From: Candidatus Woesearchaeota archaeon
GTDB lineage: Archaea; Nanobdellota; Nanobdellia; Pacearchaeales; GW2011-AR1
Direction of reading: 5' to 3'
Assembly (NCBI GenBank): GCA_964412025.1
Contig: CAYPLY010000002.1
Coordinates: forward strand, 33,614 to 97,613
DNA length: 64,000 nt
Shown one piece after another: positions 1 through 64,000 of the stretch; within the stretch, counting starts at the first letter, position 1; each line of letters begins with the position of its first letter. A program made the position numbers and the translations under genes. Below the pieces are notes generated by a model, which did not search any database, had not been told where the DNA came from, and saw only the letters and a list, made by a program, of their open reading frames with translations.

Positions 1-327
1 TGGAGAAGACCTACTGGAAGAGATAATAAGATGAGGGAACAAAGAAGAGGTAAACCTGCTCTCGTTGCTATTGGATATTCAACCAAAAAAGACGAAAGAG
101 GAAGGATGAATGGGAAAACTCCGGTTATTGTGAGAAGTGTTCAGGACTTGAATAAGATGCAAAAAAACCAGATTGTTGTTCTTGGGAATATAGGTAAGAA
201 GAAAAAAATAGAAATTGTGAAGAAAGCTAAAGAACAGAAAATAGAAATTTACAAACTAAACATTGAAAAGTTTTTAAAATCCAATGAAAAAAAAGTTGAA
301 GTAAAATCAAAGGAGAATAAAAAATGA
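1..327 (+). CDS. rpl32e: 50S ribosomal protein L32e (5'-partial; frame is open to the window start) with a K-rich C-terminal tail
   Basis: RRGKPALVAIGYSTKK...GKTPVIV matches the L32e core; position upstream of L19e fits the canonical archaeal order; the codons from base 1 to the ORF's ATG at 31 contain no stop. Confidence 0.7.
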   Translation, partial: WRRPTGRDNKMREQRRGKPALVAIGYSTKKDERGRMNGKTPVIVRSVQDLNKMQKNQIVVLGNIGKKKKIEIVKKAKEQKIEIYKLNIEKFLKSNEKKVEVKSKENKK

Positions 328-761
328 ATTTAAGATCAAAAAAACAGCTTGCAGCAAATACGTTTGGAGTTGGGAAATCAAGGATAGTTTTTGTTAATGA
401 AAGAATTGAAGAGATAAAAGAAGCAATAACAAAACAGGATATGAGAAACTTGTACAAAGACGGAGCAATAATGATTAAAGAAGTTGGAGGAAGAGGTAAG
501 AATATAAAGAAGGGCAGAAAGAAAGGAATGGGAAATGTAAGAAAGCATGTAAACACAAGAAAAAAAGATTATGTAATATTAACAAGAAAATTAAGAAGAT
601 TTGTTGCTGAGAAGAAAAATAAGGGAGAAATTGACAAGGATAAAGTAAAAGAATTAAGAAGGAAGATAAGAAATAAAACATTCAAGAGCAAAGCTCATCT
701 AAGAGATTATATGGGAGGACTAGAAAATGAGAACACAAAAAAGAAGAAGAAAAGAAAATAA
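324..761 (+). CDS. rpl19e: 50S ribosomal protein L19e
   Basis: N-terminus MNLRSKKQLAANTFGVGKSRI is typical of L19e; ATGA overlap with the upstream gene; K/R-rich C-terminus. Confidence 0.85.
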   Translation: MNLRSKKQLAANTFGVGKSRIVFVNERIEEIKEAITKQDMRNLYKDGAIMIKEVGGRGKNIKKGRKKGMGNVRKHVNTRKKDYVILTRKLRRFVAEKKNKGEIDKDKVKELRRKIRNKTFKSKAHLRDYMGGLENENTKKKKKRK

Positions 762-1215
762 AACAGACTATTTGAAAAGATTAAAACTGCTTAAAGGAGA
801 GAAGCCTAGAGTAGTATTTAGAAGAACTAACAGATTCATAATCAGTGAATACATTGTGAGTGAAGAAGCGCAGGATAAAATTGTTTTTGGATTTGATTCA
901 AGAAGATTAAACGAATATGGATGGCCAAAAAACGCTCAGGGTAGCTTAAAGTCTACAACCGCAGCATATCTTTCAGGATACTTAATGGGTAAAAGTGTAA
1001 TTAAGCAAAAACTTGAAAATCCAATAGTAGATACAGGGATGAACAGGACGATACACAAAAACAAAATTTATGCTTTTATAAAAGGATTAATTGATTCCGG
1101 TATAAAGATGGAATGTAAAAAAGAATTTTTTCCTGAGGAGAGCAGAATAAAAGGAGAACACCTAAAAAATAAAATACCTTTCAGCGAAATTAAATCAAAG
1201 ATAGAAAAATTGTAA
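727..1215 (+). CDS. rpl18: 50S ribosomal protein L18 (uL18/L5e family)
   Basis: RRRKENKTDYLKRLKLL N-terminal signature; gene order L19e-L18-S5. Confidence 0.8.
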   Translation: MRTQKRRRKENKTDYLKRLKLLKGEKPRVVFRRTNRFIISEYIVSEEAQDKIVFGFDSRRLNEYGWPKNAQGSLKSTTAAYLSGYLMGKSVIKQKLENPIVDTGMNRTIHKNKIYAFIKGLIDSGIKMECKKEFFPEESRIKGEHLKNKIPFSEIKSKIEKL

Positions 1216-1216
1216 A

Positions 1217-2014
1217 ATGACAAATAAAAAAATAGAAAAAAATGAAGAACCTGTGGATGAATATGCAGAAGTTCCTGAAGAAGTATTGGATAAAAATGAT
1301 TTAGAAGAGCTTGAAGAGATAAAAAAAGAATCTGAAAAGAAAGAAGATAAAAAAGATAGAGAAAAGCCTTCTGAAGCATGGGAGCCTAAAACTAAACTTG
1401 GAAAAGAAGTAAAAAGTGGAAAAATAAAAAATATAGATGAGATTTTAGATTCAAAGAGAGAAATACTTGAACCAGAAATTTCAGATTACTTATTGCCTTT
1501 AAAATCTGATTTAATATCTATAGGACAATCCAAGGGTAAATTCGGAGGGGGGAAAAGAAGAGCCTGGAGACAAACTCAAAGAAAAACAGAGGAAGGGAAT
1601 GTCCCTACTTTTTCGGCAATGGCTATTGTAGGAGATGAGAACGGACATATAGGATATGGACATGGAAAGTCTATGGAAACTCTCCCTGCCAGAGATAAAT
1701 CATTAAGAAAAGCAAAATTGAATATTATAAAAGTAACAAGAAGCTGTTCGGGTTTTGATTGTGATTGTTCTGAGTTACATACTGTTCCATTTAAAGTTAC
1801 TGGAAAATCCGGAAGTGTGAGAATAACTTTAATACCTGCTCCACAGGGGACGGGGCTTGTCGTTGCAAACGAGTTGAAGAAAGTATTAAAACTAGCTGGG
1901 ATAAAAGATGTTTATAGTAAAAGCTTTGGGAAAGCAAGAACAAGCTTTAATTTGATAAAGGCATGTTTTGATGCTTTAGAGAAAACAAATTTAGGAGAGT
2001 ATAGAGAAGAATGA
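1217..2014 (+). CDS. rps5: 30S ribosomal protein S5 (uS5) with an ~55-aa acidic/K-rich N-terminal extension
   Basis: GGGKRRAWRQTQ...AIVGDENGHIGYGHGKS...GTGLVVANELKKVLKLAGIKDV matches the S5 core; extension is EEPVDEYAEVPEE...KKEDKKDREK. Confidence 0.85.
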   Translation: MTNKKIEKNEEPVDEYAEVPEEVLDKNDLEELEEIKKESEKKEDKKDREKPSEAWEPKTKLGKEVKSGKIKNIDEILDSKREILEPEISDYLLPLKSDLISIGQSKGKFGGGKRRAWRQTQRKTEEGNVPTFSAMAIVGDENGHIGYGHGKSMETLPARDKSLRKAKLNIIKVTRSCSGFDCDCSELHTVPFKVTGKSGSVRITLIPAPQGTGLVVANELKKVLKLAGIKDVYSKSFGKARTSFNLIKACFDALEKTNLGEYREE

Positions 2015-2376
2015 GTCAGATAGCTGTAATAAGAATAAAGGGAAGGGTTGGACTTAATAGGGATATTAATGAAACTCTTGATAGATTGAGAATGAGGAAG
2101 AAATACTCTTGTGTCGTATTAAAGGGAACAAAAGAAGAGATTGGTATGGTGGAGAAATTAAGAGATTTTGTTGCATATGGAGAAATAAAGGATGATGTTT
2201 ACAAGGAATTAGTTAAACAGCGTGGTAAAAAAACAAGCGAGGGTAAACTAAAGCCTTTTTTCAGATTACATCCCCCAAGAAAAGGTATAGAAAGTAAAAA
2301 GCATTTCGGGGTTGGAAAAGGAGTTTTAGGAGATAATGGTGAAAAAATAAATGAATTAATATTAAGGATGTTATAA
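2011..2376 (+). CDS. rpl30: 50S ribosomal protein L30 (uL30)
   Basis: IAVIRIKGRVGLNRDINETLDRLRMRK; position between S5 and L15. Confidence 0.8.
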   Translation: MSQIAVIRIKGRVGLNRDINETLDRLRMRKKYSCVVLKGTKEEIGMVEKLRDFVAYGEIKDDVYKELVKQRGKKTSEGKLKPFFRLHPPRKGIESKKHFGVGKGVLGDNGEKINELILRML

Positions 2377-2377
2377 A

Positions 2378-2860
2378 ATGACAATGAGAAAAACACATAA
2401 GCGTAAGAAAGTTTCAAGGATGCATGGTAGAAAAATGGGTACTCATGGATGGGGTGCAAGAAAGAAGCATAAAAAGTCTGGACATAGAGGAGGAACAGGT
2501 ATGGCTGGAACAGGAAAGAGAGGGGATCAGAAAAAAACCCTTATAACAAAGATGTATGGAAATGATTATTTTGGAAAACAAGGAATAACCTCGAGAAAAA
2601 CAAAGAGGGACACGAGACAAAGAATCAACATACAACAGATTGAAAAGAATCTTGAGAAATATGGGAAAAAAACCTCAAAAGGGTGGGAAATAAATCTTGA
2701 GAAATATAAAATTCTTGGAGAAGGAGAGATAAAAGAGAAACTAATAATAACTGCAAAAGAAGCTTCTGAATCTGCGATTAAGAAAGTACAAAAAGCTGGA
2801 GGACAGATTATAATTCCAGAAAAAACTAAATCTGATAAAGAAGACGAGGAAAAAGAGTAA
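2378..2860 (+). CDS. rpl15: 50S ribosomal protein L15 (uL15)
   Basis: RKTHKRKKVSRMHGRKMGTHGWGARKKHKKSGHRGGTGMAG is characteristic of L15; precedes secY. Confidence 0.85.
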   Translation: MTMRKTHKRKKVSRMHGRKMGTHGWGARKKHKKSGHRGGTGMAGTGKRGDQKKTLITKMYGNDYFGKQGITSRKTKRDTRQRINIQQIEKNLEKYGKKTSKGWEINLEKYKILGEGEIKEKLIITAKEASESAIKKVQKAGGQIIIPEKTKSDKEDEEKE

Positions 2861-2898
2861 AACCTAATCTTTAAAAACTAATTTTATTTGATTATGAG

Positions 2899-4290
2899 AT
2901 GGCAGATTTGAAAAAAATATTCGCTTTTATACCTGAAGTAAGGAAGCCGGATGAGAAAAAACTTGCTTTTAATACTAAGCTTAAATGGACGTTAGTTATT
3001 CTTATTGCGTTTTTTGTTCTGGCGAACATTCCATTGTTTGGACTATCGAATAATGCTCTCGAGAGATTTAAATATTTAGCAATAATACTTGGAACAGATT
3101 TTGGATCAATAATCTCATTAGGTATAGGGCCTATTGTAATGGCGTCGATTATTCTTCAGTTATTAACGGGAGCAGGAATCATAAATATTAACACTTCAAC
3201 TTCAGAAGGTAAAAAATTCTTCCAGGGAATACAAAAAATTCTTGTTTTCTTTTTTATAGTATTTGAAGCATGTGTTTATGTTTTAATGAAGGGATTAGAA
3301 GCGCTTCCAGGCTATGGGGCTTTGCTAATAATACAACTGATATTAGGAGGATTGGCAATTTATTATATGAATGAGCTCTGTGAAAAATGGGGATTCGGCT
3401 CAGGAGTAAGTATATTCATAGCTGCAGGAGTTTCTTGGAATTTGTTCACACAGGCTTTCCAGTTTGTAAATGCTCAGGGTAGAAATTGTCTTCTTGACTT
3501 TGGGAATACTGCTTGTTCAGGAAAGGTTTTAGTTTTAGTTCAGTCTATAATAAACAAATATCCTATTGAATTTGCCTCTGCTTTGGGAGCAATACTTGCT
3601 ACAATAATAATATTCCTTATGGTTGTTTGGGCACAAAGCCTTAAGGTAGAAATACCTTTAAGTTTTGGAAGAATAAGAGGATATGCAATTAAGTGGCCCT
3701 TATCTTTTTTCTATGCTTCTGTTATCCCGGTTATATTAACTGCTGCACTCGTTGCAAATATACAATTGTTTGGTGGGCTTCTTGAGAACTGGGCAGGACA
3801 TCCTACCTTCTTAGGACATTTCTCAAACGGACAGGCAGTTTCTGGTTTTGCTTTCTGGCTTGGAAGCACGAATCTTCTTGAATTAATAATAAAGGGAGGA
3901 TTCCTTCCTAGATATCTTTTACAAGGATTAACACATATATTATTTTATGTTGGGTTAGCTACTCTATTCTCTGTATTCTGGGTTAAAACCTCTGGTATGG
4001 GTGCAAAAGAGCAAGCTCAAAAAATACAAGCATCTGGACTTCAGATTTCAGGATTTAGACAGGATGTAAGAGTATTGGAAAGTGTTTTGGATAGATATAT
4101 AATGCCTCTTACCGTTATGGGGGGAGCAGCAATAGGATTGCTCGCTGCTGCAACAGACTTGTTAGGCGCATTATCTTCAGGAACAGCAATATTGTTAGTA
4201 ATTATGATTATGTACCAATTTTACCAGAAGATTGCAGAACAGCATATGACAGATATGAATCCTGCGATGAGAAAGTTTATTGGAAATTAA
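2899..4290 (+). CDS. secY: Preprotein translocase subunit SecY
   Basis: 10-TM profile; N-terminal KLAFNTKLKWTLVIL...ANIPLFG; follows L15 as in all archaea. Confidence 0.9.
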   Translation: MADLKKIFAFIPEVRKPDEKKLAFNTKLKWTLVILIAFFVLANIPLFGLSNNALERFKYLAIILGTDFGSIISLGIGPIVMASIILQLLTGAGIININTSTSEGKKFFQGIQKILVFFFIVFEACVYVLMKGLEALPGYGALLIIQLILGGLAIYYMNELCEKWGFGSGVSIFIAAGVSWNLFTQAFQFVNAQGRNCLLDFGNTACSGKVLVLVQSIINKYPIEFASALGAILATIIIFLMVVWAQSLKVEIPLSFGRIRGYAIKWPLSFFYASVIPVILTAALVANIQLFGGLLENWAGHPTFLGHFSNGQAVSGFAFWLGSTNLLELIIKGGFLPRYLLQGLTHILFYVGLATLFSVFWVKTSGMGAKEQAQKIQASGLQISGFRQDVRVLESVLDRYIMPLTVMGGAAIGLLAAATDLLGALSSGTAILLVIMIMYQFYQKIAEQHMTDMNPAMRKFIGN

Positions 4291-4305
4291 TAAATAAAAA
4301 AGAAG

Positions 4306-4905
4306 ATGACAGAGGAAAAAACCGATTTAAAACAGGACAAGAGTGCAAAGGAAGGAAGTTTTACCCCTTTAATTGTATTTATGATCATATCTATGGTTCT
4401 TGCAGGATTATGGGATAAGGTTCCCGCAATAAAAAATTCCATACATTATATTCTGGATCCAAGCGCAGGGGCTCTTCTGAACTGGAACCTTAATTTGGGG
4501 ATGTTAATAATTGTATTTATAATAACTGCAATAACAACTGTTGTTCAGAAATATGCTACAGATCAAAAAACACTTAAGGAATTGAGGAAAGAGCAAAAAG
4601 AAATACAAAAGCAGATGAGTGAATTCAAAAATCATCCAGAAAAGATGATGGAGCTTCAGAAAAAACAGTTTGCAATGATGCCTAAACAAATGAAGTTAAG
4701 TATGAGAGCTATAATTTATACAGGTATACCATTCATATTATTCTTTAGATGGTTCCAGGATTTTTTTACTAATCTTAAAACTATAGCAGAGACAACAGGA
4801 GTTGCTGCTCCGACATTCTGGTTGGGTCTGGGATGGTTCTGGTTTTATTTTATATTTGCTATGATATTTAGTTCTATACTTAGAAAGTGGTGGGACGTTG
4901 TTTAA
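4306..4905 (+). CDS. DUF106 family membrane protein (archaeal Oxa1/YidC/EMC3-like insertase candidate)
   Basis: 3 TM segments with a K/E coiled-coil between TM1 and TM2; sits immediately downstream of secY, where DUF106 normally follows secY-adk; no adenylate kinase gene lies between them here. Confidence 0.5.
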   Translation: MTEEKTDLKQDKSAKEGSFTPLIVFMIISMVLAGLWDKVPAIKNSIHYILDPSAGALLNWNLNLGMLIIVFIITAITTVVQKYATDQKTLKELRKEQKEIQKQMSEFKNHPEKMMELQKKQFAMMPKQMKLSMRAIIYTGIPFILFFRWFQDFFTNLKTIAETTGVAAPTFWLGLGWFWFYFIFAMIFSSILRKWWDVV

Positions 4906-4992
4906 ATCAAATTATAAACAACATATTATTAACTCAATCATAATACTTAAAAAGCACATTTTTCTGAGTGTATTATATTAGAGAGAATTAAA

Positions 4993-5487
4993 ATGGAAGA
5001 AGACAAACAAAAATCAAGACAGCAACTTGCCATGCAGTTCCAGATGTTTGAACAACAAATCAGAATGATTCAGGAACAACAACAGGCAATTGAGCAAGCG
5101 ATAATAGAACTTGGAAGTTTAAACCTGCAAATGGATGAATTAATCGGTAAGAAGGATAACGAAATACTTGCCCCAATTGGAAAAGGAATATATGCAAATG
5201 CGAGATTGCTCAGTGAGGAATTGTTAGTTGATATAGGAAACAAGAATTTTGTGACAAAAACCATTCCTGAGACCAAGAATATTATACAAAATCAACTTAA
5301 AAAATTAGAGAAGGTGAGAGAAGAACTAAACGGGGAATTAGAAAAGATTAATACTGAATTAACAAATGTTTTTATAGAACACCAACAATTACATGGGCAC
5401 GAGCACTCGCATTCTTGTGGGTGCGGAGAAGATTGTGATTGTGAAGGAGATTGTGACGAAGAAGGATGTGATTGTGGAGAACATTAA
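4993..5487 (+). CDS. pfdA: Prefoldin alpha subunit with a Cys/His/Asp/Glu-rich C-terminal tail
   Basis: Coiled coil, two beta-hairpins (ILAPIGKGIYANARL / LLVDIGNKNFVTKTI), coiled coil; tail is HGHEHSHSCGCGEDCDCEGDCDEEGCDCGEH. Confidence 0.7.
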   Translation: MEEDKQKSRQQLAMQFQMFEQQIRMIQEQQQAIEQAIIELGSLNLQMDELIGKKDNEILAPIGKGIYANARLLSEELLVDIGNKNFVTKTIPETKNIIQNQLKKLEKVREELNGELEKINTELTNVFIEHQQLHGHEHSHSCGCGEDCDCEGDCDEEGCDCGEH

Positions 5488-5507
5488 ATTCTTAATTAAA
5501 ATCTAGA

Positions 5508-6326
5508 TTATTTCATCTTCTTAACAAAATCTTTATACTTCATAGTTCCAAGTTCGGTTATTATTCCTGAAATATATTTTTTATGAACGAATTCGAATGC
5601 AGGATTTTTTATTTTTACATTCTTTGGAGCATTATCCCAAACCTCATTGATATCTCTTTGTTCCAGCTTTAATCTTTCTTTAGTAAATTTCCAAGAATCA
5701 GCGATGATATAAACAGGTATTTTATTCTTCTTTGAAAGTTCAGCGAACATTCCACTCCCTATCTTATTTATTATACCTTCTTTTAACAATGCATCTGCCC
5801 CGAGAAAAACCTTATTTACATAAATTTTATCATTGTTATTTTCTTTCTCAATAGCAAAAGCAGCAGCAGAATCGACAAAAATTGTAACTTTAATTTTTGC
5901 GTCTCTTAATTCCTTGGATGTTTTTCTTCCCTGAAATAATGGTCGTGTTTCAGTATTATAAATCTGAAAATTCCTTCCCTTCTTTTTAGAGTATATTAAA
6001 GAATTAACAACATTGGTTGAATGGCAATGTGTAAATATCTTCTCTCCATTCTTTATCAATTTGAAAACATTCTCATTTATTTTCTTCTGAGAGAGTTCAA
6101 AATGCCGAAGTATCTCCTCCTCGGAATAACCTTTTTCTGCTAAATCCAAAACATGAAACATCATAGGCTCTGTTGGACGAGAATCCAAAAGCATTTTTTT
6201 GGAGTTCTTGTTTGGGAATAAAAGGTAAGCTTTGAGTGCGTATTTTGCTACGTTTCTTGCTCCCTGAATCTTTATCGATTTTATGTCTTTTAAAATTCTT
6301 TTAAATTCACTCTTTTTTTTATTCAT
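5508..6326 (-). CDS. eIF-2B alpha/beta/delta-like protein (IF-2B family; possibly ribose-1,5-bisphosphate isomerase)
   Basis: GADALLKEGIINKIGS and TETRPLFQGR motifs match the eIF2B/MtnA fold family; start moved to the internal Met (MNKKKSEF...) so it does not overlap the convergent-side membrane gene. Confidence 0.6.
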   Translation of the reverse strand: MNKKKSEFKRILKDIKSIKIQGARNVAKYALKAYLLFPNKNSKKMLLDSRPTEPMMFHVLDLAEKGYSEEEILRHFELSQKKINENVFKLIKNGEKIFTHCHSTNVVNSLIYSKKKGRNFQIYNTETRPLFQGRKTSKELRDAKIKVTIFVDSAAAFAIEKENNNDKIYVNKVFLGADALLKEGIINKIGSGMFAELSKKNKIPVYIIADSWKFTKERLKLEQRDINEVWDNAPKNVKIKNPAFEFVHKKYISGIITELGTMKYKDFVKKMK

Positions 6327-6378
6327 ATACTTAACAAATCCCCCAACATTTAAAAATTCTCTTTTTTTATATAGGATT

Positions 6379-7236
6379 ATGCTTGAGACTTTGATTAATC
6401 CAAAAGAAGGTGAAAAGGGACCCTGGAAAATGTTTTTCATAGGAATCGTTTATGCATCATTATCTCTTTTGCTTGTTCATTGGTTTTTTTCAGGAGATCC
6501 AAATTTATCTAATGCTTCCGGAATGCTTGTTGTATTGTTCTGTATTATGTTTAGTTTTCCGTTTATGTACTTCATAATAAAGACTGAAGAGAAAGAAGAT
6601 GAGGATGTTGAGGGAATTTTTAGCGTATGGAGGGCCCATAAAGATGCAATCTATGCATTTATGTGGTTGTTCTTGGGATTTGTTGTGGCATTTTCTTTCT
6701 GGAATATAGTTCTTCATGATGCGAACTTACTGAATTTCCAGATTCAAACTTATTGTCAGATAAATAGTCCTGGAGATGTGGATGCATGTGTTAAGGAATA
6801 TTCCTCCGGAAATCTAAACATGACAGGAGCTTCAATAAACGGAATGAGATTCTTATCAATAATAGAGAATAATGTGTATGTTATGATATTTACATTGATA
6901 TTCTCTTTAATCTTTGGTGCGGGAGCACTGTTTATACTTGTGTGGAATGCAAGTGTTATTTCTGCAGCAGTTGGAATATTTGTCAGGTATAATGTAAAGG
7001 ATATTCCTTTGGGGATTGCAAGATATGCTATACATGGAGTGCCTGAAATAGCAGCATATTTCATAACTGCGCTTGCAGGAGGGATATTTGGAGTTGGTTT
7101 AATAAGACATGGAATAAAAAGTGAAAAATTTCTAAAGGTTTTTGAGAATGTTATAATAATGATATTTATGGCTTTAGTTATATTAATCCTTGCTGCACTT
7201 ATTGAGGTATATATTACCCCTCTTATATTCAGGTAA
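6379..7236 (+). CDS. Polytopic membrane protein, DUF95/SpoIIM-like
   Basis: 6-7 TM helices; IENNVYVMIFTL...GAGALFILVWNASVI...AIHGVPEIAAYFITALAGGIFG resembles the SpoIIM family; start taken at the internal Met. Confidence 0.4.
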   Translation: MLETLINPKEGEKGPWKMFFIGIVYASLSLLLVHWFFSGDPNLSNASGMLVVLFCIMFSFPFMYFIIKTEEKEDEDVEGIFSVWRAHKDAIYAFMWLFLGFVVAFSFWNIVLHDANLLNFQIQTYCQINSPGDVDACVKEYSSGNLNMTGASINGMRFLSIIENNVYVMIFTLIFSLIFGAGALFILVWNASVISAAVGIFVRYNVKDIPLGIARYAIHGVPEIAAYFITALAGGIFGVGLIRHGIKSEKFLKVFENVIIMIFMALVILILAALIEVYITPLIFR

Positions 7237-7252
7237 AATTTAAAAGTAAGTA

Positions 7253-8263
7253 TTGTCTTTATTATTGATGGAACCTTTAATATTAGTAACTATATTTGTA
7301 AGCTTTTTTTGTGCCTTTCTTGTTATGCCTTTTTGGATAAAGAAGGCTAAACAAATAGGGTTAGTTTGGGAAGATATGAATAAACCTGACAGAGAAAAAA
7401 ATGTTGCAGGCTCTGGGGGTATTGTATTTGTTATTGGGGGACTTATTGGTATATTTACATATATTGCCCTACAAACATTTTATTTCAAGTCTTCAGATGG
7501 AATATCTATAGAAATATTTGCATTTACAAGCATGTTGCTTTTAGTATCTGGAATTGGATTAATAGATGATTTATTTGGATGGAAAAGAGGAGGACTTTCA
7601 AAAAGAACAAGAATAATTTTGGTTTTATTTTCCGCAATTCCGCTAATGGTTATTAATGCTGGAGAATCAAATATGATGGGAATAAGCCTCGGGATAATTT
7701 ATCCCCTAGTTATAATCCCTCTTGGTATAGTGGGGGCAACGACAACTTTCAATTTTTTAGCGGGATTTAATGGACTAGAAGCAGGGCAGGGAATAATACT
7801 TCTATCGGCTATGAGTGTTGTAACATATTTAACCGGAAATGCCTGGTTAACAGTTATTTCTTTATGCTTGGTTGCCTCTCTTTTAGCGTTTTATATATTT
7901 AATATAAATCCTGCAAAGGTCTTCCCAGGGGATGCTTTAACTTATGCTGTGGGGGCTTCAATAGCAGGAATTGCAATATTGGGAAATGTTGAGAAGATAG
8001 CAATATTTTTCTTTATACCATACATTCTTGAAACAGTATTGAAATTAAGGGGAGGATTAAAGAAACAAAGTTTTGGTAAACCAAATGAAGATGGAACTCT
8101 TGAATTGCCTTATGAAAAAATATATGGGCTTGAACATTTGGCAATATTAATTTTAAAAAAGATAAAACCCTCAAAAAAAGTCTATGAAAATGAAGTGGTT
8201 TATTTCATAAATTTGTTCCAGATATTTGTGGTTCTTGTTGGGTTTGTTTTGTTTATCCTGTGA
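7253..8263 (+). CDS. UDP-GlcNAc:dolichyl-phosphate GlcNAc-1-phosphate transferase (MraY/WecA/AglH family)
   Basis: GLIDDLFGW, NFLAGFNGLEAGQ and PGDALTYAVG motifs of the polyprenyl-phosphate sugar-1-P transferases; adjacent to aglB. Confidence 0.8.
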   Translation: MSLLLMEPLILVTIFVSFFCAFLVMPFWIKKAKQIGLVWEDMNKPDREKNVAGSGGIVFVIGGLIGIFTYIALQTFYFKSSDGISIEIFAFTSMLLLVSGIGLIDDLFGWKRGGLSKRTRIILVLFSAIPLMVINAGESNMMGISLGIIYPLVIIPLGIVGATTTFNFLAGFNGLEAGQGIILLSAMSVVTYLTGNAWLTVISLCLVASLLAFYIFNINPAKVFPGDALTYAVGASIAGIAILGNVEKIAIFFFIPYILETVLKLRGGLKKQSFGKPNEDGTLELPYEKIYGLEHLAILILKKIKPSKKVYENEVVYFINLFQIFVVLVGFVLFIL

Positions 8264-8299
8264 TAAACTAAGGTTTTTAAATGGTATTTATCTTTAATT

Positions 8300-10990
8300 T
8301 TGATGAACATTAAATCAGTAAAAGAAGAATCAAAAAAGGTTTTGGGTTTTCTAAAGCAGAAGAAAGTACTTATAATAATAACCGCTATTCTTTTGTTAGC
8401 TGTAATTTTCTTTACTGCTCAAATAAGGACTAATAATATATCCATATTAAAGGATGCTACAACCGGAGAATATCTTACAGCAGATTTAGATGCTTTTTAC
8501 TGGTTGAGACTTGCAGAAGTATTATATGAGAATGGGGCATACCCCGAATATGATGATATGAGGTATCCTTTACTTAAACTTCCATTCACGCATGAAATCT
8601 TGCCAAATGTATTAGTTTTTTTATATAAAATTATATCTCCTTTCTCAGAGAATATAACTCTGGCATATGTTGATGTTATTTATCCTGTAATCTTTTTTGT
8701 GTTAAGTATGGTCGTGTTTTTCTTTTTAATATTAAAACTTACTCGTTCTAAACTTGCTGCATTGCTTTCAAGCTTTTTTCTGGCAATAATTCCTTCATAC
8801 CTGTTCAGAACAATGGCAGGGGTTTCTGATCACGAGCCAATAGGAATGTTTGCGTTCTTCTTAGCACTCTTAGCATTTACAATATCGATGCAACAAATTG
8901 AAAAAAGAAATTCATGGAAATTGGCAATACTATTTGGAGTTATCACAGGATTTTTAACAGTGTTCAATATGGCTGCTTGGGGAGGATCTGCTATATTTAC
9001 CTTGTTGATAGTTCCATTAACAATATTCTTTCTTTGGATAACAAATATAAACAAAACGGAAGAGGGTAAAAATAATCTTAAAGAATATTTGATGTTTTAC
9101 ATATTCTGGATATTATCTTTTATATTGTTAGGAGGGTTATTTTCTTACCCTATAACAACATCATTAAGTTTTATAATGAATATAAGGGGAATAATCATAC
9201 CTCTTGTACTAATATTCCTTGTGGTAGATTATTTGGTTATGCATTTAAAAGACAGAAGAATAAGAGAGCTTGGAAAATATAGGATACTTGTAAGTCTAGG
9301 AATATCAATAATTCTTGGAATATTAATAAGTTTGATATTTAATCAGACAATAGGACTATCTATATCTGGAATTATATCTAATATACTTCGTCCATTTGGG
9401 GGAGGAAGAGTTGGTGAAACTGTTGCAGAGAATGCGCTTCCTTACACAACTGATATTATGGGACAGATAGGAAAATCAATGTTTTGGATATTCTTTGGGG
9501 GAATTCTTATTATGGGTATTGATTTTGCTAAGGGAATTGGAAAAAAGAAAAACAAAATAATATTCTCGTTAACATGGGCATTGATGATATGTGGAATATT
9601 ATTACATAGATATTCAACAAGTTCTTTATTTAATGGAACTTCATTTATAAGTAAGTTTTTTTATCTTGGAAGTATTATTCTTTTCTTTGGAATATTTATA
9701 TGGATATATTTTAAAGATAAGATAATTGTAAAGAGTGAGAAGATAATTTTACTTCTTTTCACATTTTTTATGGCTATGGCAGGGGTGAGTGCTATAAGAT
9801 TGTTGTTTATATTCACTCCTATAGTTTGTATAGTCGCTGCATATGCAATAGTGAGGATTTATCAGTATGGAAGAGATAGTAAAGATGAGATATTTAAAAT
9901 AGTGGCATATGCTGTTTTAGTTGGAGTTGTAGTACTTTTGATAATTGCTTCTGTAAATTATATAAAAGCCATTAAAATTCAATCGACTCAAATTGGTTCA
10001 TCTGCAAATGCACAATGGCAGTATTCAATGGAATGGGTAAGAGAGAATACTCAACCTGGAGAAGTTTTCGTTCATTGGTGGGATTATGGGTATTGGGTGC
10101 AATATATGGGTGAAAGACCAACCGTTACAGATGGTGGACATGGAAATCTTTATTGGGATCATTTAATAGGAAGGTATCTATTAACTACTCCTAACCCAGA
10201 TACTGCATTAAGTTTTATGAAAGCTCAGAATGTTTCTTATTTATTAATAGATCCAACAGATATAGGAAAATATTCTGCCTATAGCAGCATTGGAGGGAAT
10301 GAAAATGGAAATGATAGATTCTCATTTATACCTGTGATGGTATCTAATCCAGACCAGATACAAGAGACTAAGAACGGAACTATAAGAATATACAACGGGG
10401 GATATGGCTTGGACGAGGATATCATATACAAACAAGAGGATGGAAGCACTGTATTTATACCTACTCAAAATTCTGGAATAGGAGGGATAATTCTTGAAAA
10501 GGAAAAAGATAAATTCAAACAGCCTATCGCAGCATATATTTATAATGGAAATCAAATAAACCTTCCCGTAAGATATTTGTATTATAACGGAACTTGGTAT
10601 GATTTCAAAAATGGAACAAATACAGCAGTATATATAATTCCTCAAATAAGCCAGGTGAATACAGGACTTCAGCTAGATGAAGAAGGGGCTTTGATATATA
10701 TGTCATCAAGAGTTGTGGATAGTTTAGTTGCTCAGCTTTATTTGATGAACGATCCACAAGGAAAGTACGAAGGAGTAGAACTAGTACATTCTGAGCCAGA
10801 CCCAATAGAAACTTATCTTGAAAGATATGCAAATATGGATATTAATGAATTCTTTTACTTTAATGGACTTAGAGGACCGCTTAAGATATGGGAAGTTAAC
10901 CCCCCTGAGAATATAATTGCTAGAGAAGAATTCACTGCAATTTCTGGAGATTATGCAAGTTTGGATGATTTGGAATTTATAAAATTATAA
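8300..10990 (+). CDS. aglB: Oligosaccharyltransferase AglB (STT3 homologue)
   Basis: WWDYGYW catalytic motif (FVHWWDYGYWVQYMG); 13-TM N-terminal domain plus C-terminal soluble domain; 896 aa. Confidence 0.9.
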   Translation: MMNIKSVKEESKKVLGFLKQKKVLIIITAILLLAVIFFTAQIRTNNISILKDATTGEYLTADLDAFYWLRLAEVLYENGAYPEYDDMRYPLLKLPFTHEILPNVLVFLYKIISPFSENITLAYVDVIYPVIFFVLSMVVFFFLILKLTRSKLAALLSSFFLAIIPSYLFRTMAGVSDHEPIGMFAFFLALLAFTISMQQIEKRNSWKLAILFGVITGFLTVFNMAAWGGSAIFTLLIVPLTIFFLWITNINKTEEGKNNLKEYLMFYIFWILSFILLGGLFSYPITTSLSFIMNIRGIIIPLVLIFLVVDYLVMHLKDRRIRELGKYRILVSLGISIILGILISLIFNQTIGLSISGIISNILRPFGGGRVGETVAENALPYTTDIMGQIGKSMFWIFFGGILIMGIDFAKGIGKKKNKIIFSLTWALMICGILLHRYSTSSLFNGTSFISKFFYLGSIILFFGIFIWIYFKDKIIVKSEKIILLLFTFFMAMAGVSAIRLLFIFTPIVCIVAAYAIVRIYQYGRDSKDEIFKIVAYAVLVGVVVLLIIASVNYIKAIKIQSTQIGSSANAQWQYSMEWVRENTQPGEVFVHWWDYGYWVQYMGERPTVTDGGHGNLYWDHLIGRYLLTTPNPDTALSFMKAQNVSYLLIDPTDIGKYSAYSSIGGNENGNDRFSFIPVMVSNPDQIQETKNGTIRIYNGGYGLDEDIIYKQEDGSTVFIPTQNSGIGGIILEKEKDKFKQPIAAYIYNGNQINLPVRYLYYNGTWYDFKNGTNTAVYIIPQISQVNTGLQLDEEGALIYMSSRVVDSLVAQLYLMNDPQGKYEGVELVHSEPDPIETYLERYANMDINEFFYFNGLRGPLKIWEVNPPENIIAREEFTAISGDYASLDDLEFIKL

Positions 10991-10991
10991 T

Positions 10992-12092
10992 ATGAAAAAC
11001 AACATGGATAAGGTTGCGATAGTAAAATGTGGAAGTTATAAACAAGAGGATATAGATTTGGCTGTAAACAGAGTCTTGAAGTTGCTAGATTTACCTGTGA
11101 ATAAATATAAACATATCCTGATTAAGCCAAATATAATAGGATATTTCAAAGAGAATTTGGATGCAATCATAACTAACCCCTCAATTGTTAAATCCTTGAA
11201 AAAAAATTTTAAAAATGCAAGGGTTGGGGAAAGCTCTTTTAGTGATACAAGAGAAAATATCAGGAAATCTGGATATCAACAATTTAAACCAATAGTTTTT
11301 GAGGAAGAAGAGACTGTAGATATCGAAGATAAAAATGCAAAGGTATTGAAACATTTTAGGCTCCCTAAATCAGTTAAGGAAGCAGATTTGGTAATTAATG
11401 TGTGTAAATTAAAAACCCATCTTTTAACAAAGCTTACGGGAGGGGTAAAAAATCTTTATGGATGTATTCCTGGAAGTGTAAAACAAGTGTACCATAGAGA
11501 TGCAGAGGGAGAGAAAAAATTTTCTAAACTATTGATAGATGTTTACCAAAACATTAAACCCCAGTTGAATATTATGGATGCAGTTATTTCTATGGAAGGG
11601 GGAGGACCAACTGCGGGAAAGCCAAAAAAGACAAAATTAATCATAGCCTCACGAAATACTATCGCATTAGATGTTGTCGCCTCCAAAATAATGGGATATA
11701 ATCCAAAAAGTATATTTACAACAAGAGAAGCAGTTAAAAGAAATCTTGGGAGTTATAATGTAGAGATTGTTGGAGATTTCAAAAAGATCCCAAATTTAAG
11801 ATTTGATAAACCCTCAAGATTAAGAAGACTAATGGCTGATATGTTATTGTTAGGAGTTAGAAAAGAAAAAATTGTGGTGGACGAAAGCAAATGTACAAAA
11901 TGTGGAATTTGTGCGAGACATTGTCCTATGAAAGCTATAACCCTCAAACCTTATCCGGTAGTCGATGAGAAAAAGTGTATAAGGTGTTTTTGTTGCATTG
12001 AAGTTTGTCCAAACCATGCCCTATCCTTAAGAGAGAATTTTATGAGAAGGATGGTTAATTTTGTTAAAAAGACTGTAAATAAGATTAGATAA
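10992..12092 (+). CDS. DUF362 domain protein with C-terminal 2x[4Fe-4S] ferredoxin domain
   Basis: CTKCGICARHCP and CIRCFCCIEVCP CxxCxxCxxxCP motifs; DUF362-like N-terminal region. Confidence 0.55.
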   Translation: MKNNMDKVAIVKCGSYKQEDIDLAVNRVLKLLDLPVNKYKHILIKPNIIGYFKENLDAIITNPSIVKSLKKNFKNARVGESSFSDTRENIRKSGYQQFKPIVFEEEETVDIEDKNAKVLKHFRLPKSVKEADLVINVCKLKTHLLTKLTGGVKNLYGCIPGSVKQVYHRDAEGEKKFSKLLIDVYQNIKPQLNIMDAVISMEGGGPTAGKPKKTKLIIASRNTIALDVVASKIMGYNPKSIFTTREAVKRNLGSYNVEIVGDFKKIPNLRFDKPSRLRRLMADMLLLGVRKEKIVVDESKCTKCGICARHCPMKAITLKPYPVVDEKKCIRCFCCIEVCPNHALSLRENFMRRMVNFVKKTVNKIR

Positions 12093-12107
12093 ATAAATAG
12101 AATTTTT

Positions 12108-13268
12108 ATGTTTTATAAAATGAAAAAGAAAATAGCTATATTTCACCCTTGGATAAAAAGCAAGGGAGGAGCAGAGAAAACTGTGCTTGAAATATTAAAA
12201 AACATAAAAAATGCTGAGTTATACACCTGGGTTTATGAAAAAGAAAATACCTTTGAGGAATTTAAAGAATTCAAAATAAATGTTATAGGAGGTAAATTTT
12301 TCAGAAGATTTTCAAGATCCAATATTTTGAGGGGGATGTTCCTGATAAATTGCTTGTTTTCTAAAATACCTCTGGAGAAATATGATTTGTTTTTAATCTC
12401 AACTTCTGGATTGGCTGAATTTATTACGTTTAAAAATTACAAAAAAGGGAAGACATATGCATATGTTCATACTCCCTTGAGAGATGCTGATGAAGAGATT
12501 ATGAAATGGAATTTAAAAAATAGGCACAAAAATATTTTCTCTAAATCTATTTATAAGCTAGCCGTAAATTTTTACAAGGTTTTAGAAAAAAAATCCTGGA
12601 AGAAGATAGACTTTGCTATATTCAATTCTGAATTAAGTTTAGAGAGGGCGAAAAAGAGAAAACTGTTATATTCAAAAAAAGTAAATGTCATCTATCCTCC
12701 AACTGAGATAAAATATATAGAAAATATAAAAACAAAGAATAATGGATACTTTTTCTATCCCTCAAGAATTAACAACCCAAAAAGACAGGATTTATTAGTA
12801 AAATCCTGGAAGGTATTCTCAGAAAAACACCCTGATGAAAAACTAATCATAGCAGGTAGTATGGAGAATAAAAAATATTACAACCATATAAAAAAACTAT
12901 CAGAAAATATTCCCAATATTGAGATAAAAACAAACATAAACAACAACGATTTTCTTAGATTGTACAAAGAATGTAAGGCAGTTATATTCATACCCTTTAT
13001 GGAAGACTTTGGAATAGTTCCTTTTGAAGCACTCGCTTTTGGTAAGCCTGTGATTGCAGTAGACAAAGGAGGATATGTTAAATTAATAGAAAAAGTTCCA
13101 CAATATTTCAAGATAAAAGAAACCTCCTCAGAAAAAGATATGATAAAAGAGATAAATAATACCCTAGAGATATTTTTAAGATCAAAAATAACCCCTAAAA
13201 AAATAACAAATCTATCTTACAACACGAATAATTTTATAAAGAATATAAGCAAAACATTAGGGTTGTAA
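12108..13268 (+). CDS. Glycosyltransferase family 4 (GT-B)
   Basis: EDFGIVPFEALAFGKPVIA (E-x7-E region) typical of GT4. Confidence 0.7.
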   Translation: MFYKMKKKIAIFHPWIKSKGGAEKTVLEILKNIKNAELYTWVYEKENTFEEFKEFKINVIGGKFFRRFSRSNILRGMFLINCLFSKIPLEKYDLFLISTSGLAEFITFKNYKKGKTYAYVHTPLRDADEEIMKWNLKNRHKNIFSKSIYKLAVNFYKVLEKKSWKKIDFAIFNSELSLERAKKRKLLYSKKVNVIYPPTEIKYIENIKTKNNGYFFYPSRINNPKRQDLLVKSWKVFSEKHPDEKLIIAGSMENKKYYNHIKKLSENIPNIEIKTNINNNDFLRLYKECKAVIFIPFMEDFGIVPFEALAFGKPVIAVDKGGYVKLIEKVPQYFKIKETSSEKDMIKEINNTLEIFLRSKITPKKITNLSYNTNNFIKNISKTLGL

Positions 13269-13269
13269 A

Positions 13270-14121
13270 ATGAAAGAACTTGTATCAATAAACATTCCAA
13301 CTTATAACAATATAAAAACATTGGGTAAGACTCTTGAGAGTATAAAAAATCAAACTTATACAAACCTAGAGATAATTATAATTGATAGCAATAGTACGGA
13401 TGGTACTTTAGATCTAATCAAGAAATTTAAGGGAATAAAAGTATATCAATATCAGGGCACTCTTTTGGGGGCAAGAGGGTTAGGGGTGGAAAAGTCAAAG
13501 GGAAAATATGTTTTTCTTGTAGATTCTGATCATGTTCTTAAATCGGATACGATTGAAAAGGGGGTTGAATCAATGAAAAAATACGACATGTCCTGGTTGT
13601 ATGAAAGAAGTTACAAACCTAGAAAACTTCTTGAGAGATTGTATGATGCAGACAGAGTTCTAGTTCAAAATGATGCTTCCGAATATATAGAACCTGTGGG
13701 AGGAACTATTCTCCCAAGAGTGTACAAAAGAGAAATCTTGGTGGAAGCATTCAATAAAATACCTAAGAAGATATTGCCTCTTTGTGTTGCTCATGATCAT
13801 GCGATAATATATTACGAAGCAAAAAAAATATCAAATAAAATAGGAAATATTGGAGATTACAATCACCCTGCAATCTGGCATCAGGAACCATGGAGTTGGA
13901 AGAATTTATTTAAGAAAACTTATAGATATGGAATTACAACAAGGAAATTAGTTGAGAATAAAGTTTATCCTGAGCTTTTAAAATCGAAAAATAAGGGGAG
14001 AAAGATAAAAATAAAATATTTAGGATTAGCTGTAAAAAGCAATATACTTAGGGCAATAAGGGCAATTCCTTATTTATACGGATATTGGAGAGGAAGAAAA
14101 AGGAAAATACCGACCCTATAA
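13270..14121 (+). CDS. Glycosyltransferase family 2
   Basis: VSINIPTYNNIKTLGKTLESI...IIIIDSNSTDGT; GT-A N-terminal signature with DxD. Confidence 0.7.
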   Translation: MKELVSINIPTYNNIKTLGKTLESIKNQTYTNLEIIIIDSNSTDGTLDLIKKFKGIKVYQYQGTLLGARGLGVEKSKGKYVFLVDSDHVLKSDTIEKGVESMKKYDMSWLYERSYKPRKLLERLYDADRVLVQNDASEYIEPVGGTILPRVYKREILVEAFNKIPKKILPLCVAHDHAIIYYEAKKISNKIGNIGDYNHPAIWHQEPWSWKNLFKKTYRYGITTRKLVENKVYPELLKSKNKGRKIKIKYLGLAVKSNILRAIRAIPYLYGYWRGRKRKIPTL

Positions 14122-14156
14122 GTAGAAAAATATTAAATAAGATTTAAGTTATAGTT

Positions 14157-15068
14157 ATGGATAAAAAACTAGCAATAATAATATGTGGATATAATCAGAA
14201 GAAACTTCTTAAGGACTGTCTTAAAAGTATAAAGAAAAAAACCTCTTATAAAAACTACAAGGTGTATTTTATAGATGATTCTGGAAAAGGAGAAATAGCT
14301 AAAGAAGTAAAGAGAGATTTCACCTGGGTAAATGTCTCTGAGAATAAGGAGAATCTAGGGTTTTCTAAATCAAACAATATAGGGATAAATAAAGCAATGA
14401 AAGAATACAACCCGGATTATTTCCTTTTATTAAATGATGATACAGAGATTGTAGATGGTAAGTGGATTGAAAAGATGATAAAAACGGGGGAAAAGGACAA
14501 AAGAATAGGAATATTGGGATGTAACATAATTTATCCTGATGGAAGCCTACAAAACATAGGAGGATATCTAAGAAAATGGAAGATTGAATTAGAAGATGAT
14601 AAAAACAAGAAAGAGATTTTTGAGGTGGATCATGTGATGGGGGCATTTTTAATGATAAAAAAAGAGGTAATAAAAGAAATAGGTGTCTTAGATGAAGTAT
14701 TCTCTCCTTATTTATTAGAAGATACGGACTATTGTTTAAGAGCCAAGAAAAAAAGGTGGAAAATTGTAAGTGTACCCGAAGTTAAGATAATTCATAAAAA
14801 AGGCAAGAGTATTGACTCTCAAGAAAATAAAAAAAGTCTTCTGGTTAGATTTAAAAACGACATTATCTTTTCAAAAAAACACCTTAAAGGATGGAATAAA
14901 TTTTTTAGAATATTTATTTACCTTCCTTTGGTTGCAGTTTTTAGGAAAAAACAAGACAGAGATAAACTAAAGCTAAGTAAGTTTAGAATAAGAAAAAAAT
15001 TCTTAAGAAACTTGGGTTTATGGGTTATTGCATTTTTCCCTAGAATGTACAAGAATAAGTTAAGATGA
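14157..15068 (+). CDS. Glycosyltransferase family 2 (paralogue of 19225..20160)
   Basis: LAIIICGYNQ...YKVYFIDDSGKGEIAKEV...LLNDDTEI is a GT2 signature; strong similarity to the 19225 gene. Confidence 0.7.
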   Translation: MDKKLAIIICGYNQKKLLKDCLKSIKKKTSYKNYKVYFIDDSGKGEIAKEVKRDFTWVNVSENKENLGFSKSNNIGINKAMKEYNPDYFLLLNDDTEIVDGKWIEKMIKTGEKDKRIGILGCNIIYPDGSLQNIGGYLRKWKIELEDDKNKKEIFEVDHVMGAFLMIKKEVIKEIGVLDEVFSPYLLEDTDYCLRAKKKRWKIVSVPEVKIIHKKGKSIDSQENKKSLLVRFKNDIIFSKKHLKGWNKFFRIFIYLPLVAVFRKKQDRDKLKLSKFRIRKKFLRNLGLWVIAFFPRMYKNKLR

Positions 15069-16078
15069 TAAAAAGAATATTATATAAAATAAGAGCAAAT
15101 AGAGTGGGTTACCATATAGGAAGAAAATTTCTATCGACTCCATTCATTGTAAATAGCAAGTTATACAATAAGATATATGATAAAAAGATAAACAAGAACA
15201 TAAAAAAACTTGACAATGAATATCCTTATGGGCTGGAAATTGGAACAACCAATATATGTAACGCCGAATGTATAATGTGTCCACATACAAGATTAAAGAA
15301 AATGGGGACAATGGATATGAATCTTTATAAAAAAATAATAGATAATTGCAAAAAACTTAATATAACTGCGATAACCCTTTCATTTTTTGGGGAACCATTT
15401 ATAGATAAAACAATAATTGAAAAGATAAAGTATGCAAAAGAAAAGGGAATGTGTGTTTCATTTTATTCTAATGCCTCATTAATGACAAAAGAAAAATCTC
15501 AGAAGATTATTGAAGCCGGATTAGATCACATAACAATAAGTTTTGATGGAGCAACCAAAGAAACCTACGAGAAGATAAGAAAAAAGCTTAAATTTGAAGT
15601 TGTAAAAAAGAACATACTTGATTTAATTGAGAATAAGAAAAGAATGAAAAGAAATAATCCAACTATAACGCTTGTTCTTGTTGAATTAGAAGAGAATAAA
15701 AAAGAAATAAAAAGATTTTACAAAGAATGGAAAGATAAGGTTCAAAATATAAATATAATAAATATGAGAAACTGGGCTAACCAGATAACAAAAGAGGGGA
15801 CAAAAGAAAGTCTTCATTTCAATAAAAACCTGAATAGAAAACCTTGTGCACTTATATGGAAAGAATTGGTAGTGGATTGGAATGGGGATGTTGTGTTATG
15901 TAACGATGATTGGGAACATACTACAATCCTAGGAAATTTAAAAAAACAAAGTATAGAAGAAGTTTGGATGGGGGAAAAAATGAGAAAGATAAGAGAGGCA
16001 CATGTAAAAAGAGATTTCTCAAAGGTTCCTCTTTGTTCTAAGTGTAATAGGAAATCAGTATGGTGGTTAATAGATTAG
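15065..16078 (+). CDS. Radical SAM enzyme with C-terminal Cys cluster (SPASM/twitch-like)
   Basis: CNAECIMCPH (CxxxCxxC) radical-SAM motif; C-terminal CALIW...CNDDW...CSKCNR cysteines. Confidence 0.7.
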   Translation: MIKRILYKIRANRVGYHIGRKFLSTPFIVNSKLYNKIYDKKINKNIKKLDNEYPYGLEIGTTNICNAECIMCPHTRLKKMGTMDMNLYKKIIDNCKKLNITAITLSFFGEPFIDKTIIEKIKYAKEKGMCVSFYSNASLMTKEKSQKIIEAGLDHITISFDGATKETYEKIRKKLKFEVVKKNILDLIENKKRMKRNNPTITLVLVELEENKKEIKRFYKEWKDKVQNINIINMRNWANQITKEGTKESLHFNKNLNRKPCALIWKELVVDWNGDVVLCNDDWEHTTILGNLKKQSIEEVWMGEKMRKIREAHVKRDFSKVPLCSKCNRKSVWWLID

Positions 16079-16117
16079 AGGTTAAAGCAATCTATTTAAA
16101 TTAAAGACTTCCTTTTA

Positions 16118-17263
16118 ATGTATATGGTAAAAAGAAGAATCTGTTTTGTTAATGGTACTTCTCCAATGTTTAATGGGGGGATTGGAAACTATCAAAAAAA
16201 TTTAATTAATTATCTAAAGAATGAAAATTTAGATATAACCTGGTTGTATAAATCAGATAAACACGAGGATTATCTCAAGGGAGGGATAAAATATGTTGGA
16301 TTAAAGTGCAACAAACTTCCTTTTATTGATGACATCTCTTTTAATATAAAGGCAAGAAAATACCTTAATAAAAATTATTTTGATGTTATTAATTCTCATG
16401 CAATATGGGGATACTGGATGAAAAAATACAAAAAGAAAGACAATCAAAAAATAATACATACTTACCATGGGGCAACATATCCCTATTATAGAATACATCT
16501 CAAAAGATTTGGAGTAATAAAACGAATATTACTTTCTCCATTATTAATATACGGATATTTAATAGAAAAACCTCCAATGATAAATTCTGATAGGATAATC
16601 TGCGTATCCGAAAAAGTTAAAAGACAAATCGAAGAGACATACAGAAAAAGAAAAAATATTGAAGCAATAAGAACGGGGGTTAACTTGAAAGATTTTAAAT
16701 TAAGGGATAAAAATAAATCAAGAAAAAGTATAGGGTTGGAAAAAAACAAGATTTATGGATTGTATATAGCAAAGGGAGGGTATTGGATAAAGGGGCTAGA
16801 TAGAGTTGTTAAAGTTTCAGAAGAAATATACAAGGAGAACAAAAATTACAGGCTTATTGTTGCAGGTTCTGACAAGAATAAAGTAAAAAATCTCATAAAG
16901 AGAAATTTCATAATATACAAAGAAGGGGTTTCAAGAGATGAAATACCTTATTATTACAATTCCTCAGACTTCTTCTTCTGTCTATCAAGATATGAGGGGG
17001 GGGCTCCAACACTTGTAGTATCTGAAGCGATGGCCTCAGGATGTTTGATAATTAGCTCAAGAGATGCAGAACAGGAGATATTAAAGGAGGATAAAAATTG
17101 TATAATGATAGATAATTTTGATGATAAAGATGCTAAAAGAATAGTTGAGATAAATAATAATAAACAAAAAAAACAAAACTTAATTGATAATTCAATTAAA
17201 GCAATAAAGGATATTTCTCTTGAAAAATGGGGGAGAAATTATCTTGAAATATTGGTAAAATGA
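16118..17263 (+). CDS. Glycosyltransferase family 4 (GT-B)
   Basis: RYEGGAPTLVVSEAMASGCLIISS GT4 C-terminal motif. Confidence 0.65.
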   Translation: MYMVKRRICFVNGTSPMFNGGIGNYQKNLINYLKNENLDITWLYKSDKHEDYLKGGIKYVGLKCNKLPFIDDISFNIKARKYLNKNYFDVINSHAIWGYWMKKYKKKDNQKIIHTYHGATYPYYRIHLKRFGVIKRILLSPLLIYGYLIEKPPMINSDRIICVSEKVKRQIEETYRKRKNIEAIRTGVNLKDFKLRDKNKSRKSIGLEKNKIYGLYIAKGGYWIKGLDRVVKVSEEIYKENKNYRLIVAGSDKNKVKNLIKRNFIIYKEGVSRDEIPYYYNSSDFFFCLSRYEGGAPTLVVSEAMASGCLIISSRDAEQEILKEDKNCIMIDNFDDKDAKRIVEINNNKQKKQNLIDNSIKAIKDISLEKWGRNYLEILVK

Positions 17264-18225
17264 AATTAATCAAAAAATGCGAGGTATGTGGAAGTAGAGA
17301 GATAAAATTTTTATTCAAACAGAAGGATAAGAATCTAGATGTAGATAAAGAATTTTCCTTGTTTAAATGTAATAAATGTAATTCTTTATTTCCAAATCCA
17401 CAACCCACAAGCAAAGAGCTTGAAGAATATTATCCAAGAGATAAATACTACTCGTTGAGAAAAATATGCTCAAAAGAAGAATCAAAAAAAACTAAACTTA
17501 ATCTATTCTTATATGAATTATACTTTGATCTAAAAATTAAAAATCATCTTATGAGAATGATATTTTCTCCAATAAAATTTATCGTGAGAGGTACAAAGAT
17601 AAAAAAAGGGGATAAAATATTGGATATAGGGTGTGGATCAGGACAATTTCTATATGAGATGAATGAACTGGGGATGAGGGTTTATGGGGTTGAACCTGGA
17701 GAGTTTGATAAAGAAGGGAAAAATAAATATAAACTCAATATAAAAAACTCCGATTTAATAAACGCAAAATACCCTAAAGAATTCTTTGATATAATTACAA
17801 TAAACCATGTTTTGGAACACTTAAACAATCCAGATAAACAAATAAAAGAAGTTTATAGGATACTGAAAAAAGAGGGAAAATTTATAATTGGTATACCCAA
17901 TAGCAATTCTTTAGTATACAAATTATTTGGTAAAAATTGGCATCAATTAGATATACCTAGACACTTATGGAACTATTCAAACAAAAATATAAAGATATTA
18001 CTGGAAAGAAACGGATTTAAGATTAGAAAAACAAGATACAACTCAAGACCAAATCAGTTTGTAGTATCATTATATTTTCTACTTGGGATAAAAAACAGGA
18101 GTGGTAAACTAAACAGGATATTGGAAGTTATTTTCCTTCCACTAACATGGTTTGTAAACTTCTTAAGAATGGGAGACCAGATAGAAGTTTGGTGTGAGAA
18201 AGAAGTTGGGCATATAAATTATTAG
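17260..18225 (+). CDS. Class I SAM-dependent methyltransferase with N-terminal zinc ribbon
   Basis: CEVCGS...CNKCNS Zn-ribbon; ILDIGCGSGQF motif I. Confidence 0.7.
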   Translation: MKLIKKCEVCGSREIKFLFKQKDKNLDVDKEFSLFKCNKCNSLFPNPQPTSKELEEYYPRDKYYSLRKICSKEESKKTKLNLFLYELYFDLKIKNHLMRMIFSPIKFIVRGTKIKKGDKILDIGCGSGQFLYEMNELGMRVYGVEPGEFDKEGKNKYKLNIKNSDLINAKYPKEFFDIITINHVLEHLNNPDKQIKEVYRILKKEGKFIIGIPNSNSLVYKLFGKNWHQLDIPRHLWNYSNKNIKILLERNGFKIRKTRYNSRPNQFVVSLYFLLGIKNRSGKLNRILEVIFLPLTWFVNFLRMGDQIEVWCEKEVGHINY

Positions 18226-18308
18226 AGGAAGTATATTTGGATAAATAAATATTATTTTATATGCTATATATATTTAAAAAGAATTTCAAATAGGATAAAA
18301 TAGGTAAA

Positions 18309-19244
18309 ATGTCCATACAAAAGAAGATTTTAATAACCGGATGTGGGGGGATGCTTGGGAAGGCAATGTATGAAACTTTTAATAAAGAATTTAGAGTTTT
18401 AGCAACAGACATCGACTTAAACGAACCTTGGTTAAAATACCTTGATGTACGAGATTATGAACTTGTTAAAAAAGCTATTCAACAATTTAAACCAGACATT
18501 ATTTTTCATCTTGCTGCATTAACAGATTTAGAGTTTCAGGAAAAGAACCCTGAAGAAGCATATAAAACAAATGCTATTGGAACCGAAAATGTGGTGTTAC
18601 TTGCAAAGGAATATGATATTCCTTTGTTATATATCTCTACAGCAGGGATATTTGATGGTAAAAAGGATTTGTATGATGACTTTGATCCTCCAAATCCCTT
18701 AAGTGCGTATGGAAAATCAAAATATTATGGAGAAAGTCTTGTGAAAACATATCTTGACAAATATTTTGTTGTTAGGCCGGGTTGGATGATGGGCGGGGGG
18801 AAAAAGGACAAAAAATTTGTACAAAAAATAATACAACAGCTTAAGGAAGGTAAAAATGTTCTAAATGTCGTTGAAAATGTTTATGGAACTCCAAGCTATA
18901 CATATGATATTGCAAAGACGGTAAGAGAACTCATAAAAACAAAATATTATGGAGTATACAACTGCGTTTGTGGGGGAGGAAGAGTAAGTAGATATGATGT
19001 TGCACTGGAGTTAATAGAAGTGCTTGGATTAAAAGATAAAATTAAAGTGAATAAGGTATATTCTGATTTTTTTGCTTCTGATTTTTTTGCTCCCAGACCA
19101 CGTTCAGAGGCACTTATAAACAAGAAACTGGAGATTAGAGGATTGAATAGGATGAGAGATTGGAGAGCGTGTTTGGCTGAGTACGTTGAAAAAGAGTTTA
19201 AAGATATGAAAGAAAAGAATATACATGATATCTTTCATAAATAA
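18309..19244 (+). CDS. NAD(P)-dependent sugar epimerase/reductase, RmlD (dTDP-4-dehydrorhamnose reductase)-like
   Basis: ILITGCGGMLG Rossmann motif; YGKSK (YxxxK) catalytic motif; ~310 aa. Confidence 0.6.
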   Translation: MSIQKKILITGCGGMLGKAMYETFNKEFRVLATDIDLNEPWLKYLDVRDYELVKKAIQQFKPDIIFHLAALTDLEFQEKNPEEAYKTNAIGTENVVLLAKEYDIPLLYISTAGIFDGKKDLYDDFDPPNPLSAYGKSKYYGESLVKTYLDKYFVVRPGWMMGGGKKDKKFVQKIIQQLKEGKNVLNVVENVYGTPSYTYDIAKTVRELIKTKYYGVYNCVCGGGRVSRYDVALELIEVLGLKDKIKVNKVYSDFFASDFFAPRPRSEALINKKLEIRGLNRMRDWRACLAEYVEKEFKDMKEKNIHDIFHK

Positions 19245-20160
19245 AATGAAAAACCCAAAAGTAGCCATAATCACCTCAACATTTAATCAGGAAGAGAATC
19301 TTAAAAAATGCTTAATAAGTCTTAGAAAAAATGTTAATTATTCAAGATACAAGGTTTATTTTATTGACGATTCTGGAACTGGAAAAATCGCAAAAAAAAT
19401 CAAAAAAGATTTCCCTTGGGTAGATGTTTCTGAAAATCTCCAAAATGAGGGGTATTCTACCTCAAACAACAAACTTGCAAAAAAAGCAATAAAAGAATAT
19501 AATCCGGATTATATCTTACACATAGACGATGATACTCTAATAATTGACAAGAACTGGTTGAAAGAGATGGTTAAGTTTGCGGAAGGAGACAAAAAAATAG
19601 GGGTTGTTGGATGCAAGGTAACATATCCCAAAGGAGAATTACAATGGTTTTACAAAGATAAAAAGATGAATTTTTTAAAGTCTCCAAAAAGAATAATTGA
19701 GACCCCAGAGACGTTTGGAGCATATAAAGTCGATAACGTTATTGGGGCCTGCTTCTTAATTAGAAGAAGTGTTATTGATGAGATAGGATTCCTAGATGAG
19801 AAATTTAATCCTGCCTATGGTGAAGAGACGGATTTCTGTTTAAGGGTAGGTAAAAAAGGATTTAAACTTTTTTATGTGGGAAAAGTAAAAATAGTCCATA
19901 TTGGAGGATCTTCAACAAAACATGTAAAGGATTGGATTTGGCAAATAAAGAAAAGAAATTCTATAAGGCTAGAATGGCTTAATTTTGGATATCCAAAGAT
20001 AATATATAATACATTTATTCATTTTGGCTCTGCAATAATTAATGAGAAACCATTTCAAAAAATTAAATTACTTCTAAGAGCATATAATGAAAACTTCAAG
20101 AATTTTAATGAAATAAAGAAGAAAAGAAGAGAAAGAAATAGCTGGGATAAAATTACTTAA
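19225..20160 (+). CDS. Glycosyltransferase family 2 (paralogue of 14157..15068)
   Basis: VAIITSTFNQ...YKVYFIDDSGTGKIAKKIKKDFPWVDVSEN...HIDDDT. Confidence 0.7.
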   Translation: MISFINKMKNPKVAIITSTFNQEENLKKCLISLRKNVNYSRYKVYFIDDSGTGKIAKKIKKDFPWVDVSENLQNEGYSTSNNKLAKKAIKEYNPDYILHIDDDTLIIDKNWLKEMVKFAEGDKKIGVVGCKVTYPKGELQWFYKDKKMNFLKSPKRIIETPETFGAYKVDNVIGACFLIRRSVIDEIGFLDEKFNPAYGEETDFCLRVGKKGFKLFYVGKVKIVHIGGSSTKHVKDWIWQIKKRNSIRLEWLNFGYPKIIYNTFIHFGSAIINEKPFQKIKLLLRAYNENFKNFNEIKKKRRERNSWDKIT

Positions 20161-21028
20161 TATATTTTGAGTATCTTCTCTTGTTTTTTGTTATCTCTTC
20201 TGGAAAAGTGCTATCTAAATTTACGTAATTTATTTTAAGTTTATCCATAAACAAATCCTCTCCGTTTTCAATCTTATCTATTATTTTTTTAGGATTCTTT
20301 AAATCCAAACTTGAGTAATTTTCAATATGACAAAAATTAGATAATTTTTCCAGAATAAAATCTATATTACCCAGATAAGAAAAGTGCCAACCCCCATCAT
20401 TAATTCTTCTTAAGGGGTTATCTTTACCTTTAAATAAGAACATCCTAATTCTTAAACTAATATTTCTTAGTCTCCTTAATCTATCTCCTTTCTTTTTGAA
20501 TAATTTTTTAAATACCTTAAAATTACATGCTCTCGAACCTTCCCAATTAGAATGAACAAAACCGTTTAAGAAAAATTTATACAGGTTTTGAGAAAAAAGA
20601 ACTATTTTATCTCTTTTTGTAAATTCTTTTAGTAAGTCAAATTTTTTTGGGTTTGGGATTTCATCCAAATCTGAAACTATAATTATATCCTCATCTTTAC
20701 AATTTTTTAGTCCCTTTTGTATTTGGTTCCTTTGATATATTTCTGGTTTCCATCTCCCAAGTCCGAGCACAGAGCTCAGCTTCCAAAATTTTTTGAAATA
20801 TAGCTTTCCTGGATTTGGCATATCATCAACGATGATATGAATTATCTTATTCTCCCATTTCTTGAATTTGCTTTTGTTGTATTTAAAATACAATTGCTTT
20901 TGTTTTCCAGCATGAGTTTTTGTCGCCTCTACTAAAACAAAGTAATCCACAAATGGATTTAAAATTTTTAGCCTTAATTCTAGAACATCAAGCTCATTAT
21001 AAAAAGTAAAGCAATCATAAATCTTCAT
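20153..21028 (-). CDS. Glycosyltransferase family 17-like (beta-1,4-GlcNAc transferase GnT-III-like fold)
   Basis: N-terminal MKIYDCFTFYNELDVLELRLKILNPFVDYFVLVEA is the hallmark of the GT17 domain. Confidence 0.55.
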   Translation of the reverse strand: MKIYDCFTFYNELDVLELRLKILNPFVDYFVLVEATKTHAGKQKQLYFKYNKSKFKKWENKIIHIIVDDMPNPGKLYFKKFWKLSSVLGLGRWKPEIYQRNQIQKGLKNCKDEDIIIVSDLDEIPNPKKFDLLKEFTKRDKIVLFSQNLYKFFLNGFVHSNWEGSRACNFKVFKKLFKKKGDRLRRLRNISLRIRMFLFKGKDNPLRRINDGGWHFSYLGNIDFILEKLSNFCHIENYSSLDLKNPKKIIDKIENGEDLFMDKLKINYVNLDSTFPEEITKNKRRYSKYIK

Positions 21029-21059
21029 AAAAAAATAAAGAGAGGAGAGATATTTAAGT

Positions 21060-22577
21060 TTATTCTTTTCTTTTGATTAAATTTCTCAATAAAATCCAAT
21101 CTTCCTTGTCAATTCCTTTAAACAAAATTAAAAATCCTAGATAAATTCCGGCCCCAAGTACAACTTCAACTATTCCTAAAAAGATGTTTATATCCAGCAG
21201 ATAATTAAACGTCCAAAGGAATGCTCCCATTATTACTGTTGCACATAATGGGGCTCTCAACCCAATACCCTTAACTTTGAAACCAAACTCTTTCTTTACA
21301 TAAAACAACAATAATCCTAGAAGAAATACCCTACTTAGAGAAGTAGCCAGGCTAACCCCTCCTATTAGGAATAATGGATTATCCGAAAATATCTTTATTG
21401 CTACGAAATTAAGAATTATATTTAAGATTAAAGCAAGAAAAACTGAATTGCCTACTCTGTTTGATTTCTCTTTGGATTCAAGGATTATTGAATACAACCC
21501 AATTAGAGGGGTAGTCAAAATTAGTATAGAAAGTAAGTGGAGTGAAGAAGTTCCTAAAAGATATTCATTTCCGTAAACTGCCTTAATTAGGTAATTAGAA
21601 AGGAATACTACACCTATAACTGCGGGTATAGATAAAATCAATAGATACCTTAATGTCTTCCTGAATCCTCTTTCGAATCTTTTCTTATCTATCTGGGTGA
21701 ATATTGGTAAAAATATACTTGATAAAGAAAGCAAAGAAGAAATTGCAATTGCTAAACTTAATGCTGCTCTATAATAAGCAAGATATTCTGAGGATATTGC
21801 AGTACCTAACATCAATGTATCAACTAATGCAAAAAGAGAGAGTGAAACTGTTGCTAAAGCCATATACTTCCAATAAGAGTTCATTTTGGAAGTTTCCATT
21901 TTGCTCTTTTGACCAAAAATAGAACTTTTGTCTTTTCTACGAATTATAAAGAACTCAAGCAAAAGGGTAAAAAAGCTGGATACAAAAAACGCAATGAATA
22001 TACCAGATACAGTTAGTTTATCTGAGAGGATTAAAATAGCAAATACTGAGAAAAGTATCTTCAATATCTGAGAAGAAGAATCAAAGAATAAAATAGATTT
22101 AACATCTTTCCTAGATGTGAAAAAAACCCCTAAAAGTGTTCTAAATGATTCGGCGATTATAAACAAGCAGGATAATATTAAAGGATAAAATAACAATGGT
22201 TGTTTGTAAATATTGTAAGAAAGGTACTTTGAGGATACAATTAAAATGACTACTACAGCGATAACTAAGACGAACCTTAGTTTAAAGAAATAACTTGCAA
22301 GACTTCTTGATTTTCTTTTGTCTTTCTTTCCTGTTGAATCAGAAAGGTATCTTAAAAAAGTATTTTCCATACCAAAGTCTGTGAAAGATAAAGCCAGAGT
22401 AACAATAGAAATAGCTAGAGCATAAACTCCAAATAATTCTGGTAAAAGCATTCTTGCAAGAATCACAGTTAAAATTAATCCTCCAAATTTAAGAACTAGC
22501 AAAGATATTACATTATATGCTGATCCCTTTAAAGCTATCTTTGACAAGTTTTGTGAGGATATATCACTTTTTCGCAT
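21060..22577 (-). CDS. Oligosaccharide flippase, Wzx/MOP-superfamily (AglR-like)
   Basis: ~12-14 TM helices, 505 aa, embedded in the glycosylation cluster. Confidence 0.6.
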   Translation of the reverse strand: MRKSDISSQNLSKIALKGSAYNVISLLVLKFGGLILTVILARMLLPELFGVYALAISIVTLALSFTDFGMENTFLRYLSDSTGKKDKRKSRSLASYFFKLRFVLVIAVVVILIVSSKYLSYNIYKQPLLFYPLILSCLFIIAESFRTLLGVFFTSRKDVKSILFFDSSSQILKILFSVFAILILSDKLTVSGIFIAFFVSSFFTLLLEFFIIRRKDKSSIFGQKSKMETSKMNSYWKYMALATVSLSLFALVDTLMLGTAISSEYLAYYRAALSLAIAISSLLSLSSIFLPIFTQIDKKRFERGFRKTLRYLLILSIPAVIGVVFLSNYLIKAVYGNEYLLGTSSLHLLSILILTTPLIGLYSIILESKEKSNRVGNSVFLALILNIILNFVAIKIFSDNPLFLIGGVSLATSLSRVFLLGLLLFYVKKEFGFKVKGIGLRAPLCATVIMGAFLWTFNYLLDINIFLGIVEVVLGAGIYLGFLILFKGIDKEDWILLRNLIKRKE

Positions 22578-22593
22578 AAATATTTAAAAGGAA

Positions 22594-23190
22594 TTGGGGT
22601 TTTTAAACGAAATGGAAAATAAAACAAGTATAAATAAGATTTTAGATGAATTTATTGGGATAGAGATAATAAAAACAAGACCAAAAGAAGCAATAACCTT
22701 TGCTAAGAGATATTTTAAAAATAAACATATAACCGCTATAGAGATAGGTGTGTTAAGAGGCGTAAACTCCAAAGAAATTCTAAAAAATTTAAATGTTGAT
22801 AAATTATACCTTATTGATCCTTGGTTATCTTATTTAGAATATAGAAAATCTGAGCCTAGAAGGACTCAAAATTCTTTGAATAAAGATTTTAGGATATGCA
22901 AACAAAAACTAAATAGATATTCTAAAAAAATAGAATATATTAAGAAATTTTCGCATGAAGCTATAAATTTAGTCCCGGTTGTAGACTTTATATATATAGA
23001 TGGGAATCATGAATATGAGTATGTTAAAAAGGATTTAGAAATGTATTGGAAAAAGATAAAAAAAGGAGGAATTTTATCAGGACACGACATACAATATCTA
23101 GGAGTAAGCAGAGCATTATTAGATTTTGCAAAAAAGAATAAGTTAGAAATTTTATTTGGAGATAGAAGGGATTGGTGGATAATAAAATGA
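22594..23190 (+). CDS. Class I SAM-dependent methyltransferase (macrocin-O-MT/TylF-like)
   Basis: IYIDGNHEYEYVKKDLEMYWKKIKKGGILSGHD. Confidence 0.5.
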   Translation: MGFLNEMENKTSINKILDEFIGIEIIKTRPKEAITFAKRYFKNKHITAIEIGVLRGVNSKEILKNLNVDKLYLIDPWLSYLEYRKSEPRRTQNSLNKDFRICKQKLNRYSKKIEYIKKFSHEAINLVPVVDFIYIDGNHEYEYVKKDLEMYWKKIKKGGILSGHDIQYLGVSRALLDFAKKNKLEILFGDRRDWWIIK

Positions 23191-24332
23191 AAAAGATAAA
23201 AGTTCTACTAGATTTTAATATAACCAACAGAACACATTCTTTATATCATTCATTTTTCAATAATCCTCCGGAAGGTGTAGAGTATAAAAAATCCGAGTTT
23301 AGAGGAATCAATGACAAAAATTATTCTAAGCTTGGGAAGATATACTGGAGAATTGTTAAAGTTTTTCCAATTATAGAGAAGTTTCATCAGAATATAGGAG
23401 ATTTTTTAAGAAAGGAGTCTGGATTTGACTTGGTGCACTTTACATTTCATCTTGGAAATACAAGAAAGCCCTGCGTTGTTGATTATGAAAGTGCATATAG
23501 CTTTATAGATATTAGAAATAAAGAAAATAGGAAAGACAAAAGAAAAGCAACAAAACTCCTAAACAAAAGAAATGTTAAGTTCCTAATGCCAATACATGAA
23601 GAAGCATTAAAATCATTTAATCTTTTTTTTAAAGGTAAAATAAAAAAGCCTCAAGAGATAGTATATCCCACAATATTTATACCAGAAAATTTTAGAAAAT
23701 ATGTAAAAAAAGAAAATCGGGTTGTTTTTATATCCACATCTAATAACCTTAATGATCAAGCGTTCTTAATAAAAGGGGGTTTAGAGACAATTAAATCATT
23801 TGAGAAATTGGCTAAAAAATATCCAAATTGGGAATTTTTAATACTTGGAAAGATACCTCCTTATATAGAACATAAATTCCCAAGAAATATAATTCTTAAA
23901 GAAGGGGTTCCAAGAGAAGAAATGTGGAAAATATTTAATGAGTCGAGTGTTTTTGTTCAGCCTTGCTATCAAGCTCCTGCAATGGCATTTTTGGAAGCAA
24001 TGTGGTTTAAGCTTCCAATAATTACTTATAACGTTTGGGGAAATTCAGAATATGTGGATTCATTTAATGGAATCCTAATTAACCCGGAGGAAATAAATCA
24101 TATAGATAAAAACAATATTCCGGTGTATACTGAAGAAGTGCTTAATAAAATTAAAAAAAATGCAAATAAAAATTCAATCAAAATAGAAAAGGCGTTGGAA
24201 AAATTAATGGAAAATAAAAGATTAAGAGAAAAACTTGGAGAGAATGGATTTCAGAGAGTTTCCAATGGAAAATTTTCCATAGACAAAAAGAACGAAAAGT
24301 TAAGAAAAATATATAAGGAGGCACTTTCTTAG
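23172..24332 (+). CDS. Glycosyltransferase (GT-B/GT4-like)
   Basis: VQPCYQAPAMAFLEAMWFKLPIITYNVWGNSEYV resembles the GT4 C-terminal region. Confidence 0.45.
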   Translation: MVDNKMKKIKVLLDFNITNRTHSLYHSFFNNPPEGVEYKKSEFRGINDKNYSKLGKIYWRIVKVFPIIEKFHQNIGDFLRKESGFDLVHFTFHLGNTRKPCVVDYESAYSFIDIRNKENRKDKRKATKLLNKRNVKFLMPIHEEALKSFNLFFKGKIKKPQEIVYPTIFIPENFRKYVKKENRVVFISTSNNLNDQAFLIKGGLETIKSFEKLAKKYPNWEFLILGKIPPYIEHKFPRNIILKEGVPREEMWKIFNESSVFVQPCYQAPAMAFLEAMWFKLPIITYNVWGNSEYVDSFNGILINPEEINHIDKNNIPVYTEEVLNKIKKNANKNSIKIEKALEKLMENKRLREKLGENGFQRVSNGKFSIDKKNEKLRKIYKEALS

Positions 24333-24338
24333 AAAAAA

Positions 24339-25154
24339 ATGGGGAGGATAGGGATAACGGGGGCTAGTGGATTTATAGGAAATAATGTAGCAAAATATCT
24401 TGCAGATAGGGGATATAAAATAGTGGCTTTTGGAAGAGAATCCGATAGAAACTTTGACCATAACAATGTGGAGTGGAAAATAGTTGATTTGAATTCTATA
24501 CAAAAAGGGGATTTTGAAGGAGTGGGAAAATTAATTCATTTTGCTGGAGCATACACTGCTCAGGATGCTTTTAGTAAAAATGTATCAATGTTAAAAAAAG
24601 TTTTAGATATTGCACATGATGCGGAAGTAGAAAATTTTTACATGATTTCTACTTATGCCGTGTTTGGAGATAGAAAAACTCCTGCAAATATTACTGCTCC
24701 TTACGCTCCTCTAGAGGCATATGCTATGAGTAAAGTTATAGGAGAAGAAGAGTTTAACAGAAGAAAATCGTCGGGACAAATTAAGGGGACTATAATAAGA
24801 CCATGTAGCATTTATGGAAAATACGGAAGAAATTTTGTAGATATTATAAAAGAAAAGATAAAAAAACAAGAAGAAATACAAATGGTATGTTTTAGAAACC
24901 AATTCTTACATGTGGATGATTTCTCAGAAGAATTAATAAAAATAATAGAAGAAAAGAATCTTGAACCTTCTTATAACATAGAGGGAGAAGTAATAACAGA
25001 GATGGTTTTAAAAGATATATTTGAGGAAATGAATACTCCTTTTTCTTTAAGTGACCATCAGACAAGAAGTTATTGGTGCAAGGGTAATTTCCCTTTGATG
25101 AAAAATAATGTAAGAAAGTATCTTAACGAAGCGAAAAAGGAGGTAACAAATTAA
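24339..25154 (+). CDS. NAD-dependent epimerase/dehydratase family protein
   Basis: IGITGASGFIGNNVAKYL GxxGxxG; YAMSK YxxxK. Confidence 0.65.
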   Translation: MGRIGITGASGFIGNNVAKYLADRGYKIVAFGRESDRNFDHNNVEWKIVDLNSIQKGDFEGVGKLIHFAGAYTAQDAFSKNVSMLKKVLDIAHDAEVENFYMISTYAVFGDRKTPANITAPYAPLEAYAMSKVIGEEEFNRRKSSGQIKGTIIRPCSIYGKYGRNFVDIIKEKIKKQEEIQMVCFRNQFLHVDDFSEELIKIIEEKNLEPSYNIEGEVITEMVLKDIFEEMNTPFSLSDHQTRSYWCKGNFPLMKNNVRKYLNEAKKEVTN

Positions 25155-25155
25155 A

Positions 25156-25704
25156 ATGCCATTCGAATTTGAAAAAACCTCTATTGACGGAGTATATCTA
25201 ATAAAACCAAAAATATTCGGAGATGAAAGAGGATTCTTTTTGGAGACGTACAAGAAGGATGATTTTGAGAAAGAAGGGATAACTGGAGATTTCGTCCAGG
25301 ACAATCATTCAAAATCAAAAAAGGGGGTAATAAGAGCAATTCATTTACAAAAAGGGAAACATGCCCAAGCAAAGATAGTTAGGTGCATAAAAGGAGCGAT
25401 ATGGGATATTGCAGTAGATTTAAGAAAAGATTCTCCCACTTTTGGAGAATATGTTGCATTTGAGCTTAATGAAGAAAATAAATATATACTTTACATACCA
25501 AGAGGGTGTGGACATGGATTTGCTGCATTAACTGAAGGAGTTGAGATGGAATATAAAAATGATAATCTTTACAGCCCTGAGAACGAAACAGGTGTTGTAT
25601 GGAACGATTCTGATTTAAAAATTCCCTGGCCAGTTGAAAATCCAATTGTTGCTGAAAAAGATAAAAGACTCCTAACCCTTAAAGAGTTTAAAGAAAGATT
25701 ATAA
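25156..25704 (+). CDS. rmlC: dTDP-4-dehydrorhamnose 3,5-epimerase (RmlC)
   Basis: GVYLIKPKIFGDERGFFLETYKKDDF...RAIHLQ...PRGCGHGF, the RmlC cupin signature. Confidence 0.8.
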   Translation: MPFEFEKTSIDGVYLIKPKIFGDERGFFLETYKKDDFEKEGITGDFVQDNHSKSKKGVIRAIHLQKGKHAQAKIVRCIKGAIWDIAVDLRKDSPTFGEYVAFELNEENKYILYIPRGCGHGFAALTEGVEMEYKNDNLYSPENETGVVWNDSDLKIPWPVENPIVAEKDKRLLTLKEFKERL

Positions 25705-25720
25705 AAATAAACTTGAAAAA

Positions 25721-27253
25721 TTAATCGCCCATTCTTTTAAGTATATCACTGAACGCAGGTCTAGTTATGAATACTCCAACGCTTATTCCAATAAGTGTTG
25801 TTATTGCGAATCCTTTCAATAATCCTGCTCCTGCCCATAAAAGAGGAAGTAACGAGACCAAAACGGTGAAGTAAGCCCCCATAATTATTGCAAATGCTCT
25901 CTTTAATCTCTGTTTAAGTGTGAGTGAAACTTTTGATCTAGATTCATCCAACAAAACAACCTGATCGTCAAATCCAGTACCAATTGTAGCCAAAATACCT
26001 GCAATACTTGCCAAATCAAGATTCCATTTTATTAATGCAGCAATACCCAGAATTATTATTACTTCTGAGAAACTTATGAATATAACTGTCAAAGATTGTT
26101 TGATATTTCTATATCTAACAAATATAACAATTGAAGATGCCAGGAGTGCAGCGATCCCTGCAAAGATTATATATTTCATAAAATCTTCTCCTAAAAGAGG
26201 GGAAATTGTATCTAGCTTAACAATTTCTAATTTGTAAGGAAGACTTCCTGTTATAAGAATGGTTTGAAGGTTATGCATACTTTCTTCTGCTGCATTATAT
26301 GCCTCTTCCTGAGTCTCTCCTGAGCCAGAACCAGAGATTGCTATCTGAGTTGTAACTTGCCCTTTAAGGTCCTTACTTATCAAAAGAGTTTCAACAAGAT
26401 TATCATCTAAATATAAATCTAAAGGCTCTGAAAGATATTCTGGATTAGTTGCATTTATAGAAATTTTATTTGTTATGTCTGCGTGTCTTCTTGCCGCCTC
26501 TTCGCTTAAATAAATTGTAAATATAAATCTACAATAATACCCTCCTGAAGAATCTTGATCACAAGATTGTATATACGAGCAAGTTGCATCATTTCTACAA
26601 ACAGAAGCAACATCTCTATCTCCTCCTATGAATACTGTATCGTTGCCAATCTTCGCTTCGAATTTACCCTGGTCCTCAACCATTGCCTTTAAATCTTTAG
26701 GGGTTGCTCCAGCAATTTCTATAAGCATATATCTTTTTCCAGATAAATCTGAAACAGGACTAACTTTTATATCTGAAAGTCCATAAACATTAAATCTATT
26801 GGAGGTTATTGTAACCAAATCGTTTATCTCTTCTGAAGAGAGCTCCTTATCCTGCGCTTGTACCAGTGCTCTTGCTCCTCCGGATAAATCCAAGCCTGTT
26901 TTTATCCCTGTTTTAGGTACATTTGAAACAGTTATGTTAGGTGCATGATTTGTAAACAAAACAATATCTGATTGAGTTGTGGTTATAACCAACTTAGTTT
27001 CTTCCTCAGAGGGGAAATTTTCCAATATATATTTGGAAAAATCATCTACACTTTCAATGGTTTTCCCATCTATTGAAGTAATTATTTGGCCTTGTCTTAA
27101 TCCATATTCAAATGAACTTGAGTTCTGTTCAACGCTTGTTATCAAGACTCCTTTTTGAAAGAATGTAAACCCGTTTGAAGAATTGAAAATTGAAATTAAA
27201 GATAGTGCTAAAACAATTATCAATATCCATATTCTAACACTTAATTTTTTCAT
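25721..27253 (-). CDS. secD: Protein-export membrane protein SecD
   Basis: N-terminal TM, large extracytoplasmic domain, C-terminal 5 TM; downstream of secF and overlapping it. Confidence 0.75.
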   Translation of the reverse strand: MKKLSVRIWILIIVLALSLISIFNSSNGFTFFQKGVLITSVEQNSSSFEYGLRQGQIITSIDGKTIESVDDFSKYILENFPSEEETKLVITTTQSDIVLFTNHAPNITVSNVPKTGIKTGLDLSGGARALVQAQDKELSSEEINDLVTITSNRFNVYGLSDIKVSPVSDLSGKRYMLIEIAGATPKDLKAMVEDQGKFEAKIGNDTVFIGGDRDVASVCRNDATCSYIQSCDQDSSGGYYCRFIFTIYLSEEAARRHADITNKISINATNPEYLSEPLDLYLDDNLVETLLISKDLKGQVTTQIAISGSGSGETQEEAYNAAEESMHNLQTILITGSLPYKLEIVKLDTISPLLGEDFMKYIIFAGIAALLASSIVIFVRYRNIKQSLTVIFISFSEVIIILGIAALIKWNLDLASIAGILATIGTGFDDQVVLLDESRSKVSLTLKQRLKRAFAIIMGAYFTVLVSLLPLLWAGAGLLKGFAITTLIGISVGVFITRPAFSDILKRMGD

Positions 27254-28146
27254 CTTTTATTCTCCTTTGATTTAATGTACCATTTAAGTATTGAAGCGTT
27301 TGTTATCCAAGTATTGAAAATATCAAAAAATAACCCTATTAAAAGAACTGTGAATATTTGTGTTAAAGTAACTGAAAATGATTTTACAACAAGGAAAGCT
27401 ACTCCTACCGCAACAATAGAGGTTAATGTCATCGTTATACCTGTTTTTAATGCCCCGGTTAACCTTTCATTTATGGAACCTTCATGCCGTTTAAGAACCC
27501 TGTTTGTAAGGAGAATATCTGTATCAACAGAATAACCAATAAGCATTAACAATGAAATAATCCCTGCGCTTGACATTTTAACTCCCAATAAATTCAAAGT
27601 TACAAGCGTCATTAAAATGTCTGCAAATGCTGCAAGAACAACTGCTGCAGAAGGAACAAGATTTCTAAATATTATAAAAACGACTATCGCCATAAAAATA
27701 AAAGAAACTAGAATTGCAATCAAAAGCTGTCTGTAAAAAGATTCGCTAAGAGAAGAACCTGTAAACTCAAAACTGCTGTTTTCATCCCCAAGTTCATAAC
27801 CCAGGTAATCTTCTAGGAAAATCTTTGTTTCTTCCGCATTCACAGTGGTTTCTATAGTAACGGCAATCTGCTCCCCTGTAATTAAATCGGAAACCTCCCT
27901 AACATTAACTTCTCCAAATTCTTGTACTAGTGCCTCTTTTAAGGCTGAAATATCCACACTGGCGTAAACTGTTGCTGAAGTTCCTCCCTTAAGAGAGATA
28001 TCTTTCAAGAAAAAATCATCATGTTGTGAGTAAAAAATCCCCATATAAACGAAGGAAAATACAATCAATACTAAAGGAATTAACAATAACTTCTTATAAT
28101 ATCTGTCATGCCAGTTTTGTTTATGTTTTTCTTGTTGTACTTCCAT
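27250..28146 (-). CDS. secF: Protein-export membrane protein SecF
   Basis: TM1, periplasmic domain, 5 TM; gene order secF-secD typical of archaea. Confidence 0.75.
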   Translation of the reverse strand: MEVQQEKHKQNWHDRYYKKLLLIPLVLIVFSFVYMGIFYSQHDDFFLKDISLKGGTSATVYASVDISALKEALVQEFGEVNVREVSDLITGEQIAVTIETTVNAEETKIFLEDYLGYELGDENSSFEFTGSSLSESFYRQLLIAILVSFIFMAIVVFIIFRNLVPSAAVVLAAFADILMTLVTLNLLGVKMSSAGIISLLMLIGYSVDTDILLTNRVLKRHEGSINERLTGALKTGITMTLTSIVAVGVAFLVVKSFSVTLTQIFTVLLIGLFFDIFNTWITNASILKWYIKSKENKR

Positions 28147-28163
28147 ATATTCTCCGTATTCAA

Positions 28164-28234
28164 TGCGCGAGCCGGGATTCGAACCCGGGTCATCTGGTTG
28201 GAGGCCAGAGATTCTGCCGCTGAACTACCCACGC
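28164..28234 (-). tRNA. tRNA-Gly (anticodon TCC)
   Basis: Cloverleaf folded by hand: acceptor GCGTGGG/CTCGCGC, anticodon stem TCTGG/CCAGA with loop CCTCCAA, T-loop GGTTCGAATCC. Confidence 0.8.
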
Positions 28235-28327
28235 ATATTATATTCTTATTTTAGAAGTGTTTTAAAGGTTTTTGTTTTAATAAAAATGAGGGAACAGATT
28301 TATTAACCAAAAAATATAATTGAACAG

Positions 28328-28813
28328 GTGAAAAAACTCAAAAAATTCCTTATAATTGAAATAACAATACTCCTTGTTATGGTCCTGATAACTATTATTG
28401 AAAAAACAAATTTTAACATATTTAAGGAAATATTCACATTTATAAGATCGCCATTCTCTTGGTTTGTGGGAATTAGTACATCATACGCATTCTCTAATGC
28501 GTTACAGGTTGGATTCTTCACGTTGTTTTCAAAAAAGACGAAGCAAGAAGGGAAGGAAAAGGGGGATTTTTTTGCCGGATTTTTAATTACATTGATAATA
28601 ACTGCATTGACAACCCCTTACTTATACAAATGGGCTGGATATTTCTTCACAGAATATTTCATATATTTTCATGTTATAGCGCTACAATCAATTGTCCTTA
28701 TATATTTTCTATTCAAAATGAGAGGACATTATAGAGTATCCTGGAGTTATCTATTCACGACTGAAGCTATAATAGTTTTCTTCTGGTGGATTATAAAATA
28801 TCTTTTACATTAA
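28328..28813 (+). CDS. Hypothetical polytopic membrane protein
   Basis: 4-5 predicted TM helices; no recognisable motif. Confidence 0.35.
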   Translation: MKKLKKFLIIEITILLVMVLITIIEKTNFNIFKEIFTFIRSPFSWFVGISTSYAFSNALQVGFFTLFSKKTKQEGKEKGDFFAGFLITLIITALTTPYLYKWAGYFFTEYFIYFHVIALQSIVLIYFLFKMRGHYRVSWSYLFTTEAIIVFFWWIIKYLLH

Positions 28814-28819
28814 CAAAAA

Positions 28820-28894
28820 TGCGCTCGGAAGGATTTGAACCTTCGACTCCCTCCTTAGGACGGAGGTACTCTATCCAGGCTGAGTTACGAACGC
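28820..28894 (-). tRNA. tRNA-Arg (anticodon CCT)
   Basis: Acceptor GCGTTCG/CGAGCGC; anticodon stem CCTCC/GGAGG with loop GTCCTAA; T-arm GAAGGTTCAAATCCTTC. Confidence 0.8.
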
Positions 28895-28896
28895 AA

Positions 28897-28980
28897 TGCG
28901 GGATACAGGATTCGAACCTGTGCAAGCACTGAGCTACGAGAGCCTTAATCTCGCCCGTTTGACCACTCCGGCAACCCCGC
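28897..28980 (-). tRNA. tRNA-Leu (class II, long variable arm); strict folding gives anticodon AAG
   Basis: Acceptor GCGGGGT/ATCCCGC; D-arm CCG-GAGTGGTCAAA-CGG; perfect anticodon stem CGAGA/TCTCG with loop TTAAGGC; long variable arm; T-arm ACAGGTTCGAATCCTGT. Confidence 0.7.
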
Positions 28981-29051
28981 AAAATCTTTCTAGAAAACCA
29001 AGAAATCTAGCATATAAAAAGGTTTATAAACCAAAAGAGGATTGAAATTTC

Positions 29052-29163
29052 GAGACGGCCATAATAGGTTGGTAACACCTGTTCCCTTTCCGAACACAGA
29101 AGTTAAGCAACCTATGTTGTTATCAGTACTGTCCGGAAAGATGGGAAAATAACAAGCTGTCTT
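29052..29163 (+). rRNA. 5S ribosomal RNA (stand-alone)
   Basis: CCGAACACAGAAGTTAAGC universal 5S loop motif; terminal helix GAGACGGC/GCTGTCTT; ~112 nt; exact ends approximate. Confidence 0.75.
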
Positions 29164-29197
29164 AACTTTTTTTAAAATTTAATGATTATTTAGAAAA

Positions 29198-30238
29198 CTA
29201 TTCTATCACTTTATACCCTTTCATCTCTAACACTTTTCTAACAGAATCGTCTATTAATTTTTGAGAAACTTTTCCATTTAAGACTGCTTCTTTTAATTCG
29301 TCTCTTCTTTTTAATAGATTTTTATAGCCTGAACTTATATGTGTATCTAAAATCATATTATTTCCGGCGATAATTAAATCTGGATAAACTTTCTTGAAAT
29401 TAAATAGATAAGAAATTCTCAATCCCAGCATTGTTACTGCATCCGTAATAACAACCCCTTTAAAATTTTCTTTTAATGTTCCAATAACTTCTGGAGAAAT
29501 TGTTGATTGTTTACCTTTTGAATCTATTGCTCCATATACAATTGGATGTCCCACCATAACAAAATCTGCTTTTTCAGAAATTGCAAAGTTGAAATAATCT
29601 AATTCTTCTTGGGAGATATTTGTTTTATACTTAAACAAGTGGGGATTTTTAACCATGCTTCCCCCAGGATAATGTTTAGCAGTTGCTAAAATACTTTGGT
29701 TATGAAGTCCTTTAATATATTTTGAAATTTTTTCTTTAATTTCATCAGGAGTTCCGGTAAATGTTCTCCAGGGCCAAACAGTGTTTTTGGTTTCTACAAT
29801 GGGGGAAAAATCTAAATTAAACCCTAATTCTTTCAATATATTACCGTGCTCCTTCCCTAAATTGTAGGCTTCTTCCCCAGATGTAATATCTCCAAAAGAG
29901 GAGGAATTGTAAAAATTAGAAAAAGGATTCCAATATCCCTCCATATCTGTTGAAACAAAAAGTTTTATATTTGAATTATCTTGATAAAAAGAAATAGTAT
30001 TTTGATACTCTTCTTTGGATTTTAAATCATTAAGAAAGATTCCTCCCACGTGTAACTCATTTAAATATTTCTTATCCAACCCTAGAGGTTTAACAAACAT
30101 TAACTGCCCTATCTTCTCTTCTAAGCTTAAGTTTGAAATATTTATTGTTTTATCCATTTCAAATTCATAAGCAGAGGTAAACAAAGTTAATAAAATTATC
30201 AATAAAACTAAACAAACCGTTAATTGGAGACTTTTCAT
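29198..30238 (-). CDS. Secreted glycoside hydrolase family 3 N-terminal-domain protein (beta-N-acetylhexosaminidase/NagZ-like)
   Basis: Signal peptide; ATAKHYPGGS resembles the GH3 KHFPGHG motif; 346 aa. Confidence 0.55.
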   Translation of the reverse strand: MKSLQLTVCLVLLIILLTLFTSAYEFEMDKTINISNLSLEEKIGQLMFVKPLGLDKKYLNELHVGGIFLNDLKSKEEYQNTISFYQDNSNIKLFVSTDMEGYWNPFSNFYNSSSFGDITSGEEAYNLGKEHGNILKELGFNLDFSPIVETKNTVWPWRTFTGTPDEIKEKISKYIKGLHNQSILATAKHYPGGSMVKNPHLFKYKTNISQEELDYFNFAISEKADFVMVGHPIVYGAIDSKGKQSTISPEVIGTLKENFKGVVITDAVTMLGLRISYLFNFKKVYPDLIIAGNNMILDTHISSGYKNLLKRRDELKEAVLNGKVSQKLIDDSVRKVLEMKGYKVIE

Positions 30239-30436
30239 TTAAGATTTCTTGAACTTAGCAACCAGCTCTAACTGGTCTTCCTGTCCTAAGAAAATTGCTC
30301 TGCAACAGAACCTTTCGAGTCCTAACTCATCTAAAACCTTTTTTGAGCTTTCTCCCTGAGCTACTCGTTTTTTGTATTCTTCCCATAAGTGACCAATCGG
30401 TTTACCACAGGAAAAACATCTAACTGGAATTATCAT
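30239..30436 (-). CDS. rpoN: DNA-directed RNA polymerase subunit N (Rpo10/RpoN)
   Basis: MIIPVRCFSCGKPIGHLWEEY...ELGLERFCCRAIF is canonical RpoN/Rpb10. Confidence 0.9.
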   Translation of the reverse strand: MIIPVRCFSCGKPIGHLWEEYKKRVAQGESSKKVLDELGLERFCCRAIFLGQEDQLELVAKFKKS

Positions 30437-30587
30437 ATAATTAATGCTGAAAGATTATTTTTAAAGCTTACTATCTGGAATTTTAATCAAAAATATGAAT
30501 AAACCTAAAAAAAGAGTATAAATAATTACACAAAAATTTAAAAACTAATTTCTATTAAAAAAATGATTAGGATAAAAAAGAGGAAAA

Positions 30588-30806
30588 ATGACAAAAAAAT
30601 GCATTTATTGTAAGGGAGATATTACAGACGATAGAGCTCTTGATGTTTGCAATAGGTGCGGAGTTGGAGTTTGGGGAGAAAAGATGTTTAATGCTATCCT
30701 TAAAAACATGGGTGAAGCAAATGATAAAGGAGATTTATGCAATTCAAACATTGCAGTGAATGAACCTCCAACCAAAATAGGCAATTCTAGAATAAGTTTT
30801 ATGTAA
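30588..30806 (+). CDS. Small zinc-ribbon protein, unknown function
   Basis: CIYCKG...CNRCG two CxxC pairs; 72 aa. Confidence 0.35.
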   Translation: MTKKCIYCKGDITDDRALDVCNRCGVGVWGEKMFNAILKNMGEANDKGDLCNSNIAVNEPPTKIGNSRISFM

Positions 30807-30843
30807 TGGATAGTTTTTTAAATGGAATTTTTCTGGGTATAAT

Positions 30844-31104
30844 ATGGCAGTTAGGAAATCTATAAGAACGAGGGGAAAACTTCAATTTAGTAGATACTTT
30901 CAAAAATTTAAAAAAGGAGATTCTGTGACGGTTGTTGCCGAAAAATCACTGAGTCCAACCTTCCCTAAAAGACTTCAGGGAAGAACGGGAAAGGTAGAAA
31001 GAAAAATTGGAAGAAGTTATTGTGTAATAATTAAGGACCAAACAAAAGAGAAGGAATTTATTATCTCTCCAATACACTTAAAAAAGATAAAAGACAAGAA
31101 ATAA
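30844..31104 (+). CDS. rpl21e: 50S ribosomal protein L21e
   Basis: KKGDSVTVV...RLQGRTGKVERK L21e core; followed by rpoF and DUF655 as in most archaea. Confidence 0.8.
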   Translation: MAVRKSIRTRGKLQFSRYFQKFKKGDSVTVVAEKSLSPTFPKRLQGRTGKVERKIGRSYCVIIKDQTKEKEFIISPIHLKKIKDKK

Positions 31105-31105
31105 A

Positions 31106-31411
31106 ATGATAAGAAATACAACCCCCCTAAGTATGGCAGAGTCTTTGGAATATATAGAAAAGGACAAGAAAACTGAGAAACCTGCTGCAGATTTTATAAA
31201 AAAGTTTGTTAAAATAACTCCAAAGGAAGCTAAAGAGCTCAGAAAGAAATTAGAAGGCTTAAATAATATTAAAATGAATGATATTACAATTACAAAGCTG
31301 ATTGATATTCTCCCAGAAAAAGCTGAGGAGGTTAATAAAATATTTATTGATATCAGCTTAGACGAGAATGAAACAAAAAGTATACTCGATACAATTAAAG
31401 AATTTAAGTAA
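31106..31411 (+). CDS. rpoF: DNA-directed RNA polymerase subunit F (Rpo4)
   Basis: ~100 aa; position between L21e and DUF655 is the conserved archaeal context for rpoF; helical acidic protein. Confidence 0.55.
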   Translation: MIRNTTPLSMAESLEYIEKDKKTEKPAADFIKKFVKITPKEAKELRKKLEGLNNIKMNDITITKLIDILPEKAEEVNKIFIDISLDENETKSILDTIKEFK

Positions 31412-31416
31412 AGAAC

Positions 31417-31959
31417 ATGGAAAAAGAAGAAAATGCAATAATCTTAGAATATCTTCCAAATGGATATCCTTTGGAGAAGAAAATGATGCCTATAGCCCAA
31501 GCTATAGGAGAGAAAACTTTAGTTCTGCTTGAACTTGTACCTAGAAGAGGGGTTGATTTAAAGATTGGGGAGATTGTTTATATTGGAGAGGGTAAACGTG
31601 ACAAGGTATATTATATTCTTGGGAGACTCCATAGAGAAAAGCTAACCGAAACCGCAAAACATCAATTAGGAGAATTTATAAAGCAAATTGTTAAAGAAAG
31701 AGAGAAAGAATTTGTTGAGTTTTTCAACAAGTCTGATGCAATAAACAAAAGAATTCATCAGATAGAAATGCTTCCGGGTCTAGGGAAGAAACATATGCAG
31801 GAGATATTAAAACAAAGAAAAGAACAGGAATTTGAATCGTTCCAAGACATGAAGAAAAGAATACAAAATCTACCTGATCCTGAGAAAGCAGTTGAAAAAA
31901 GGATATTCCAGGAACTAACAAATATAGAAAGGTACAACCTTTTTACAAATAAGTCATAA
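31417..31959 (+). CDS. DUF655 family protein (HhH nucleic-acid-binding)
   Basis: LPGLGKKHMQEIL helix-hairpin-helix; conserved partner of rpl21e-rpoF. Confidence 0.6.
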   Translation: MEKEENAIILEYLPNGYPLEKKMMPIAQAIGEKTLVLLELVPRRGVDLKIGEIVYIGEGKRDKVYYILGRLHREKLTETAKHQLGEFIKQIVKEREKEFVEFFNKSDAINKRIHQIEMLPGLGKKHMQEILKQRKEQEFESFQDMKKRIQNLPDPEKAVEKRIFQELTNIERYNLFTNKS

Positions 31960-31960
31960 G

Positions 31961-32500
31961 ATGGCAGAAAATATTAAACCTCAAAACAAGAAACCAGAAT
32001 ATGTGAAACCTCAAGAGAAAAGAGAAGAAAGATTAGTTAGAATTCTATCAAAAGATATAGAAGGGAAAATGAAAGTTTATCCAGGATTAACAAAGATAAA
32101 GGGAGTTTCATGGACATTTTCAAATGCCGTATGCAGAACATTAAAAATTGATAAAAACAAAACTATTGGTTCTCTTACTGAAGAAGAAATACAAGCTATA
32201 TCTAACTTTATAAAAAATCCAACATTGCCGACGCATATAATGAATAGAAGAAAAGATGTTGAAACGGGGGATGAGAAGCATCTAACAGGTACCGATTTAG
32301 ATTTAAGAAAAGATTTCGATATAAAGAAGCTAAAGAAGATAAAGAGTTATAGAGGATTAAGACATTTATCAGGACTACCTTCCAGAGGACAAAGAACTAA
32401 AGCGCACTTTAGATCAAATAGGAAGAAGGGCTCAGGAATTAAAAAGAAATCTAAAGATAATGTTCAAGCAAAAAGCAGCTATATAGGAATGAAAAAATGA
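31961..32500 (+). CDS. rps13: 30S ribosomal protein S13 (uS13)
   Basis: YRGLRHLSGLPSRGQRTKAHFR S13 signature. Confidence 0.85.
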   Translation: MAENIKPQNKKPEYVKPQEKREERLVRILSKDIEGKMKVYPGLTKIKGVSWTFSNAVCRTLKIDKNKTIGSLTEEEIQAISNFIKNPTLPTHIMNRRKDVETGDEKHLTGTDLDLRKDFDIKKLKKIKSYRGLRHLSGLPSRGQRTKAHFRSNRKKGSGIKKKSKDNVQAKSSYIGMKK

Positions 32501-32540
32501 AAATAAAAATATTAAATTCAATTGAAAGGAGAAATTTCAA

Positions 32541-33029
32541 ATGAAAAGAAAACACAAGATATATTCAAGACCAAAGAGGCCTTTTGATAAGGCCAGAATA
32601 GAAGAAGAAAAAGGGATTGCTGAAGAATTTGGATTGAAGAATAAGAGAGAGATATGGAAGGCAGAGGCAAAGATAAAGACAATAAGAGAAAAAGCAAAAA
32701 GGTTAATTTCTGCAAAACCTGAAGAACAACGGGCATTATTTAATCAATTAAATAAGATTGGACTAAAGGTGGATTCTATTTCATCTGTATTGTCATTAGA
32801 TAAAAAAGATTATCTAAAAAGAAGATTACAAACTGTTGTTGTAACAAGAAAACTTGCAACAACTCCAAAACAAGCAAGACAATTAATAACTCACAGAAAA
32901 ATATTGGTAGATGGGGGAGCTGTTGACAGTCCGTCATATATTGTTCCAGTAGATATGGAAAATAAAATAACTTTAAAAGAGAAAAGAGTTTCAAAAAAGA
33001 AAGAAGAAGCAAAGGAGAGTAAAGAATAA
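32541..33029 (+). CDS. rps4: 30S ribosomal protein S4 (uS4/S9e)
   Basis: RLQTVVVTRKLATTPKQARQLITHRKILVDG S4 domain. Confidence 0.85.
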   Translation: MKRKHKIYSRPKRPFDKARIEEEKGIAEEFGLKNKREIWKAEAKIKTIREKAKRLISAKPEEQRALFNQLNKIGLKVDSISSVLSLDKKDYLKRRLQTVVVTRKLATTPKQARQLITHRKILVDGGAVDSPSYIVPVDMENKITLKEKRVSKKKEEAKESKE

Positions 33030-33030
33030 A

Positions 33031-33492
33031 ATGCCAGAAGAAGAATTGGAAAAAGAAGATATTGAAGAAGTAGAAACTGAAGTTATAGAGAAGAAATCTG
33101 AAATAAAAAAGAAGGAAAAGGACATTGAGGCTGTTCTAAACATTTATACCTCTTTCAATAACACTATTGCGCATGTTACAGATGCTTCTGGAAGAACTCT
33201 TGCAAAGGTTTCTGGAGGAATGGTTACAAAACACAGCAGACTTAAGGCAAATCCTACTATTGCAATGTTTATAGCAAAAAGAATATCTGAAAATATGAAG
33301 GATAAAGGAGTAAAATCCCTTTATGTTAGAATAAGGGCAAAAACAGGAAGTACTGGTCCTGGACCTGGAGCAAATGCAATAATAAAAAGTTTATCAAGGG
33401 AAGGATTTAAAATAATAAATATACTTGATACTACAAGGGTTCCTCGTGGAGGGCCTAAGAAGAAGGGTGGAAGAAGAGGTAGAAGAGTATAA
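33031..33492 (+). CDS. rps11: 30S ribosomal protein S11 (uS11) with acidic N-terminal extension
   Basis: AHVTDASGRTL...TGSTGPGPGANAIIKSLSREGFKI matches the S11 core. Confidence 0.85.
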   Translation: MPEEELEKEDIEEVETEVIEKKSEIKKKEKDIEAVLNIYTSFNNTIAHVTDASGRTLAKVSGGMVTKHSRLKANPTIAMFIAKRISENMKDKGVKSLYVRIRAKTGSTGPGPGANAIIKSLSREGFKIINILDTTRVPRGGPKKKGGRRGRRV

Positions 33493-33539
33493 AATGGGGT
33501 TCTTTAGAAAAGAACCTACAATGGTAGAAAAAGCAAAAA

Positions 33540-34247
33540 ATGGCAAACACAAACAAAATAGATGAAAAGTATGTATTCAGAGAAAGTATAGAAGATAGTT
33601 TAGCAAATGCAATAAGACGATATGTTGGGCAAATTCAGATTGCTGCTATAGATGAAGTAGAAATATCAAAAAATGATTCTCCTCTTTATGATGAAACTCT
33701 TGCACATAGATTAGGATTGATTCCTTTAAAACAGAATTCAAAAAAAGAGGGGAAAATGAAATTATCTTCACAAGATAAAGGGGTAGTTTATTCGGGATCT
33801 TTAAAGGGAGACTTTGAGGTTGTATATGACAAAATACCTATAACTTTACTTGGAGAAGGACAGGAAATAGAATTGTCTGCGAATATAAAAATTGGTGTTG
33901 GAAAAGAACATGCAAAATTCTCTCCGGGGATAATGAATTACAGAGAAGCTGCTGAAATACATACAGATAAGGAGATTGCAGAAAAGATAAAAGAAATGTT
34001 TCCAAATACAGATATTAAACAAAAAGGGGATAAATATATTATATTAGATAACGGAGATACAGAAGTTGCTGATTTATGCGAAGGTCTTGCTGAAAAATAT
34101 AATAAAAAAATTGAAGTGAAAAATACTGGAGAAATGATTATTACTCTGGAATCTTTCGGGCAGATAGATGCAAAAAGCATATTTACCAAGTCTATTGAAG
34201 CTTTGAAAAAAGATTTGGGTGAGATTGGGAAGAAGATTAGCAAATAA
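33540..34247 (+). CDS. rpoD: DNA-directed RNA polymerase subunit D (Rpo3)
   Basis: ANAIRRYVGQIQIAAIDEVEI...ETLAHRLGLIPLK is canonical RpoD/Rpb3; no Fe-S cysteine cluster. Confidence 0.85.
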   Translation: MANTNKIDEKYVFRESIEDSLANAIRRYVGQIQIAAIDEVEISKNDSPLYDETLAHRLGLIPLKQNSKKEGKMKLSSQDKGVVYSGSLKGDFEVVYDKIPITLLGEGQEIELSANIKIGVGKEHAKFSPGIMNYREAAEIHTDKEIAEKIKEMFPNTDIKQKGDKYIILDNGDTEVADLCEGLAEKYNKKIEVKNTGEMIITLESFGQIDAKSIFTKSIEALKKDLGEIGKKISK

Positions 34248-34742
34248 ATAAAATTATAATTATATAAGAGATATGTTTCTTAGAATAATATATATGAATA
34301 TATTTTCATATGTTTTTGTAAAAAAAGGATAAAGATATATCCTTTAATAGAGTCAGTTAAATCTTGGGGGTTTGATATTTCCAGACAATTTTCTTGTCAA
34401 TTTTTTTTCCAAGAATATACAAAATTACCCCAAAGAATTATCGCGCAAAAAACAATTAAGTTGCGGACATGTTTCCCTAAATTGGACACTAAAGAAAAAT
34501 AAAAACCAACTCCTAGTGTGCCCAATCTTAAAAAAGCTAAGAAAAACCAGAGTTTTTTCATGATCTTATTTTTTAATGATTATTATTAATTGATTATATC
34601 TTGTTCTGATTTAATGCAGGGTATTGTATTCAAAGAAAAAGAAGGCTCCTGCAAAAAGAGAGTTATGGCAAAAGAAATGCAAGAGCCTTCAAAAGCACAC
34701 AATTAAGTGTAGGAAGAATTTTTGGTAAATCTAATTTGAGAA

Positions 34743-34994
34743 CTAATCACTTCTCTCACCTCTTTTCTTACAAGAATAAATAAGGTCGGCGATAAATGAA
34801 CCTATCATACCAAGAAAAGCAAGTAAAGTTATTATGCTCCATGCTGTAAACAAGGAATGTCCAAAAGAGTATCCTCCTTTGTAGGGTTCTCCAAAGATTT
34901 TGAAAAGGATAAAATCAATTATTAGCAATACAAAAAAGATTATAGCTAATTTCTTGCTTAAACCCCATCCTTTTATTGAATTGGGTAATTTCAC
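34743..34994 (-). CDS. Small membrane protein (2 TM), hypothetical
   Basis: Two hydrophobic helices; 83 aa. Confidence 0.35.
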   Translation of the reverse strand: MKLPNSIKGWGLSKKLAIIFFVLLIIDFILFKIFGEPYKGGYSFGHSLFTAWSIITLLAFLGMIGSFIADLIYSCKKRGERSD

Positions 34995-35013
34995 TGCTCA
35001 CCTCCTTTCTGAG

Positions 35014-35478
35014 TTAATTAAAATCTCCATTAAATGAAACTGGCTTATCCTGAGAAACTTCAATCTTAAAGTAGTCTGACATATTAGAGAGTTTTACGTT
35101 CTTTTCAGGTAGTCTTTTAATGTTCTTAAAGAGAATTTTAACTCTCGTAACCTTACTTTCTTCTATAATAAGAGGAAAGGTAGTATCCAGCGTTGATACC
35201 CTGACAGAAAAGCTATACTCTCCAGGATGTTTAGCGATAAATAAGGAAGTTTTCTCTAAGGTAAGATTGCCTCCAGGAAGATGTCCTTCATAGAATTCTT
35301 CTCCTTTAAACGCGCTGTAAATGGAGTAATTAAATTCACTATCTCCTTCTCCAGGCATATAATAAAATTCTACATATCCCTTTGGAGATCCCTCTGAAAT
35401 CTTGTCAATAACTTTAACTGGAGAGCATCCTGTAAAAAGTATGACCAAAATTGAGTTTAACAAAAAAAATGATTTCAT
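35014..35478 (-). CDS. Lipoprotein with bacterial-type lipobox
   Basis: Signal peptide ending LFTGC|S, which fits the [LVI][ASTVI][GAS]C lipobox. Confidence 0.5.
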   Translation of the reverse strand: MKSFFLLNSILVILFTGCSPVKVIDKISEGSPKGYVEFYYMPGEGDSEFNYSIYSAFKGEEFYEGHLPGGNLTLEKTSLFIAKHPGEYSFSVRVSTLDTTFPLIIEESKVTRVKILFKNIKRLPEKNVKLSNMSDYFKIEVSQDKPVSFNGDFN

Positions 35479-35534
35479 GCGTTTCCTCCTATTATTTTTT
35501 AAATTAAAAATTAAAAGAAATTTCCTTAAACAAA

Positions 35535-35684
35535 TTAAGCACGTATACGCTTAATCTTTTCTCTATCGAGAACACGGTGTTTCCGATTGTACCTCATTGT
35601 CTTTTCAACCTTATCTGGATTAAGTAGGGCAATCTGAGGAATCTCTTTTTTTCTGGGCTTCGTATTCTTAACCGATTTATTCAC
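35535..35684 (-). CDS. Unannotated 49-aa highly basic ORF (GTG start)
   Basis: GGAGGA 7 nt upstream of GTG; translation MNKSVKNTKPRKKEIPQIALLNPDKVEKTMRYNRKHRVLDREKIKRIRA; not in the supplied ORF track. Confidence 0.3.
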   Translation of the reverse strand: MNKSVKNTKPRKKEIPQIALLNPDKVEKTMRYNRKHRVLDREKIKRIRA

Positions 35685-35732
35685 AGCTAGATCCTCCAAA
35701 ATTAAAATTAAACGATAATAAATACGTAAATA

Positions 35733-35768
35733 AAAACCCCCGAAAGGGTAACCTTCTCGGGGGTTTTT
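35733..35768. terminator. Bidirectional intrinsic-terminator-like hairpin
   Basis: AAAAACCCCCGAAAGG-GTAA-CCTTCTCGGGGGTTTTT: ~11-bp G/C-rich stem flanked by A5 and T5, between convergent or adjacent minus-strand genes. Confidence 0.5.
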
Positions 35769-35793
35769 CTAAGACAAGGGGAAACATAGGGTG

Positions 35794-36306
35794 TTACCTT
35801 TTACGTATCTCATCGCCATTCTGATCAAGGACCCAGAATTTATTCCCGCTTGCTTCAACCAAAAGAGTTGGAATATTGTCAAACGGAGGGGTCCCGGCAG
35901 GAGATTCTTTCAATATCCAAACCTTCTCATCGGGTTGCCTGTGAAGAAAATACTCATACAAATTCAACACCTCAAGCTGAAAGGTAGGAAACTTCGTCAC
36001 AACAGATGGAAACAGATACTTAACGAGATAACGCTCTTCCGCAAAATCAGTAAACTCGAGGGGAAACAAGGAAACACGAAATTCTGCTTCGTCCGATATG
36101 AACTTCTCTTTATCCACATTTACTGTAATAACCTCTCCTGGTTCGAGTTGAGAGACAAGAGATATAAATCCCTTGATAAGCACCTGCTCGCTTTGTTTTG
36201 GTGGTGGAGGTGGGGGAGGAGGAGTTTCGACAACAGCCTCTTTTTTCTTACAACCTGCTCCTAGAGCAAGTAAAAAGATTACTACTAAAAAAACAAACTT
36301 TTTCAT
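35794..36306 (-). CDS. Lipoprotein with poly-proline linker
   Basis: LALGAGC|KKK lipobox; PPPPPPPP linker after the signal peptide. Confidence 0.5.
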   Translation of the reverse strand: MKKFVFLVVIFLLALGAGCKKKEAVVETPPPPPPPPKQSEQVLIKGFISLVSQLEPGEVITVNVDKEKFISDEAEFRVSLFPLEFTDFAEERYLVKYLFPSVVTKFPTFQLEVLNLYEYFLHRQPDEKVWILKESPAGTPPFDNIPTLLVEASGNKFWVLDQNGDEIRKR

Positions 36307-36494
36307 AGTTCTAAAAATTTAAAGTTAAACAATAAAATTACTTTTTTGGGTGTTCAGCCCTTTTTTGAACAATTATATTTTCCCTTTCTTATTTATTATG
36401 AAGTTAATAATTAATATTGGAATATATTTTGTAAGAATTCTTTTCAAAGAAAAAGGGCAAATCCTAACTTGAAAGATATGCCCTTCTATTGGTA

Positions 36495-36695
36495 TTAACT
36501 CATATCCTCAATTAATTCCTGAGGTATATCTACATATTCCCAAATGCCAATGGCAATTAAGAGCGTTAATACAATAAATACAATCAGTGCAATGATTATA
36601 TTCTTAGCCACCCTACTCTGATTAGAGAGATTTACTTTTCTTATTCCAATTATTGAAATGAAAAGTATTACCAAAGCAAAAATTATTGATTTCAT
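36495..36695 (-). CDS. Small membrane protein (2 TM)
   Basis: Two hydrophobic helices, 66 aa. Confidence 0.3.
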   Translation of the reverse strand: MKSIIFALVILFISIIGIRKVNLSNQSRVAKNIIIALIVFIVLTLLIAIGIWEYVDIPQELIEDMS

Positions 36696-36707
36696 AAACC
36701 GAGTGAA

Positions 36708-37352
36708 TTATTTAGTTTGCATTGCCATAAGATATAAACATGAGCCAGAGGCAGCCATCCAACAAGACATTCCGTTGAAATCGCAAAGAAATTTAATCGT
36801 ATCTATTGAATCGTAATGATTTCTTATTGCCCTGTAACAAGCAAAGAAGTTTATTCCCTTAACTTGCTGTTCTAAATATTTATCGGGCATTGGATAAAAG
36901 TCGTTGGTTTGAATGATATTATCAATAACAAGATATTCGTCGTGCAAGAAGTTTTGAAAATTAACTCCATACATACTAACATTGCCTGTTTTTGATTCTA
37001 GATCAAACCGTGTAAAATCAATCAGATTAATAAAATATGTGTCTCCGTCTGGAAGTAATCCGGATTCCATTTTCACAATCTGTAATTCTGCCACCTTTAC
37101 AGTATCACTTTCGGTATAAATATAATATGGCAAAAACATCTGCACAGTCTCGTCATTTTCATTCTTTTGGATAGTTCCTGTGCTGTACATCCCATACTGG
37201 CTAATGGAGCATTCATATTTTATCCAGTCTGGGGAATTAAGAAACTCTCGAATCTCCTTTGGTTGAGGATCAGGAGGATTCAGTTCGGTTTTCTCACAGC
37301 CGTTTATAGTTATAAGAAACACCATTGTTAAAAAAATAGATAACTTTTTCAT
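36708..37352 (-). CDS. Putative lipoprotein, Cys-rich C-terminus
   Basis: Signal peptide ...ITINGC|EKT (near-lipobox); six Cys in the last 60 aa. Confidence 0.4.
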   Translation of the reverse strand: MKKLSIFLTMVFLITINGCEKTELNPPDPQPKEIREFLNSPDWIKYECSISQYGMYSTGTIQKNENDETVQMFLPYYIYTESDTVKVAELQIVKMESGLLPDGDTYFINLIDFTRFDLESKTGNVSMYGVNFQNFLHDEYLVIDNIIQTNDFYPMPDKYLEQQVKGINFFACYRAIRNHYDSIDTIKFLCDFNGMSCWMAASGSCLYLMAMQTK

Positions 37353-37571
37353 TGACTTTCACTTTTAGTTAAACAATAAAAAATTATAATTAATAAGGTA
37401 TATATTATTCTGCTTCAAGGAGCAGATTATTGCATACAAAAGAAAGGAAACCCCCGAGGATTGGTAATCATTTTAAAAATTATACAACGAGGGTTTCCAA
37501 ATAGACAAAATGACAAGCGCTCCATCGAGAGGATTTCTGCCTTGTCTTTCTCAACTTCACTGATTGTTACA

Positions 37572-37949
37572 TTAAGAATACAAGATAAAGATTACAATTA
37601 AACTAAACAAAATAGAAAGAAAAGTCCCGGCCATACCCCCAAAAAGATAAGAAAGAATGGAAGTAGAGTCTATACCTATTTCTTTAAAAAAAGAGGCTTC
37701 TTCCTCTGGTGAGTTGTATCTCCTGGGTTGCTTAATATATTTCCATACTGAAAATAATATAATGCAAATCAAGGGATAAAATGGAAGAAACAGGAGAGAG
37801 ATTACCCAGAGGTTTTGGTATTTGTAAAAGAAATTATCAAAGAATAGCAATGAAAGGGCAAAATATGCACCCAAAACTATTCCAGATACAAAAAAGAACA
37901 AACGATGTTTGCCTTTAATCTGTCCAATTAAATTACAAACTTTTTTCAT
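37572..37949 (-). CDS. Membrane protein (3-4 TM), hypothetical
   Basis: Hydrophobicity only. Confidence 0.3.
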   Translation of the reverse strand: MKKVCNLIGQIKGKHRLFFFVSGIVLGAYFALSLLFFDNFFYKYQNLWVISLLFLPFYPLICIILFSVWKYIKQPRRYNSPEEEASFFKEIGIDSTSILSYLFGGMAGTFLSILFSLIVIFILYS

Positions 37950-37969
37950 GGCATTAAATATTAATAAAG

Positions 37970-39565
37970 TTAATAATAAGAAACAACAAGTTTAGGCCTT
38001 CTTCTTGAATAAGGATGATCTCCACTATAAATTTCTCCCCAGGTATAATTTGCTGCGGTAGAAATCTTAAATCCATAATTCGCTTCTCTTCCAAGTAACC
38101 AATTCTTAACTGTTTGTGTTACATCCCATGAATGCCAGGAGTAGACTCCTTCAGGAGAGAAATCAATAATCCCTAATGGCTCAGAATCGGGAAGATTTTC
38201 AAATGAAACTTCGGACTCTACCCATGGACCCAATAACTTGTGCAGGCTCATTGAAGGAGAGGTATTAGACTGGTTAATTATAGCATAGCCATAAACCTCA
38301 AGACTAACGGACAAAATGGCTGCATTTAATGGAATCTCTCCAATAGAAAATTGTAATAGCATCCAGTCTATTTGGCTAGAACCGCTTAAATCCCCCTCAT
38401 ATACTACACTAATTAAGGAATCACTACCAGAACTACTGTAAGAATAAGTTCCATTTGAAAAGGTAGATCTGCTTACCCATGCATCCTTGCCTAATGGACC
38501 TGGTTGAATAACTAAATTCCTTAAAGGAAAATTATTTCTCATTCTTTGTGCCAGAAGAGCTAAATCTTCTTCAAGATATTCCATTTCTTCAACATAATCT
38601 GCGTACTTACTCAAACCCATATTTGCAAGGGAAATAAGACAAGAGGTAGGATCTGCACTGGTTGTACAAGTGTAGGCAGTGGATGTTAATTTGTATTTAT
38701 CCATAAACTCAGTAAATCCGTTTTGAACATTTGCATCCTCAAGGAAATTATCTGCCATCTTGAGAAAATAATTCCCGCATGTCCAGAGCGCAAGAGGAAT
38801 AGCAAAACCTCCAGATACAAGTGCCGCGGCTCCCGAAGCAACACATGGAATTGCCCCTATGATTCTTCCTGTCCACCGAATAAAATCTGCCTTGGATTTA
38901 GTAGAATTATCAGATTTGAATGAAGATGGCCAGACAAAATCCGTTTCAACTTCTCTAACAACCTGAATATCTCCAGAGGGGAAAAGAATCCCGAAATCAA
39001 CTTTGTTTCCATTAAAATTGTCAAACATAAACACAAAGTCGTCTACCATTACTTTATCAGGCAATCCATTTTCATTGAATGTAATCCCATAATCTTTATT
39101 CTCTTTAAAAGAATGATAAAAGACAAACTTTGGAAGAAAGTTTTCCTCTTCAATAAAGAAGTACTCCTCTTTTCCAACAACCCAATACTCCCAATCAGAT
39201 TCGTTATGCACATCTACCACCGTAAAATCTGGAAGCATCTTTTTAATTGAGGTAAATGGGATCTCAATATAATTCAATTCATCTGAAGCTATAGGTACTT
39301 GTGAGGAGAATATTAAGTCAAAATCCTCATCTAAGATATCTATTTTCTGCGCCCCTTCAGGGACTCTGGCAAGATAAAAATATCCTTTTAAATCTGTATG
39401 TGTAAGCAGATTACCAGCGACTATTATCTCCAAGTTGGGAATAGGATTAGATTTGTTTTTTATAAATACATATCCTTCAAGTTCTCCAAAACCACTTGGA
39501 GGAGGATCCTCATCACATGATATTGCTATGAATATCAAAAGTGAAAAAAAGACAAATTTTTTCAT
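37970..39565 (-). CDS. Large secreted lipoprotein with carboxypeptidase-regulatory-like N-terminal domain
   Basis: ...FIAISC|DED lipobox-like; GYVFIKN...NLEIIVAGNLLTHTDLKGYFYLARVPEG resembles a CarbopepD_reg beta-sandwich; Trp-rich C-terminal domain. Confidence 0.4.
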   Translation of the reverse strand: MKKFVFFSLLIFIAISCDEDPPPSGFGELEGYVFIKNKSNPIPNLEIIVAGNLLTHTDLKGYFYLARVPEGAQKIDILDEDFDLIFSSQVPIASDELNYIEIPFTSIKKMLPDFTVVDVHNESDWEYWVVGKEEYFFIEEENFLPKFVFYHSFKENKDYGITFNENGLPDKVMVDDFVFMFDNFNGNKVDFGILFPSGDIQVVREVETDFVWPSSFKSDNSTKSKADFIRWTGRIIGAIPCVASGAAALVSGGFAIPLALWTCGNYFLKMADNFLEDANVQNGFTEFMDKYKLTSTAYTCTTSADPTSCLISLANMGLSKYADYVEEMEYLEEDLALLAQRMRNNFPLRNLVIQPGPLGKDAWVSRSTFSNGTYSYSSSGSDSLISVVYEGDLSGSSQIDWMLLQFSIGEIPLNAAILSVSLEVYGYAIINQSNTSPSMSLHKLLGPWVESEVSFENLPDSEPLGIIDFSPEGVYSWHSWDVTQTVKNWLLGREANYGFKISTAANYTWGEIYSGDHPYSRRRPKLVVSYY

Positions 39566-39707
39566 CTTCTTAAAAGTTTAAAATATTAAGACTATTTTTT
39601 GCGAATTATACAACAAGAGTTTTCAAAAACCATAAAATAATAAACGACTCATCTCAAAAGTTTTGTTCTACCCAAGTGTACAAACAAAAATACTTTTTCG
39701 GTAGTTG

Positions 39708-40481
39708 TTATATTGAAAGAATAATTCCTGCGGAGAATAAATTGTTGTCCACTCTTAATTTATATTCTGAGAAATTTGCAGTTGCCCAAGTTGTAGACCA
39801 TCTAAAATCCAAGATAGTTTTTGGAGATAAACGAATGCATGTTCCTAAAGCAACTGAAAATCCAAGACCGTCTCCATTTATGGTATCTTCATACTCTCTT
39901 TCTTTAATAAAAACTGCCTTTGGTCCTATTTCTGTGTAAATTAAAAAAGAATCTTCTTGAAAATCTCCCCAGGAGAACTTTACAAATCCTCCTACCTGAA
40001 AATAATCAAGGGTAACTTCATTCTGCGACTTTGATGCAATGTCAAGGGAAGCTCCAATTTTAAGATGAGCAAATAGCTGTTTTTCGAGACCTGCACCTAA
40101 AGATAAGTTTGTTCCAAAAAAGTCTGAAAGATCTTCATTCCCCCAGATTTGTCCGGAAATCCTCGCGAATAAATCAATATTCGAAGAGGTTGATCTTTTG
40201 ATGTAAGAAGAACTTTCTTCTGAATTAAGTTGAGGGGATAAATCAGGGAATGTTTCAATATTTCCATCCTCATAAACTATGTGAGAGATTTCTGAAATAG
40301 AGATGCTTCTTACGGGGCCTTCAAGAAATTCAATTGGTTTGTACTTAATTGAATTCTCTTGAATTTCAAGAATCTTTACTTTTATCACAGACTTGTCCTT
40401 TTTTATTAAGGATTCCTGAGATAACAAAGAGGTTGTTATAAACATCAACCCCAATATCAGAGAAAAAACTTTTGCTTTCAT
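39708..40481 (-). CDS. Secreted beta-rich protein, outer-membrane-beta-barrel-like
   Basis: Signal peptide; alternating hydrophobic pattern (DLFARISGQIWG, LKIGASLDIA, FSVALGTCIRL, FRWSTTWATANF). Confidence 0.35.
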   Translation of the reverse strand: MKAKVFSLILGLMFITTSLLSQESLIKKDKSVIKVKILEIQENSIKYKPIEFLEGPVRSISISEISHIVYEDGNIETFPDLSPQLNSEESSSYIKRSTSSNIDLFARISGQIWGNEDLSDFFGTNLSLGAGLEKQLFAHLKIGASLDIASKSQNEVTLDYFQVGGFVKFSWGDFQEDSFLIYTEIGPKAVFIKEREYEDTINGDGLGFSVALGTCIRLSPKTILDFRWSTTWATANFSEYKLRVDNNLFSAGIILSI

Positions 40482-40530
40482 TTGATTAAATTTTAAAGAT
40501 TAATTACTAAAAAAATTAGATTATACTTTC

Positions 40531-40941
40531 TCAAATAAAAACCTTCCTCAGTCCAGAGATAAGCAGGATAATTAAAAGGCAGAATACAAATGAAGGAACG
40601 CCTCCAAAGTAATACAAGAATACATCAAGCGAGAGGGAAACTCTCCTATCTACCCATTTGTATCTTATCTCGGGTGCATTAGTTTTAATCTTAGAGGAGT
40701 TTAGAGAGAGTTTGGGAAAACGGGCAATAAAAAAATCATTAACAAAAAATGTTAAAAAAGACATCAGGGAGTAAATTATCCCAAACGCTAGAAGAGCCAG
40801 TAGCACATATTTATTAATCCCTTCTATTCCTTTAAGGAGTGTAAGTGAAAGAGAAGAATAAATTCCTGCAAGCAATCCAATAAGAATAAATAATATAACC
40901 CTCATTGGAAATTCCGTTTTAAAAGATTTAATTTTTTTCAT
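40531..40941 (-). CDS. Membrane protein (4 TM), hypothetical
   Basis: Hydrophobicity only. Confidence 0.3.
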   Translation of the reverse strand: MKKIKSFKTEFPMRVILFILIGLLAGIYSSLSLTLLKGIEGINKYVLLALLAFGIIYSLMSFLTFFVNDFFIARFPKLSLNSSKIKTNAPEIRYKWVDRRVSLSLDVFLYYFGGVPSFVFCLLIILLISGLRKVFI

Positions 40942-40959
40942 TTCTTTAAATTTTAAAAG

Positions 40960-41364
40960 TTATTTAATTTTGGACAATTTTGAGTACCTATCAATAAGTT
41001 TCATTCCTCCTTCATTAAGAAAAGCTTCATATACCAAACAAAGTACAAAAAGGTTGGCTAATACAGAGCCAATAAGAATCACAAGAATCGAAGAGAGTGT
41101 ATTTGAAACACTAACCAGGGCAATAAAATAGAGGCAAGAATAACCAAGAATACCTTTGAAGAGATATGCATAGTAATATCCCCATTTATAGATTTTACCT
41201 GAACTGCTACCTGAGTAAAGGAAGGGTTCAAGAAGACATATGTAGGCATATATGTGTGCAGGAAAAAGAGGCAATAGCATACCAAGTATCCAAGTTAGTT
41301 TTCTAGATTTCAAAGAAAAAGTATATGAAATCCACAGATTAATATTTAAGATAAAATTTTTCAT
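40960..41364 (-). CDS. Membrane protein (4 TM), hypothetical
   Basis: Hydrophobicity only. Confidence 0.3.
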   Translation of the reverse strand: MKNFILNINLWISYTFSLKSRKLTWILGMLLPLFPAHIYAYICLLEPFLYSGSSSGKIYKWGYYYAYLFKGILGYSCLYFIALVSVSNTLSSILVILIGSVLANLFVLCLVYEAFLNEGGMKLIDRYSKLSKIK

Positions 41365-41417
41365 TTTGTTTAAAATTTAAATTATTAAAATTATTTTCTT
41401 TTTTTGGGACATAAAAA

Positions 41418-42100
41418 TTAGAAATTATATACAAATCCCAAAGACCAAAGCAAGCTGTTCTTTGTTCCTGGTTCTGTCTGAATGTATTCTGTAAAAGAGC
41501 CATTAACAGCAATCTTTTCATTAAATTTAACTGTCTTTTTCATACCGAACATATGGGAAGCAGAATTAGTTTGATAATGAAAAAGGACGTAGTAGAAATC
41601 AACTCCATTCAAATAAGAAGGAGAGTATGTAAATTGCTGGAATGAAAAGATAAAAATTATATCTTTTAATGAAGTCTCTCCAACTTCAGGTATTCCTGCT
41701 GACCATCCGAACCAATGATTTGTAACTAATTGATTCTTAAACATTTTAAAACTGACCATTGGCCCCGCCCAAGGAAGATTGTGATAAATTCACTAGGCTG
41801 TAAAACAATGTTTTTAGTTAGAGGGATGTCATATACAATTTGTCCTAAGACCCCGTTATAACAAAGCCATGCAGAATTTCTTCCATTTGATAAAAAGGCA
41901 TCAACATTTAATCCAGAACTAAGAGGAGTTTCTCCAGTGGTAAGAGCTATGGAAGTTAATTTCCATTCATTTTTGGAAACGCTAGCGAGCGTAGAAGATT
42001 CCTGTCCGAAAATAAAGCAATCGGAGAATGCAAGAAGAAGAGCAGTCAAGATAATGAATATCATCAACCATCTTTCACTAAAAGGTTCAGAATTTTTCAT
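41418..42100 (-). pseudogene. Frameshifted secreted beta-rich protein (two overlapping ORFs, 41726..42100 and 41418..41759)
   Basis: The upstream ORF carries a signal peptide plus lipobox-like LLAFSDC; the downstream ORF ends ...LWSLGFVYNF (C-terminal aromatic, beta-barrel-like); the two reading frames differ, so a single-base indel or sequencing error would join them. Confidence 0.4.
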
Positions 42101-42140
42101 GAGAGTATTATTTTAAATTGTTGATATTATGCAATTTTGA

Positions 42141-42434
42141 TTAATAATCTATTTTCTTTAGTAATAATCTGGAAATAAACCCACAAAGTAAAGAAAGAGT
42201 GAATAGAAAAATGCAGATTTGAAATTGGGTTGCCTTGAAGTTAAGGTTAAGCATACTAATAAAGTAATTTATGATATTCTCCAGAGTATCCCAAAATTTA
42301 ATCTTAGATTCATAAATGTATCCGTATTCAGTATATTCCATATCCAAGAAAGGAAAAAGTAGAATTAGGAGTAAAGCAAAAGTAAATGATGAGTACATCA
42401 TAAAATTTAGGAATTTAATGAGAATCTTTTCCAT
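42141..42434 (-). CDS. Small membrane protein (2-3 TM)
   Basis: Hydrophobicity only. Confidence 0.3.
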   Translation of the reverse strand: MEKILIKFLNFMMYSSFTFALLLILLFPFLDMEYTEYGYIYESKIKFWDTLENIINYFISMLNLNFKATQFQICIFLFTLSLLCGFISRLLLKKIDY

Positions 42435-42500
42435 TGTTGTTTAATTTATTGAGTTAGTATTAATTCGTTAATTTTTCATAATTTGTGATTTCGGTTTTTT

Positions 42501-42650
42501 CAGGTATTTCTAGCGCGCGAATTCGTGTGCGAATATATGTATAATATAGGGGTTAAAATTTCAGGGTATTTTAAGGGTATTTTTGGGTATTTCAGGTGAA
42601 ATAACGCATTAGGTAATAGTAATCTTTTGAGAATTATCGAGGTATTTCTC
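42501..42650. repeat. Iteron-like array of GGTATTT(T/C) repeats plus adjacent GC-rich palindrome (GCGCGCGAATTCG)
   Basis: cAGGTATTTc, cAGGGTATTTt, aAGGGTATTTt, tGGGTATTTc, gAGGTATTTc within ~150 bp of a ~450-bp non-coding region whose top strand is G/T-rich. Confidence 0.45.
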
Positions 42651-42899
42651 GTGTTTTTTCGTCTTATGCAGTGTCTGGTGTCTGAGATCGACAGTGCGAT
42701 TTTTTCACATTGTTTAAATCAACAAAGTGTTTGCACATCAAATTTAATTCAAAATCTTGTATATTCAGCTTTTATTATTTCAATAAATTGAAATTTTTTG
42801 TATGCTGAGTTGTGTTCGATTTTGTGTTTATTTGGACGTTTGTGCTTTGTGTGTTTTTGATTTATATTTTTTAGGTGAATATTATGTATCTTATTGATA

Positions 42900-44963
42900 T
42901 TAATTGGATAATCTTATTATCTTTTTCCATCCTTTATCGCTTCTTTCTTCATGTATTTTTATTAAACCTTTATTCAATAATTTGTTTTTAAGTATGTTAC
43001 CTTTTCTAGTAGAAAGTCCGATTATTTTGTAAATCTCTACGGTGCTATTGGTATGGGAGGGGTTTTCATTCAGGAAATCCAAAAATCTCTTTTCTTCTGA
43101 AAAGCTTTTAGTGTATAAATTATCCTCATAAATAACTTCAATTATAGGTTTATTTGTTATTCCTTCATTAACCGGAGTATCGGATTCATCTTTCTGATAA
43201 TTTATTTTACCCAGCTTAACTGAATTAAGATAATCCTCTTTTGTTAAGATTCTTCCAAGAGCATAATTTGTTGCTAAGAATATGTCTGCCTCTTTGTAAA
43301 GCTTTTCAGAAATTCCTCCCTCAAGTATCTTTTCTGCCTCCTTAATAGTTCTTCCTTTTTCAACTTGCTTTTTTATGAAATCATAGAGAACGTCCTGAAC
43401 AGGAGTTAGCCCTGTTTTTTCTTCAACTTCATGTACTTCGGAGATTAGAGAATTATCCTCTATATTTTTAGACATTCCTGTTTTTTTAAGATTTATTTCG
43501 ATAGGATTTATATTAGAAGTTGAGTGTGGATTGATTAGAGCTTCTCTAAATTCAGGATCACCCTTTTCAACTTCCAATCCCTGTACGACACAATCCATTT
43601 TTCCTGTAATTTTTTCATCGGAGATATTTGAATTTCTTAAATCAGTATATGGAACCTTAATTAAAAATGGACTTGTATATCTCTCTGAAAGTTTTACTAC
43701 GGCACAACCCACAGGTAACTGGGTGAAAATTTCTCTTCTCTCAGGTATCTGCATTATGGAACTTATATCATAAACATCTTGAGGTAATTGCTGTTGAAAT
43801 GCTATATGACAAGCACTATTTCCTTTTACAGTATCGCTTAATTTTGAGATATGTTGATCTAGACAGATTAGACAAGTTCCATATTCTCTCATCTCTCTGT
43901 AAATCATATCCGTAACAGATTCTGAAACAAAGTAGGTATTACCCTTTAAGAAGATATTATGTGCTTCATCGACAAGAATGGCATGATTAAACCCCTCAGT
44001 TGTCTTTTCAGAGTTAGCTTTCTTTAATTTAAATATATAAGTTAGGATATACTCTGCAAAAAATTTCTTTTCAATATTCCCCAAAGAATTTAACTCAAAG
44101 ATAACTCTTTTATCAAAGAGCTCATCGACTGAAAGACTTTTCTTACCATCATAGTTTATAACTTTACCAAAATCCCCAAAGGTAAGGATAGTTGCAATCC
44201 TAAGAGCGCTTTCATACCAGGTTGCTTCTCTTCCTCTCGCCTCTCTTGCTTTTATTTCAAGCATTTTCTTGATATGCATCCAATTGGGATAGTGTTGTGA
44301 ACCCTTGTATACCTCCCATCCTTCAAAAACCTCATCCAAGGTTTCAAGTAATATCTTGTGTACTCCAAAAGAAACACAAAAGCTCTCTGTGAGCAAATCA
44401 CATAAGGTGTTTATCCATTCTTTAGGTGAAACTCCCTTTGGAGGTATGTTAATGTTTGTCTTAAATAGATTGCTTATAGAATCATTGCCAACTGTAAAAC
44501 ACATAACTGAAGGATCTGTATTAATTAAAGATCTGAAACTTTTTTTCCAGTCAAATACCAAAAAAGGTTTGTCTTTTTCTATAAATCTCTGAAGAATATT
44601 TAATGCAAGAGTTGTTTTACCACTTCCACTCATCCCACTTATACAAACATGTCTTGGCCAGTCTTGTTCTCTCAATGAAAAGGGGAATAATTCTTTATTT
44701 GCATAAACTACCTTTGAAAGTTCATATTCTCCTGAGACTGCACTTTGAGTTGGGGGTTCAAGTAAAACTTTCTTGTCTAGAAACTCTCCTAAATATTTCT
44801 GGTATAGAGCACTTAAAATCTGAACGATTTGATTTCTTTCTTCTGGAGATTCGGACATAGAATATCTGAAGTAAAGCTCGTCTATTTTTCTCCCAAGTAT
44901 TGGCTTTAACTTTGAACTTATTTCTTCTATAGAAAGAGATCTTTGATAGGTCATTTTAATCAT
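42900..44963 (-). CDS. HerA/FtsK-superfamily P-loop ATPase (DUF87/AAA_10-like) with C-terminal winged-helix domain
   Basis: Walker A CISGMSGSGKTT; Walker B AILVDEAHNIF; C-terminal KIIGLSTRKGNILKNKLLNKGLIKI wHTH-like; 687 aa. Confidence 0.6.
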   Translation of the reverse strand: MIKMTYQRSLSIEEISSKLKPILGRKIDELYFRYSMSESPEERNQIVQILSALYQKYLGEFLDKKVLLEPPTQSAVSGEYELSKVVYANKELFPFSLREQDWPRHVCISGMSGSGKTTLALNILQRFIEKDKPFLVFDWKKSFRSLINTDPSVMCFTVGNDSISNLFKTNINIPPKGVSPKEWINTLCDLLTESFCVSFGVHKILLETLDEVFEGWEVYKGSQHYPNWMHIKKMLEIKAREARGREATWYESALRIATILTFGDFGKVINYDGKKSLSVDELFDKRVIFELNSLGNIEKKFFAEYILTYIFKLKKANSEKTTEGFNHAILVDEAHNIFLKGNTYFVSESVTDMIYREMREYGTCLICLDQHISKLSDTVKGNSACHIAFQQQLPQDVYDISSIMQIPERREIFTQLPVGCAVVKLSERYTSPFLIKVPYTDLRNSNISDEKITGKMDCVVQGLEVEKGDPEFREALINPHSTSNINPIEINLKKTGMSKNIEDNSLISEVHEVEEKTGLTPVQDVLYDFIKKQVEKGRTIKEAEKILEGGISEKLYKEADIFLATNYALGRILTKEDYLNSVKLGKINYQKDESDTPVNEGITNKPIIEVIYEDNLYTKSFSEEKRFLDFLNENPSHTNSTVEIYKIIGLSTRKGNILKNKLLNKGLIKIHEERSDKGWKKIIRLSN

Positions 44964-45411
44964 TTAAGATTCCATTTAATTCATTTATTCTTCCTTCTTT
45001 TTCACTAAGCTCTTTCTCATATACTCTAAGTTCTTTCTTTAAAAGAGCTATATCCTTCCAACAGTTAATTTTCTCATTAAGCTGAAGCTCAGAAATCTCT
45101 ACTTTTTTATTTCTAAGAGCATTTTTCTCAATTAAAGCCTCATTTTGACCAAGAGCTCTTATGGTGCTTTCGTTACCGATTATAAGATTATTAATCTCTA
45201 ATTTTATATCTTCTGCATCTTTTATAAACTCCAAACTTAACCTCTTTCTTTCATCAACGAGTTGTTTTATTTCTTGGATGGCTTTCTTAAGAGAAGATAT
45301 TCTCTCCTGTCCCACTACATCCAACATATTTCCATCTGAAAAACCAGTTATTTCGGGTTTTTCGAGCCCAATCAGAGGGGTTTTATTCTTAGGATATACA
45401 CTCGAGACCAT
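44956..45411 (-). CDS. Coiled-coil protein, translationally coupled to the ATPase
   Basis: Heptad-rich K/E/L sequence; 8-nt overlap with the ATPase start. Confidence 0.35.
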   Translation of the reverse strand: MVSSVYPKNKTPLIGLEKPEITGFSDGNMLDVVGQERISSLKKAIQEIKQLVDERKRLSLEFIKDAEDIKLEINNLIIGNESTIRALGQNEALIEKNALRNKKVEISELQLNEKINCWKDIALLKKELRVYEKELSEKEGRINELNGILND

Positions 45412-45526
45412 AATTATTTAGTAGTAACATTATTTATAAACCTTGCTATTTTATACCTACTAATTAGTTACATCAAATTAGAGATAAAGGTTTTTATAGA
45501 GCCTTATTTTTGTAACAAGATACTAC

Positions 45527-45610
45527 GTGGGTGTGCCGGAGCGGTCAAACGGGACAGACTCAAAATCTGTTAGCTTAGTGCTTACCTAGGTTCGAATCCT
45601 AGCACCCACA
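45527..45610 (+). tRNA. tRNA-Leu (anticodon CAA)
   Basis: Acceptor GTGGGTG/CACCCAC; D-arm CCG-GAGCGGTCAAA-CGG; anticodon stem ACAGA/TCTGT with loop CTCAAAA; long variable arm; T-arm CTAGGTTCGAATCCTAG. Confidence 0.8.
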
Positions 45611-45647
45611 TAATAAGCTTTATAAACCCTCCAAAATTAACAAATTC

Positions 45648-45689
45648 ATCTGCGAGCGAAAGGACGCCCTCAGAATCTGCGAGCGAAAG
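45648..45689. repeat. Direct repeat 2x ATCTGCGAGCGAAAG (GC-rich) immediately 3' of tRNA-Leu and upstream of rpl18e
   Basis: Exact 15-nt copies at 45648-45662 and 45675-45689, followed by a partial GCGAGAG. Confidence 0.5.
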
Positions 45690-45749
45690 CGAGAGTAGAG
45701 ATAGTTAATTCTATACTCTATAATGATTATACGCTTGTAAAACTGGAAA

Positions 45750-46121
45750 ATGAAATCAAAAACAAAGATATCCAAACAAATTGAAAGAAAAGGTAATTCA
45801 GAACTAATTGAAACTGTAATTGCCGGGAAGAAACAAGAAGCATGGTTGCCCATTGTAGGTGTTCTCTCTGGGCCTAGAAAAAATAGTATATGTATAAACA
45901 TTGAACAAATAAATAAGGAAGCTAAATCTGGAGAAACAGTTGTTATTCCAGGTAAAGTACTTTCTCAGGGAGATATAGACAAAAAGATAAAGGTCGTTGC
46001 GTTTAATTTTTCAGATAAAGCAAAAGAAAAATTATTAAGTGCGAAATGTGAACTATCAAGTATATTAGAAGAAATTAAATCAAATCCTTCTGGAAAAGGG
46101 ATAAGAATACTAAAAAAATGA
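45750..46121 (+). CDS. rpl18e: 50S ribosomal protein L18e
   Basis: Order L18e-L13-S9; sequence IAGKKQEAWLPIVGVLSGPRKNS...VVIPGKVLSQGDIDKKIKVVAFNFSDKAKEKL fits L18e. Confidence 0.75.
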   Translation: MKSKTKISKQIERKGNSELIETVIAGKKQEAWLPIVGVLSGPRKNSICINIEQINKEAKSGETVVIPGKVLSQGDIDKKIKVVAFNFSDKAKEKLLSAKCELSSILEEIKSNPSGKGIRILKK

Positions 46122-46510
46122 AAGTAATTGATGGTAAAAATGCAGTTCTTGGAAGATTGGCTACTTATGTAGCTAAAGAAGCTCTGAAGGGAGAAGAGAT
46201 AAAGATAGTTAATTGTGAACAGGTAATAATAACCGGAAATAGAGAGTTTATAGAAAAAGATTTTATACAAAAAAGAAGCAGAGTTGGTACAAGACAAATT
46301 GGACCAAAGGTCTCAAGAACAAGCGAAAAAATTGTTAAGAGAGCTATAAGAGGGATGCTTCCAGATCATAGGGTAGGTAGAGGAAGAGAAGCATTTAAGA
46401 GAATAATTTGTTATACAGGACTTCCAGAAGAATTAAGAGATGTTAAAAAAATAACATTTAATCATGAAGATAAATTAAAATATATACAGGTTAAAAAAAT
46501 ATCCAAATGA
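46118..46510 (+). CDS. rpl13: 50S ribosomal protein L13 (uL13)
   Basis: IDGKNAVLGRLATYVAKEALKGEEIKIVNCEQVIITG L13 N-terminal signature. Confidence 0.85.
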   Translation: MKVIDGKNAVLGRLATYVAKEALKGEEIKIVNCEQVIITGNREFIEKDFIQKRSRVGTRQIGPKVSRTSEKIVKRAIRGMLPDHRVGRGREAFKRIICYTGLPEELRDVKKITFNHEDKLKYIQVKKISK

Positions 46511-46908
46511 AAAAAATAATAGCATCAGGAAAAAGAAAGACTGCGATAGCAAGAGCGGAGATAAAAGAAGGAGAGGGGAAGATAACCATAAATAAAAGGG
46601 ATTATCTTCATCTACACAGATTCGATGTTCTTAGAATAAAGGAGCCAATCCTTATTGCAGAGAGAGTATTAGGAAAGATAAACTTCGACGTAATTATCTC
46701 TGTTAAGGGGGGAGGAGAGAAAGGACAGATAGATGCTGCTAGATTAGCACTTGCAAGAGCAATCATAAAATTCTCTGAATCAACAGAACTAGAGAAACAA
46801 TTCTTGGAATATGATCGTAATCTTTTAGTTGCAGACGTAAGAAGGAAAGAAGCCAATAAGCCTGGAGATTCAAAGGCTAGAGCTAAGAGGCAAAGTTCTT
46901 TCAGATAA
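46507..46908 (+). CDS. rps9: 30S ribosomal protein S9 (uS9)
   Basis: GKRKTAIARAEIKEGEGKITIN...VKGGGEKGQIDAARLALARAI...RRKEANKPG...KARAKRQSSFR. Confidence 0.85.
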   Translation: MKKIIASGKRKTAIARAEIKEGEGKITINKRDYLHLHRFDVLRIKEPILIAERVLGKINFDVIISVKGGGEKGQIDAARLALARAIIKFSESTELEKQFLEYDRNLLVADVRRKEANKPGDSKARAKRQSSFR

Positions 46909-46932
46909 TTTTATAAAAGAATATTTCTTATA

Positions 46933-47190
46933 TTGTCTATGGTTAAAAGGGGTAAAAAGGTTAAGTCTGATAGGAGAGTTAGCAAGGATAAAAAAGTTAA
47001 TTGGGTTTTAACCCTTATAATGTCTATAGTCTTTGGATGTTTAGGAGTGGATAGATTTCTTATGGGACATGTTGGACTTGGAATACTTAAGCTGATAACT
47101 CTTGGAGGATGCGGGGTTTGGTGGTTAGTGGATTTAATATTAATCGCAACAAAACACAAATTTAATGGAATTGAATGGGTTCAAGATTAA
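46933..47190 (+). CDS. TM2 domain-containing membrane protein
   Basis: CLGVDRFLMGHVGLGILKLITLGGCGVWWLVDLILI matches the TM2 domain pattern (G-x-DRF-x-G...GG-x-G-x-WW-x-D). Confidence 0.55.
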   Translation: MSMVKRGKKVKSDRRVSKDKKVNWVLTLIMSIVFGCLGVDRFLMGHVGLGILKLITLGGCGVWWLVDLILIATKHKFNGIEWVQD

Positions 47191-47504
47191 ATGAATTTTT
47201 AAGCAAATTAATTACTTTAAGCTATTCTAGATATAGATTTTTTACTTTTTTGGGAGTATTAATTTTATTGAGGATACTTCCATTTTCTTCTATTGAAAAA
47301 ACCCACAACTTTTCAATTTGTTCAATAATTCTAGGAAAATACTGCTATTCGGTGGGTATAACTCGGGGGGTGGCAAGTTTGTTGAGAGGAGAATTTCAAA
47401 GAGCGATAGAATTTAATCCATTGTCTTTTTTAGTAACCCTCGTATTGGTTTTATTTATATCATATGACTTCTTCAAAGGATTTATAAAATATAAAAAACA
47501 ATAG
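47175..47504 (+). CDS. Membrane protein, hypothetical
   Basis: 3 hydrophobic segments. Confidence 0.3.
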   Translation: MGSRLNEFLSKLITLSYSRYRFFTFLGVLILLRILPFSSIEKTHNFSICSIILGKYCYSVGITRGVASLLRGEFQRAIEFNPLSFLVTLVLVLFISYDFFKGFIKYKKQ

Positions 47505-47509
47505 ATAAT

Positions 47510-47800
47510 ATGAAAAAAGAAGAAGAAAAATTAAGAAAAGAAAGAGGAGAAGCACTGATGAGGATTCCTGTAGGGATAGTATCTGGAATAATAATTTATG
47601 TCTGGGCTTATCTCATAGGAGTTTTCTTTATCATAAATTTAGTATACAAAATATTTTCTGGTAAAAGAATAGATGAACTTGCAGCAATGTCTGAAACATG
47701 GAACACTCAAAATTATTATTTTATGAGGTATATGACTTTCGGCTCAAATGAAAGGCCTTTTCCTTTTGAAGAATTGAAAAAGAATATGAATAAAATTTAG
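47510..47800 (+). CDS. Small membrane protein, hypothetical
   Basis: One hydrophobic helix after a charged N-terminus. Confidence 0.3.
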   Translation: MKKEEEKLRKERGEALMRIPVGIVSGIIIYVWAYLIGVFFIINLVYKIFSGKRIDELAAMSETWNTQNYYFMRYMTFGSNERPFPFEELKKNMNKI

Positions 47801-47802
47801 AA

Positions 47803-48222
47803 TTAATTTTTCTTTATACTTAATTTTTCCAGTTTGTCTTGAACATGATTAAATAAAGTAGTTGAAACCAGAGGTTTGTGATTTCCCTCGTGAATTTGTC
47901 CCCCAAATTTGACTTTTCCCACATATGCGAAGTTTCTTAATACCTTTTTTAAGCCGTTAACTGAAAGTCTATGTTTTGAGGCAAGTATTGATAGATTAAT
48001 ATCTGGCTGAAGAAACTCTTCAAAAATCTCCTCTACTTCTCTTGAATTTTGTGCGGGGATTAATATTTTGTCGCGTAAATCCCATTCATACCCAAATGGA
48101 GCTCTAGACATATGCTTCCCTTCTGAAAACTTTTTTATCATACCTTTTTTCTGGGATTCTCCTCTATCTTCTCTGGAATTGTGTTCTATTTCAAACTCAT
48201 GTCCGCATTTTGGGCATTTCAT
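47803..48222 (-). CDS. Zn-ribbon plus serine-recombinase-type 'recombinase' DNA-binding domain protein (no catalytic resolvase domain)
   Basis: CPKCGHEF zinc ribbon; SRAPFGYEW...LRNFAYVGKVKFGG resembles the PFGY-containing recombinase domain of large serine recombinases; 4-nt overlap with the integrase gene. Confidence 0.45.
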   Translation of the reverse strand: MKCPKCGHEFEIEHNSREDRGESQKKGMIKKFSEGKHMSRAPFGYEWDLRDKILIPAQNSREVEEIFEEFLQPDINLSILASKHRLSVNGLKKVLRNFAYVGKVKFGGQIHEGNHKPLVSTTLFNHVQDKLEKLSIKKN

Positions 48223-49052
48223 TTCATAACCTCATCTATGGGGGATTTAATTTTTTTAAGTTCTTCTCTTGAAATATGAGTATATATCTGGGTAGTTGAA
48301 AGGTCACTATGTCCCAACAACTCTTGTATTTTTCTTATATCTGTCCCATTCTCTAAAAGATGGGTTGCAAAACTATGTCTTAAGGTATGACAATGAACAT
48401 CTTTATTTATTCCCGCTCTTTTTCCTGCTTTAGAAATAATCTTTTGAAGATTTCTTTCAGATAATCTTCCTTTTGGTCCCGTAAACAAATATTCTTTTTT
48501 TTCTTCTTTTTGTTTTTCAACTTGAGTCTTTAAATCTTCTAAAAGAAATTCTGGAAGGTTAAACACCCTATCCTTTTTACCTTTTCCCTGACGAACACTT
48601 CCAATTTTCTCCTCGAAATTTAAATCTTTAACTTTTAAATTAACTAACTCTGAAACTCTAAAACCACAAGCATACATAAAAGATACCATGGTCTTAGATT
48701 TTTTTGTATCTATGGAATTGATAAGTGTCTTAACTTCTTCTTTTGTTAGAACAGAAGGTATCCTTTTTTCTTTTTTGGGACGTTTTATACTAAGGGTTAT
48801 ATCTTTATGAAGAATATTTGTGAAAGAGTACCTTATTGCAGAAAGAAAAACTATGATTGAAGAAGAGGAAGCTTCTCCAAGCTTCTCAACAAGATAGGAC
48901 TTTAAGTCGTCTTCATTTATTTCTTGAGGTTCTTTTTTGATATAATCAAGAAATTTTCTGTTACAATCAAGATAATTTCTAAGAGTATATTCAGAGTTCT
49001 TAGATATTTTTAATTCTATTTCAAGTTTCTTTAAAAAATCTTCTGAATTCAT
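48219..49052 (-). CDS. xerA: Tyrosine site-specific recombinase (XerA/XerC/D-like integrase)
   Basis: C-terminal HTLRHSFATHLLENGTDIRKIQELLGHSDLSTTQIYTH (R...HxxR...Y catalytic box); 277 aa. Confidence 0.8.
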   Translation of the reverse strand: MNSEDFLKKLEIELKISKNSEYTLRNYLDCNRKFLDYIKKEPQEINEDDLKSYLVEKLGEASSSSIIVFLSAIRYSFTNILHKDITLSIKRPKKEKRIPSVLTKEEVKTLINSIDTKKSKTMVSFMYACGFRVSELVNLKVKDLNFEEKIGSVRQGKGKKDRVFNLPEFLLEDLKTQVEKQKEEKKEYLFTGPKGRLSERNLQKIISKAGKRAGINKDVHCHTLRHSFATHLLENGTDIRKIQELLGHSDLSTTQIYTHISREELKKIKSPIDEVMK

Positions 49053-49294
49053 TTGCCTTCCTCTTTTAAGTTAGATTATAAATAAAATTATACGAACTCG
49101 TTTAAATATCTTTAGATAAACCTATTTGGGTTTATTGTTTTTTGAAGAATGTTTCATCAACTCTTTTTGATTTATCAACATAATTGCTACTGCACCCGCT
49201 ATAAACCAGGGGTTCCAGACAAATGCTAAAATCAAGAATAAAAGTGCTAAAATGGAAAGTGAAAATAATCTTAAGTTAAACATTTTAGAAAGAA

Positions 49295-50257
49295 TTAACT
49301 TCCTGGAGCAACCGTTGCCCCAAAGATTATATTACCTTGACAGGTTCCAGCAACCCCTAAAGGAACGTAAATTCTCCAGTAAGAAGCGTTAATTGCTTCA
49401 TTAAATGTATCATTCTGTCTATAATTCAAATCATATTTTTTAACCACGGGGTAAGAAGTTAAATTGGTATAGTTTGCAACAAATTGGGCAAGATCTAAAA
49501 CTCCGGGATTACTATTGGTTAAATTGTATTTCTCATTCTCTATACTGATATTTTTTATAAAACCAAGCGTACAATTCATTGCATTACCATCTTCCAATGC
49601 AAACCCGTAACCGCTCAAAGAAAGATTAATTTTAACATTTCCATAATTGGTTACATTTGAAACGTTCTCTAGAGAAACTTCTGTTGCATTTACTTCTCCA
49701 TAATAAATAAAATCGGGTAATCCTAAAGCCAACAAACTGGAGATGTTAATAATATCACTTCCATATCCCACCTTATTTTTTGAATCTGATACTTTAAGAG
49801 TACAATTCCAATCTCCTGCATTTGTATAATACCAGATATCCATGCTGCAGTTAATCCATGCTGTATATGTATCGTCTTCAATTATATCACAGGAATAGTT
49901 TGTATAATGATAGTTGTTATCATTTCCATCAATATAAGAAGATGAGACAGAGTCAAAAAATGTAGCAGTTGCATTGTCTATATCTTGCCACCCGTTGAAG
50001 TCCGTAGCTAATCCTGAGCAGTAGATTGTTTTTGTGGAGTTTGGGATAAGTGAAAGAGTGGAATCATTGTTTTGAATCGTAACATTCGTTAGCTCTGGGA
50101 AAACATTCCCCACGGTTAAATTTGTAATTACAGTAACATTGTGTTCTCCCACCCCTGCAAAAACCTCTCCAGGGAGAAAAGAGAATAATATGATGAGTAG
50201 AGCTATCTCTAATAAAATCAAAGATACTACTGTTTTTGTTTTATTTTTTAATATCAT
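49295..50257 (-). CDS. Secreted, sequon-rich (N-x-S/T) cell-surface protein
   Basis: Signal peptide; about 30 N-x-S/T sequons in 320 aa; several Cys. Confidence 0.45.
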   Translation of the reverse strand: MILKNKTKTVVSLILLEIALLIILFSFLPGEVFAGVGEHNVTVITNLTVGNVFPELTNVTIQNNDSTLSLIPNSTKTIYCSGLATDFNGWQDIDNATATFFDSVSSSYIDGNDNNYHYTNYSCDIIEDDTYTAWINCSMDIWYYTNAGDWNCTLKVSDSKNKVGYGSDIINISSLLALGLPDFIYYGEVNATEVSLENVSNVTNYGNVKINLSLSGYGFALEDGNAMNCTLGFIKNISIENEKYNLTNSNPGVLDLAQFVANYTNLTSYPVVKKYDLNYRQNDTFNEAINASYWRIYVPLGVAGTCQGNIIFGATVAPGS

Positions 50258-50258
50258 T

Positions 50259-51008
50259 TTAACCTAACTCAACATAAAGATAATATGCGGTTGATCCCGA
50301 GAATCCTTGTGATCCGTTTTCTGGAACAAGCATCTGGAAATCATATGTATTTCCATCATAACCTACTAAACCGGGTTCTAGGATTGTTGCATAAATAATG
50401 CTAGTTCCATCATACAATGCCATTTCTTCAAAATCATCATCTTGTGTACCATCACTTACAAAAGTGTTTAAAGTGGGGCATTCATTTGCACTAAATGGAG
50501 TTCCCGCGACATAAAATAAATCATGAGTTCCAGTTTGGAAAGTGGTATTTATAGTATCCTGCCTTAAAGAAATATTATGAAACAGCGCCACATCTTCTGT
50601 TGCAAGAGTAGTGGCAACATCTGCACAATCAATTAGATTCCATTCTATTGTCGAGGAATCTCTTGTTGCATAAACTCTTCCGGAAGTTACAGCAAAACTC
50701 CAATCATAAATAGTTGAACCTGCAGAATCATCCAGTGTGAATGCAGCAGTAATCCATCCTACGAAAGCTTTCCAATGAGTATTTTGAACTGTTGCAGACA
50801 AGTTTAATGCTGCAATGTATCCCCCAGAAATATTGAAAAAACCTGCTGCAGTGGTATTCATAGTCTCATTCCAAACAGAGATAACCTCGCTTGGACCTAC
50901 AGGGTCTGCCGCGGATATAAAAATATTTGATGAAACACAAATTGAAAATATTACACTTGCAAATAAGACAAATGCAAATAATGCTCTGTTTTCTCTTTTT
51001 TTAAACAT
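50259..51008 (-). CDS. Secreted protein, divergent member of the 'SWQGYFG...YYFWVELE' paralogue family
   Basis: Signal peptide; shares THDLFY and the C-terminal ...YYLYVELG with the family. Confidence 0.45.
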   Translation of the reverse strand: MFKKRENRALFAFVLFASVIFSICVSSNIFISAADPVGPSEVISVWNETMNTTAAGFFNISGGYIAALNLSATVQNTHWKAFVGWITAAFTLDDSAGSTIYDWSFAVTSGRVYATRDSSTIEWNLIDCADVATTLATEDVALFHNISLRQDTINTTFQTGTHDLFYVAGTPFSANECPTLNTFVSDGTQDDDFEEMALYDGTSIIYATILEPGLVGYDGNTYDFQMLVPENGSQGFSGSTAYYLYVELG

Positions 51009-51079
51009 ATTTTCGGTTCTTTATTCTCCTTCTCTCTTGAACTTCTTTTTCATCAATTTAAAATAAAAAAATAAATTAT

Positions 51080-51838
51080 TTACTCTAACTCTACCCAGAA
51101 GTAATAAGTAGTAGTCGAGGTATCTATTAAATGACCATTTTCTAATACAAGCATTTCAAAGTCATGTGCTCTCCCATCAAAACCTAGTGGACTTTCTTCA
51201 TCCAAGATAGATGTAAAAACTACGCTAAGAGTTGTAGGGTCATATAATAAAACTTCCTGGAACATGCTATCTGTTGCATTTTGATTAGATGCAAAGATGT
51301 GTGTACTTGCACACTCTCCTGGAGTGAAATCAATATTGTTTGTATAAAACAAGTCATGAGTGAGACCAAATCCATTCTCATGAGTTCCACCTACAGAGAA
51401 AGTTTCATTAACTCCATCCACATCGTCTGAAGCTATTCCAAACATTGCTTCTAAATCTTCAAAATAAGTTCCAAGTTCAGTTTCTAAACACTTGATTGTA
51501 CCCCATGTAATTGAATCATTGGTAGAGGCATAGATTTCACCCTCTGGAGAAGCCAAAGACCAGTTGTACATAACATTGTCAGCGCTGTCTGCCAATTGGA
51601 TTGTACCTGAAACATTTCCAAAATAACCTTGCCAGGACTGAGTTATAGAAATACCTGTTACCTCAAGTTCAGTGATATTTCCCGCAATAGCAAAATCACT
51701 ATCTGCAGCGGTCGCATTCATCCTTGAACTGGTTAAATTTGTTACGTCTGCACCAAATGGTTCTACAGCCAAAACTGTAAGAGACAAAAATACAATTAAC
51801 AAAATAGAAAATAGAAACAACTTGCCAAATTTACCCAT
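51080..51838 (-). CDS. Secreted protein of the 'SWQGYFG...YYFWVELE' paralogue family
   Basis: Signal peptide; TQSWQGYFGNVSGTIQLAD...YNWSLASPEGEIYAS...HDFEMLVLENGH...TTTYYFWVELE. Confidence 0.5.
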   Translation of the reverse strand: MGKFGKLFLFSILLIVFLSLTVLAVEPFGADVTNLTSSRMNATAADSDFAIAGNITELEVTGISITQSWQGYFGNVSGTIQLADSADNVMYNWSLASPEGEIYASTNDSITWGTIKCLETELGTYFEDLEAMFGIASDDVDGVNETFSVGGTHENGFGLTHDLFYTNNIDFTPGECASTHIFASNQNATDSMFQEVLLYDPTTLSVVFTSILDEESPLGFDGRAHDFEMLVLENGHLIDTSTTTYYFWVELE

Positions 51839-51984
51839 CTCTTTTTTTTATCCTCCTTTCAATTTTAAAAACTTTTAGTTTTTATAAAGTAAATTAGCAA
51901 GAGTGATTTATAAATCTTTCGAGATTAGATGTAAACTTCAAGGACAACAAAAATTATATTGAGATGTATCCCAAAAAAGTATAA

Positions 51985-54900
51985 TCAAAATATTTCTACA
52001 TAAAATATTGCGGCTTTTGTGTCCGTTGTTCTATACTCTCTTAATTTTGCAGGCACCCTTATCTCATAATCGTACGTACCATATGTTCCCTCTTTATATT
52101 TGTTAATTGGTGAGATAAAAATTAAATCTTCCTTGTCTGCTAAATCAAACTCTCCATTTGTTCCATTTGTGTCATCGGAGTAATCCCACAATATTCCAGT
52201 AATGAAATTAGAATTGTTTGTAGAATTAATTATTGGAACTTCTTGGATTGTATCGTCAAATGAATAAATATCTGAAGTATATTTTGGTGTTCCTGAATTT
52301 GTATATGTAGAGTAGACAGAGTCAGTATATAGTGTTGAATTTAGTAGAGTGTCTACTTCCTCGAAATCTGAAGCACTATCTGCGTTTAATTTTGTTTTTC
52401 CCAGAGATTGTAAGGTTCCCCAAGAGATATAAGAATCATAATCTGTGATGTAAACATTTCCTTGATTGAAATTTTCTGTACTCCAATTCGTTAATTTAAG
52501 TTCCAAAGAATCTGCAAGAACTAAATTACTAGATGATAAAACATCTCCGTAAAAAAAGTGCCAAGAACCTATACTTATACTTCTACTTGCCTTGTTATTT
52601 GATTCATTTAATTCAATAAAACTTCCGTTTGTTGATAAAGGAGGATCAACAACTACAAAGATTTCTGATGGTCCCATCTGTGAAGACCAATCTTTGGTGA
52701 TATTTATCTGACTAAACATAGAAAGATTTGTATATATATCTGAACCAATTTTAACCCCTCCCAAATCTGGATCTCCCTCGTAAAAGCTGATAGTTACATT
52801 TCCAATATCTACTCCTGCAAGATTATGTATTGTTGCAGTTATCTTTATAACTTGATTTTCTTTTGGATTTGAATTATTAAAAAATATTTCTGATGAATTA
52901 ACAAAAAAGTCTGGATAAGTAAGGTTAAATTTTCTCAATTCGCTTATATTTGTATTTTTCATTTGGTCCCAACAAGTAACATTCCAGGAGTGTTCTCCCT
53001 GTCCCAATACGGAAGTAAGAACATATTCTCTTTTTGAAATATTGCTTGTCACCCAAACATTAGGCCTTCTTACTATTCCATCTATGGTTAGATTACATTG
53101 AAGAATATTATCCAAAACATCTATTGCTGTCCAATTAAAATAAACTCTGTCTTCATTGAAATCTATGCCAGAATTATTTTCTGGAGAGTTCAAAATTATT
53201 AAAGGAGGAGAGAAATCCATGGAGAAATATTTGTGAGTTGCATTTGCATATGAAGGGATAGGATTATTTGTATCAAAACATCCCACCGTCCAATTATGTA
53301 ATCCTTCTGTTATACCCGAAATAGTAAAATTAGGATTTATAATTAATTGAGCAGAAGATTTTGATTCATTTGGAACATCGTCTATGTATAAAGTACAATT
53401 GTTGATTATCTGTGCATCTTCTGCTAAGTAGTGGAAAGTGACTGAACTACCAAAACCATAAAAATCATCATCGGGGGTATAAAGAGTGATCTGAGGAGGA
53501 GCATATACTGTAAAATTTCTTGTTTCACTTGTGTTGGAATTCTCAGCATTGTCTATACATTCGATTGTCCAATTGTAACTTCCATCATCCAACAAATACG
53601 GGTATATTTCTGGAGTTGAATTTTCTGCAATAACTTGATCATAAAAAATATCATTGATGAAAATACTACAAGAGATGTTTTCATTTAAATTGTCTTCCAC
53701 TGTAAAATTAAATAAAACTTCATTCCAATCTAAGGTTTCGTTTGGTTCAGGAAAGTTAAGAACAATATTTGGTGCTTCTGTGTCTATGTATAACGTCCTA
53801 TTTTCATCGCTACCCATTACTCCTAAAGAATCTACACAATAAACATTCCAGGTATAATTCCCTTGAGGAAGAACCTCATTGAAATAATTAGAATTATCGT
53901 TAATTATAGGTGTGGAATTAACAGCTACAAAAGAATCATCTATGTATAATGAACAATTAACAATGTCCTCTTCATATTTGTAAGCATAGTACTCAAATTC
54001 TATTTCTGTATAATTAATCCATAAATCAGGTTCGGGAGATATCAGAATAACTTCGGGTGGAGCAAAAGTAGTAAATGATCTTGTTTCGCTTGTATTTAAA
54101 TTTCCAGATAAATCCGAACAAGAAACATTCCAAAGATGTTCTCCTGAGATTAAATCCCTTGTAATCAAATTTATGCTATTATTTTCTAAAATTAAAGGAG
54201 TTATATTATTATCTACAGTAAAATTACATGTTAAATTTTGTGCAAGGTTATCTCTAGCTGTAAAGTTAAAAGTTATTTGTGAAGAATAAATTACCTCTTC
54301 ATCTTCGGGGTAAGTTAATTCTATTTGTGGAGAGGAATTGTCTCTATAAAAGAATCGTGTTTCTGAATTGTTTTGTAACCCATATGTATCAAAACATCTT
54401 ACATCCCAGCTATAAAAACCATCAGATAAATCGGTTATTGAAAAATTTGTTAATTGATTGTTTAATGGAGAGTGAGCTACATCTTTGAAAGAATTATTTA
54501 TGTAAAGAGAACAATTCGAGAGATTAGTGTTATCTGAAGGAGTGTATTGTAATAAAATATTTTCTTTAAACCAAGTTAAATTTTCTGTAATTAAAGAAAT
54601 CTTTGGAGATTCTCTAATGGTTATCTCTCTATTTTCACTGATATTATAATGTCCTGCAGAATCTACGCAACTTACATTCCAAACTTTTAAACCATCTGTT
54701 AATCCAATTATAGGTCTGCTTGTATTTGCATTTCTTGTTACAACTATATTATTATCATATTTCTCACCTACGCTTAAATTACAAATTAGCTCTGAATCAA
54801 GATTATCTGTAGCATTAAAATAAAAACTTAAATAAGAGGATTGTGAAATTGTTGAAGTCTCTGGATTTAAGAGATAAACAATAGGGTTTTGTGTATCTAC

Positions 54901-57900
54901 ATAAAAAGATCTTGTAGAAGCAAGTGTACTATATCCTCCATTATCGGTTATGTTAACTGTCCAATTATAAAATCCATCTTGAAGCGAGAGTGTAAAATTG
55001 TTGTATGCTTTATTAATAATTAGGGATTGGTTCGATTGGTTGTATGTTCCATTTAAATATAAATCTGCAACATTTAAGTCATTGTTGTCAGAGGCATTAT
55101 AAATAAGAGTAACTAATGAAGTATTAAACCACCAATAATTAGAGGTTATCAAAAATATTTCTGGAGGAACATCATCTATATTAAAATGGAATGTTTCACT
55201 TGTATGGCTCCTTAAAGAATTATCAAAACATGTAACATTCCAATAATGTGTTCCAACGTTTAAGTAACCAGAATTATAACTTGCATTTGTTCCATTTTCA
55301 ACATAAACTCCGGAGTGAATTGTTTTTCCATCTAATATAACATTACAACTAAGATTTAAATCCATATTATCTGTTACATTAAAAACTAAATTTAAATTAT
55401 TTACAAGGTTGTTTGCTCCATCTTCAGGATAAATTAATTTAACAAATGGATTTTCTAGATCAACATAAAATATCCTTGTTTCATTTGAAGCTGCTTCTAA
55501 ATTAGTCCTATCTGTGGCATTAACACTCCAATTATAAATTCCTTGCCCAAGAAAGATTGTAAAATTATTAACTGCATTATTTGTTATTGCAGATTGGTTT
55601 GTTTGATTTTTTTGCCCATTCAGGATTAATGTTGAATTTGCAAGATTGTCATTTAAATCAGAAACATTGTAATAAAGAACTACTTGAGATGAATTAAACC
55701 AAGTTAAATTGGTTGGAGAAGTTAAATTTACGCTTGGAGGAGTTGCCCCCGCAGAAGTTACCGTTACAGGGTTTGTTGTTGTCCCATTATAATTATCATA
55801 TGTTCCAACTGAAATACATCGGATATTGTTGTCTGAAGAATAAGCATTCCCTCTTATAACAAATGTAGTGTTTTGAGAAACATTTGTTACATTCCCTAAA
55901 TAATGGGGATTAGTTTCTCCTGAGTTTAAAATAAGATTTCCTGAAGAACCTATATTGACCCATCCTGAAGTTGAAGTGTTTCTTTGAATGTACACATTAA
56001 CATTTCTGCAAGTTCCAAAAGAACAATTAACTTCGCATGTTGCCTCGAAAGTGTCTTCTTGGGGAACATATGGATCAACTAAGGGGGAAACTAAGTCTGT
56101 ATGTAAAAATCCTTCTGTAGTTAAATTAACAACAACATAGGAGTTTGTTCCTGAATCCCAAGTATGAGTTAATACTTTATCTTTATTATGAGTATTATAT
56201 GCATTAATAACTAATTTTAGTCTATCACTTTGTCCCAAATAGATATCTCTATCTATACAAGTAGTGTTTGTTCCTGATGCTGCATTTTCAAAAATACCGC
56301 TATTTGCATCATTCCCTAGTTGACATATTAAAGTATCTGTTCCCCCCCTAGAAACATAAAGTTTCCAAGTTATTGCAATCTTTCCCGCAGGGGTTGAAGA
56401 GCTAAATGTTCCAGAAAAACTAATAGGGGTTCCAGAAGGGATAACAGCCCCATTATATCCCATATATTGGGAAGTTGCACTAACTATATTTGCTAATCCT
56501 CCTGCACCAATATCAAATATAACAGAATTCGTTGTTGCATCCTGGGTGCTTTTTAATTTTATTTCTGCTAAAGTATTTCTGGAAGGATTAAATGTTGAAC
56601 TTTCATATAATGTTCCTGTAAATAATTCGGGGGTTATAGAGACATTTATTGTCCTATTTTGGCTGAACCCTGTTCTACCTCCTTCATCAACACATGAAAC
56701 ATACCAAGTGTATATTCCATTATCTAAGAATTCATTGAAGGTCATATTTGAATTTTTTGTTATTGAATACTCTGTTTTCTTTAATTGATTGTTTATATAT
56801 AAAGAACAATTCTCAACTGAAGATAAATCAGAAACATTATACACAAAATATAAATTATCATCGCTTGTTATTGTAGAAGAGTTTGGAGGGTAAATTAAAT
56901 TAATTATTGGAGCAGCTAAATCAAATGAGAATGTATAATTATTTGCTCCAAAAAAACATCCATTAGAAGAGTCACAGCATTGTATATTCCATATATAATC
57001 TCCAGAAGAGGAATAAGTTTTGTTTATATAATTAAAAGTGTTATTAAAAATTGTGGATTGATTTGTTAAATTTCTATGCCAACTTCCAGTTGAATTGTCC
57101 CACAAACTGCAATTCAAAAAAGTAGCAGAAGAAATTGGAGTAAAATTAAAGACAACATTTTGGGAATAAAGAATATCTGTGGTTATGGGGGTTCTTAAAA
57201 GAACTTCAAATGCTCCTGTTTCATAAGTACTATAACTTATCCGCATATATCCTGCTGCTCCTGCTCCTCCACTAACTGATCCTCCTGAACCTTTTCTTCC
57301 TCCTCCACCTCCTCCACCATAAGTATTACCTGGATTTCCTGAGCCAGTTGTTGTTCTTCCTGCACCCCCATCTCCTCCTAATTCGGGGGTTCCTGTTCCT
57401 GCTGTACCCACACTTGCATTTCCTCCAATTCCTGTTGAACCTGCTCCTCCACCTCCTGCACCAGAGAATGTAGAATTAGCAGTTCCCCCTTCTCCACCCA
57501 TATAAATCAAATCTCCTATTGAATTTGTAACACTTCCTCCTTCTCCTCCTGTTCCTGCACTTAACCCTCCACTTCCTCCGGCAGCATATAACTCTGAACC
57601 ATCTCCAAAGTAAGTAGGATTTCCCGAGGCTCCATTTCCAGAAGTTCCTGCAACGCTTGTTCCTACAACAAGGGTATAATTTTGATAAGGAGTAACTGAG
57701 AAGGTTTTTTTAGCATAAGCTCCTCCTCCTCCACCTCCTGCAATTCCTCCACCTCCTGCGGGCCTTCCTCCTCCTGCTCCTCCTCCTCCCCAGGCTTCAA
57801 CAGTAATTTCATAAACTCCTGCTGGAACCATCCAGGTTGTACTTGAAGTAAAGTTCTCTAAATAGTAAGTATAAGGATCAAGAATATGGTCAAATTCAAC

Positions 57901-59298
57901 ACCTCCTCCAACAACTCTTAAATCGAAAGTATCTTGAATATCTGAGATTAAATTTGTTAAATAAATTTTATTGTACTCATCTGAAACTAAGGGAGTGAAT
58001 TCTGCAATTTTTATATCTGAATTAAATTCATAGACTTCAACTACTGGATTTCCACTTATAATTCTCGGAAAAATAGTTATATCTCTTTTATTGTCTAAAG
58101 GAACTTCAAAAGTTACTCTCACATAATCTCCATCTGAGATTTCTTCAGACCAGATATTATCTAATTCCTTAACTTCATTGTAAATATCTGAGATAAATTC
58201 CTTACTTGAAGAGAGATGGTCTGCCTTAGTTATAATAATTATCTCAAATGTTTGTTCGGATAAATGGGGTACAATCCATTCAACATAATCAATTAGTCCG
58301 TTATTGTTTGTGTCTTTTGCCTCAAAATTAAGATAAATTCCTTCCTCTTTCCAATAAATCTTTATGAAATCCTCCTGCCCAGTAGAAACTCTCTCAGGTA
58401 TTGAAGTGTAAGATAAAACATTCTCATAATGTACGTCCTCTTGAGAATAAACAATAACCTCTTTTTTATTTTCAGAGATATTCTTCTCCTCTATCTTTGG
58501 GGGCTCCGTAAAATATTCTAAGCTAAGATCCTCGGAGGGAGTTTCTCCAAGGTTTATAAATTTCTTTCCCTCAATCTCAACAATGTCATAATTAACAAAA
58601 ACCTCCCCATTTTCTTTTTTCAACTCTAATCCTATAGTGTTTGGAATCTCAATTAAACTAAGAGAATCTGCTTCCTTTACAAGCTTATTCCAAATTACTG
58701 GCTTGCCAATTTCTGCTTTTCCTTGGATTAAGCCTTGTTGAGAAGGAGAGTTTACTGAAAATTGATAATATTTAATTGCGTTTCCTCTTTCAAAACGTAC
58801 AGAATAAACTCCTTCCTCTAATAAATCAAAAAAGAATATATCATTGGAAGAAACCCTTGAGGATCTCTTTCCTGAGGGAGATAGAATTAATAATTCATAA
58901 TTTCCAAGTCCGTTAAAATTGAATTTCAGAGTATCCCAAAGAAGATAAGAGTTATCTGTTTCAAAATCAAATAAGATATAATCTTCTCGATTTGAGTTAA
59001 CCTGAAACTTTAATCTCTCAGAATAATCTTCTGATTTTATCTCGACTATATATTCTCCTACTTCAGTGAACTTTAGAGAAAGTTTATCCTCACAAACCTC
59101 CTGAACAATTATTTTTGAAGGGGCCTTAATTTTTAAAGAACAGGGGTTATATTTTGTTAAATCAATCTTTACTTCTTCTCCAAGAGAATAAGATTCTGCA
59201 GTAGAGGCTGAGCTGAATAGGGAAGAGAATATAAGGGCAAGCAATAAGACAAAAATTAAAATAATTACACCTATTTTTATAGCTCCTTTTTTGTTCAT
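51985..59298 (-). CDS. Giant (2,437 aa) secreted cell-surface protein: N-terminal beta domains, Gly-rich domain, at least 12 tandem ~95-aa Ig-like sequon-rich repeats
   Basis: Signal peptide; TWMVPAGVYEITVEAWGGGGAGGG...Gly-rich block (aa ~480-690); repeats with conserved P.I.L..P...C.L....N.S.F...DG.Y.W.V.C.D; ends ...AIFYVEIF. Confidence 0.6.
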   Translation of the reverse strand: MNKKGAIKIGVIILIFVLLLALIFSSLFSSASTAESYSLGEEVKIDLTKYNPCSLKIKAPSKIIVQEVCEDKLSLKFTEVGEYIVEIKSEDYSERLKFQVNSNREDYILFDFETDNSYLLWDTLKFNFNGLGNYELLILSPSGKRSSRVSSNDIFFFDLLEEGVYSVRFERGNAIKYYQFSVNSPSQQGLIQGKAEIGKPVIWNKLVKEADSLSLIEIPNTIGLELKKENGEVFVNYDIVEIEGKKFINLGETPSEDLSLEYFTEPPKIEEKNISENKKEVIVYSQEDVHYENVLSYTSIPERVSTGQEDFIKIYWKEEGIYLNFEAKDTNNNGLIDYVEWIVPHLSEQTFEIIIITKADHLSSSKEFISDIYNEVKELDNIWSEEISDGDYVRVTFEVPLDNKRDITIFPRIISGNPVVEVYEFNSDIKIAEFTPLVSDEYNKIYLTNLISDIQDTFDLRVVGGGVEFDHILDPYTYYLENFTSSTTWMVPAGVYEITVEAWGGGGAGGGRPAGGGGIAGGGGGGAYAKKTFSVTPYQNYTLVVGTSVAGTSGNGASGNPTYFGDGSELYAAGGSGGLSAGTGGEGGSVTNSIGDLIYMGGEGGTANSTFSGAGGGGAGSTGIGGNASVGTAGTGTPELGGDGGAGRTTTGSGNPGNTYGGGGGGGRKGSGGSVSGGAGAAGYMRISYSTYETGAFEVLLRTPITTDILYSQNVVFNFTPISSATFLNCSLWDNSTGSWHRNLTNQSTIFNNTFNYINKTYSSSGDYIWNIQCCDSSNGCFFGANNYTFSFDLAAPIINLIYPPNSSTITSDDNLYFVYNVSDLSSVENCSLYINNQLKKTEYSITKNSNMTFNEFLDNGIYTWYVSCVDEGGRTGFSQNRTINVSITPELFTGTLYESSTFNPSRNTLAEIKLKSTQDATTNSVIFDIGAGGLANIVSATSQYMGYNGAVIPSGTPISFSGTFSSSTPAGKIAITWKLYVSRGGTDTLICQLGNDANSGIFENAASGTNTTCIDRDIYLGQSDRLKLVINAYNTHNKDKVLTHTWDSGTNSYVVVNLTTEGFLHTDLVSPLVDPYVPQEDTFEATCEVNCSFGTCRNVNVYIQRNTSTSGWVNIGSSGNLILNSGETNPHYLGNVTNVSQNTTFVIRGNAYSSDNNIRCISVGTYDNYNGTTTNPVTVTSAGATPPSVNLTSPTNLTWFNSSQVVLYYNVSDLNDNLANSTLILNGQKNQTNQSAITNNAVNNFTIFLGQGIYNWSVNATDRTNLEAASNETRIFYVDLENPFVKLIYPEDGANNLVNNLNLVFNVTDNMDLNLSCNVILDGKTIHSGVYVENGTNASYNSGYLNVGTHYWNVTCFDNSLRSHTSETFHFNIDDVPPEIFLITSNYWWFNTSLVTLIYNASDNNDLNVADLYLNGTYNQSNQSLIINKAYNNFTLSLQDGFYNWTVNITDNGGYSTLASTRSFYVDTQNPIVYLLNPETSTISQSSYLSFYFNATDNLDSELICNLSVGEKYDNNIVVTRNANTSRPIIGLTDGLKVWNVSCVDSAGHYNISENREITIRESPKISLITENLTWFKENILLQYTPSDNTNLSNCSLYINNSFKDVAHSPLNNQLTNFSITDLSDGFYSWDVRCFDTYGLQNNSETRFFYRDNSSPQIELTYPEDEEVIYSSQITFNFTARDNLAQNLTCNFTVDNNITPLILENNSINLITRDLISGEHLWNVSCSDLSGNLNTSETRSFTTFAPPEVILISPEPDLWINYTEIEFEYYAYKYEEDIVNCSLYIDDSFVAVNSTPIINDNSNYFNEVLPQGNYTWNVYCVDSLGVMGSDENRTLYIDTEAPNIVLNFPEPNETLDWNEVLFNFTVEDNLNENISCSIFINDIFYDQVIAENSTPEIYPYLLDDGSYNWTIECIDNAENSNTSETRNFTVYAPPQITLYTPDDDFYGFGSSVTFHYLAEDAQIINNCTLYIDDVPNESKSSAQLIINPNFTISGITEGLHNWTVGCFDTNNPIPSYANATHKYFSMDFSPPLIILNSPENNSGIDFNEDRVYFNWTAIDVLDNILQCNLTIDGIVRRPNVWVTSNISKREYVLTSVLGQGEHSWNVTCWDQMKNTNISELRKFNLTYPDFFVNSSEIFFNNSNPKENQVIKITATIHNLAGVDIGNVTISFYEGDPDLGGVKIGSDIYTNLSMFSQINITKDWSSQMGPSEIFVVVDPPLSTNGSFIELNESNNKASRSISIGSWHFFYGDVLSSSNLVLADSLELKLTNWSTENFNQGNVYITDYDSYISWGTLQSLGKTKLNADSASDFEEVDTLLNSTLYTDSVYSTYTNSGTPKYTSDIYSFDDTIQEVPIINSTNNSNFITGILWDYSDDTNGTNGEFDLADKEDLIFISPINKYKEGTYGTYDYEIRVPAKLREYRTTDTKAAIFYVEIF

Positions 59299-59299
59299 C

Positions 59300-59533
59300 T
59301 TATTTCTTAATCTCCCAAAGATTTATTCTTCCAACCCTAAACCCATTTAGTTTATTGCTTAACTGTAATCTCAAGCAGCGCGTTTGAATAGAATGCCAGG
59401 GCTTACTTATCTCATCGGCTATCTCTTGGGTGGATTTTGGATTAACTGAATTTGAAAGACATTTAACAATCTCCCCTTCAAGTAAATCCTCTTTTTTGCG
59501 ATTAATCGTACGATTAATCATCCTTTTAACCAT
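59300..59533 (-). CDS. Small winged-helix transcriptional regulator
   Basis: 77 aa; LEGEIVKCLSNSVNPKSTQEIADEISKPWHSIQTRCLRLQ HTH-like; its stop abuts the giant gene's start. Confidence 0.45.
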   Translation of the reverse strand: MVKRMINRTINRKKEDLLEGEIVKCLSNSVNPKSTQEIADEISKPWHSIQTRCLRLQLSNKLNGFRVGRINLWEIKK

Positions 59534-59590
59534 ACTATATAACGCAATATTTTTTAATTTAAATACCTTTGGATTTAAAAATATAAAAAA

Positions 59591-60958
59591 TCAATAAATC
59601 TCTACAGCGAATTTCCCCTTATTTAAAACATATGTGGAATAATAAATATATTTGTTATCTTCATTATAAAAATCAAGAAAAACAGGTTTATTTTTATAAA
59701 AAAGCTGCAGGGTTTTATTCTTTTCTACTTTGAATATTAAAAAGATATCTTCAATATCGTTTTGGGGCATACTGGAAAGTATTGTAAATGATCTTTTATT
59801 GTTCCTGCCTCTCGTATTCTCTTCAAACTTGACATTGGAATGGGATTTTGATATATTTTTATTGGGAAATATAGCAACAATGTTTAGATACCCTTCGCTG
59901 TAGTTAAAAACTATGGGTTCATCTGGAGAGGCTCTTTGTGCAACCACTTTATTGAAATAACCTTCCTTTATATCTTTAGCTTTATGAAAAGGGATCAACT
60001 TAGTTCTAAACACTCTTAATTTAGTTGATTTATTTTGGTTATACATAGATTGATAAAATTGATAATCTGTTTTTAAAAGGACTTCTGGACTTATGAAACT
60101 ATAATTGATTGAAAACTCTTTTTGATTATCTATACTTTCTTTTAATATATTGTGTGTTTCACTAAAGTCTCCAGAGAAAAGATTATCTAAAGAGTCCCAT
60201 TCTGATGAAAAATAAAGCAAAAAATCCCCGGATACAGGATGCGAAGAGCTAAAAGCAGAGGTAAATATAATGTCTTCATTGGAAGGAATATAAAAAAACT
60301 CTCCTCTAAAATAACATTTATCACAAATGACATTATTTTTAATATTAAAATAATCTAAGTTATAAAAAACTAATTTTTCAGATATTTCTCTTTTACCATA
60401 AGAAATAAGAGTTAACTCATTTTCTCCCTTTTCCAATTCTATTGGAATTAAAACTTCGTTGCAGTTCTCACAAAAATGTTGATATATTTGTTTATTTGAA
60501 CTTTTAAGAGAGTAATTTAAACTGTTATAATTGCTTGCGAGAGAGAGATTTAAGTAAATATTGGATTGGTTTACAAAGATTCTCCCAGAGGGAGAATGTA
60601 TGTAGATTGCTTTTTGAGGATTTAACTGTGGAAATATTTCGTATCCCTCCCCGGTTATTACCAAGCTAACAGACTCAGATATAATCCCTAATTCTTCGTC
60701 AAAAACCTCTGCATAAATTTCATCCCCGAATGTAAAATTTCCTAGTTCTTCAATATCACAGCAAAATTTGTTCTCTGGGTTAATTTTACAACTAGCGGTC
60801 TTTAGGGGTTTTTCATCTTCATAAATTAAAACGTTTCCCCAAGAAGAAGAAAACTCTTCTGAATCGGAAACTATGCCACAAGCAAAATTGGATGAAATAA
60901 AAGATAAACTAAAAAGCACACCTGCAAAAAATACAAAAATAAAACAATATTTATTCAT
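59591..60958 (-). CDS. Secreted sequon-rich protein ending in ...KFAVEIY
   Basis: Signal peptide begins at the internal Met (MNKYCFIFVFFAGVLFSLSFISSNFA); the track ORF extends to 61045 but overlaps the upstream gene; many N-x-S/T. Confidence 0.4.
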   Translation of the reverse strand: MNKYCFIFVFFAGVLFSLSFISSNFACGIVSDSEEFSSSWGNVLIYEDEKPLKTASCKINPENKFCCDIEELGNFTFGDEIYAEVFDEELGIISESVSLVITGEGYEIFPQLNPQKAIYIHSPSGRIFVNQSNIYLNLSLASNYNSLNYSLKSSNKQIYQHFCENCNEVLIPIELEKGENELTLISYGKREISEKLVFYNLDYFNIKNNVICDKCYFRGEFFYIPSNEDIIFTSAFSSSHPVSGDFLLYFSSEWDSLDNLFSGDFSETHNILKESIDNQKEFSINYSFISPEVLLKTDYQFYQSMYNQNKSTKLRVFRTKLIPFHKAKDIKEGYFNKVVAQRASPDEPIVFNYSEGYLNIVAIFPNKNISKSHSNVKFEENTRGRNNKRSFTILSSMPQNDIEDIFLIFKVEKNKTLQLFYKNKPVFLDFYNEDNKYIYYSTYVLNKGKFAVEIY

Positions 60959-60992
60959 AAGTGTAGTAAAATAATGAAGTATAAAAGATTTT

Positions 60993-62093
60993 CTAACTAT
61001 CTGCAAGATGGATAAATTCCTCCTCTGTGGTCCTAGATTTTGCAAGAATAGCTATTGCAAAAAGAACTATTGCCCCCCCAAAAATGGAAAAGAAACCAGA
61101 AATATTTGTAGAAAATCCTAAGTCCAGAAAATCTTCATATGAAATTAAAATATTAAATCCAATTATTAATAAAGATATTTCTTTCATAAAAGTACCTCCT
61201 CCAAAAAAGAACAGCAATGCGATTAAAAGAGGAAGAAATATCCCCCCAAATATAATCATATTTAAAGAGCCCACACTATTGTTGCAGATAATTTCTGTAT
61301 GAGGTAGGCCCCCTTCATATATAATTCTTTCCAAATCGCAATTCGGATTTGTTTTGGAAATCAAAAAATGTCCTCCTTCATGGATTGTTAGAACTCCTAT
61401 AAAAATAAAGTTGGTTAATATTATTATAAAAACAAAATAACGTAAAAAATCAAAGAAATAATTATTATGCTTAAACTTTAAAGTTCTTCTCTCAAAAAAA
61501 TACTTTGGTAGTTTTTTCAAATCTAAGAAAAAGAAGAAAAGAAAAATTATGAAGAATGTATTGGATATTAAACTAACAATTGGAGAAAATTCTTTCTGGA
61601 AGAAAATAAGTACTTGTAAAAATAGCGACATCGAAGAGTAAAGTATAGCAAATTTAGAGGACCTCCCAAAATTAGGAGAAGGTATCATTAATATGAAAAG
61701 AACCATTATAAGGAATAATGAAGAGATTACGAGAAAGTTAGAGAAATCTATTCCTATAAGGACAGACAAGATAAATACCCCGTGAATTGAAAGAAGATAA
61801 AAAATCTTTTTGCTTTTTCTTATTGAGTAAATTATCGCCAGCAATAAAATTGATTCAATAAATAATACAATAGAATGAATGAATAGTAAATCTAAGGAAT
61901 TATATTTTTCCAGATTGAAAATCCAAGAAAATAAAACTAAAGAAAGCAAGATAAATACCCCCCCCAATAAAAAAAACAAAAAGAATATCTTTTTAGTATG
62001 CTGGTCACTGTAATATTTAACAAATTTAAAGATAAGGAAAATAGATATTCCTAGAGAGATTATAAGATTTAATATAAGCAAAAGTTTTATCAT
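60993..62093 (-). CDS. Polytopic membrane protein with HExxH zinc-metalloprotease motif (M50/site-2-protease-like)
   Basis: At least 9 TM helices; TIHEGGHFLIS inside a hydrophobic segment; later DFLDLG. Confidence 0.4.
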   Translation of the reverse strand: MIKLLLILNLIISLGISIFLIFKFVKYYSDQHTKKIFFLFFLLGGVFILLSLVLFSWIFNLEKYNSLDLLFIHSIVLFIESILLLAIIYSIRKSKKIFYLLSIHGVFILSVLIGIDFSNFLVISSLFLIMVLFILMIPSPNFGRSSKFAILYSSMSLFLQVLIFFQKEFSPIVSLISNTFFIIFLFFFFLDLKKLPKYFFERRTLKFKHNNYFFDFLRYFVFIIILTNFIFIGVLTIHEGGHFLISKTNPNCDLERIIYEGGLPHTEIICNNSVGSLNMIIFGGIFLPLLIALLFFFGGGTFMKEISLLIIGFNILISYEDFLDLGFSTNISGFFSIFGGAIVLFAIAILAKSRTTEEEFIHLADS

Positions 62094-62226
62094 GTTGATT
62101 CCAATATTTTTGTTCTCCTAACAAATACAAAATAGGAATATTTCATATAAAAATCTACTTAAATGATTATTTAAATGTTTTTTCAGAAAAATAGATAGAA
62201 GGGCATAAAAAAATAAAAATTTGCCC

Positions 62227-62928
62227 TTATTCTAATTCTACCCAAAAGTAATAGGTAGTTGTTGCAATATCTGATCCATGGCCGTCTTCCAATACTATCA
62301 TCTCGAAATCGTGAGGGTTGTTATCAAATCCGTTTGCATCTTCTAACAACAATGATGCAAATATTAGACTTTCGCCATCTGTTAATAAAACCTCGTTGAA
62401 AGTTCCTACTCCTGCACTGTTAAATAACAACGTATTATCACACATTCCAGTTGTGAATTGTTTGCTATTGGAAAAAAACTCGGGATGATTATTAAGACCA
62501 AATGTTTCGTTTATACCATCGGCATCGTCCCATTCAATTCCGAACATGTTCTCAAAGTATGTCATGTTATTTGTTTCATCATAACATTGAATCCCGTCCC
62601 AAACAACACCTGAAGCGTTTGATGCATAGATTTCACCCTCTGGAGAAGCAAGAGACCAGTTATACAAGACATTATCCGAAATATCTGCTAATTGTATTGA
62701 ACCTGAAACATTACCAAAATAACCCTGCCAAGATTGAGTTACGGATGTTGCAGTGATTTCAAGTTCTGTAACATTTCCTGCATAAGCAGAAGTATTCCCT
62801 GCATCACTAGTGTTCATTCTTGTACTAGTAAAATTAGTTACATCGGCACCAGTAGGAAGAGCGGAAACTAACATGGGCAACAACAATATCAAAAAGAATA
62901 CCCAAATAAAATTAATGATTTTCTTCAT
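62227..62928 (-). CDS. Secreted protein of the 'SWQGYFG...YYFWVELE' paralogue family
   Basis: Near-identical motifs to the 51080 gene (TQSWQGYFGNVSGSIQLAD, YNWSLASPEGEIYAS, TTTYYFWVELE). Confidence 0.5.
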   Translation of the reverse strand: MKKIINFIWVFFLILLLPMLVSALPTGADVTNFTSTRMNTSDAGNTSAYAGNVTELEITATSVTQSWQGYFGNVSGSIQLADISDNVLYNWSLASPEGEIYASNASGVVWDGIQCYDETNNMTYFENMFGIEWDDADGINETFGLNNHPEFFSNSKQFTTGMCDNTLLFNSAGVGTFNEVLLTDGESLIFASLLLEDANGFDNNPHDFEMIVLEDGHGSDIATTTYYFWVELE

Positions 62929-63547
62929 CTTTTTTACCTCCTTTCAGCTCTATACTTTTTTTTAAAAAAATAGGACATCTATGTACTATGAAAAGAGAGG
63001 AGAGATTCAGATTAGTTATTTCTTCAAGGGAATGGAACTCAAAATTTACTTTATCTTCATGCTTTTTTGAAAGAGCTTCTATGGCTTGCTGAGTCTTTTT
63101 ATCTTCTAGAAATATAATTATAGAATGGTTTGACTTTTTTGGGTCAACAAAAATTGCATTGATATCCTTAAAAACATCTTTAACTCTGTATAACAAATTT
63201 TCTAATATATTCTGGAGATGTTTATTTTCTAAAAACCATGTTCTCAACATAGACTTTTGATAATCGTCTAGGTTCAGAGATTTCTTCTCCCCAAAACCAT
63301 TTGACAACATTACAGAATATGAAATGTCTTTTGAGATTGAAAATAGATTCCTTGGTTTTCCTTTTTCAAATGCCCCTGTTTTTTCTTTAGAAACAATCTG
63401 CGCAGCTTCAAGCAGTTTTAACTGTTGACTGATAAAAGAAACTGTTGTTTTCGTTTTTTCAGCAATTTCTATTGGAGAAGAAGGCCTTTCTGAAATTATT
63501 TTTAGAATTTCCCATCTAGGTGAGGCTAGAAACGAATCGAGTTCCAT
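62912..63547 (-). CDS. ArsR/winged-helix family transcriptional regulator with extended C-terminal domain
   Basis: LASPRWEILKIISERPSSPIEIAEKTKTTVSFISQQLKLLEAAQIV HTH; overlaps the start of the downstream paralogue gene by 17 nt. Confidence 0.5.
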   Translation of the reverse strand: MELDSFLASPRWEILKIISERPSSPIEIAEKTKTTVSFISQQLKLLEAAQIVSKEKTGAFEKGKPRNLFSISKDISYSVMLSNGFGEKKSLNLDDYQKSMLRTWFLENKHLQNILENLLYRVKDVFKDINAIFVDPKKSNHSIIIFLEDKKTQQAIEALSKKHEDKVNFEFHSLEEITNLNLSSLFIVHRCPIFLKKSIELKGGKKDEENH

Positions 63548-63722
63548 TTGTTTATAAATATCTAAGTGTCTATTTAAATGTTTTGTTTAATTAATTAAGT
63601 TTGTTCTTTAACTTATAAAGATTTTAAATTTAAAAACTTTTTTAACTAATTAAAGTATTTAGTTAAGCAGTATAAGAAAAAAAGGAGGAAAATCGGAAAA
63701 TTCAAAACAAAAAATAAGCTAT

Positions 63723-64000
63723 TTACTCTAACTCTACCCAGAAGTAATAAGTGGTGGTAGAAGTATCTGTTAAATGTCCATTTTCTAATACAAGCATCTC
63801 GAAATCGTGAGGGTTGTTATCAAAACCAAAAACATCTTCATTTAGAAGAGAGGCAAAAACAACGCTATATGTTGTAGGTTCATATAACAAAACTTCTTCA
63901 AATTTATTGTCTTCTCCCTGACCTGCATCGCTAAATACTTGAGTATTCCTACACTCTCCCTCTCCAAACTCCAAATTGTTTGTATAAAAAGTGTTATGTC
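63723..64000 (-). CDS. Secreted paralogue-family protein, 5'-partial (N-terminus lies beyond the window end)
   Basis: Frame open to base 64000; ...HNTFYTNNLEFGEGEC...HDFEMLVLENGH...TTTYYFWVELE aligns with the C-terminal half of the 51080 and 62227 genes. Confidence 0.5.
   Translation of the reverse strand, partial: HNTFYTNNLEFGEGECRNTQVFSDAGQGEDNKFEEVLLYEPTTYSVVFASLLNEDVFGFDNNPHDFEMLVLENGHLTDTSTTTYYFWVELE

Follow-up and report, generated by a model that had tools for sequence, protein, structure and literature searches.

The locus raises the question of whether two iron-sulphur proteins, a radical SAM enzyme and a DUF362 protein with ferredoxin domains, act on the glycan whose genes surround them, and on which part of it. 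Both are encoded in the window, which is the whole stretch of 64,000 nucleotides that was analysed.

An N-glycosylation locus with a conserved core and a variable cassette

Between positions 7253 and 25704, 17 consecutive ORFs each have a glycan-related domain by Pfam or NCBIfam. They encode an AglH-like enzyme, AglB, seven further glycosyltransferases (three GT1-group, three GT2 and one GT17-like), two methyltransferases, RmlC, an RmlD-like protein, a second reductase/epimerase, a Wzx-type flippase, the radical SAM enzyme and the DUF362 protein. Since all 17 are glycan-related, the grouping is not due to chance. The junctions are tight or overlapping, with 16, 36, 1, 15, 1, 35, -4, 39 and -4 bp from the SpoIIM-like gene onward. 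Named homologues belong to Pacearchaeota, Woesearchaeota and Nanoarchaeota. The region serves N-glycosylation: it is the agl locus of a tiny DPANN archaeon from the Pacearchaeota/Woesearchaeota group. The first-pass annotation of a dense agl locus was borne out, and the genes it named are all present in their places with strong Pfam support; the cluster is genuine yet largely ordinary for protein N-glycosylation. The earlier count of nine glycosyltransferases besides AglB and the GT17-like enzyme was too high. Eight were found (AglH-like, three Glycos_transf_1, three GT2 and GT17), and nine only if AglB is included.

The conserved core comprises the SpoIIM-like gene, AglH-like, AglB, GT1, GT2, GT2, the twitch radical SAM enzyme, GT4 and the zinc-ribbon methyltransferase. 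These genes are listed together with the DUF362 gene that lies among them:

6283..7236 (+) SpoIIM-like membrane protein (PF01944, E 5e-14)
7253..8263 (+) AglH/WecA-like polyprenyl-phosphate HexNAc-1-phosphate transferase, priming (PF00953, E 1e-28); true start likely the ATG at 7268
8300..10990 (+) AglB/STT3 oligosaccharyltransferase, 896 aa (PF02516, E 8.5e-18; STT3-PglB core domain), WWDYG at residue 593
10992..12092 (+) fusion of DUF362 and 2x[4Fe-4S] ferredoxin (PF04015, E 6e-46; Fer4 domains)
12108..13268 (+) GT1_a, GT1-group (GT-B), core module (PF00534, E 3e-22)
13270..14121 (+) GT2_a, GT2 glycosyltransferase, core module by synteny (PF00535, E 2.5e-26)
14157..15068 (+) GT2_b, GT2 glycosyltransferase (PF00535, E 7e-19); its stop shares 4 bp with the radical SAM start
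15065..16078 (+) twitch-domain radical SAM enzyme, BtrN-like (PF04055 and PF13186)
16118..17263 (+) GT4_b, GT4-type (GT-B), core module by synteny (PF13439 and PF00534)
17260..18225 (+) class I SAM methyltransferase with an N-terminal CxxC...CxxC zinc-ribbon-like motif (PF13489, E 5e-27)

The distal cassette changes fast and comprises RmlD-like, GT2, GT17-like, Wzx flippase, methyltransferase, GT1, reductase/epimerase and RmlC:

18309..19244 (+) RmlD-like dTDP-4-dehydrorhamnose reductase (PF04321, E 7e-57)
19225..20160 (+) GT2_c, GT2 glycosyltransferase (PF00535, E 2e-20)
20153..21028 (-) GT17-family glycosyltransferase, short prokaryotic type (PF04724, E 1.8e-28)
21060..22577 (-) Wzx/AglR-like flippase for lipid-linked oligosaccharide (PF13440, PF01943 and MurJ matches)
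22594..23190 (+) Methyltransf_24 class I methyltransferase (PF13578, E 2e-14); start likely the ATG at 22612
23172..24332 (+) GT1_c, GT1-group glycosyltransferase (PF00534, E 1e-15); start likely the ATG at 23187
24339..25154 (+) short-chain NAD-dependent sugar epimerase/reductase, 271 aa (PF01370, E 5e-29)
25156..25704 (+) RmlC, dTDP-4-dehydrorhamnose 3,5-epimerase (PF00908, E 3e-68; TIGR01221)

AglH-like and AglB are adjacent, as first annotated, with 36 bp between them. The SpoIIM-like gene shows synteny with AglH/AglB in most related loci and adjoins them in 14 (including L001, L002, L004, L005, L007, L016-L021, L023 and L026). GT1_a has orthologues (56-85% identity) at the equivalent place in L001 and L004-L012. 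The flippase has a counterpart with 90% identity in L011. The AglH-like protein and the 271-aa epimerase/reductase score below every NCBIfam cut-off (for AglH, every equivalog cut-off). RmlC exceeds its cut-off (TIGR01221, 232 bits vs 155.75 bits), and the RmlD-like protein is slightly below (TIGR01214, 202 vs 224 bits). RmlA and RmlB are absent from the window, so that the 6-deoxyhexose branch is incomplete here.

Two statements on the glycosyltransferases had to be revised. GT2_b and GT2_c, taken for recent paralogues, are an old pair: they share 48% identity over 222 aa, less than GT2_b shares with its orthologues in other species (53-84%), and their duplication thus predates those species. 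The GT17-like enzyme had been considered rare outside eukaryotes. Forms of about 290 aa are typical of its 5018 homologue clusters (E<=1e-5) and common in prokaryotes; named clusters come from Caldisericia, Patescibacteria and Paceibacterota, and a homologue with 40% identity is part of the agl locus L021.

A twitch-domain radical SAM enzyme linked to AglB

The radical SAM enzyme has a CX3CX2C motif at C65/C69/C72 and auxiliary-cluster cysteines at 261, 279, 324 and 327, all invariant in 20 family members (48-74% identity). The motif CX2CX5CX3C was absent from this enzyme and from the best 150 representatives of a wider family of about 4500 clusters. Because only four C-terminal cysteines are invariant and this motif is missing, the C-terminal domain is a twitch domain, as defined in PMC9012708, and carries a single auxiliary cluster. 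Of the radical-SAM/SPASM annotation, the radical SAM part and the Pfam match to SPASM hold; a full SPASM domain does not.

BtrN was the best PDB match by sequence (E 5.8e-15, with an alignment spanning core and twitch domain) and by fold (E 4e-15, target-normalised TM-score 0.77, using a predicted model with a pLDDT of 87). Three of the four cysteines that we take to be BtrN cluster ligands align with the enzyme. The fold ranking of distinct proteins was BtrN, BlsE, SuiB and, in fourth place, DesII. BtrN is a sugar-type dehydrogenase, DesII acts on sugars and SuiB is a peptide maturase; similar radical SAM folds catalyse very different reactions. The reaction type proposed below is deduced from similarity to BtrN, at an identity of only 15-19%.

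The first-pass annotation assigned the enzyme to the glycan locus, a view that a conserved context in an unrelated pathway would have contradicted. Instead, AglB lies at a distance of <=8 kb from the orthologue in 20 of 22 informative loci of DPANN archaea, at 45-92% identity. The gene shifts its position inside the cluster between loci and keeps its linkage to AglB. The outer genes of these loci are wholly unlike each other, of fucosyl-, sulfo-, nonulosonate- or rhamnose-type, and L021 and L023 have the minimal order AglH-radical SAM-AglB. The enzyme exceeds AglB in conservation (68% vs 40% in L001, for instance). Bacterial relatives with 31-35% identity occur in one Pirellulales genome and one low-GC bacterial genome within polysaccharide clusters, next to GT2, GT4, GT9, methyltransferase, sulfotransferase and Wzx genes. 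Some members of the family are fused to Methyltransf_23, GNAT or hexapeptide acyltransferase domains, which are of the sugar-tailoring type. The AglB linkage, the differing outer genes, the bacterial polysaccharide clusters and the fusions together suggest that the enzyme is most likely a core enzyme of the glycan pathway rather than a peripheral tailoring enzyme.

The zinc-ribbon methyltransferase may be its partner. Its sequence can be aligned to the methyltransferase portion of the radical SAM fusion P0383 (E 5e-22), including the zinc-ribbon-like motif, and to a radical SAM-adjacent methyltransferase in Pirellulales. It turns up repeatedly close to the radical SAM gene in related loci, but is missing there in L017, L018, L020 and L023.

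The DUF362 protein and alternative roles of the radical SAM enzyme

The DUF362 protein is present as annotated, with two CxxCxxCxxxCP ferredoxin motifs. In a fold search, the top 17 matches were all of the LarA family (E ~2e-5); the protein thus joins a LarA-like domain to a ferredoxin domain of the 2x[4Fe-4S] type. Orthologues with 55-66% identity are located in a conserved neighbourhood of TFIIB, S8e, LSM and a metallo-beta-lactamase-fold gene, in which no glycan genes were found. This housekeeping context of the orthologues speaks against the glycan chemistry ascribed to the protein and marks it as a recent arrival in the operon of this sub-lineage. Only in the closest sub-lineage is it placed between AglB and the next glycosyltransferase. 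It is probably not glycan-specific; a function as redox partner is, at most, speculation.

A joint action of both proteins in tailoring an elaborate outer glycan by C-methylation, epimerisation or deoxygenation is unlikely. Both are Fe-S proteins within the operon, the cluster has two methyltransferases and deoxysugar genes, and in the window, L040 and L041 there is no gap, or even an overlap, between the AglB stop and DUF362, suggesting co-transcription. However, of the 24 archaeal loci of the radical SAM gene that have usable flanks, 20 lack DUF362, and its orthologues normally have the other neighbours named above. The radical SAM enzyme, read earlier as a marker of an elaborate outer glycan, tracks the AglH/AglB core while the outer genes differ completely, even in the minimal loci. 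In Pfam and NCBIfam searches it also lacks the B12 domain or HemN-type features that would hint at radical C-methylation.

It is quite unlikely that the radical SAM enzyme is a housekeeping maturase of a cofactor, tRNA or protein, unrelated to glycans and residing in a conserved SecY-to-AglB neighbourhood. The non-glycan genes for IF-2B-like, prefoldin, EMC3/YidC-like and SecY proteins are conserved in the same neighbourhood, so that the shared gene order may in part have been inherited without any functional link. In L014 and L015, the orthologues lie in housekeeping surroundings away from glycan genes, beside adenylosuccinate lyase and SerRS or diphthamide synthase and L11. The top NCBIfam match is a tungsten-cofactor maturase, but with 113 bits vs a 380-bit cut-off and only in the radical SAM core. 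The persistence of linkage despite movement within the cluster, bacterial relatives in polysaccharide clusters free of SecY or AglB synteny, the fusions and the sugar-acting nearest structures argue against this role.

Modification of the polyprenol/dolichol carrier or another membrane lipid instead of a sugar is improbable. The enzyme tracks AglH and AglB, the two carrier-handling enzymes, and its N terminus is extended by about 55 aa, which are conserved, basic and helical and might lie against a membrane. It matches archaeal tetraether lipid synthase (E 2.4e-6 by sequence; 25% identity over 193 residues by fold), but within the radical SAM core only, and BtrN, BlsE and DesII rank above it by fold. 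Moreover, the fusion partners are typical of sugar tailoring and lipid-biosynthesis genes were adjacent in none of the loci examined. A role as SPASM/RiPP- or anSME-type maturase of peptides or proteins, with a small peptide or the glycoprotein targets as substrate, is very improbable. Pfam reports a SPASM domain, the fold matches include SuiB, anSME and SkfB, and in the P0104 locus the gene is followed by a 70-aa ORF, but the second SPASM cluster motif is missing in the aligned and wider-family members, 39 bp to the next glycosyltransferase leave no space for a precursor peptide in the window, and sulfatase, peptidase and transporter genes typical of RiPP loci were not found at the locus by Pfam.

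Proposed pathway and protein targets

The preferred reading, with a probability of about 0.6, is an agl locus of core and distal cassette in which the BtrN-like enzyme acts on an inner or common sugar and DUF362 is a late arrival. A methylated, lipid-linked oligosaccharide, probably with a 6-deoxyhexose, would be assembled at the cytoplasmic face and flipped by Wzx, and AglB would attach it to the secreted proteins, rich in sequons, whose genes lie at 49-63 kb. The radical SAM enzyme, which has a SAM cluster and a four-cysteine auxiliary cluster, would abstract a hydrogen atom from a carbon of the sugar. This sugar would be either still a nucleotide-sugar precursor or already part of the lipid-linked glycan. 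BtrN catalyses a two-electron oxidation (PMC9012708). A corresponding oxidation to a keto-sugar would be the likeliest outcome, the second electron passing to the auxiliary cluster, as has been proposed for BtrN, with epimerisation or dehydration not far behind in likelihood. Further steps would follow, often through the adjacent methyltransferase. Against this reading, the cluster has no aminotransferase that could use a keto-sugar as in the BtrN pathway.

The secreted proteins (49295..62928, -) are probably the glycosylation targets. They have signal-peptide-like N-termini and a common C-terminal motif. Described before as sequon-saturated, they are enriched in N-x-S/T sequons about 1.7-3.5-fold over the composition-based expectation, which is short of saturation. 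A 2437-aa protein with Big_13 and Big_7 domains has 106 sequons vs 46.8 expected, and a 320-aa protein 22 vs 6.3. Enrichment is absent in the multi-pass membrane protein of 366 aa (60993-62093). The finding of note is that a radical SAM enzyme of the sugar type, so far uncharacterised, keeps its place beside the core glycosylation genes in about 20 related genomes.

The agl locus and its surroundings

This agl cluster consists of two parts, a conserved core, reaching from a SpoIIM-like membrane protein to a zinc-ribbon methyltransferase, and a variable distal cassette from an RmlD-like protein to RmlC. ORF listing and Pfam scans revealed 17 glycan-related genes in a row at 7253-25704, all on the plus strand except two.

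Glycan-related genes of the agl cluster (coordinates, strand, assignment; by Pfam unless other evidence is named)
7253-8263, plus: AglH/WecA-like PF00953 transferase
8300-10990, plus: STT3/AglB (PF02516 and STT3-PglB core domain; WWDYG at residue 593)
10992-12092, plus: DUF362 protein with two CxxCxxCxxxCP ferredoxin motifs (Pfam and motif)
12108-13268, plus: Glycos_transf_1 glycosyltransferase
13270-14121, plus: GT2 glycosyltransferase
14157-15068, plus: GT2 glycosyltransferase
15065-16078, plus: radical SAM protein with a Pfam 'SPASM' match
16118-17263, plus: GT4-type glycosyltransferase
17260-18225, plus: Methyltransf_23 methyltransferase
18309-19244, plus: RmlD-like protein
19225-20160, plus: GT2 glycosyltransferase
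20153-21028, minus: GT17 glycosyltransferase (PF04724)
21060-22577, minus: Wzx-type flippase (PF13440/PF01943)
22594-23190, plus: Methyltransf_24 methyltransferase
23172-24332, plus: Glycos_transf_1 glycosyltransferase
24339-25154, plus: short-chain epimerase/reductase
25156-25704, plus: RmlC (above the NCBIfam cut-off)

AglB carries the catalytic WWDYG motif. Beside it are the priming PF00953 transferase, three PF00534 and three PF00535 proteins, a PF04724 protein and the Wzx-type PF13440/PF01943 flippase. Eight glycosyltransferases, GT17 counted, were found in addition to AglB; the first-pass annotation had listed nine besides GT17. The junctions across the first twelve plus-strand genes are 16, 36, 1, 15, 1, 35, -4, 39, -4, 83 and -20 bp, an operon-like spacing. 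The TTG starts at 7253, 8300, 22594 and 23172 are probably mechanical, with an in-frame ATG 1-6 codons downstream. With the listed starts, the divergent ORFs of Wzx and Methyltransf_24 are only 16 bp apart (22577-22594). In the closest relative, locus L011, identity is 84-97% for the core genes and 90% for Wzx, and those genes that lie between the methyltransferase and Wzx are swapped for others.

The source organism is a DPANN archaeon. The radical SAM, DUF362 and GT17 proteins have their named homologues in metagenome-assembled genomes of Candidatus Pacearchaeota, Woesearchaeota and Nanoarchaeota. The window has a GC content of about 31%. Upstream of the cluster are ribosomal protein genes (L19e, L18, S5, L30, L15), followed by SecY, an EMC3/YidC-like protein, prefoldin, an IF-2B-family protein (minus strand) and the SpoIIM-like membrane protein. 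Downstream are SecD/SecF (minus strand), three tRNAs, a 5S rRNA, a GH3 gene and an S13/S4/S11/RpoD block. The order SecY, EMC3/YidC-like, prefoldin, IF-2B-family (minus strand), SpoIIM-like, AglH/AglB is repeated in DPANN genomes (window 2899-7236; L002 1-4617; L017 6306-13497). This recurrence, together with SecD/SecF closing the cluster in the window, indicates that the glycosylation locus is embedded among protein-export genes. On one side it has the spc-type ribosomal operon block, on the other the alpha-type block. The SpoIIM-like gene (6283-7236) is located directly upstream of AglH/AglB in the window and 14 related loci; we know of no glycosylation role for SpoIIM-like membrane proteins.

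Candidate targets are encoded at 49-63 kb, where six sequon-rich ORFs have signal-peptide-like N-termini and about 1.7-3.5 times the expected number of N-x-S/T sequons. A 2437-aa protein has 106 sequons (46.8 expected), a 320-aa protein 22 (6.3 expected), and the four further ORFs of this surface-protein block are about 1.7-3 fold enriched. The sequon enrichment is real. The six ORFs (49295-62928, minus strand) share a C-terminal motif (YYFWVELE, YYLYVELG, IFYVEIF, KFAVEIY), which may serve as a signal for sorting or anchoring or form a conserved beta-strand at the terminus. A HerA/DUF87-like ATPase (42900-44963, minus strand) lies just ahead of the block. It is followed by a tRNA-Leu (45527-45610), a recombinase fragment (47803-48222, minus strand) and, just before the block, a tyrosine integrase (48219-49052, minus strand). 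The region 42900-49052 may be an integrated mobile element. Near the cluster, a GH3-family glycoside hydrolase (29198-30238, minus strand) and a CBM96 carbohydrate-binding-module protein (37970-39565, minus strand) may act on host or environmental glycans.

Two assignments around the distal cassette were revised. The GT17-like protein had been described as rare outside eukaryotes, but 5018 homologue clusters at E <= 1e-5, typically of about 290 aa, make it common in prokaryotes. Named homologues belong to Caldisericia, Patescibacteria and Paceibacterota, and a 40% identical one is present in the DPANN agl locus L021. The protein of 291 aa matches PF04724 with 100.1 bits (cut-off 26 bits); two stretches align to part of the profile of 348 positions, the best covering positions 74-204. 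No solved structure matched in a PDB sequence search. The eukaryotic GT17 enzyme MGAT3 is the bisecting GlcNAc transferase. The window protein matches the same Pfam family well over threshold; unlike MGAT3, it is part of a very large prokaryotic group of about 290 aa. The GT2 genes at 14157 and 19225, previously considered recent paralogues, are 48% identical over 222 aa. Orthologues of the 14157 gene in other species share 53-84%, so the duplication is old.

For rhamnose synthesis, RmlC reached 232 bits with TIGR01221 (cut-off 155.75 bits). The RmlD-like protein reached 202 bits with TIGR01214 (cut-off 224 bits) and matched Pfam RmlD_sub_bind at 7e-57. Neither RmlA nor RmlB was found among the window's 60 ORFs of at least 120 aa that were scanned or are of sufficient length; both may be encoded elsewhere in the genome.

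Genomic context of the radical SAM gene and its neighbours

Contig look-ups for homologues with 68%, 56% and 49% identity revealed one common neighbourhood: IF-2B (minus strand), SpoIIM, PF00953 transferase, STT3, the radical SAM gene, GT1 and methyltransferases. A scan with one genome per species detected 23 DPANN loci (45-92% identity) and two bacterial relatives. Neighbourhoods of 28 archaeal loci were tallied by tblastn with the window's proteins. AglB was located at most 8 kb from the radical SAM gene in 20 of these loci. Six of the other eight have flanks shorter than 3.7 kb, and neighbouring glycosyltransferases were still seen in four of the six.

The order GT1, GT2, GT2, radical SAM, GT4, methyltransferase is retained in the closer relatives of the window. 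Distant genomes have other core arrangements: AglH, radical SAM, AglB (L021, L023); AglB, radical SAM (L022); UDP-GlcNAc 2-epimerase, radical SAM (L002, L016, L019); and prefoldin, radical SAM, IF-2B (L017). The outer genes of these loci are wholly different and include GT11, GT92, a sulfotransferase, a B12-dependent radical SAM enzyme, and nonulosonate-type cytidylyltransferase and aldolase genes. Compared with AglB, the radical SAM protein is better conserved, for example with 68% versus 40% identity in L001. The outer genes vary while the radical SAM gene stays, which argues that it tracks the invariant part of the pathway and not the variable decorations. Peripheral tailoring of the glycan by this enzyme is thus unlikely. 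Somewhat less likely still is an unrelated housekeeping enzyme carried along by synteny. Two loci, L014 and L015, place the gene in housekeeping contexts and are true exceptions among the 28 tallied.

Further radical SAM genes were seen at two loci. L019, the locus of the homologue P0104, has a second radical SAM/SPASM gene (17639-18454) as well as ScmC-like, ATP-grasp, PHP and deacetylase genes. The gene at 5416-6714 in L023, directly upstream of the twitch enzyme, encodes a B12-binding radical SAM protein.

The association with glycan genes extends to bacteria. A Pirellulales relative (31% identity) is located between GT9/GT4 and GT2 genes; a heparinase-like gene and one for a zinc-ribbon methyltransferase of 321 aa are close by. 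A relative from a low-GC bacterium (35% identity) lies amid sulfate-activation, sulfotransferase, FkbM and class I methyltransferase genes, with GT1, a second radical SAM gene and Wzx also in the neighbourhood. A profile search of 1.84 billion representatives gave 4506 clusters at E <= 1e-30 (clustering at 50% identity), mostly of 320-345 aa.

Four long members are fusions (P0383, P0460, P0464, P0390). They represent radical SAM with zinc-ribbon Methyltransf_23, GNAT with radical SAM, hexapeptide acyltransferase with radical SAM, and a tandem with a second copy of the radical SAM protein itself. The fused methyltransferase aligns with the product of 17260-18225 (E 5e-22), including the N-terminal CxxC...CxxC and NPxP motifs, and so does the neighbouring methyltransferase of the Pirellulales relative (E 3e-16). 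In 12 loci, the window among them, such a methyltransferase is adjacent to the radical SAM gene or at most 1.3 kb from it; it is farther away in four and absent in several others. A universal pairing was rejected on account of the loci without a nearby methyltransferase; a frequent association remains.

The DUF362 gene is a passenger in the agl cluster. The first-pass annotation had connected it with glycan chemistry; judged by the refuting condition named there, a conserved context elsewhere, it has no tie to the glycan pathway. The 575 homologues stem mostly from the same archaeal group. The gene is present between AglB and the next glycosyltransferase only in the window, in L011 (97% identical) and in L040/L041 (73%); in L004 and L005, AglB is directly followed by that glycosyltransferase. 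Orthologues with 66%, 63% and 55% identity are part of a conserved array of TFIIB (minus strand), S8e (minus strand), LSM, a metallo-beta-lactamase-fold protein and DUF362, and no glycan genes were found in this conserved neighbourhood. The copy in L043 is 72% identical to an agl-context copy and equally to a housekeeping-context copy, which makes them one orthologue in two locations. The housekeeping array surrounds the DUF362 gene in L042-L044, and in L042 and L044 a very large protein of more than 2000 aa is encoded upstream.

The DUF362 protein matches PF04015 with 157 bits (cut-off 24 bits). Its structural model has a pLDDT of 76, high within the DUF362 part, and the top 17 fold matches are all of the LarA family, though weak (E about 2e-5, TM-score about 0.4). 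DUF362 and the N-terminal LarA domain DUF2088 belong to one Pfam clan (PMC11770544), a second likeness to the nickel-pincer racemase superfamily. Compared with LarA, the protein is shorter and has an additional C-terminal 2x[4Fe-4S] ferredoxin domain. Our literature search retrieved no functional study of DUF362. A dedicated partnership with the radical SAM enzyme was rejected because most radical SAM loci lack the gene, which has a conserved housekeeping context of its own; a function as putative redox partner is possible.

Class and fold of the radical SAM enzyme

In the radical SAM protein of 337 aa, the cluster motif CX3CX2C is formed by C65, C69 and C72. The C-terminal domain has only C261, C279 (in GDVVLC), C324 and C327. 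The motif and all seven cysteines are invariant in 20 homologues (48-74% identity). The second SPASM cluster motif, CX2CX5CX3C, is absent from the window protein, from these homologues and from the best 150 family representatives of the 4506 clusters. [quoted passage not shown] By this definition, the C-terminal domain is a twitch domain, and the first-pass assignment to the SPASM enzymes does not hold.

The best PDB match by sequence was BtrN (E 5.8e-15), with core and twitch domain both aligned. C279, C324 and C327 are opposite three BtrN cysteines, taken as ligands of the BtrN cluster. An AlphaFold model from the family alignment (pLDDT 87.4, pTM 0.87) was compared with the PDB by Foldseek. 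BtrN ranked first (E 4e-15, target-normalised TM-score 0.77), ahead of BlsE, SuiB, DesII, anSME, SkfB and MoaA. Of the four distinct proteins that matched best by fold, three have sugars or sugar nucleotides as substrates. By sequence, BtrN was followed by BlsE and tetraether lipid synthase; a modification of the lipid carrier is an improbable function of the enzyme.

BtrN (PDB 4M7T) is the 2-deoxy-scyllo-inosamine dehydrogenase of the butirosin pathway. Like BtrN, the window protein has a radical SAM core and a twitch domain, in which four cysteines bind one auxiliary [4Fe-4S] cluster. The substrate of BtrN is a carbohydrate-like secondary alcohol. The two proteins differ in several respects. 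Identity is only about 19%, and about 55 conserved residues at the N-terminus of the window protein are an extension that BtrN lacks. BtrN belongs to aminoglycoside biosynthesis, the window protein to a context of protein glycosylation or polysaccharide assembly. Pfam scans of the cluster detected neither aminoglycoside genes nor a partner aminotransferase; the protein thus does not qualify as a BtrN orthologue, and we propose no more than a similar mode of action.

BlsE is a cytosylglucuronate decarboxylase and DesII a TDP-4-amino-4,6-dideoxyglucose deaminase. As second and fourth distinct proteins in the fold search, with SuiB third, and BlsE also found by sequence, they illustrate that this fold class performs several different radical reactions on nucleotide-linked sugars. 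They differ from the window protein by their antibiotic pathways, by an identity of 14-16% and by NCBIfam equivalog cut-offs that the protein does not approach (rSAM_BlsE 44 versus 400 bits).

A peptide maturase is highly improbable. NCBIfam gave 37 partial matches, none near the cut-off, so that no named subfamily applies, and all maturase models are far under their thresholds. The best match, the tungsten-cofactor maturase TIGR04317, covers residues 59-240 only and was ruled out, as were cofactor maturases generally, by its score of 113 bits (cut-off 380 bits). RiPP-type or full SPASM maturases (anSME, PqqE, sactisynthases) were rejected for want of the second SPASM motif and because the 39 bp gap leaves no space for a precursor ORF; for anSME, no sulfatase is present either.

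Proposed role and comparison with known N-glycosylation

Most likely, the radical SAM enzyme abstracts hydrogen in the manner of BtrN, from a carbon atom of a sugar that is inner or common; we infer both substrate and reaction. Oxidation to a keto-sugar would be the leading guess, with epimerisation or dehydration as alternatives, and the product would then often be methylated by the neighbouring enzyme. More broadly, we tentatively propose, with a probability of about 0.4, that this twitch radical SAM enzyme defines a large class of radical enzymes in glycan pathways (about 4500 clusters). In DPANN archaea of the Pacearchaeota/Woesearchaeota type it would catalyse a radical step that is obligatory, either on the conserved inner part of the N-glycan or on a lipid-linked or nucleotide precursor, often together with a zinc-ribbon methyltransferase that is sometimes fused to it.

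The aglB-linked cluster of Haloferax volcanii and the agl genes of Methanococcus likewise combine AglB with a priming transferase, several GT2/GT4-type glycosyltransferases, a methyltransferase, a Wzx-like (AglR-like) flippase and deoxysugar genes, and their targets are also secreted proteins with N-x-S/T. In contrast, the window cluster includes a radical SAM enzyme as conserved core component, a GT17-family glycosyltransferase and a DUF362/ferredoxin gene, is located between the SecY block and SecDF, and belongs to a DPANN archaeon. For Haloferax, PMC11407970 cites dTDP-rhamnose genes that supply an N-glycan.

None of the described N-glycosylation pathways is known to have a counterpart of this conserved radical SAM core component. 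The word 'radical' is absent from a 2024 review of archaeal N-glycosylation. Literature searches on radical SAM enzymes combined with archaeal N-glycosylation, polysaccharides, O-antigen clusters, twitch domains and nucleotide sugars, or Pacearchaeota found nothing relevant. We know of no such radical step in the N-glycosylation pathways described from the domains of life, and of no experimentally described N-glycan of DPANN archaea. Surface glycoproteins of DPANN archaea probably serve the attachment to host cells.

For annotation, the Pfam label 'SPASM' conceals a twitch domain; further corrections concern DUF362, here a passenger, and the GT17-like genes, common in prokaryotes. To our knowledge, N-glycosylation is thought to use only glycosyltransferases and conventional sugar-nucleotide enzymes. 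If the radical SAM enzyme is truly a fixed partner of AglH/AglB, it would represent a new type of chemistry in N-glycosylation. It would also help to approach the function of the 'radical SAM/SPASM' genes that stand unannotated, by the thousands, in polysaccharide clusters of bacteria.

What the first reader, a model, noticed from the sequence alone, without database searches (positions are those of the whole stretch)
34248..45526. ~11.3-kb insertion splitting the conserved rpoD | rpl18e-rpl13-rps9 cluster, ending at a tRNA-Leu
In archaea rpoD is normally followed directly by L18e-L13-S9-rpoN. Here rpoD (ends 34247) and tRNA-Leu(CAA)/L18e (45527/45750) are separated by 15 minus-strand genes. 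These comprise lipobox lipoproteins, beta-barrel-like secreted proteins, small membrane proteins, a HerA/FtsK-like ATPase with a wHTH tail, a coupled coiled-coil protein, and a non-coding region with iteron-like repeats. rpoN has moved to 30239 on the opposite strand. The tRNA boundary and the ATPase, wHTH and iterons fit an integrated plasmid-like element or an island carrying a surface-structure cargo.
Basis: partly seen in the sequence, partly recalled or inferred. Interest (0 to 1): 0.7.

Follow-up and report, generated by a model that had tools for sequence, protein, structure and literature searches.

The report
Conserved DNA-motor module, not a plasmid
The 11-kb "insertion" between rpoD and the L18e operon is not an integrated plasmid: it is an old, vertically inherited unit of Pacearchaeota-type DPANN archaea, made of an uncharacterised DNA-motor ATPase with a DNA-binding tail, a coiled-coil partner, a conserved repeat-and-hairpin non-coding element, and a fast-changing set of cell-surface genes.

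Summary
rpoD (ends 34247) and tRNA-Leu(CAA)/L18e (45527/45750) are separated by 15 minus-strand genes.

The mobile-element reading fails. There is no integrase inside, no att repeat and no compositional deviation. The tRNA-Leu sits upstream of L18e in all three relatives scanned.

The HerA/VirB4-class ATPase (42900-44963) and its coiled-coil partner (44956-45411) have relatives in at least 162 species representatives. They are about as conserved as the neighbouring ribosomal proteins. In about 40 species they sit divergently next to L18e, with rpoD 2-10 kb downstream wherever it lies within the fetched range. In a second clade the same unit lies among other housekeeping genes.

Two things always follow the ATPase:
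- A roughly 350-460-nt non-coding element (42435-42899). It holds phased GAAATACC repeats, about 27-fold enriched and strand-specific, plus two hairpins with covariation in relatives.
- A co-oriented, rapidly turning-over array of small membrane proteins, lipoproteins and an OmpA/NspA-like beta-barrel.

Best reading (inferred): a chromosomal, site-specifically loaded DNA motor whose HTH/wHTH tail docks on the repeat array, beside a surface-gene plasticity zone. No description of this family turned up in three full-text searches.

The parts
33540..34247 (+). rpoD (RNA polymerase subunit D); left boundary, last gene of the S13-S4-S11-rpoD block
   Evidence: Pfam RNA_pol_A_bac 2.9e-14 and RNA_pol_L. 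Found 2.1-9.8 kb downstream of the ATPase in 19 relatives.
34743..42434 (-). Variable island of 13 co-oriented genes for small membrane proteins, lipoproteins and secreted proteins
   Evidence: ORFs. Each gene is found in only 0-12 of the fetched loci, and identities to L001 are well below that of the ATPase (35-64% against 83%). Gene order differs even from the closest relative, L084. There are no Pfam hits to T4SS parts.
37970..39565 (-). 531-aa lipoprotein with a CarboxypepD_reg-like N-domain and a CBM96/DNRLRE C-domain
   Evidence: Pfam CBM96 1.3e-11. NCBIfam DNRLRE_dom 1.8e-22, above cut-off. Lipobox AISC.
39708..40481 (-). Secreted protein with a C-terminal 8-stranded OmpA/NspA/OmpW-like beta-barrel
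41418..42100 (-). Frameshifted copy of a 223-aa signal-peptide protein (family f22)
   Evidence: tblastn with the L084 orthologue: residues 1-98 in frame -1 (42100-41792) and residues 101-223 in frame -3 (41789-41421).
42435..42899 (-). Conserved non-coding element downstream of the ATPase gene. In order along the ATPase strand: ATATTCAC box 42875-42882; G/T-poor CA-rich tract; inverted repeat 42777-42794; hairpin HpA 42706-42729; hairpin HpB 42668-42697; GAAATACC copies at 42641-42647, 42586-42592, 42576-42582, 42565-42571 and 42503-42509; GC-rich palindrome 42513-42531
   Evidence: Coordinates. Conserved against L001, L002 and L004. Motif enrichment and strand bias; spacing in multiples of about 10.6 nt. 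Hairpin covariation in 23 relatives; the window's own copy scores only 7.6 bits. RNA fold z -2.87 on this strand against -0.32 on the other. No Rfam family.
42900..44963 (-). 687-aa HerA/VirB4/DptH-class P-loop motor ATPase. It has a conserved N-domain, Walker A GMSGSGKT, Walker B VDEAHN, two disordered linkers, a 3-helix HTH-like module (about residues 521-572) and a terminal wHTH (623-685)
44956..45411 (-). 151-aa coiled-coil partner, overlapping the ATPase start. A variant motif pair GAAAAACCCGAAATAAC lies at about 45345-45361 (approximate, not tool-computed)
   Evidence: No Pfam family. A partner ORF was clustered in 76 loci; tblastn hits in 78 loci. Conserved C-terminal half. Motif cluster in the first 90 nt of the ORF across loci.
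45527..45610 (+). tRNA-Leu(CAA), a conserved part of the L18e upstream region rather than an att site
   Evidence: ARAGORN and Rfam. Same tRNA in the same place in L001, L002 and L004. No repeat of either half elsewhere in the window.
45750..46908 (+). L18e-L13-S9 operon, divergent from the cc-ATPase operon
   Evidence: Pfam. Same arrangement in about 40 loci.
47803..49052 (-). XerA tyrosine recombinase (48219-49052) plus a 139-aa recombinase-like ORF (47803-48222). They lie outside the region and are conserved neighbours in clade 1
   Evidence: NCBIfam recomb_XerA_Arch 247 bits, above the 220 cut-off. Found in 39 loci. Not near the ATPase in clade 2.
30239..30436 (-). rpoN, displaced from the S9 operon
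   Evidence: Pfam RNA_pol_N 7.6e-26. Same position and strand in 7 relatives whose fetched DNA reaches that far.

Best explanation
The stretch is an ancient, vertically inherited chromosomal unit of Pacearchaeota/Woesearchaeota-type DPANN archaea. It is not an inserted mobile element.

Shown:
- A tightly coupled pair, a coiled-coil protein and a HerA/VirB4/DptH-class P-loop motor with an HTH plus wHTH tail, is conserved about as strongly as ribosomal proteins.
- The pair is always followed on the same strand by a conserved non-coding element. This element holds GAAATACC repeats in 10-11-nt tandem units, and two hairpins that show covariation in relatives.
- After the element comes a co-oriented, fast-turnover array of surface and membrane protein genes.
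- The whole unit keeps this order in two different housekeeping contexts.

Inferred:
- The motor assembles as a ring, as its structural relatives do.
- Its flexible tail, which carries an invariant wHTH recognition helix and wing, docks it on the equally invariant, helically phased GAAATACC array next to (and possibly within) its own operon.
- The array would then serve as a centromere-, KOPS- or clt-like loading site and operator.
- The motor would be a core chromosome-handling machine for segregation, resolution or directed DNA movement, with autoregulation.
- The adjacent island would be a plasticity zone for host-interaction surface genes, whose expression or exchange is influenced by that site.
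For: Conservation and position:
- Same position in about 40 species, and the same unit in a second context (L35Ae-L10e-methyltransferase | cc-ATPase-island | PEP synthase).
- ATPase identity to the window is 58-83%. In the same loci L18e is 48-79% and rpoD 51-85%.

Fold:
- In the wHTH, R653, K654, G655, N656, K659, G678, W679 and K681 are invariant in 20 sequences.

Repeat motif:
- 149 same-strand copies against 26 opposite-strand copies within 0-400 nt of the stop codon, about 27 times background.
- Spacings fall at 10/11, 21-24, 31-33, 41-43 and 53-55 nt.
- Motif clusters also lie in the first 90 nt of the cc ORF: 29 copies, of which 7 are not in the E-I-P reading frame. A further cluster lies in the ATPase linker region.
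- The array ends a median of 101 nt before the next ATG.

Further support:
- Distant family members (23-33% identical) carry a wHTH plus a PD-(D/E)xK-like nuclease motif, which points to a DNA-acting family.
- The locus lies at the window's cumulative GC-skew maximum, near xerA.
- Against L084 the region is a mosaic of 69-100% identity.
Against: - No binding was or could be tested.
- The two hairpins show compensatory changes, and G-U pairs outnumber A-C pairs 42 to 17 on the sense strand. This fits a role in RNA or single-stranded DNA better than a purely double-stranded one.
- The 10.6-nt periodicity could simply reflect tandem units.
- 18 of 21 motif copies in the ATPase linker are in one frame (E-I-P), so peptide-level selection cannot be excluded there.
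- The motor has no membrane segment and no identified divisome or partition partner.
- xerA is not nearby in clade 2.
- GC skew here is confounded by gene orientation.
- The window's own hairpin copy matches the model only weakly.
Confidence: 0.45

Rival explanations
1. RNA-level element. The 42435-42899 region would be a structured RNA, either the 3' UTR of the ATPase mRNA, a leader of the island operon, or an independent ncRNA. Its hairpins and single-stranded GAAAUACC repeats would be bound by an RNA-binding factor to set the relative expression of the conserved motor and the variable island. The motor's own job would be unrelated housekeeping DNA work.
For: - Two hairpins are 90% paired against 63% in shuffles, with 110 double-change cells against 35.5, and slid controls reach at most 57%.
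- G-U pairs outnumber A-C pairs 42 to 17 on the sense strand.
- Fold z is -2.87 on the sense strand against -0.32 on the antisense strand.
- The first 110 nt after the stop codon are CA-rich and poor in G and T, with no long T-run in the stretch read, so read-through of the ATPase transcript is plausible.
- Motif copies lie near the 5' end of the cc mRNA.
Against: - No Rfam family matches, even at E up to 10.
- RNAalifold on an alignment not fitted to the structure found only one hairpin, with no covariation bonus. The strong counts come from an alignment fitted to the model.
- Tandem units of 10-11 nt lying just upstream of an AT-rich promoter-like stretch look like DNA operator or centromere arrays.
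- This reading does not explain why the motor carries an invariant wHTH.
Confidence: 0.2
2. Domesticated conjugation-like (Ced/Ted/T4SS-like or Streptomyces TraB-like) DNA-transfer module. The motor would pump DNA between cells from a clt/oriT-like site. The island would encode channel or pilus parts, or form the leading region that is exchanged most often.
For: - The best named HMM is CedD, an archaeal DNA-import ATPase, at 2.5e-15 (PMC11868833).
- A C-terminal wHTH with 8-mer direct repeats at the gene's 3' end resembles TraB and its clt site (from my own knowledge of that system).
- Hairpins and strand specificity are oriT-like.
- The island is all co-oriented and mosaic between close relatives.
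- It contains many 2-TM mini-proteins, and some loci have 5-7-TM proteins.
Against: - CedD scores 56 bits against a cut-off of 600, and VirB4_CagE 16.9 bits against 643.
- No VirB2, VirB6 or CedA homologue was detected by Pfam in the island families tested.
- No island family is universal.
- The motor has no TM segment, and no relaxase is present.
- The motor is far more conserved than conjugation proteins usually are.
Confidence: 0.13
3. Dedicated transcription regulator. The motor's wHTH would bind the repeat array purely as an operator or upstream activating sequence, to switch the surface-gene island and its own operon on or off.
For: - The array lies a median of 101 nt upstream of the first island ATG, just before an AT-rich promoter-like stretch.
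- Motif copies lie just inside the cc ORF, where an archaeal repressor would sit.
- The island and motor are always co-oriented and adjacent.
Against: - A 687-aa motor about as conserved as ribosomal proteins is unexpected for a regulator of accessory genes that differ between species.
- I know of no HerA/VirB4-fold transcription factor.
- The hairpin covariation is left unexplained.
Confidence: 0.1
4. One reading: an integrated plasmid, ICE or provirus that entered at tRNA-Leu, carrying its replication or transfer ATPase, iterons and cargo.
For: - ATPase, wHTH and iteron-like repeats together resemble an initiator-plus-origin layout.
- The region has a tRNA at one end.
- The cargo is variable.
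Against: - No integrase and no att repeats.
- Native composition and codon usage.
- The site is occupied in every clade-1 relative examined, with the ATPase tracking the flanking genes' divergence.
- Only remote similarity to plasmid and phage records, and no meaningful PHROGs hit.
- The tRNA is conserved with L18e.
Confidence: 0.04
5. HerA-type anti-phage defence system, with the coiled-coil protein as partner or effector.
For: - PADLOC mad8 at 1.5e-11 and weak HerA models.
- The closest solved fold is the DptH C-domain.
- Remote bacterial homologues sit beside DUF2357 and Csm6 genes.
- Distant relatives carry a nuclease-like domain.
Against: - Near-universal presence among fetched relatives, one conserved position and ribosomal-protein-level conservation are the opposite of how defence genes behave.
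- No effector domain is present in the Pacearchaeal form.
- The conserved cis element has no role in this model.
Confidence: 0.04

Closest known systems
HerA / VirB4 / VirD4(TrwB) / DptH branch of the FtsK-HerA superfamily of ring ATPases
   Different: - Sequence scores against the named families are far below their cut-offs: HerA_Thermprot 18.6 bits against 800, VirB4_CagE 16.9 against 643, CedD 56 against 600.
- The N-domain is a lineage-specific helical-plus-hairpin module.
- There is no NurA/Mre11/Rad50 neighbour, no TM segment and no recognisable T4SS neighbours.
- It carries two C-terminal HTH-type modules, which those proteins lack.
FtsK gamma domain with KOPS, SpoIIIE with SRS, and Streptomyces TraB with clt (8-bp TRS repeats)
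   Same: The design is the same. A ring DNA motor carries a flexibly tethered C-terminal winged helix, and there is a short oriented 7-8-nt motif. As with TraB and its clt site, the motif is repeated at the 3' end of the motor's own gene (the comparison rests on my own knowledge of those systems).
   Different: - It has no membrane anchor.
- The motif is concentrated in one locus; a genome-wide skew could not be tested.
- Binding is untested.
Plasmid centromeres and operators made of phased direct repeats (for example R1 parC with ParR), and iteron origins
   Same: - Tandem 10-11-nt direct repeats lie next to the promoter of, and partly inside, the operon that encodes the presumed binding protein.
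- An AT-rich stretch and inverted repeats lie nearby.
   Different: - It is chromosomal and vertically inherited.
- There is no ParA, ParM, TubZ, Rep or Orc1/Cdc6 gene nearby.
- The interleaved hairpins show covariation.
Ced/Ted archaeal DNA-exchange systems (CedB, CedD, TedB)
   Same: These are archaeal, chromosomally encoded HerA/VirB4-like ATPases used for DNA movement, accompanied by small 2-TM proteins. CedD is the best-scoring named HMM (PMC11868833, PMC9905601).
   Different: - No CedA/VirB6-like or CedA1/VirB2-like homologue was detected.
- The motor has no TM helix, and the VirB4-type N-domain was not examined.
- A wHTH tail and a cis element are present, which are not described for Ced or Ted.

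Membership tests
tRNA-targeted integrated mobile element (integrative plasmid, ICE or provirus) | Element-encoded integrase or recombinase inside the element | tested here: not met
   No such domain was found in any ORF tested between 34248 and 45526. XerA at 48219-49052 lies outside, is a chromosomal equivalog and is conserved in 39 loci.
tRNA-targeted integrated mobile element (integrative plasmid, ICE or provirus) | att direct repeats duplicating part of the tRNA at the far end | tested here: not met
   Searches with the 3' and 5' tRNA halves, allowing up to 3 mismatches, matched only the tRNA itself. No linking repeat appeared.
tRNA-targeted integrated mobile element (integrative plasmid, ICE or provirus) | Patchy presence with empty sites in relatives, and deviating composition | tested here: not met
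   The site is occupied in every clade-1 locus that reaches both flanks. Tetranucleotide z is -0.3 to -0.9. Pooled codon-usage correlation is 0.87-0.93, like the flanks.
HerA (HerA-NurA end-resection helicase) | HerA-type ATPase core | tested here: met
   [not shown]
HerA (HerA-NurA end-resection helicase) | Equivalog-level sequence match and a NurA/Mre11/Rad50 gene neighbourhood | tested here: not met
   NCBIfam HerA_Thermprot scores 18.6 bits against a cut-off of 800. The neighbours are a coiled-coil protein and ribosomal genes.
VirB4 / CedB / CedD (T4SS-like DNA transfer) | VirB4-class ATPase domain | tested here: met
   [not shown]
VirB4 / CedB / CedD (T4SS-like DNA transfer) | Family-level sequence score | tested here: not met
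   CedD scores 56.2 bits against 600. VirB4_CagE scores 16.9 bits against 643.
VirB4 / CedB / CedD (T4SS-like DNA transfer) | Adjacent VirB6/CedA-like channel and VirB2/CedA1-like pilin | tested here: inconclusive
   Pfam gave no hits for the window's small TM proteins or for representatives of island families f40, f52 and f60.
FtsK / SpoIIIE / TraB translocases | FtsK-type alpha/beta motor and an N-terminal membrane anchor | tested here: not met
   [not shown]
FtsK / SpoIIIE / TraB translocases | C-terminal winged helix that reads an oriented 8-bp motif | not testable with these tools
   A wHTH is present and an oriented repeated 8-mer is present. Binding needs experiment.
Archaeal replication origin (ORB repeats with Orc1/Cdc6) | Orc1/Cdc6 gene adjacent, with ORB dyads flanking an AT-rich unwinding element | tested here: not met
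   No Orc1/Cdc6 was found among the neighbours tested in the window or in the clade-2 context. The repeats are direct, not inverted around an unwinding element. The GC-skew turn is of the terminus type, not the origin type.
Known structured RNA family (Rfam) | Match at the gathering threshold | tested here: not met
   Only tRNAs and 5S rRNA matched in the window. The best sub-threshold hits in 42350-42960 are C/D-box models at 17-25 bits against a cut-off of 50.
HerA-type anti-phage defence (SIR2-HerA, DUF4297-HerA, Dpt, MADS) | Effector partner and sporadic distribution | tested here: not met
   The partner is a coiled-coil protein with no enzymatic domain. The unit is present at a fixed site across the clade.

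The most novel reading that the evidence does not exclude
The unit would be a chromosomal, Hfr-like DNA-exchange device. The wHTH motor would load at the GAAATACC and hairpin element, acting as a clt/oriT analogue. It would drive oriented transfer, or uptake and recombination, of the adjacent DNA between cells. The surface-gene island next to it would therefore be the most frequently exchanged segment, which would explain its mosaicism and turnover in these host-dependent archaea.
Probability: 0.12. Interest if true: 0.9.

Novelty: new variant of a known kind. Interest (0 to 1): 0.55.

Why it matters
Pacearchaeota and Woesearchaeota have tiny genomes, so a 687-aa motor kept about as conserved as ribosomal proteins is probably important. 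Yet sources label it only "DUF87/ATP-binding protein", and three full-text literature searches found no description of it.

The work gives:
- a defined protein pair;
- a candidate cis site (GAAATACC arrays and two hairpins);
- a linked hypervariable set of surface genes, including an OmpA-like barrel, which is unexpected in an archaeon not known to have an outer membrane.

Together these make chromosome handling, and possibly gene exchange and host interaction, in uncultured DPANN archaea testable with simple binding and structural experiments. The result also corrects a tempting mis-annotation of the region as an integrated plasmid.

Tried and rejected
- **att-site search.** I searched with both tRNA halves, allowing up to 3 mismatches, and ran a general repeat search. 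Nothing was found.
- **Exact look-up of the window's ATPase in assemblies.** It is not on record.
- **Rfam.** Neither the gathering threshold nor E up to 10 gave a family for the non-coding element.
- **RNAalifold on a MAFFT alignment.** It recovered only one hairpin, with no covariation bonus. A hand-seeded covariance model was needed instead.
- **Origin hypothesis.** There is no Orc1/Cdc6 gene nearby, and the clade-2 neighbour f12 is a methyltransferase.
- **dif hypothesis.** The TGTATA-centred palindrome at about 42530-42560 is conserved only in L001 among the loci read. A dif-consensus search found only a site inside a coding region, at 19496-19515, and the hit count was within chance.
- **Plasmid and phage relatedness.** Only bacterial DUF87 proteins at 22-26% identity turned up, and PHROGs was uninformative.
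- **T4SS parts in the island.** Pfam gave no hits.
- **Naming distant family members.** Cluster look-up returned almost no names.
- **Literature.** Three searches (DPANN with HerA, ATPase and Pacearchaeota; the Ced system; DPANN with VirB4) found nothing on this family.

Full report
**Observation**

The window comes from a low-GC (about 31%) DPANN archaeon. The best protein hits are MAGs labelled Nanobdellota, Pacearchaeota or Woesearchaeota.

- rpoD ends at 34247.
- tRNA-Leu(CAA) is at 45527-45610.
- L18e, L13 and S9 follow on the plus strand.
- rpoN lies at 30239-30436 on the minus strand.

Between rpoD and the tRNA there are 15 minus-strand genes, plus one doubtful 54-aa ORF. They are:
- four lipobox lipoproteins, one with a CBM96/DNRLRE domain;
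- several mini-proteins with 2-3 TM segments;
- a secreted protein whose AF2 model is an OmpA/NspA-type 8-stranded barrel;
- a DUF87 ATPase (42900-44963);
- a coiled-coil ORF (44956-45411) overlapping the ATPase start;
- a 465-nt non-coding gap (42435-42899) with short repeats.

The description in the finding is therefore accurate.

**It is not a recent insertion**

None of the hallmarks of an integrated element is present.
- Searches with either half of the tRNA, allowing up to 3 mismatches, match only the tRNA. No linking repeat was found.
- No integrase lies inside the region.
- GC, tetranucleotide distance (z -0.3 to -0.9) and pooled codon usage (r 0.87-0.93, like the ribosomal flanks) are native.
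- The region lies on the 5' side of the tRNA.
- The same tRNA-Leu(CAA) sits upstream of L18e in all three relatives scanned.
- Plasmid and phage collections hold only bacterial DUF87 proteins at 22-26% identity.

**Distribution and synteny**

The ATPase has more than 800 detectable homologues. The best 120 are 56-99% identical over the full length, on contigs up to 290 kb. A scan of one genome per species found relatives in 162 species, and 80 loci were fetched.

In loci where the ATPase is at least about 55% identical (about 40 species), the order is constant. XerA, the 139-aa ORF, S9, L13 and L18e (with the tRNA-Leu in the three loci scanned) lie on one side. The coiled-coil gene and the ATPase run divergently from them. 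In the 19 loci whose fetched DNA reaches it, rpoD-S11-S4-S13 lies 2.1-9.8 kb downstream. rpoN sits on the opposite strand in the 7 loci that extend far enough.

In a second clade (ATPase 55% identical or less), the same pair lies between L35Ae-L10e-methyltransferase and a PEP-synthase gene.

The ATPase (58-83% identical) is as conserved as L13 and S9, and more conserved than L18e and rpoD in the same loci. This is vertical inheritance of a core gene.

**The motor and its partner**

The AF2 model (mean pLDDT 72.8) shows these parts:
- a helical N-domain with a beta-hairpin;
- a RecA-like core with a four-helix insert;
- a disordered linker;
- a three-helix module at about residues 521-572;
- a second linker;
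- a canonical winged helix at residues 623-685.

Named HMMs score far below their cut-offs: CedD 56 bits against 600, HerA 18.6 against 800, VirB4 16.9 against 643.

The recognition helix and wing of the wHTH are invariant in 20 diverse members: R653, K654, G655, N656, K659, G678, W679 and K681.

A search of 1.8 billion cluster representatives finds 403 clusters at E of 1e-30 or better. Members 23-33% identical keep the N-domain and core but end in a wHTH plus a PD-(D/E)xK-like motif (GG.EH.Y ... D ... EIETGKS). This points to a DNA-acting family.

A partner ORF clusters with the window's coiled-coil protein in 76 loci (tblastn hits in 78), and its C-terminal half is strongly conserved.

**The non-coding element**

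The gap after the ATPase stop codon is conserved in architecture in both clades. Reading along the ATPase strand, it contains:
1. a TCATATTCAC box;
2. a tract rich in C and A and poor in G and T;
3. an inverted repeat;
4. two hairpins, each preceded by yTGAAATACC or GAAAAACC;
5. a spacer;
6. a tandem array of GAAATACC units;
7. in some loci, a GC-rich palindrome;
8. an AT-rich promoter-like stretch and the first island gene.

*Repeat motif.* Exact AAATACC occurs 149 times on the ATPase strand within 700 nt of the stop in 73 loci, against 26 on the other strand. Background is 0.075 per 700 nt. The copies are confined to the first 400 nt. Spacings fall at 10/11, 21-24, 31-33, 41-43 and 53-55 nt, which indicates tandem units of about 10.6 nt.

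*Hairpins.* A covariance model of the two hairpins found 23 loci at E below 0.01. All hits lie about 80-290 nt after the stop, on the same strand.
- On that alignment, 90% of cells pair, against 63% in shuffles and at most 57% when the partners are slid.
- 110 cells carry changes on both sides, against 35.5 in shuffles.
- G-U pairs outnumber A-C pairs 42 to 17.
- Caveat: this alignment is fitted to the model. RNAalifold on a plain alignment found only one hairpin.
- The window's own copy is divergent, scoring 7.6 bits.

*Motif inside coding sequence.* Motif clusters also occur inside the first 90 nt of the coiled-coil ORF. There are 29 copies, of which 7 are not in the E-I-P reading frame. They also occur in the variable linker of the ATPase, where 18 of 21 copies are in one frame.

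No Rfam family matches.

**The island**

In almost every fetched locus with downstream DNA, in both contexts, the element is followed by a co-oriented run of small, poorly conserved genes. These mostly encode TM, lipobox or signal-peptide proteins.
- Each of the window's island genes is detectable in only 0-12 of the fetched loci.
- Against L001, where the ATPase is 83% identical, shared island genes are 35-64% identical.
- Against L084, the window is 100% identical in DNA from 54966 to about 48467. Identity then falls through 94-96% and 86% to 70-83% across the motor genes.
- The island itself is a mosaic of 69-97% identity, with gene gains, losses and reordering.
- The rpoD side is 81-88% identical.
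- This pattern is either real recombination or a chimeric assembly. I cannot tell which.
- One island gene is frameshifted.

**Mechanism**

Three things are shown: the conservation, the fold and the cis element. What links them is inference.

I favour a chromosomal, site-specifically loaded ring motor. The invariant wHTH on a flexible tether would dock the motor on the equally invariant, phased GAAATACC array beside (and possibly within) its own operon. This would resemble FtsK-gamma with KOPS, TraB with clt, or ParR with parC (these comparisons rest on my own knowledge). The motor would serve chromosome handling and autoregulation, next to a plasticity zone of surface genes.

Weak supporting context is that the locus lies at the window's cumulative GC-skew maximum and close to xerA. 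However, skew is confounded by gene strand, and xerA is absent from the clade-2 neighbourhood.

The main rival is an RNA-level role for the element, supported by the covariation, the G-U bias and the strand-specific folding. A Ced/T4SS-like DNA-transfer role is the most novel reading that remains open. The ATPase fold fits it, but no channel or pilin homologue was detected. The defence and mobile-element readings are contradicted by the distribution.

**Novelty**

Sources label the protein only "DUF87/ATP-binding protein". Three full-text searches found no description of this family or element. I rate it a new variant of a known kind: a HerA/VirB4-class motor system with a distinctive tail, partner and cis element.

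**Limits**
- No binding, expression or complete-genome data were available.
- All relatives are MAG contigs.
- Covariation counts lean towards the model used to build the alignment.
- The periodicity may reflect tandem-unit length rather than helical phasing.

Noticed in passing
[not shown]
   Followed up: partly
window 54966-32030 versus L084 (CAZTCF010000004.1): DNA identity is 100% from 54966 to about 48467, apart from a patch at 52966-51967. It then decays to 70-83% across L18e, cc and the ATPase, and stays at 81-88% on the rpoD side. The break lies at the xerA / 139-aa ORF. This is either recombination between lineages about 82% identical or a chimeric metagenome contig.
   Followed up: partly
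window 41418-42100 (-): The homologue of a 223-aa signal-peptide protein (family f22, found in 11 loci) is split by a single frameshift at about 41790. No homopolymer run is present there. It may be a pseudogene or an assembly error.
   Followed up: yes
distant relatives P0141, P0161, P0232, P0257, P0269: Family members 23-33% identical to the ATPase replace the Pacearchaeal double-HTH tail with a wHTH followed by a PD-(D/E)xK-like nuclease motif (GG.EH.Y ... D ... IA.EIETGKS).
   Followed up: partly
cc ORF first 90 nt (window about 45345-45361) and the ATPase linker in relatives (for example L001 11495-11511): The GAAATACC motif recurs inside coding sequence. There it usually encodes E-I-P or P-E-I, so both proteins carry (P)EIP peptides in otherwise variable segments. 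Whether selection acts on the nucleic acid or on the peptide is unresolved.
   Followed up: partly
window 47803-49052 (-): An XerA equivalog (247 bits, above the 220 cut-off) is paired with a 139-aa ORF that weakly resembles the C-terminal part of serine recombinases (CcrA 4e-4). The pair is conserved downstream of the S9 operon in 39 loci.
   Followed up: partly
window 29198-30436 (-): rpoN abuts a GH3 glycoside hydrolase gene on the same strand with no spacer (30239/30238). A lone 5S rRNA (29051-29165) and a tRNA cluster (28163-28981) lie just beyond.
   Followed up: no
window 51985-59298 (-): A giant 2437-aa surface protein (Big_13, Gly_rich_2 and Big_7 domains) is the only part of the window with deviating tetranucleotide composition (z up to 3.0). 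Its 3' end is the one divergent patch inside the block that is 100% identical to L084.
   Followed up: no
window 46939-47800 (+): Three small membrane protein genes (TM2-like, DUF2752 and DUF4389) are appended to the L18e-L13-S9 operon, in place of rpoN and rpoK. DUF4389 is shared with 22 relatives.
   Followed up: no
window 19496-19515 (+): AATATAATCCGGATTATATC matches the archaeal dif core (ATATAA-N6-TTATAT) with one mismatch. It lies inside an ORF, and the number of hits is within chance expectation.
   Followed up: yes
window 42513-42531 (-): A GC-rich alternating purine-pyrimidine palindrome, CGCACACGAATTCGCGCGC, sits between repeat copies in a 31% GC genome. Variants recur in about ten relatives (L001, L002, L008, L010, L013, L026, L027, L035, L084).
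   Followed up: no

Follow-up and report, generated by a model that had tools for sequence, protein, structure and literature searches.

The closest described relatives of the locus studied here are the archaeal XerA/dif systems of Pyrococcus abyssi, Thermococcus kodakarensis, Thermoplasma acidophilum and Sulfolobus, for which no partner protein has been described (PMC2958812, PMC8371274). A dif site consists of two inverted arms of ~11 bp around a 6-bp spacer (PMC2958812); that of T. kodakarensis is TTTTGATATAATGTACCTTATATGACAA, and a dif-like element is reported directly upstream of a xerA operon in haloarchaea (PMC11840125). Neither an archaeal FtsK equivalent nor an accessory factor of XerA is known (PMC2958812, PMC8371274). 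Bacterial Xer recombination is under accessory control (ArgR/PepA at cer, ArcA/PepA at psi, FtsK-gamma on XerD), and in these systems a DNA-binding factor sits on one side of the core. In large serine recombinases (LSRs), the recombinase domain (RD) recognises the inner part of the att half-sites.

We analysed a 64,000-nt stretch (hereafter the window) from a Candidatus Woesearchaeota archaeon (GCA_964412025.1, CAYPLY010000002.1:33614-97613), with positions counted from its first letter. Its minus strand carries xerA (48219..49052), assigned to an archaeal Xer-type tyrosine recombinase of 277 aa by NF040815, Pfam, 4A8E and synteny. The protein scores 247.4 bits against the NCBIfam model NF040815 (recomb_XerA_Arch, cut-off 220), and Pfam finds a Phage_integrase domain (7.6e-50) and a SAM-like N-domain. 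Among solved structures the closest is P. abyssi XerA (4A8E, E 1e-45), against which the R-K-HxxR-H-Y catalytic residues align (GFRVSEL, GKGKKDR, HTLRHSFATH, LLGHS and TQIYTH); the preliminary description of the locus had already proposed a XerA-like integrase with its catalytic box, and this is borne out. The XerC, XerD, integron-integrase and invertase models all stayed under their cut-offs on this protein. The context of the gene is that of a chromosomal, vertically inherited one, its neighbourhood being collinear in relatives and without flanking repeats. Judged by sequence, the ORF is a bona fide archaeal XerA and a syntenic housekeeping gene, and the locus is the predicted chromosomal Xer dimer-resolution gene of a Pacearchaeota/Woesearchaeota-type DPANN archaeon. 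It shares its enzyme family with the described archaeal systems, and 11-6-11-type dif-like sites likewise occur in the window's relatives.

Whereas the described XerA systems have no partner protein, xerA here sits in a predicted operon with a putative RD DNA-binding protein of 139 aa (47803..48222, minus strand). Both ORFs lie on the minus strand and overlap by 4 nt as first reported, through an ATGA stop/start (48219..48222, minus strand). A GAGGT element within the xerA 3' end (48229..48233, minus strand), 6 nt 5' of the small gene's ATG, is Shine-Dalgarno-like and probably serves as such. Upstream of xerA, ATATTTAAA (49101..49109, minus strand) resembles a TATA box and is a putative promoter element of the operon, its position and sequence being kept across relatives. 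Between it and the xerA start, 44 nt before the ATG, lies GTTCGTATAA (49088..49097, minus strand), a conserved half-site resembling a XerA arm, which XerA would be expected to bind. The arrangement recurs in relatives: wherever xerA or a HAD-xerA operon has a leader of its own, GTTCGYAYAA follows a TATA-like box, and the half-site is kept upstream of one or the other in at least 25 species. A dif half-site in the promoter is a further difference from the described XerA systems. The two genes would be transcribed together from their own promoter, with the small gene downstream and translationally coupled.

The small protein was identified as a headless RD protein, type A of a DPANN family, from PF07508, PHROG_95, 4KIS and Foldseek matches. 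The PF07508 search suggested in the preliminary description returned a score above gathering (Pfam 'Recombinase', 27.5 bits, GA 21.1). PHROG_95 (large serine integrase) matches residues 17-137 (E 8e-16), and by profile the A118/LI integrase C-terminal fragment 4KIS matches residues 27-136 (E 8e-4). CcrA and XisF match over the region that follows their catalytic domain (for CcrA, 18-131 to 129-248), and LSRs of ~500 aa match at their residues ~135-260 (E 1e-12 to 1e-10) in a profile search of 1.84 billion representatives. An AlphaFold2 model, of only moderate confidence (pLDDT 74), gives a helix (20-34), a hairpin, a three-helix HTH, a hairpin and a helix; large serine integrases account for all of its top nine Foldseek matches in the PDB (E 1e-5 to 2e-4, TMq ~0.6), and the matches after these have E > 0.07. 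Residues 38-137 (47812..48111, minus strand) make up the RD by Pfam, alignment, model, profile and Foldseek, with a beta-hairpin, the HTH, a second hairpin and a C-terminal helix. Residues 20-34 (48121..48165, minus strand; RGESQKKGMIKKFSEG) correspond to the C-terminal half of the serine-recombinase helix alphaE according to the model and the CcrA and LSR matches, and align with the FAEFERN..ERTK..M region of neighbouring Resolvase-RD paralogues.

No Resolvase catalytic domain (PF00239) was found in the protein by Pfam, as the preliminary description had proposed, and only 19 residues precede the alphaE remnant. Pfam likewise found no C-terminal zinc-ribbon/coiled-coil domain (PF13408), and the chain stops at the last RD helix. 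On these comparisons the protein is the C-terminal half of alphaE plus an RD, with the catalytic domain absent. It is not an LSR, because two of the three defining domains are absent, and it would work most like an isolated LSR DNA-binding module. Its fold is that of the RD of the A118/LI (4KIS/6DNW) and SPbeta (9DXF/9DXH/9Y66) integrases, to which its sequence is also homologous from the last part of alphaE through the RD. In contrast to these enzymes, it has neither the Resolvase nor the zinc-ribbon/coiled-coil domain, stands alone at 139 aa with a vestigial N-terminal HNH knuckle, and is chromosomal and vertically conserved rather than borne by phages or other mobile elements. Automated annotation calls relatives of the small protein 'recombinase family protein' or 'DNA invertase Pin-like'; these labels are misleading because headless proteins cannot catalyse recombination.

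The N-terminus had been described as a Zn-ribbon of the LSR kind, a reading that fails on several points. Residues 1-12 (48187..48222, minus strand; MKCPKCGHEFEI) hold a single CxxC knuckle with the only Cys pair of the protein (C3 and C6), located N-terminal of the RD, whereas the LSR ribbon is C-terminal to it, and the proposed Zn_ribbon_recom search gave no PF13408 match. In a 26-sequence alignment, the only invariant positions of this segment are C3, P4 and C6, and H8 and H14 vary. That the lone CxxC forms an intermolecular Zn site of the Rad50-hook kind was also considered and left as speculation (Pfam match insignificant, E 0.31). The knuckle is instead homologous to the first knuckle of an HNH head in relatives. 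An HNH+RD protein, its two Pfam domains both scoring above threshold, is encoded in three related loci, and a free-standing HNH ORF lies just upstream in two; L024_u2 and L066 pass PF01844. The head of the HNH-RD proteins reads CxxC...HH...N...CxxCH plus a linker. In type B small proteins both knuckles and the linker are kept, and a 17-residue deletion takes out the HH..N core (N-terminus against HNH-RD, BLASTP E 1e-12). Type A, the form in the window, retains the first CxxC alone, and in type C a heptad coiled coil stands in place of the head. From invariance and this alignment series, the knuckle is the vestige of an HNH nuclease head, and the series shows that the small protein descends from catalytic RD proteins, namely from an HNH-RD nuclease that lost its HH..N core. 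The window protein itself has the first CxxC only of the HNH core CxxC...HH...N...CxxC(H) (PF01844), and it is not an HNH nuclease because that core is deleted; no Resolvase or HNH relatives occur elsewhere in the 64-kb window. That a ribbon, a knuckle or a coiled coil can be swapped in before the alphaE remnant suggests a role in dimerisation. Degenerate or domesticated HNH homing endonucleases show the same reduction series with the DNA-binding module kept, but here the reduced protein holds a single, fixed chromosomal position throughout an entire lineage. The literature searched does not mention a fusion of HNH with an RD of the LSR type.

The family is restricted to DPANN archaea. At least 998 homologue clusters were found; the best 120 of these are all 124-144 aa, 69-96% identical, and belong to MAGs of Pacearchaeota, Woesearchaeota, Nanoarchaeota and 'Diapherotrites'. 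Among species-representative genomes, 281 have a relative of the small protein, and none was found on viral contigs (IMG/VR). Full-length orthologues of similar size are 60-96% identical, and 49 columns of the 26-sequence alignment are invariant, among them those of the HTH recognition helix LSVNGLKK[IV]L. We compiled locus statistics from the best 80 related species loci, taking 5 kb on either side of the small gene. In nearly all loci the small gene and S9-L13-L18e are convergent, and these ribosomal genes are kept beside it more faithfully than xerA. In 36/80 loci xerA lies on the same strand directly upstream, across all three N-terminal types (A, B and C), with a junction of -4 nt in 17 of the 36 and +1 nt in 15; in 12 more loci it lies within 5 kb. 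The unusual pairing of a tyrosine recombinase with a headless RD protein is thus real and conserved well beyond the window genome. The -4 overlap is not specific to xerA, since the small gene overlaps a HAD hydrolase or YbaK-like gene by 4 nt where xerA is absent, and in 10 loci with full flanks neither recombinase lies within 5 kb. In the window's relatives, a giant surface protein, three secreted proteins, xerA, the small gene, DUF4389, S9-L13-L18e and a HerA-like ATPase are collinear at 75-96% identity. The ribosomal genes, taken at first to be displaced, are in their usual place: the order xerA-small gene followed by convergent S9-L13-L18e is common to nearly all 80 loci. Together, these data show that the small gene is under strong purifying selection at a fixed chromosomal position. 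The preliminary description had allowed for a plainer case, in which the recombinase is the conserved chromosomal XerA in syntenic context and the small ORF bears no similarity to recombinase DNA-binding domains; the first half holds and the second does not.

The gene upstream of the small gene is not always a tyrosine recombinase. In 16/80 loci this slot holds a ~250-aa protein made up of a Resolvase domain, alphaE and an RD, ending where the RD ends. Its Resolvase domain is complete (E 1e-40 to 1e-45, motif YxRVSTxxQ), the small protein and its RD half are close paralogues, and in some loci a HAD gene lies between the two genes. Across the 80 loci, 48 have xerA only, 16 Resolvase only, none both and 16 neither (Fisher p 2e-8). 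A neighbour-joining (NJ) tree of the small protein is too short to number the switches, and repeating the count on S9+L13+L18e gave the same result. On the NJ tree of these ribosomal proteins the slot changes state ~12 times (bootstrap 9-13; random labels 13.5), with at least 9 independent switches, and the mutual exclusion of xerA and Resolvase-RD upstream of the small gene is therefore not a single-clade effect. Two sister loci, L027 and L025, share syntenic flanks around a slot that holds xerA in one and Resolvase-RD in the other, and their sequences diverge right after a common ...CTAAGCTAACCTAAGTGCAAA. These comparisons show that the recombinase slot alternates between tyrosine and serine enzymes.

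We then considered the DNA sites of these loci. The 9-10-mer of the xerA leader forms both arms of full dif-like sites in relatives: TTCGYAYAA-N6-TTRTRCGAA lies 0.07-2 kb from xerA in at least 12 species, and the 6-bp spacers are TATACA, TGTATA or CCTATA. Sites with 0-1 mismatch lie upstream of xerA at this distance in 11 species, with more at 2-3 mismatches. In the available sequence, the 64-kb window has no full dif-like site and only the promoter half-site, and the same holds for its nearest clade. Symmetric 11-6-11 palindromes in the window are AT-rich chance matches only, and a consensus scan gave a single 3-mismatch match, inside the L13 gene, which was rejected. A second element of relatives is a 22-nt unit (aaCTAAGCTAACCTAAGTGCAc) with TAA in all three frames. 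It is found in ~25 loci of both kinds (xerA and Resolvase), in 2-4 copies that share a strand, lie 300-600 nt apart and immediately precede the dif/recombinase slot, with small unrelated ORFs between the copies. For 11 of 15 full dif-like sites a CTAAGCTAACCTAAGTGCAC unit of 22 nt lies 36-202 nt upstream, and for none does it lie downstream. At Resolvase-RD promoters, the TATA box leads straight into the palindrome CTTAGGG-CA-CCCTAAG, after which comes CCCTAAGTTCAC; this last subsite matches the core of the 22-nt unit at 10/12 positions, which makes the unit a candidate RD-binding site. Neither the CCTAAGTGCA motif nor the 22-nt unit has a copy in the available sequence of the window and its closest clade. 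An integron reading of the cassette-like arrays was rejected on inspection, the 22-nt units not being attC-like hairpins; the archaeal integron literature does not mention Xer or serine-recombinase arrays.

Considering all of this, we tentatively favour, at somewhat less than an even chance, the view of the small protein as a domesticated dimer that binds DNA sequence-specifically and is accessory to a chromosomal site-specific recombination locus; more generally, a DNA-targeting or accessory role is a plausible best guess at its function. It would be a domesticated, catalytically inert relative of the lineage-specific RD proteins (Resolvase-RD and HNH-RD) and would bind specific DNA as a dimer, its N-terminal module, swappable with a coiled coil or a 4-Cys ribbon, providing dimerisation in place of the catalytic-domain interface. 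Its likely target is a CCTAAGT-type motif resembling the 22-nt unit that relatives have 36-202 nt beside dif-like sites, where it may act as an accessory, architectural or regulatory factor for XerA recombination; in other species it would serve the Resolvase-RD enzyme likewise. Its analogues would be the proteins that bind the accessory sites of cer/psi, or the accessory subunits of res. With cer and psi the likeness is functional only, the 22-nt motif being one-sided to dif-like sites as the bacterial factors are to their core, and the small protein has no homology to ArgR, PepA, ArcA or FtsK. With Tn3/gamma-delta res, the palindrome and half-sites of Resolvase-RD overlap its own promoter, like tnpR-autoregulating res sites, and a headless RD dimer would have its counterpart in the subunits that sit, catalytically silent, at the accessory sites; the differences are that the DNA-binding domain is an RD rather than a small-resolvase HTH, and that the proteins are chromosomal in DPANN archaea.

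Several observations argue for this accessory role, namely the linkage to xerA, the exclusivity of the slot, the dif-like sites with their one-sided motif and the modularity of the N-terminus, as well as the selection on the family and its distribution, a literature without a XerA partner and archaea without FtsK. Others weigh against it. Linkage to xerA is not obligate, given the 10 full-flank loci that lack a recombinase, and part of the association is inherited synteny because convergent S9-L13-L18e is kept more faithfully than xerA. The 4-nt overlap also occurs with the HAD hydrolase and YbaK-like genes, P. abyssi XerA recombines dif without partners in vitro, and the AlphaFold2 confidence is moderate only. 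In the sequence available, the window and its closest clade have neither a CCTAAGTGCA motif nor a full dif-like site, so that for this genome the proposed target is a prediction from relatives.

Some of these points would fit an ordinary transcription factor or nucleoid protein with an RD fold, whose adjacency to xerA is inherited gene order unrelated to recombination. Under such a role, it would be natural that the most constant neighbour is the convergent ribosomal operon rather than xerA, that unrelated HAD and YbaK-like genes take over the 4-nt overlap where xerA is absent, and that ten loci have no recombinase nearby; in addition, RDs elsewhere are fused to HTH/wHTH regulator-type domains without a Resolvase domain (P0156 and P0168). 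However, the slot holds one of two unrelated recombinases in 64/74 informative loci and never both, which is hard to obtain by drift alone, and the candidate binding motif clusters beside dif-like sites. We regard a role outside recombination as the main rival, somewhat less likely than the accessory role.

A further alternative starts from the descent of the protein. As a dead paralogue of selfish Resolvase-RD or HNH-RD elements, it could act as a decoy or immunity factor that occupies their recognition motif and so keeps the chromosome, or just the dif/xerA region, safe from being cleaved or receiving cassettes. Its origin in an HNH-RD nuclease that lost the HH..N core would suit this, as would the co-residence of active-looking HNH-RD and Resolvase-RD paralogues in some loci (L024, L045 and L066) and the contrast between a constant small gene and a highly dynamic recombinase slot with its adjacent cassette-like array (at least 9 switches). 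Yet the family is kept at high identity in clades, such as that of the window, without visible Resolvase-RD, HNH-RD or motif array, and mobility of the paralogues lacks evidence, none being on viral contigs. A decoy seems improbable to us.

The preliminary description had read the pair as a recombination module, in which an integrase, paired with a factor for directionality or targeting, would invert or integrate the ribosomal or surface-protein blocks on either side. A tyrosine recombinase with a small DNA-binding protein does recall Int/Xis-type modules, and surface-protein genes with paralogues lie nearby. But no direct or inverted repeats bracket the pair or the adjacent blocks at 34-49 kb and 49-64 kb, where the preliminary description had suggested looking; the repeat search of the window gave only low-complexity 70-85% matches and paralogous secreted-protein genes. 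Across species, relatives are collinear from the giant surface protein to the HerA-like ATPase, the recombinase is a XerA equivalog under the integron-integrase and invertase cut-offs, and viral relatives are absent. Conserved synteny, no flanking repeats and no viral relatives together mean that local inversion or integration is not supported, and the module reading is very improbable; the pair holds a fixed place in the chromosome and is neither a mobile nor an invertible element. Recombination directionality factors have no common sequence signature, and membership was judged by context only; an RDF or Xis-like identity was rejected given the absence of att-like repeats, the conserved chromosomal synteny and the lack of viral relatives. 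An integron was dismissed as well (TIGR02249, 213 bits against a cut-off of 265; no repeat array in the window). Neither protein matches any defence-system protein among the PADLOC models, and an anti-phage defence role was discarded; for a viral or mobile origin, there was neither a relative on IMG/VR contigs nor a PADLOC match. Finally, that the small ORF is a decaying fragment of an LSR, as its missing catalytic and zinc-ribbon domains might imply, is scarcely credible given hundreds of same-size full-length orthologues at 60-96% identity, 49 invariant columns, and xerA abutting the gene with no upstream Resolvase remnant.

The accessory role we favour can be taken further, although in this form we consider it a long shot. 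In this DPANN lineage, chromosome dimer resolution would be two-component, with XerA acting at dif under a headless RD protein on the adjacent CTAAGCTAACCTAAGTGCAC motif; the dif-xerA module would have been repeatedly and interchangeably replaced in situ by a res-like site and a 250-aa Resolvase-RD enzyme, the same headless RD protein serving both. If true, the first part would provide a directionality control that FtsK-less archaea are not known to have, and through the second a serine recombinase would, for the first time, be seen to have taken charge of resolving chromosome dimers. The literature searched yielded nothing relevant on headless RD proteins, archaeal PF07508, a XerA partner or an alternation of xerA with Resolvase.

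The XerA described here is a further member of a known family, and what is unusual is its partner protein, whose function is putative. The question that this partner addresses is how archaeal XerA is kept to resolving, and not creating, dimers (PMC2958812, PMC8371274). A conserved DNA-binding protein predicted to be translationally coupled to xerA is a concrete candidate for a XerA accessory factor, and the defined dif-like sites of relatives, with their one-sided adjacent motif, are likewise concrete candidates that can be tested in vitro. The family also documents a chromosomal slot that alternates between tyrosine and serine recombinases, and its evolution has taken an unusual course: within one lineage, a single LSR recombinase domain stands behind the head of a serine recombinase or of an HNH nuclease, behind a degenerate zinc ribbon or a coiled coil, or with next to nothing in front of it.

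In the loci of related species, here the best 80 (L0nn, ±5 kb around the small gene; positions follow the colon), the place upstream of the small gene can be taken by xerA or by a serine recombinase of about 250 aa that consists of Resolvase, alphaE and the recombinase domain (RD), without a zinc-ribbon domain. The Resolvase-RD gene holds the xerA slot of sister species in L021, L024, L025, L028, L032, L036, L042, L045, L063, L066, L067, L069, L073, L082, L083 and L084, and the two recombinases never occur together. Its promoters carry the palindrome CTTAGGG-CA-CCCTAAG together with CCCTAAGTTCAC half-sites, a layout that resembles res. L028 (DAIQOR010000001.1) is titled 'bacterium isolate CTOTU11692' yet contains the archaeal S9-L13-L18e/small-gene locus, so its taxonomic label is probably wrong.

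The RD also appears in other combinations. Relatives' loci encode fusions of an HNH endonuclease with the RD (L024:3492-4121; L066, from 2647; L045, from 2889) as well as split versions, with free-standing HNH ORFs at L054:4573-4920 and L072:4284-4586; this architecture was undescribed in the literature searched. Two distantly related proteins, P0156 and P0168, combine HTH_23, two tandem Recombinase domains and winged-helix domains, without a Resolvase domain, and are a further case of the RD serving as a plain DNA-binding module.

In the window, S9 is followed by a TM2-domain, a DUF2752 and a DUF4389 protein (46933-47800, + strand), all three of them small membrane proteins, and this run stops 2 nt away from the small-gene stop codon; the DUF4389 gene is kept in many relatives, while the presence of the other two varies. 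About 3 kb from xerA lies a 687-aa HerA/FtsK-superfamily P-loop ATPase (42900-44963, - strand; DUF87, E 4e-9), overlapped by an ORF of 151 aa (44956-45411, - strand); both are syntenic in the closest ~20 relatives. The ATPase may be of interest here, since archaea lack FtsK. The secreted/surface-protein locus (ORFs at 49295-51838, 51985-59298 and 62227-63547) has paralogous secreted proteins, rich in N-glycosylation motifs, on either side of a 2437-aa giant surface protein with a Gly/Pro-rich repeat tract (57250-57800); the paralogous stretches are 51055-51755 versus 62202-62851 and 63698-63827. None of these secreted and giant surface proteins had a Pfam match.

A 22-nt unit, aaCTAAGCTAACCTAAGTGCAc, with TAA in all three frames, recurs in about 25 loci as 2-4 copies on one strand, spaced 300-600 nt apart (e.g., L015:2194/2697/3188, L027:1407/1798/2256 and L073:1844/2240/2656), and is absent from the window. 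The units bound small unrelated ORFs, forming a cassette-like variable array that adjoins dif and the recombinase slot.

For xerA itself, the product in L009 (2039-4138) is 699 aa long because an intein-like insert, with Cys...HN boundaries and a LAGLIDADG-type middle, splits the catalytic motif between HTLRH and SFATH. At least 12 species carry a dif-like site for DPANN XerA, TTCGYAYAA-N6-TTRTRCGAA, 0.07-2 kb upstream of xerA, with TATACA, TGTATA or CCTATA as the spacer (L015:3327, L016:2142, L023:2336, L030:784, L040:3402, L043:1675, L054:3679 and L072:3375, among others); the window has a half-site only (49088-49097). In most species a single dif-like arm lies downstream of the TATA box and ahead of the xerA operon start, a placement that suggests autoregulation.
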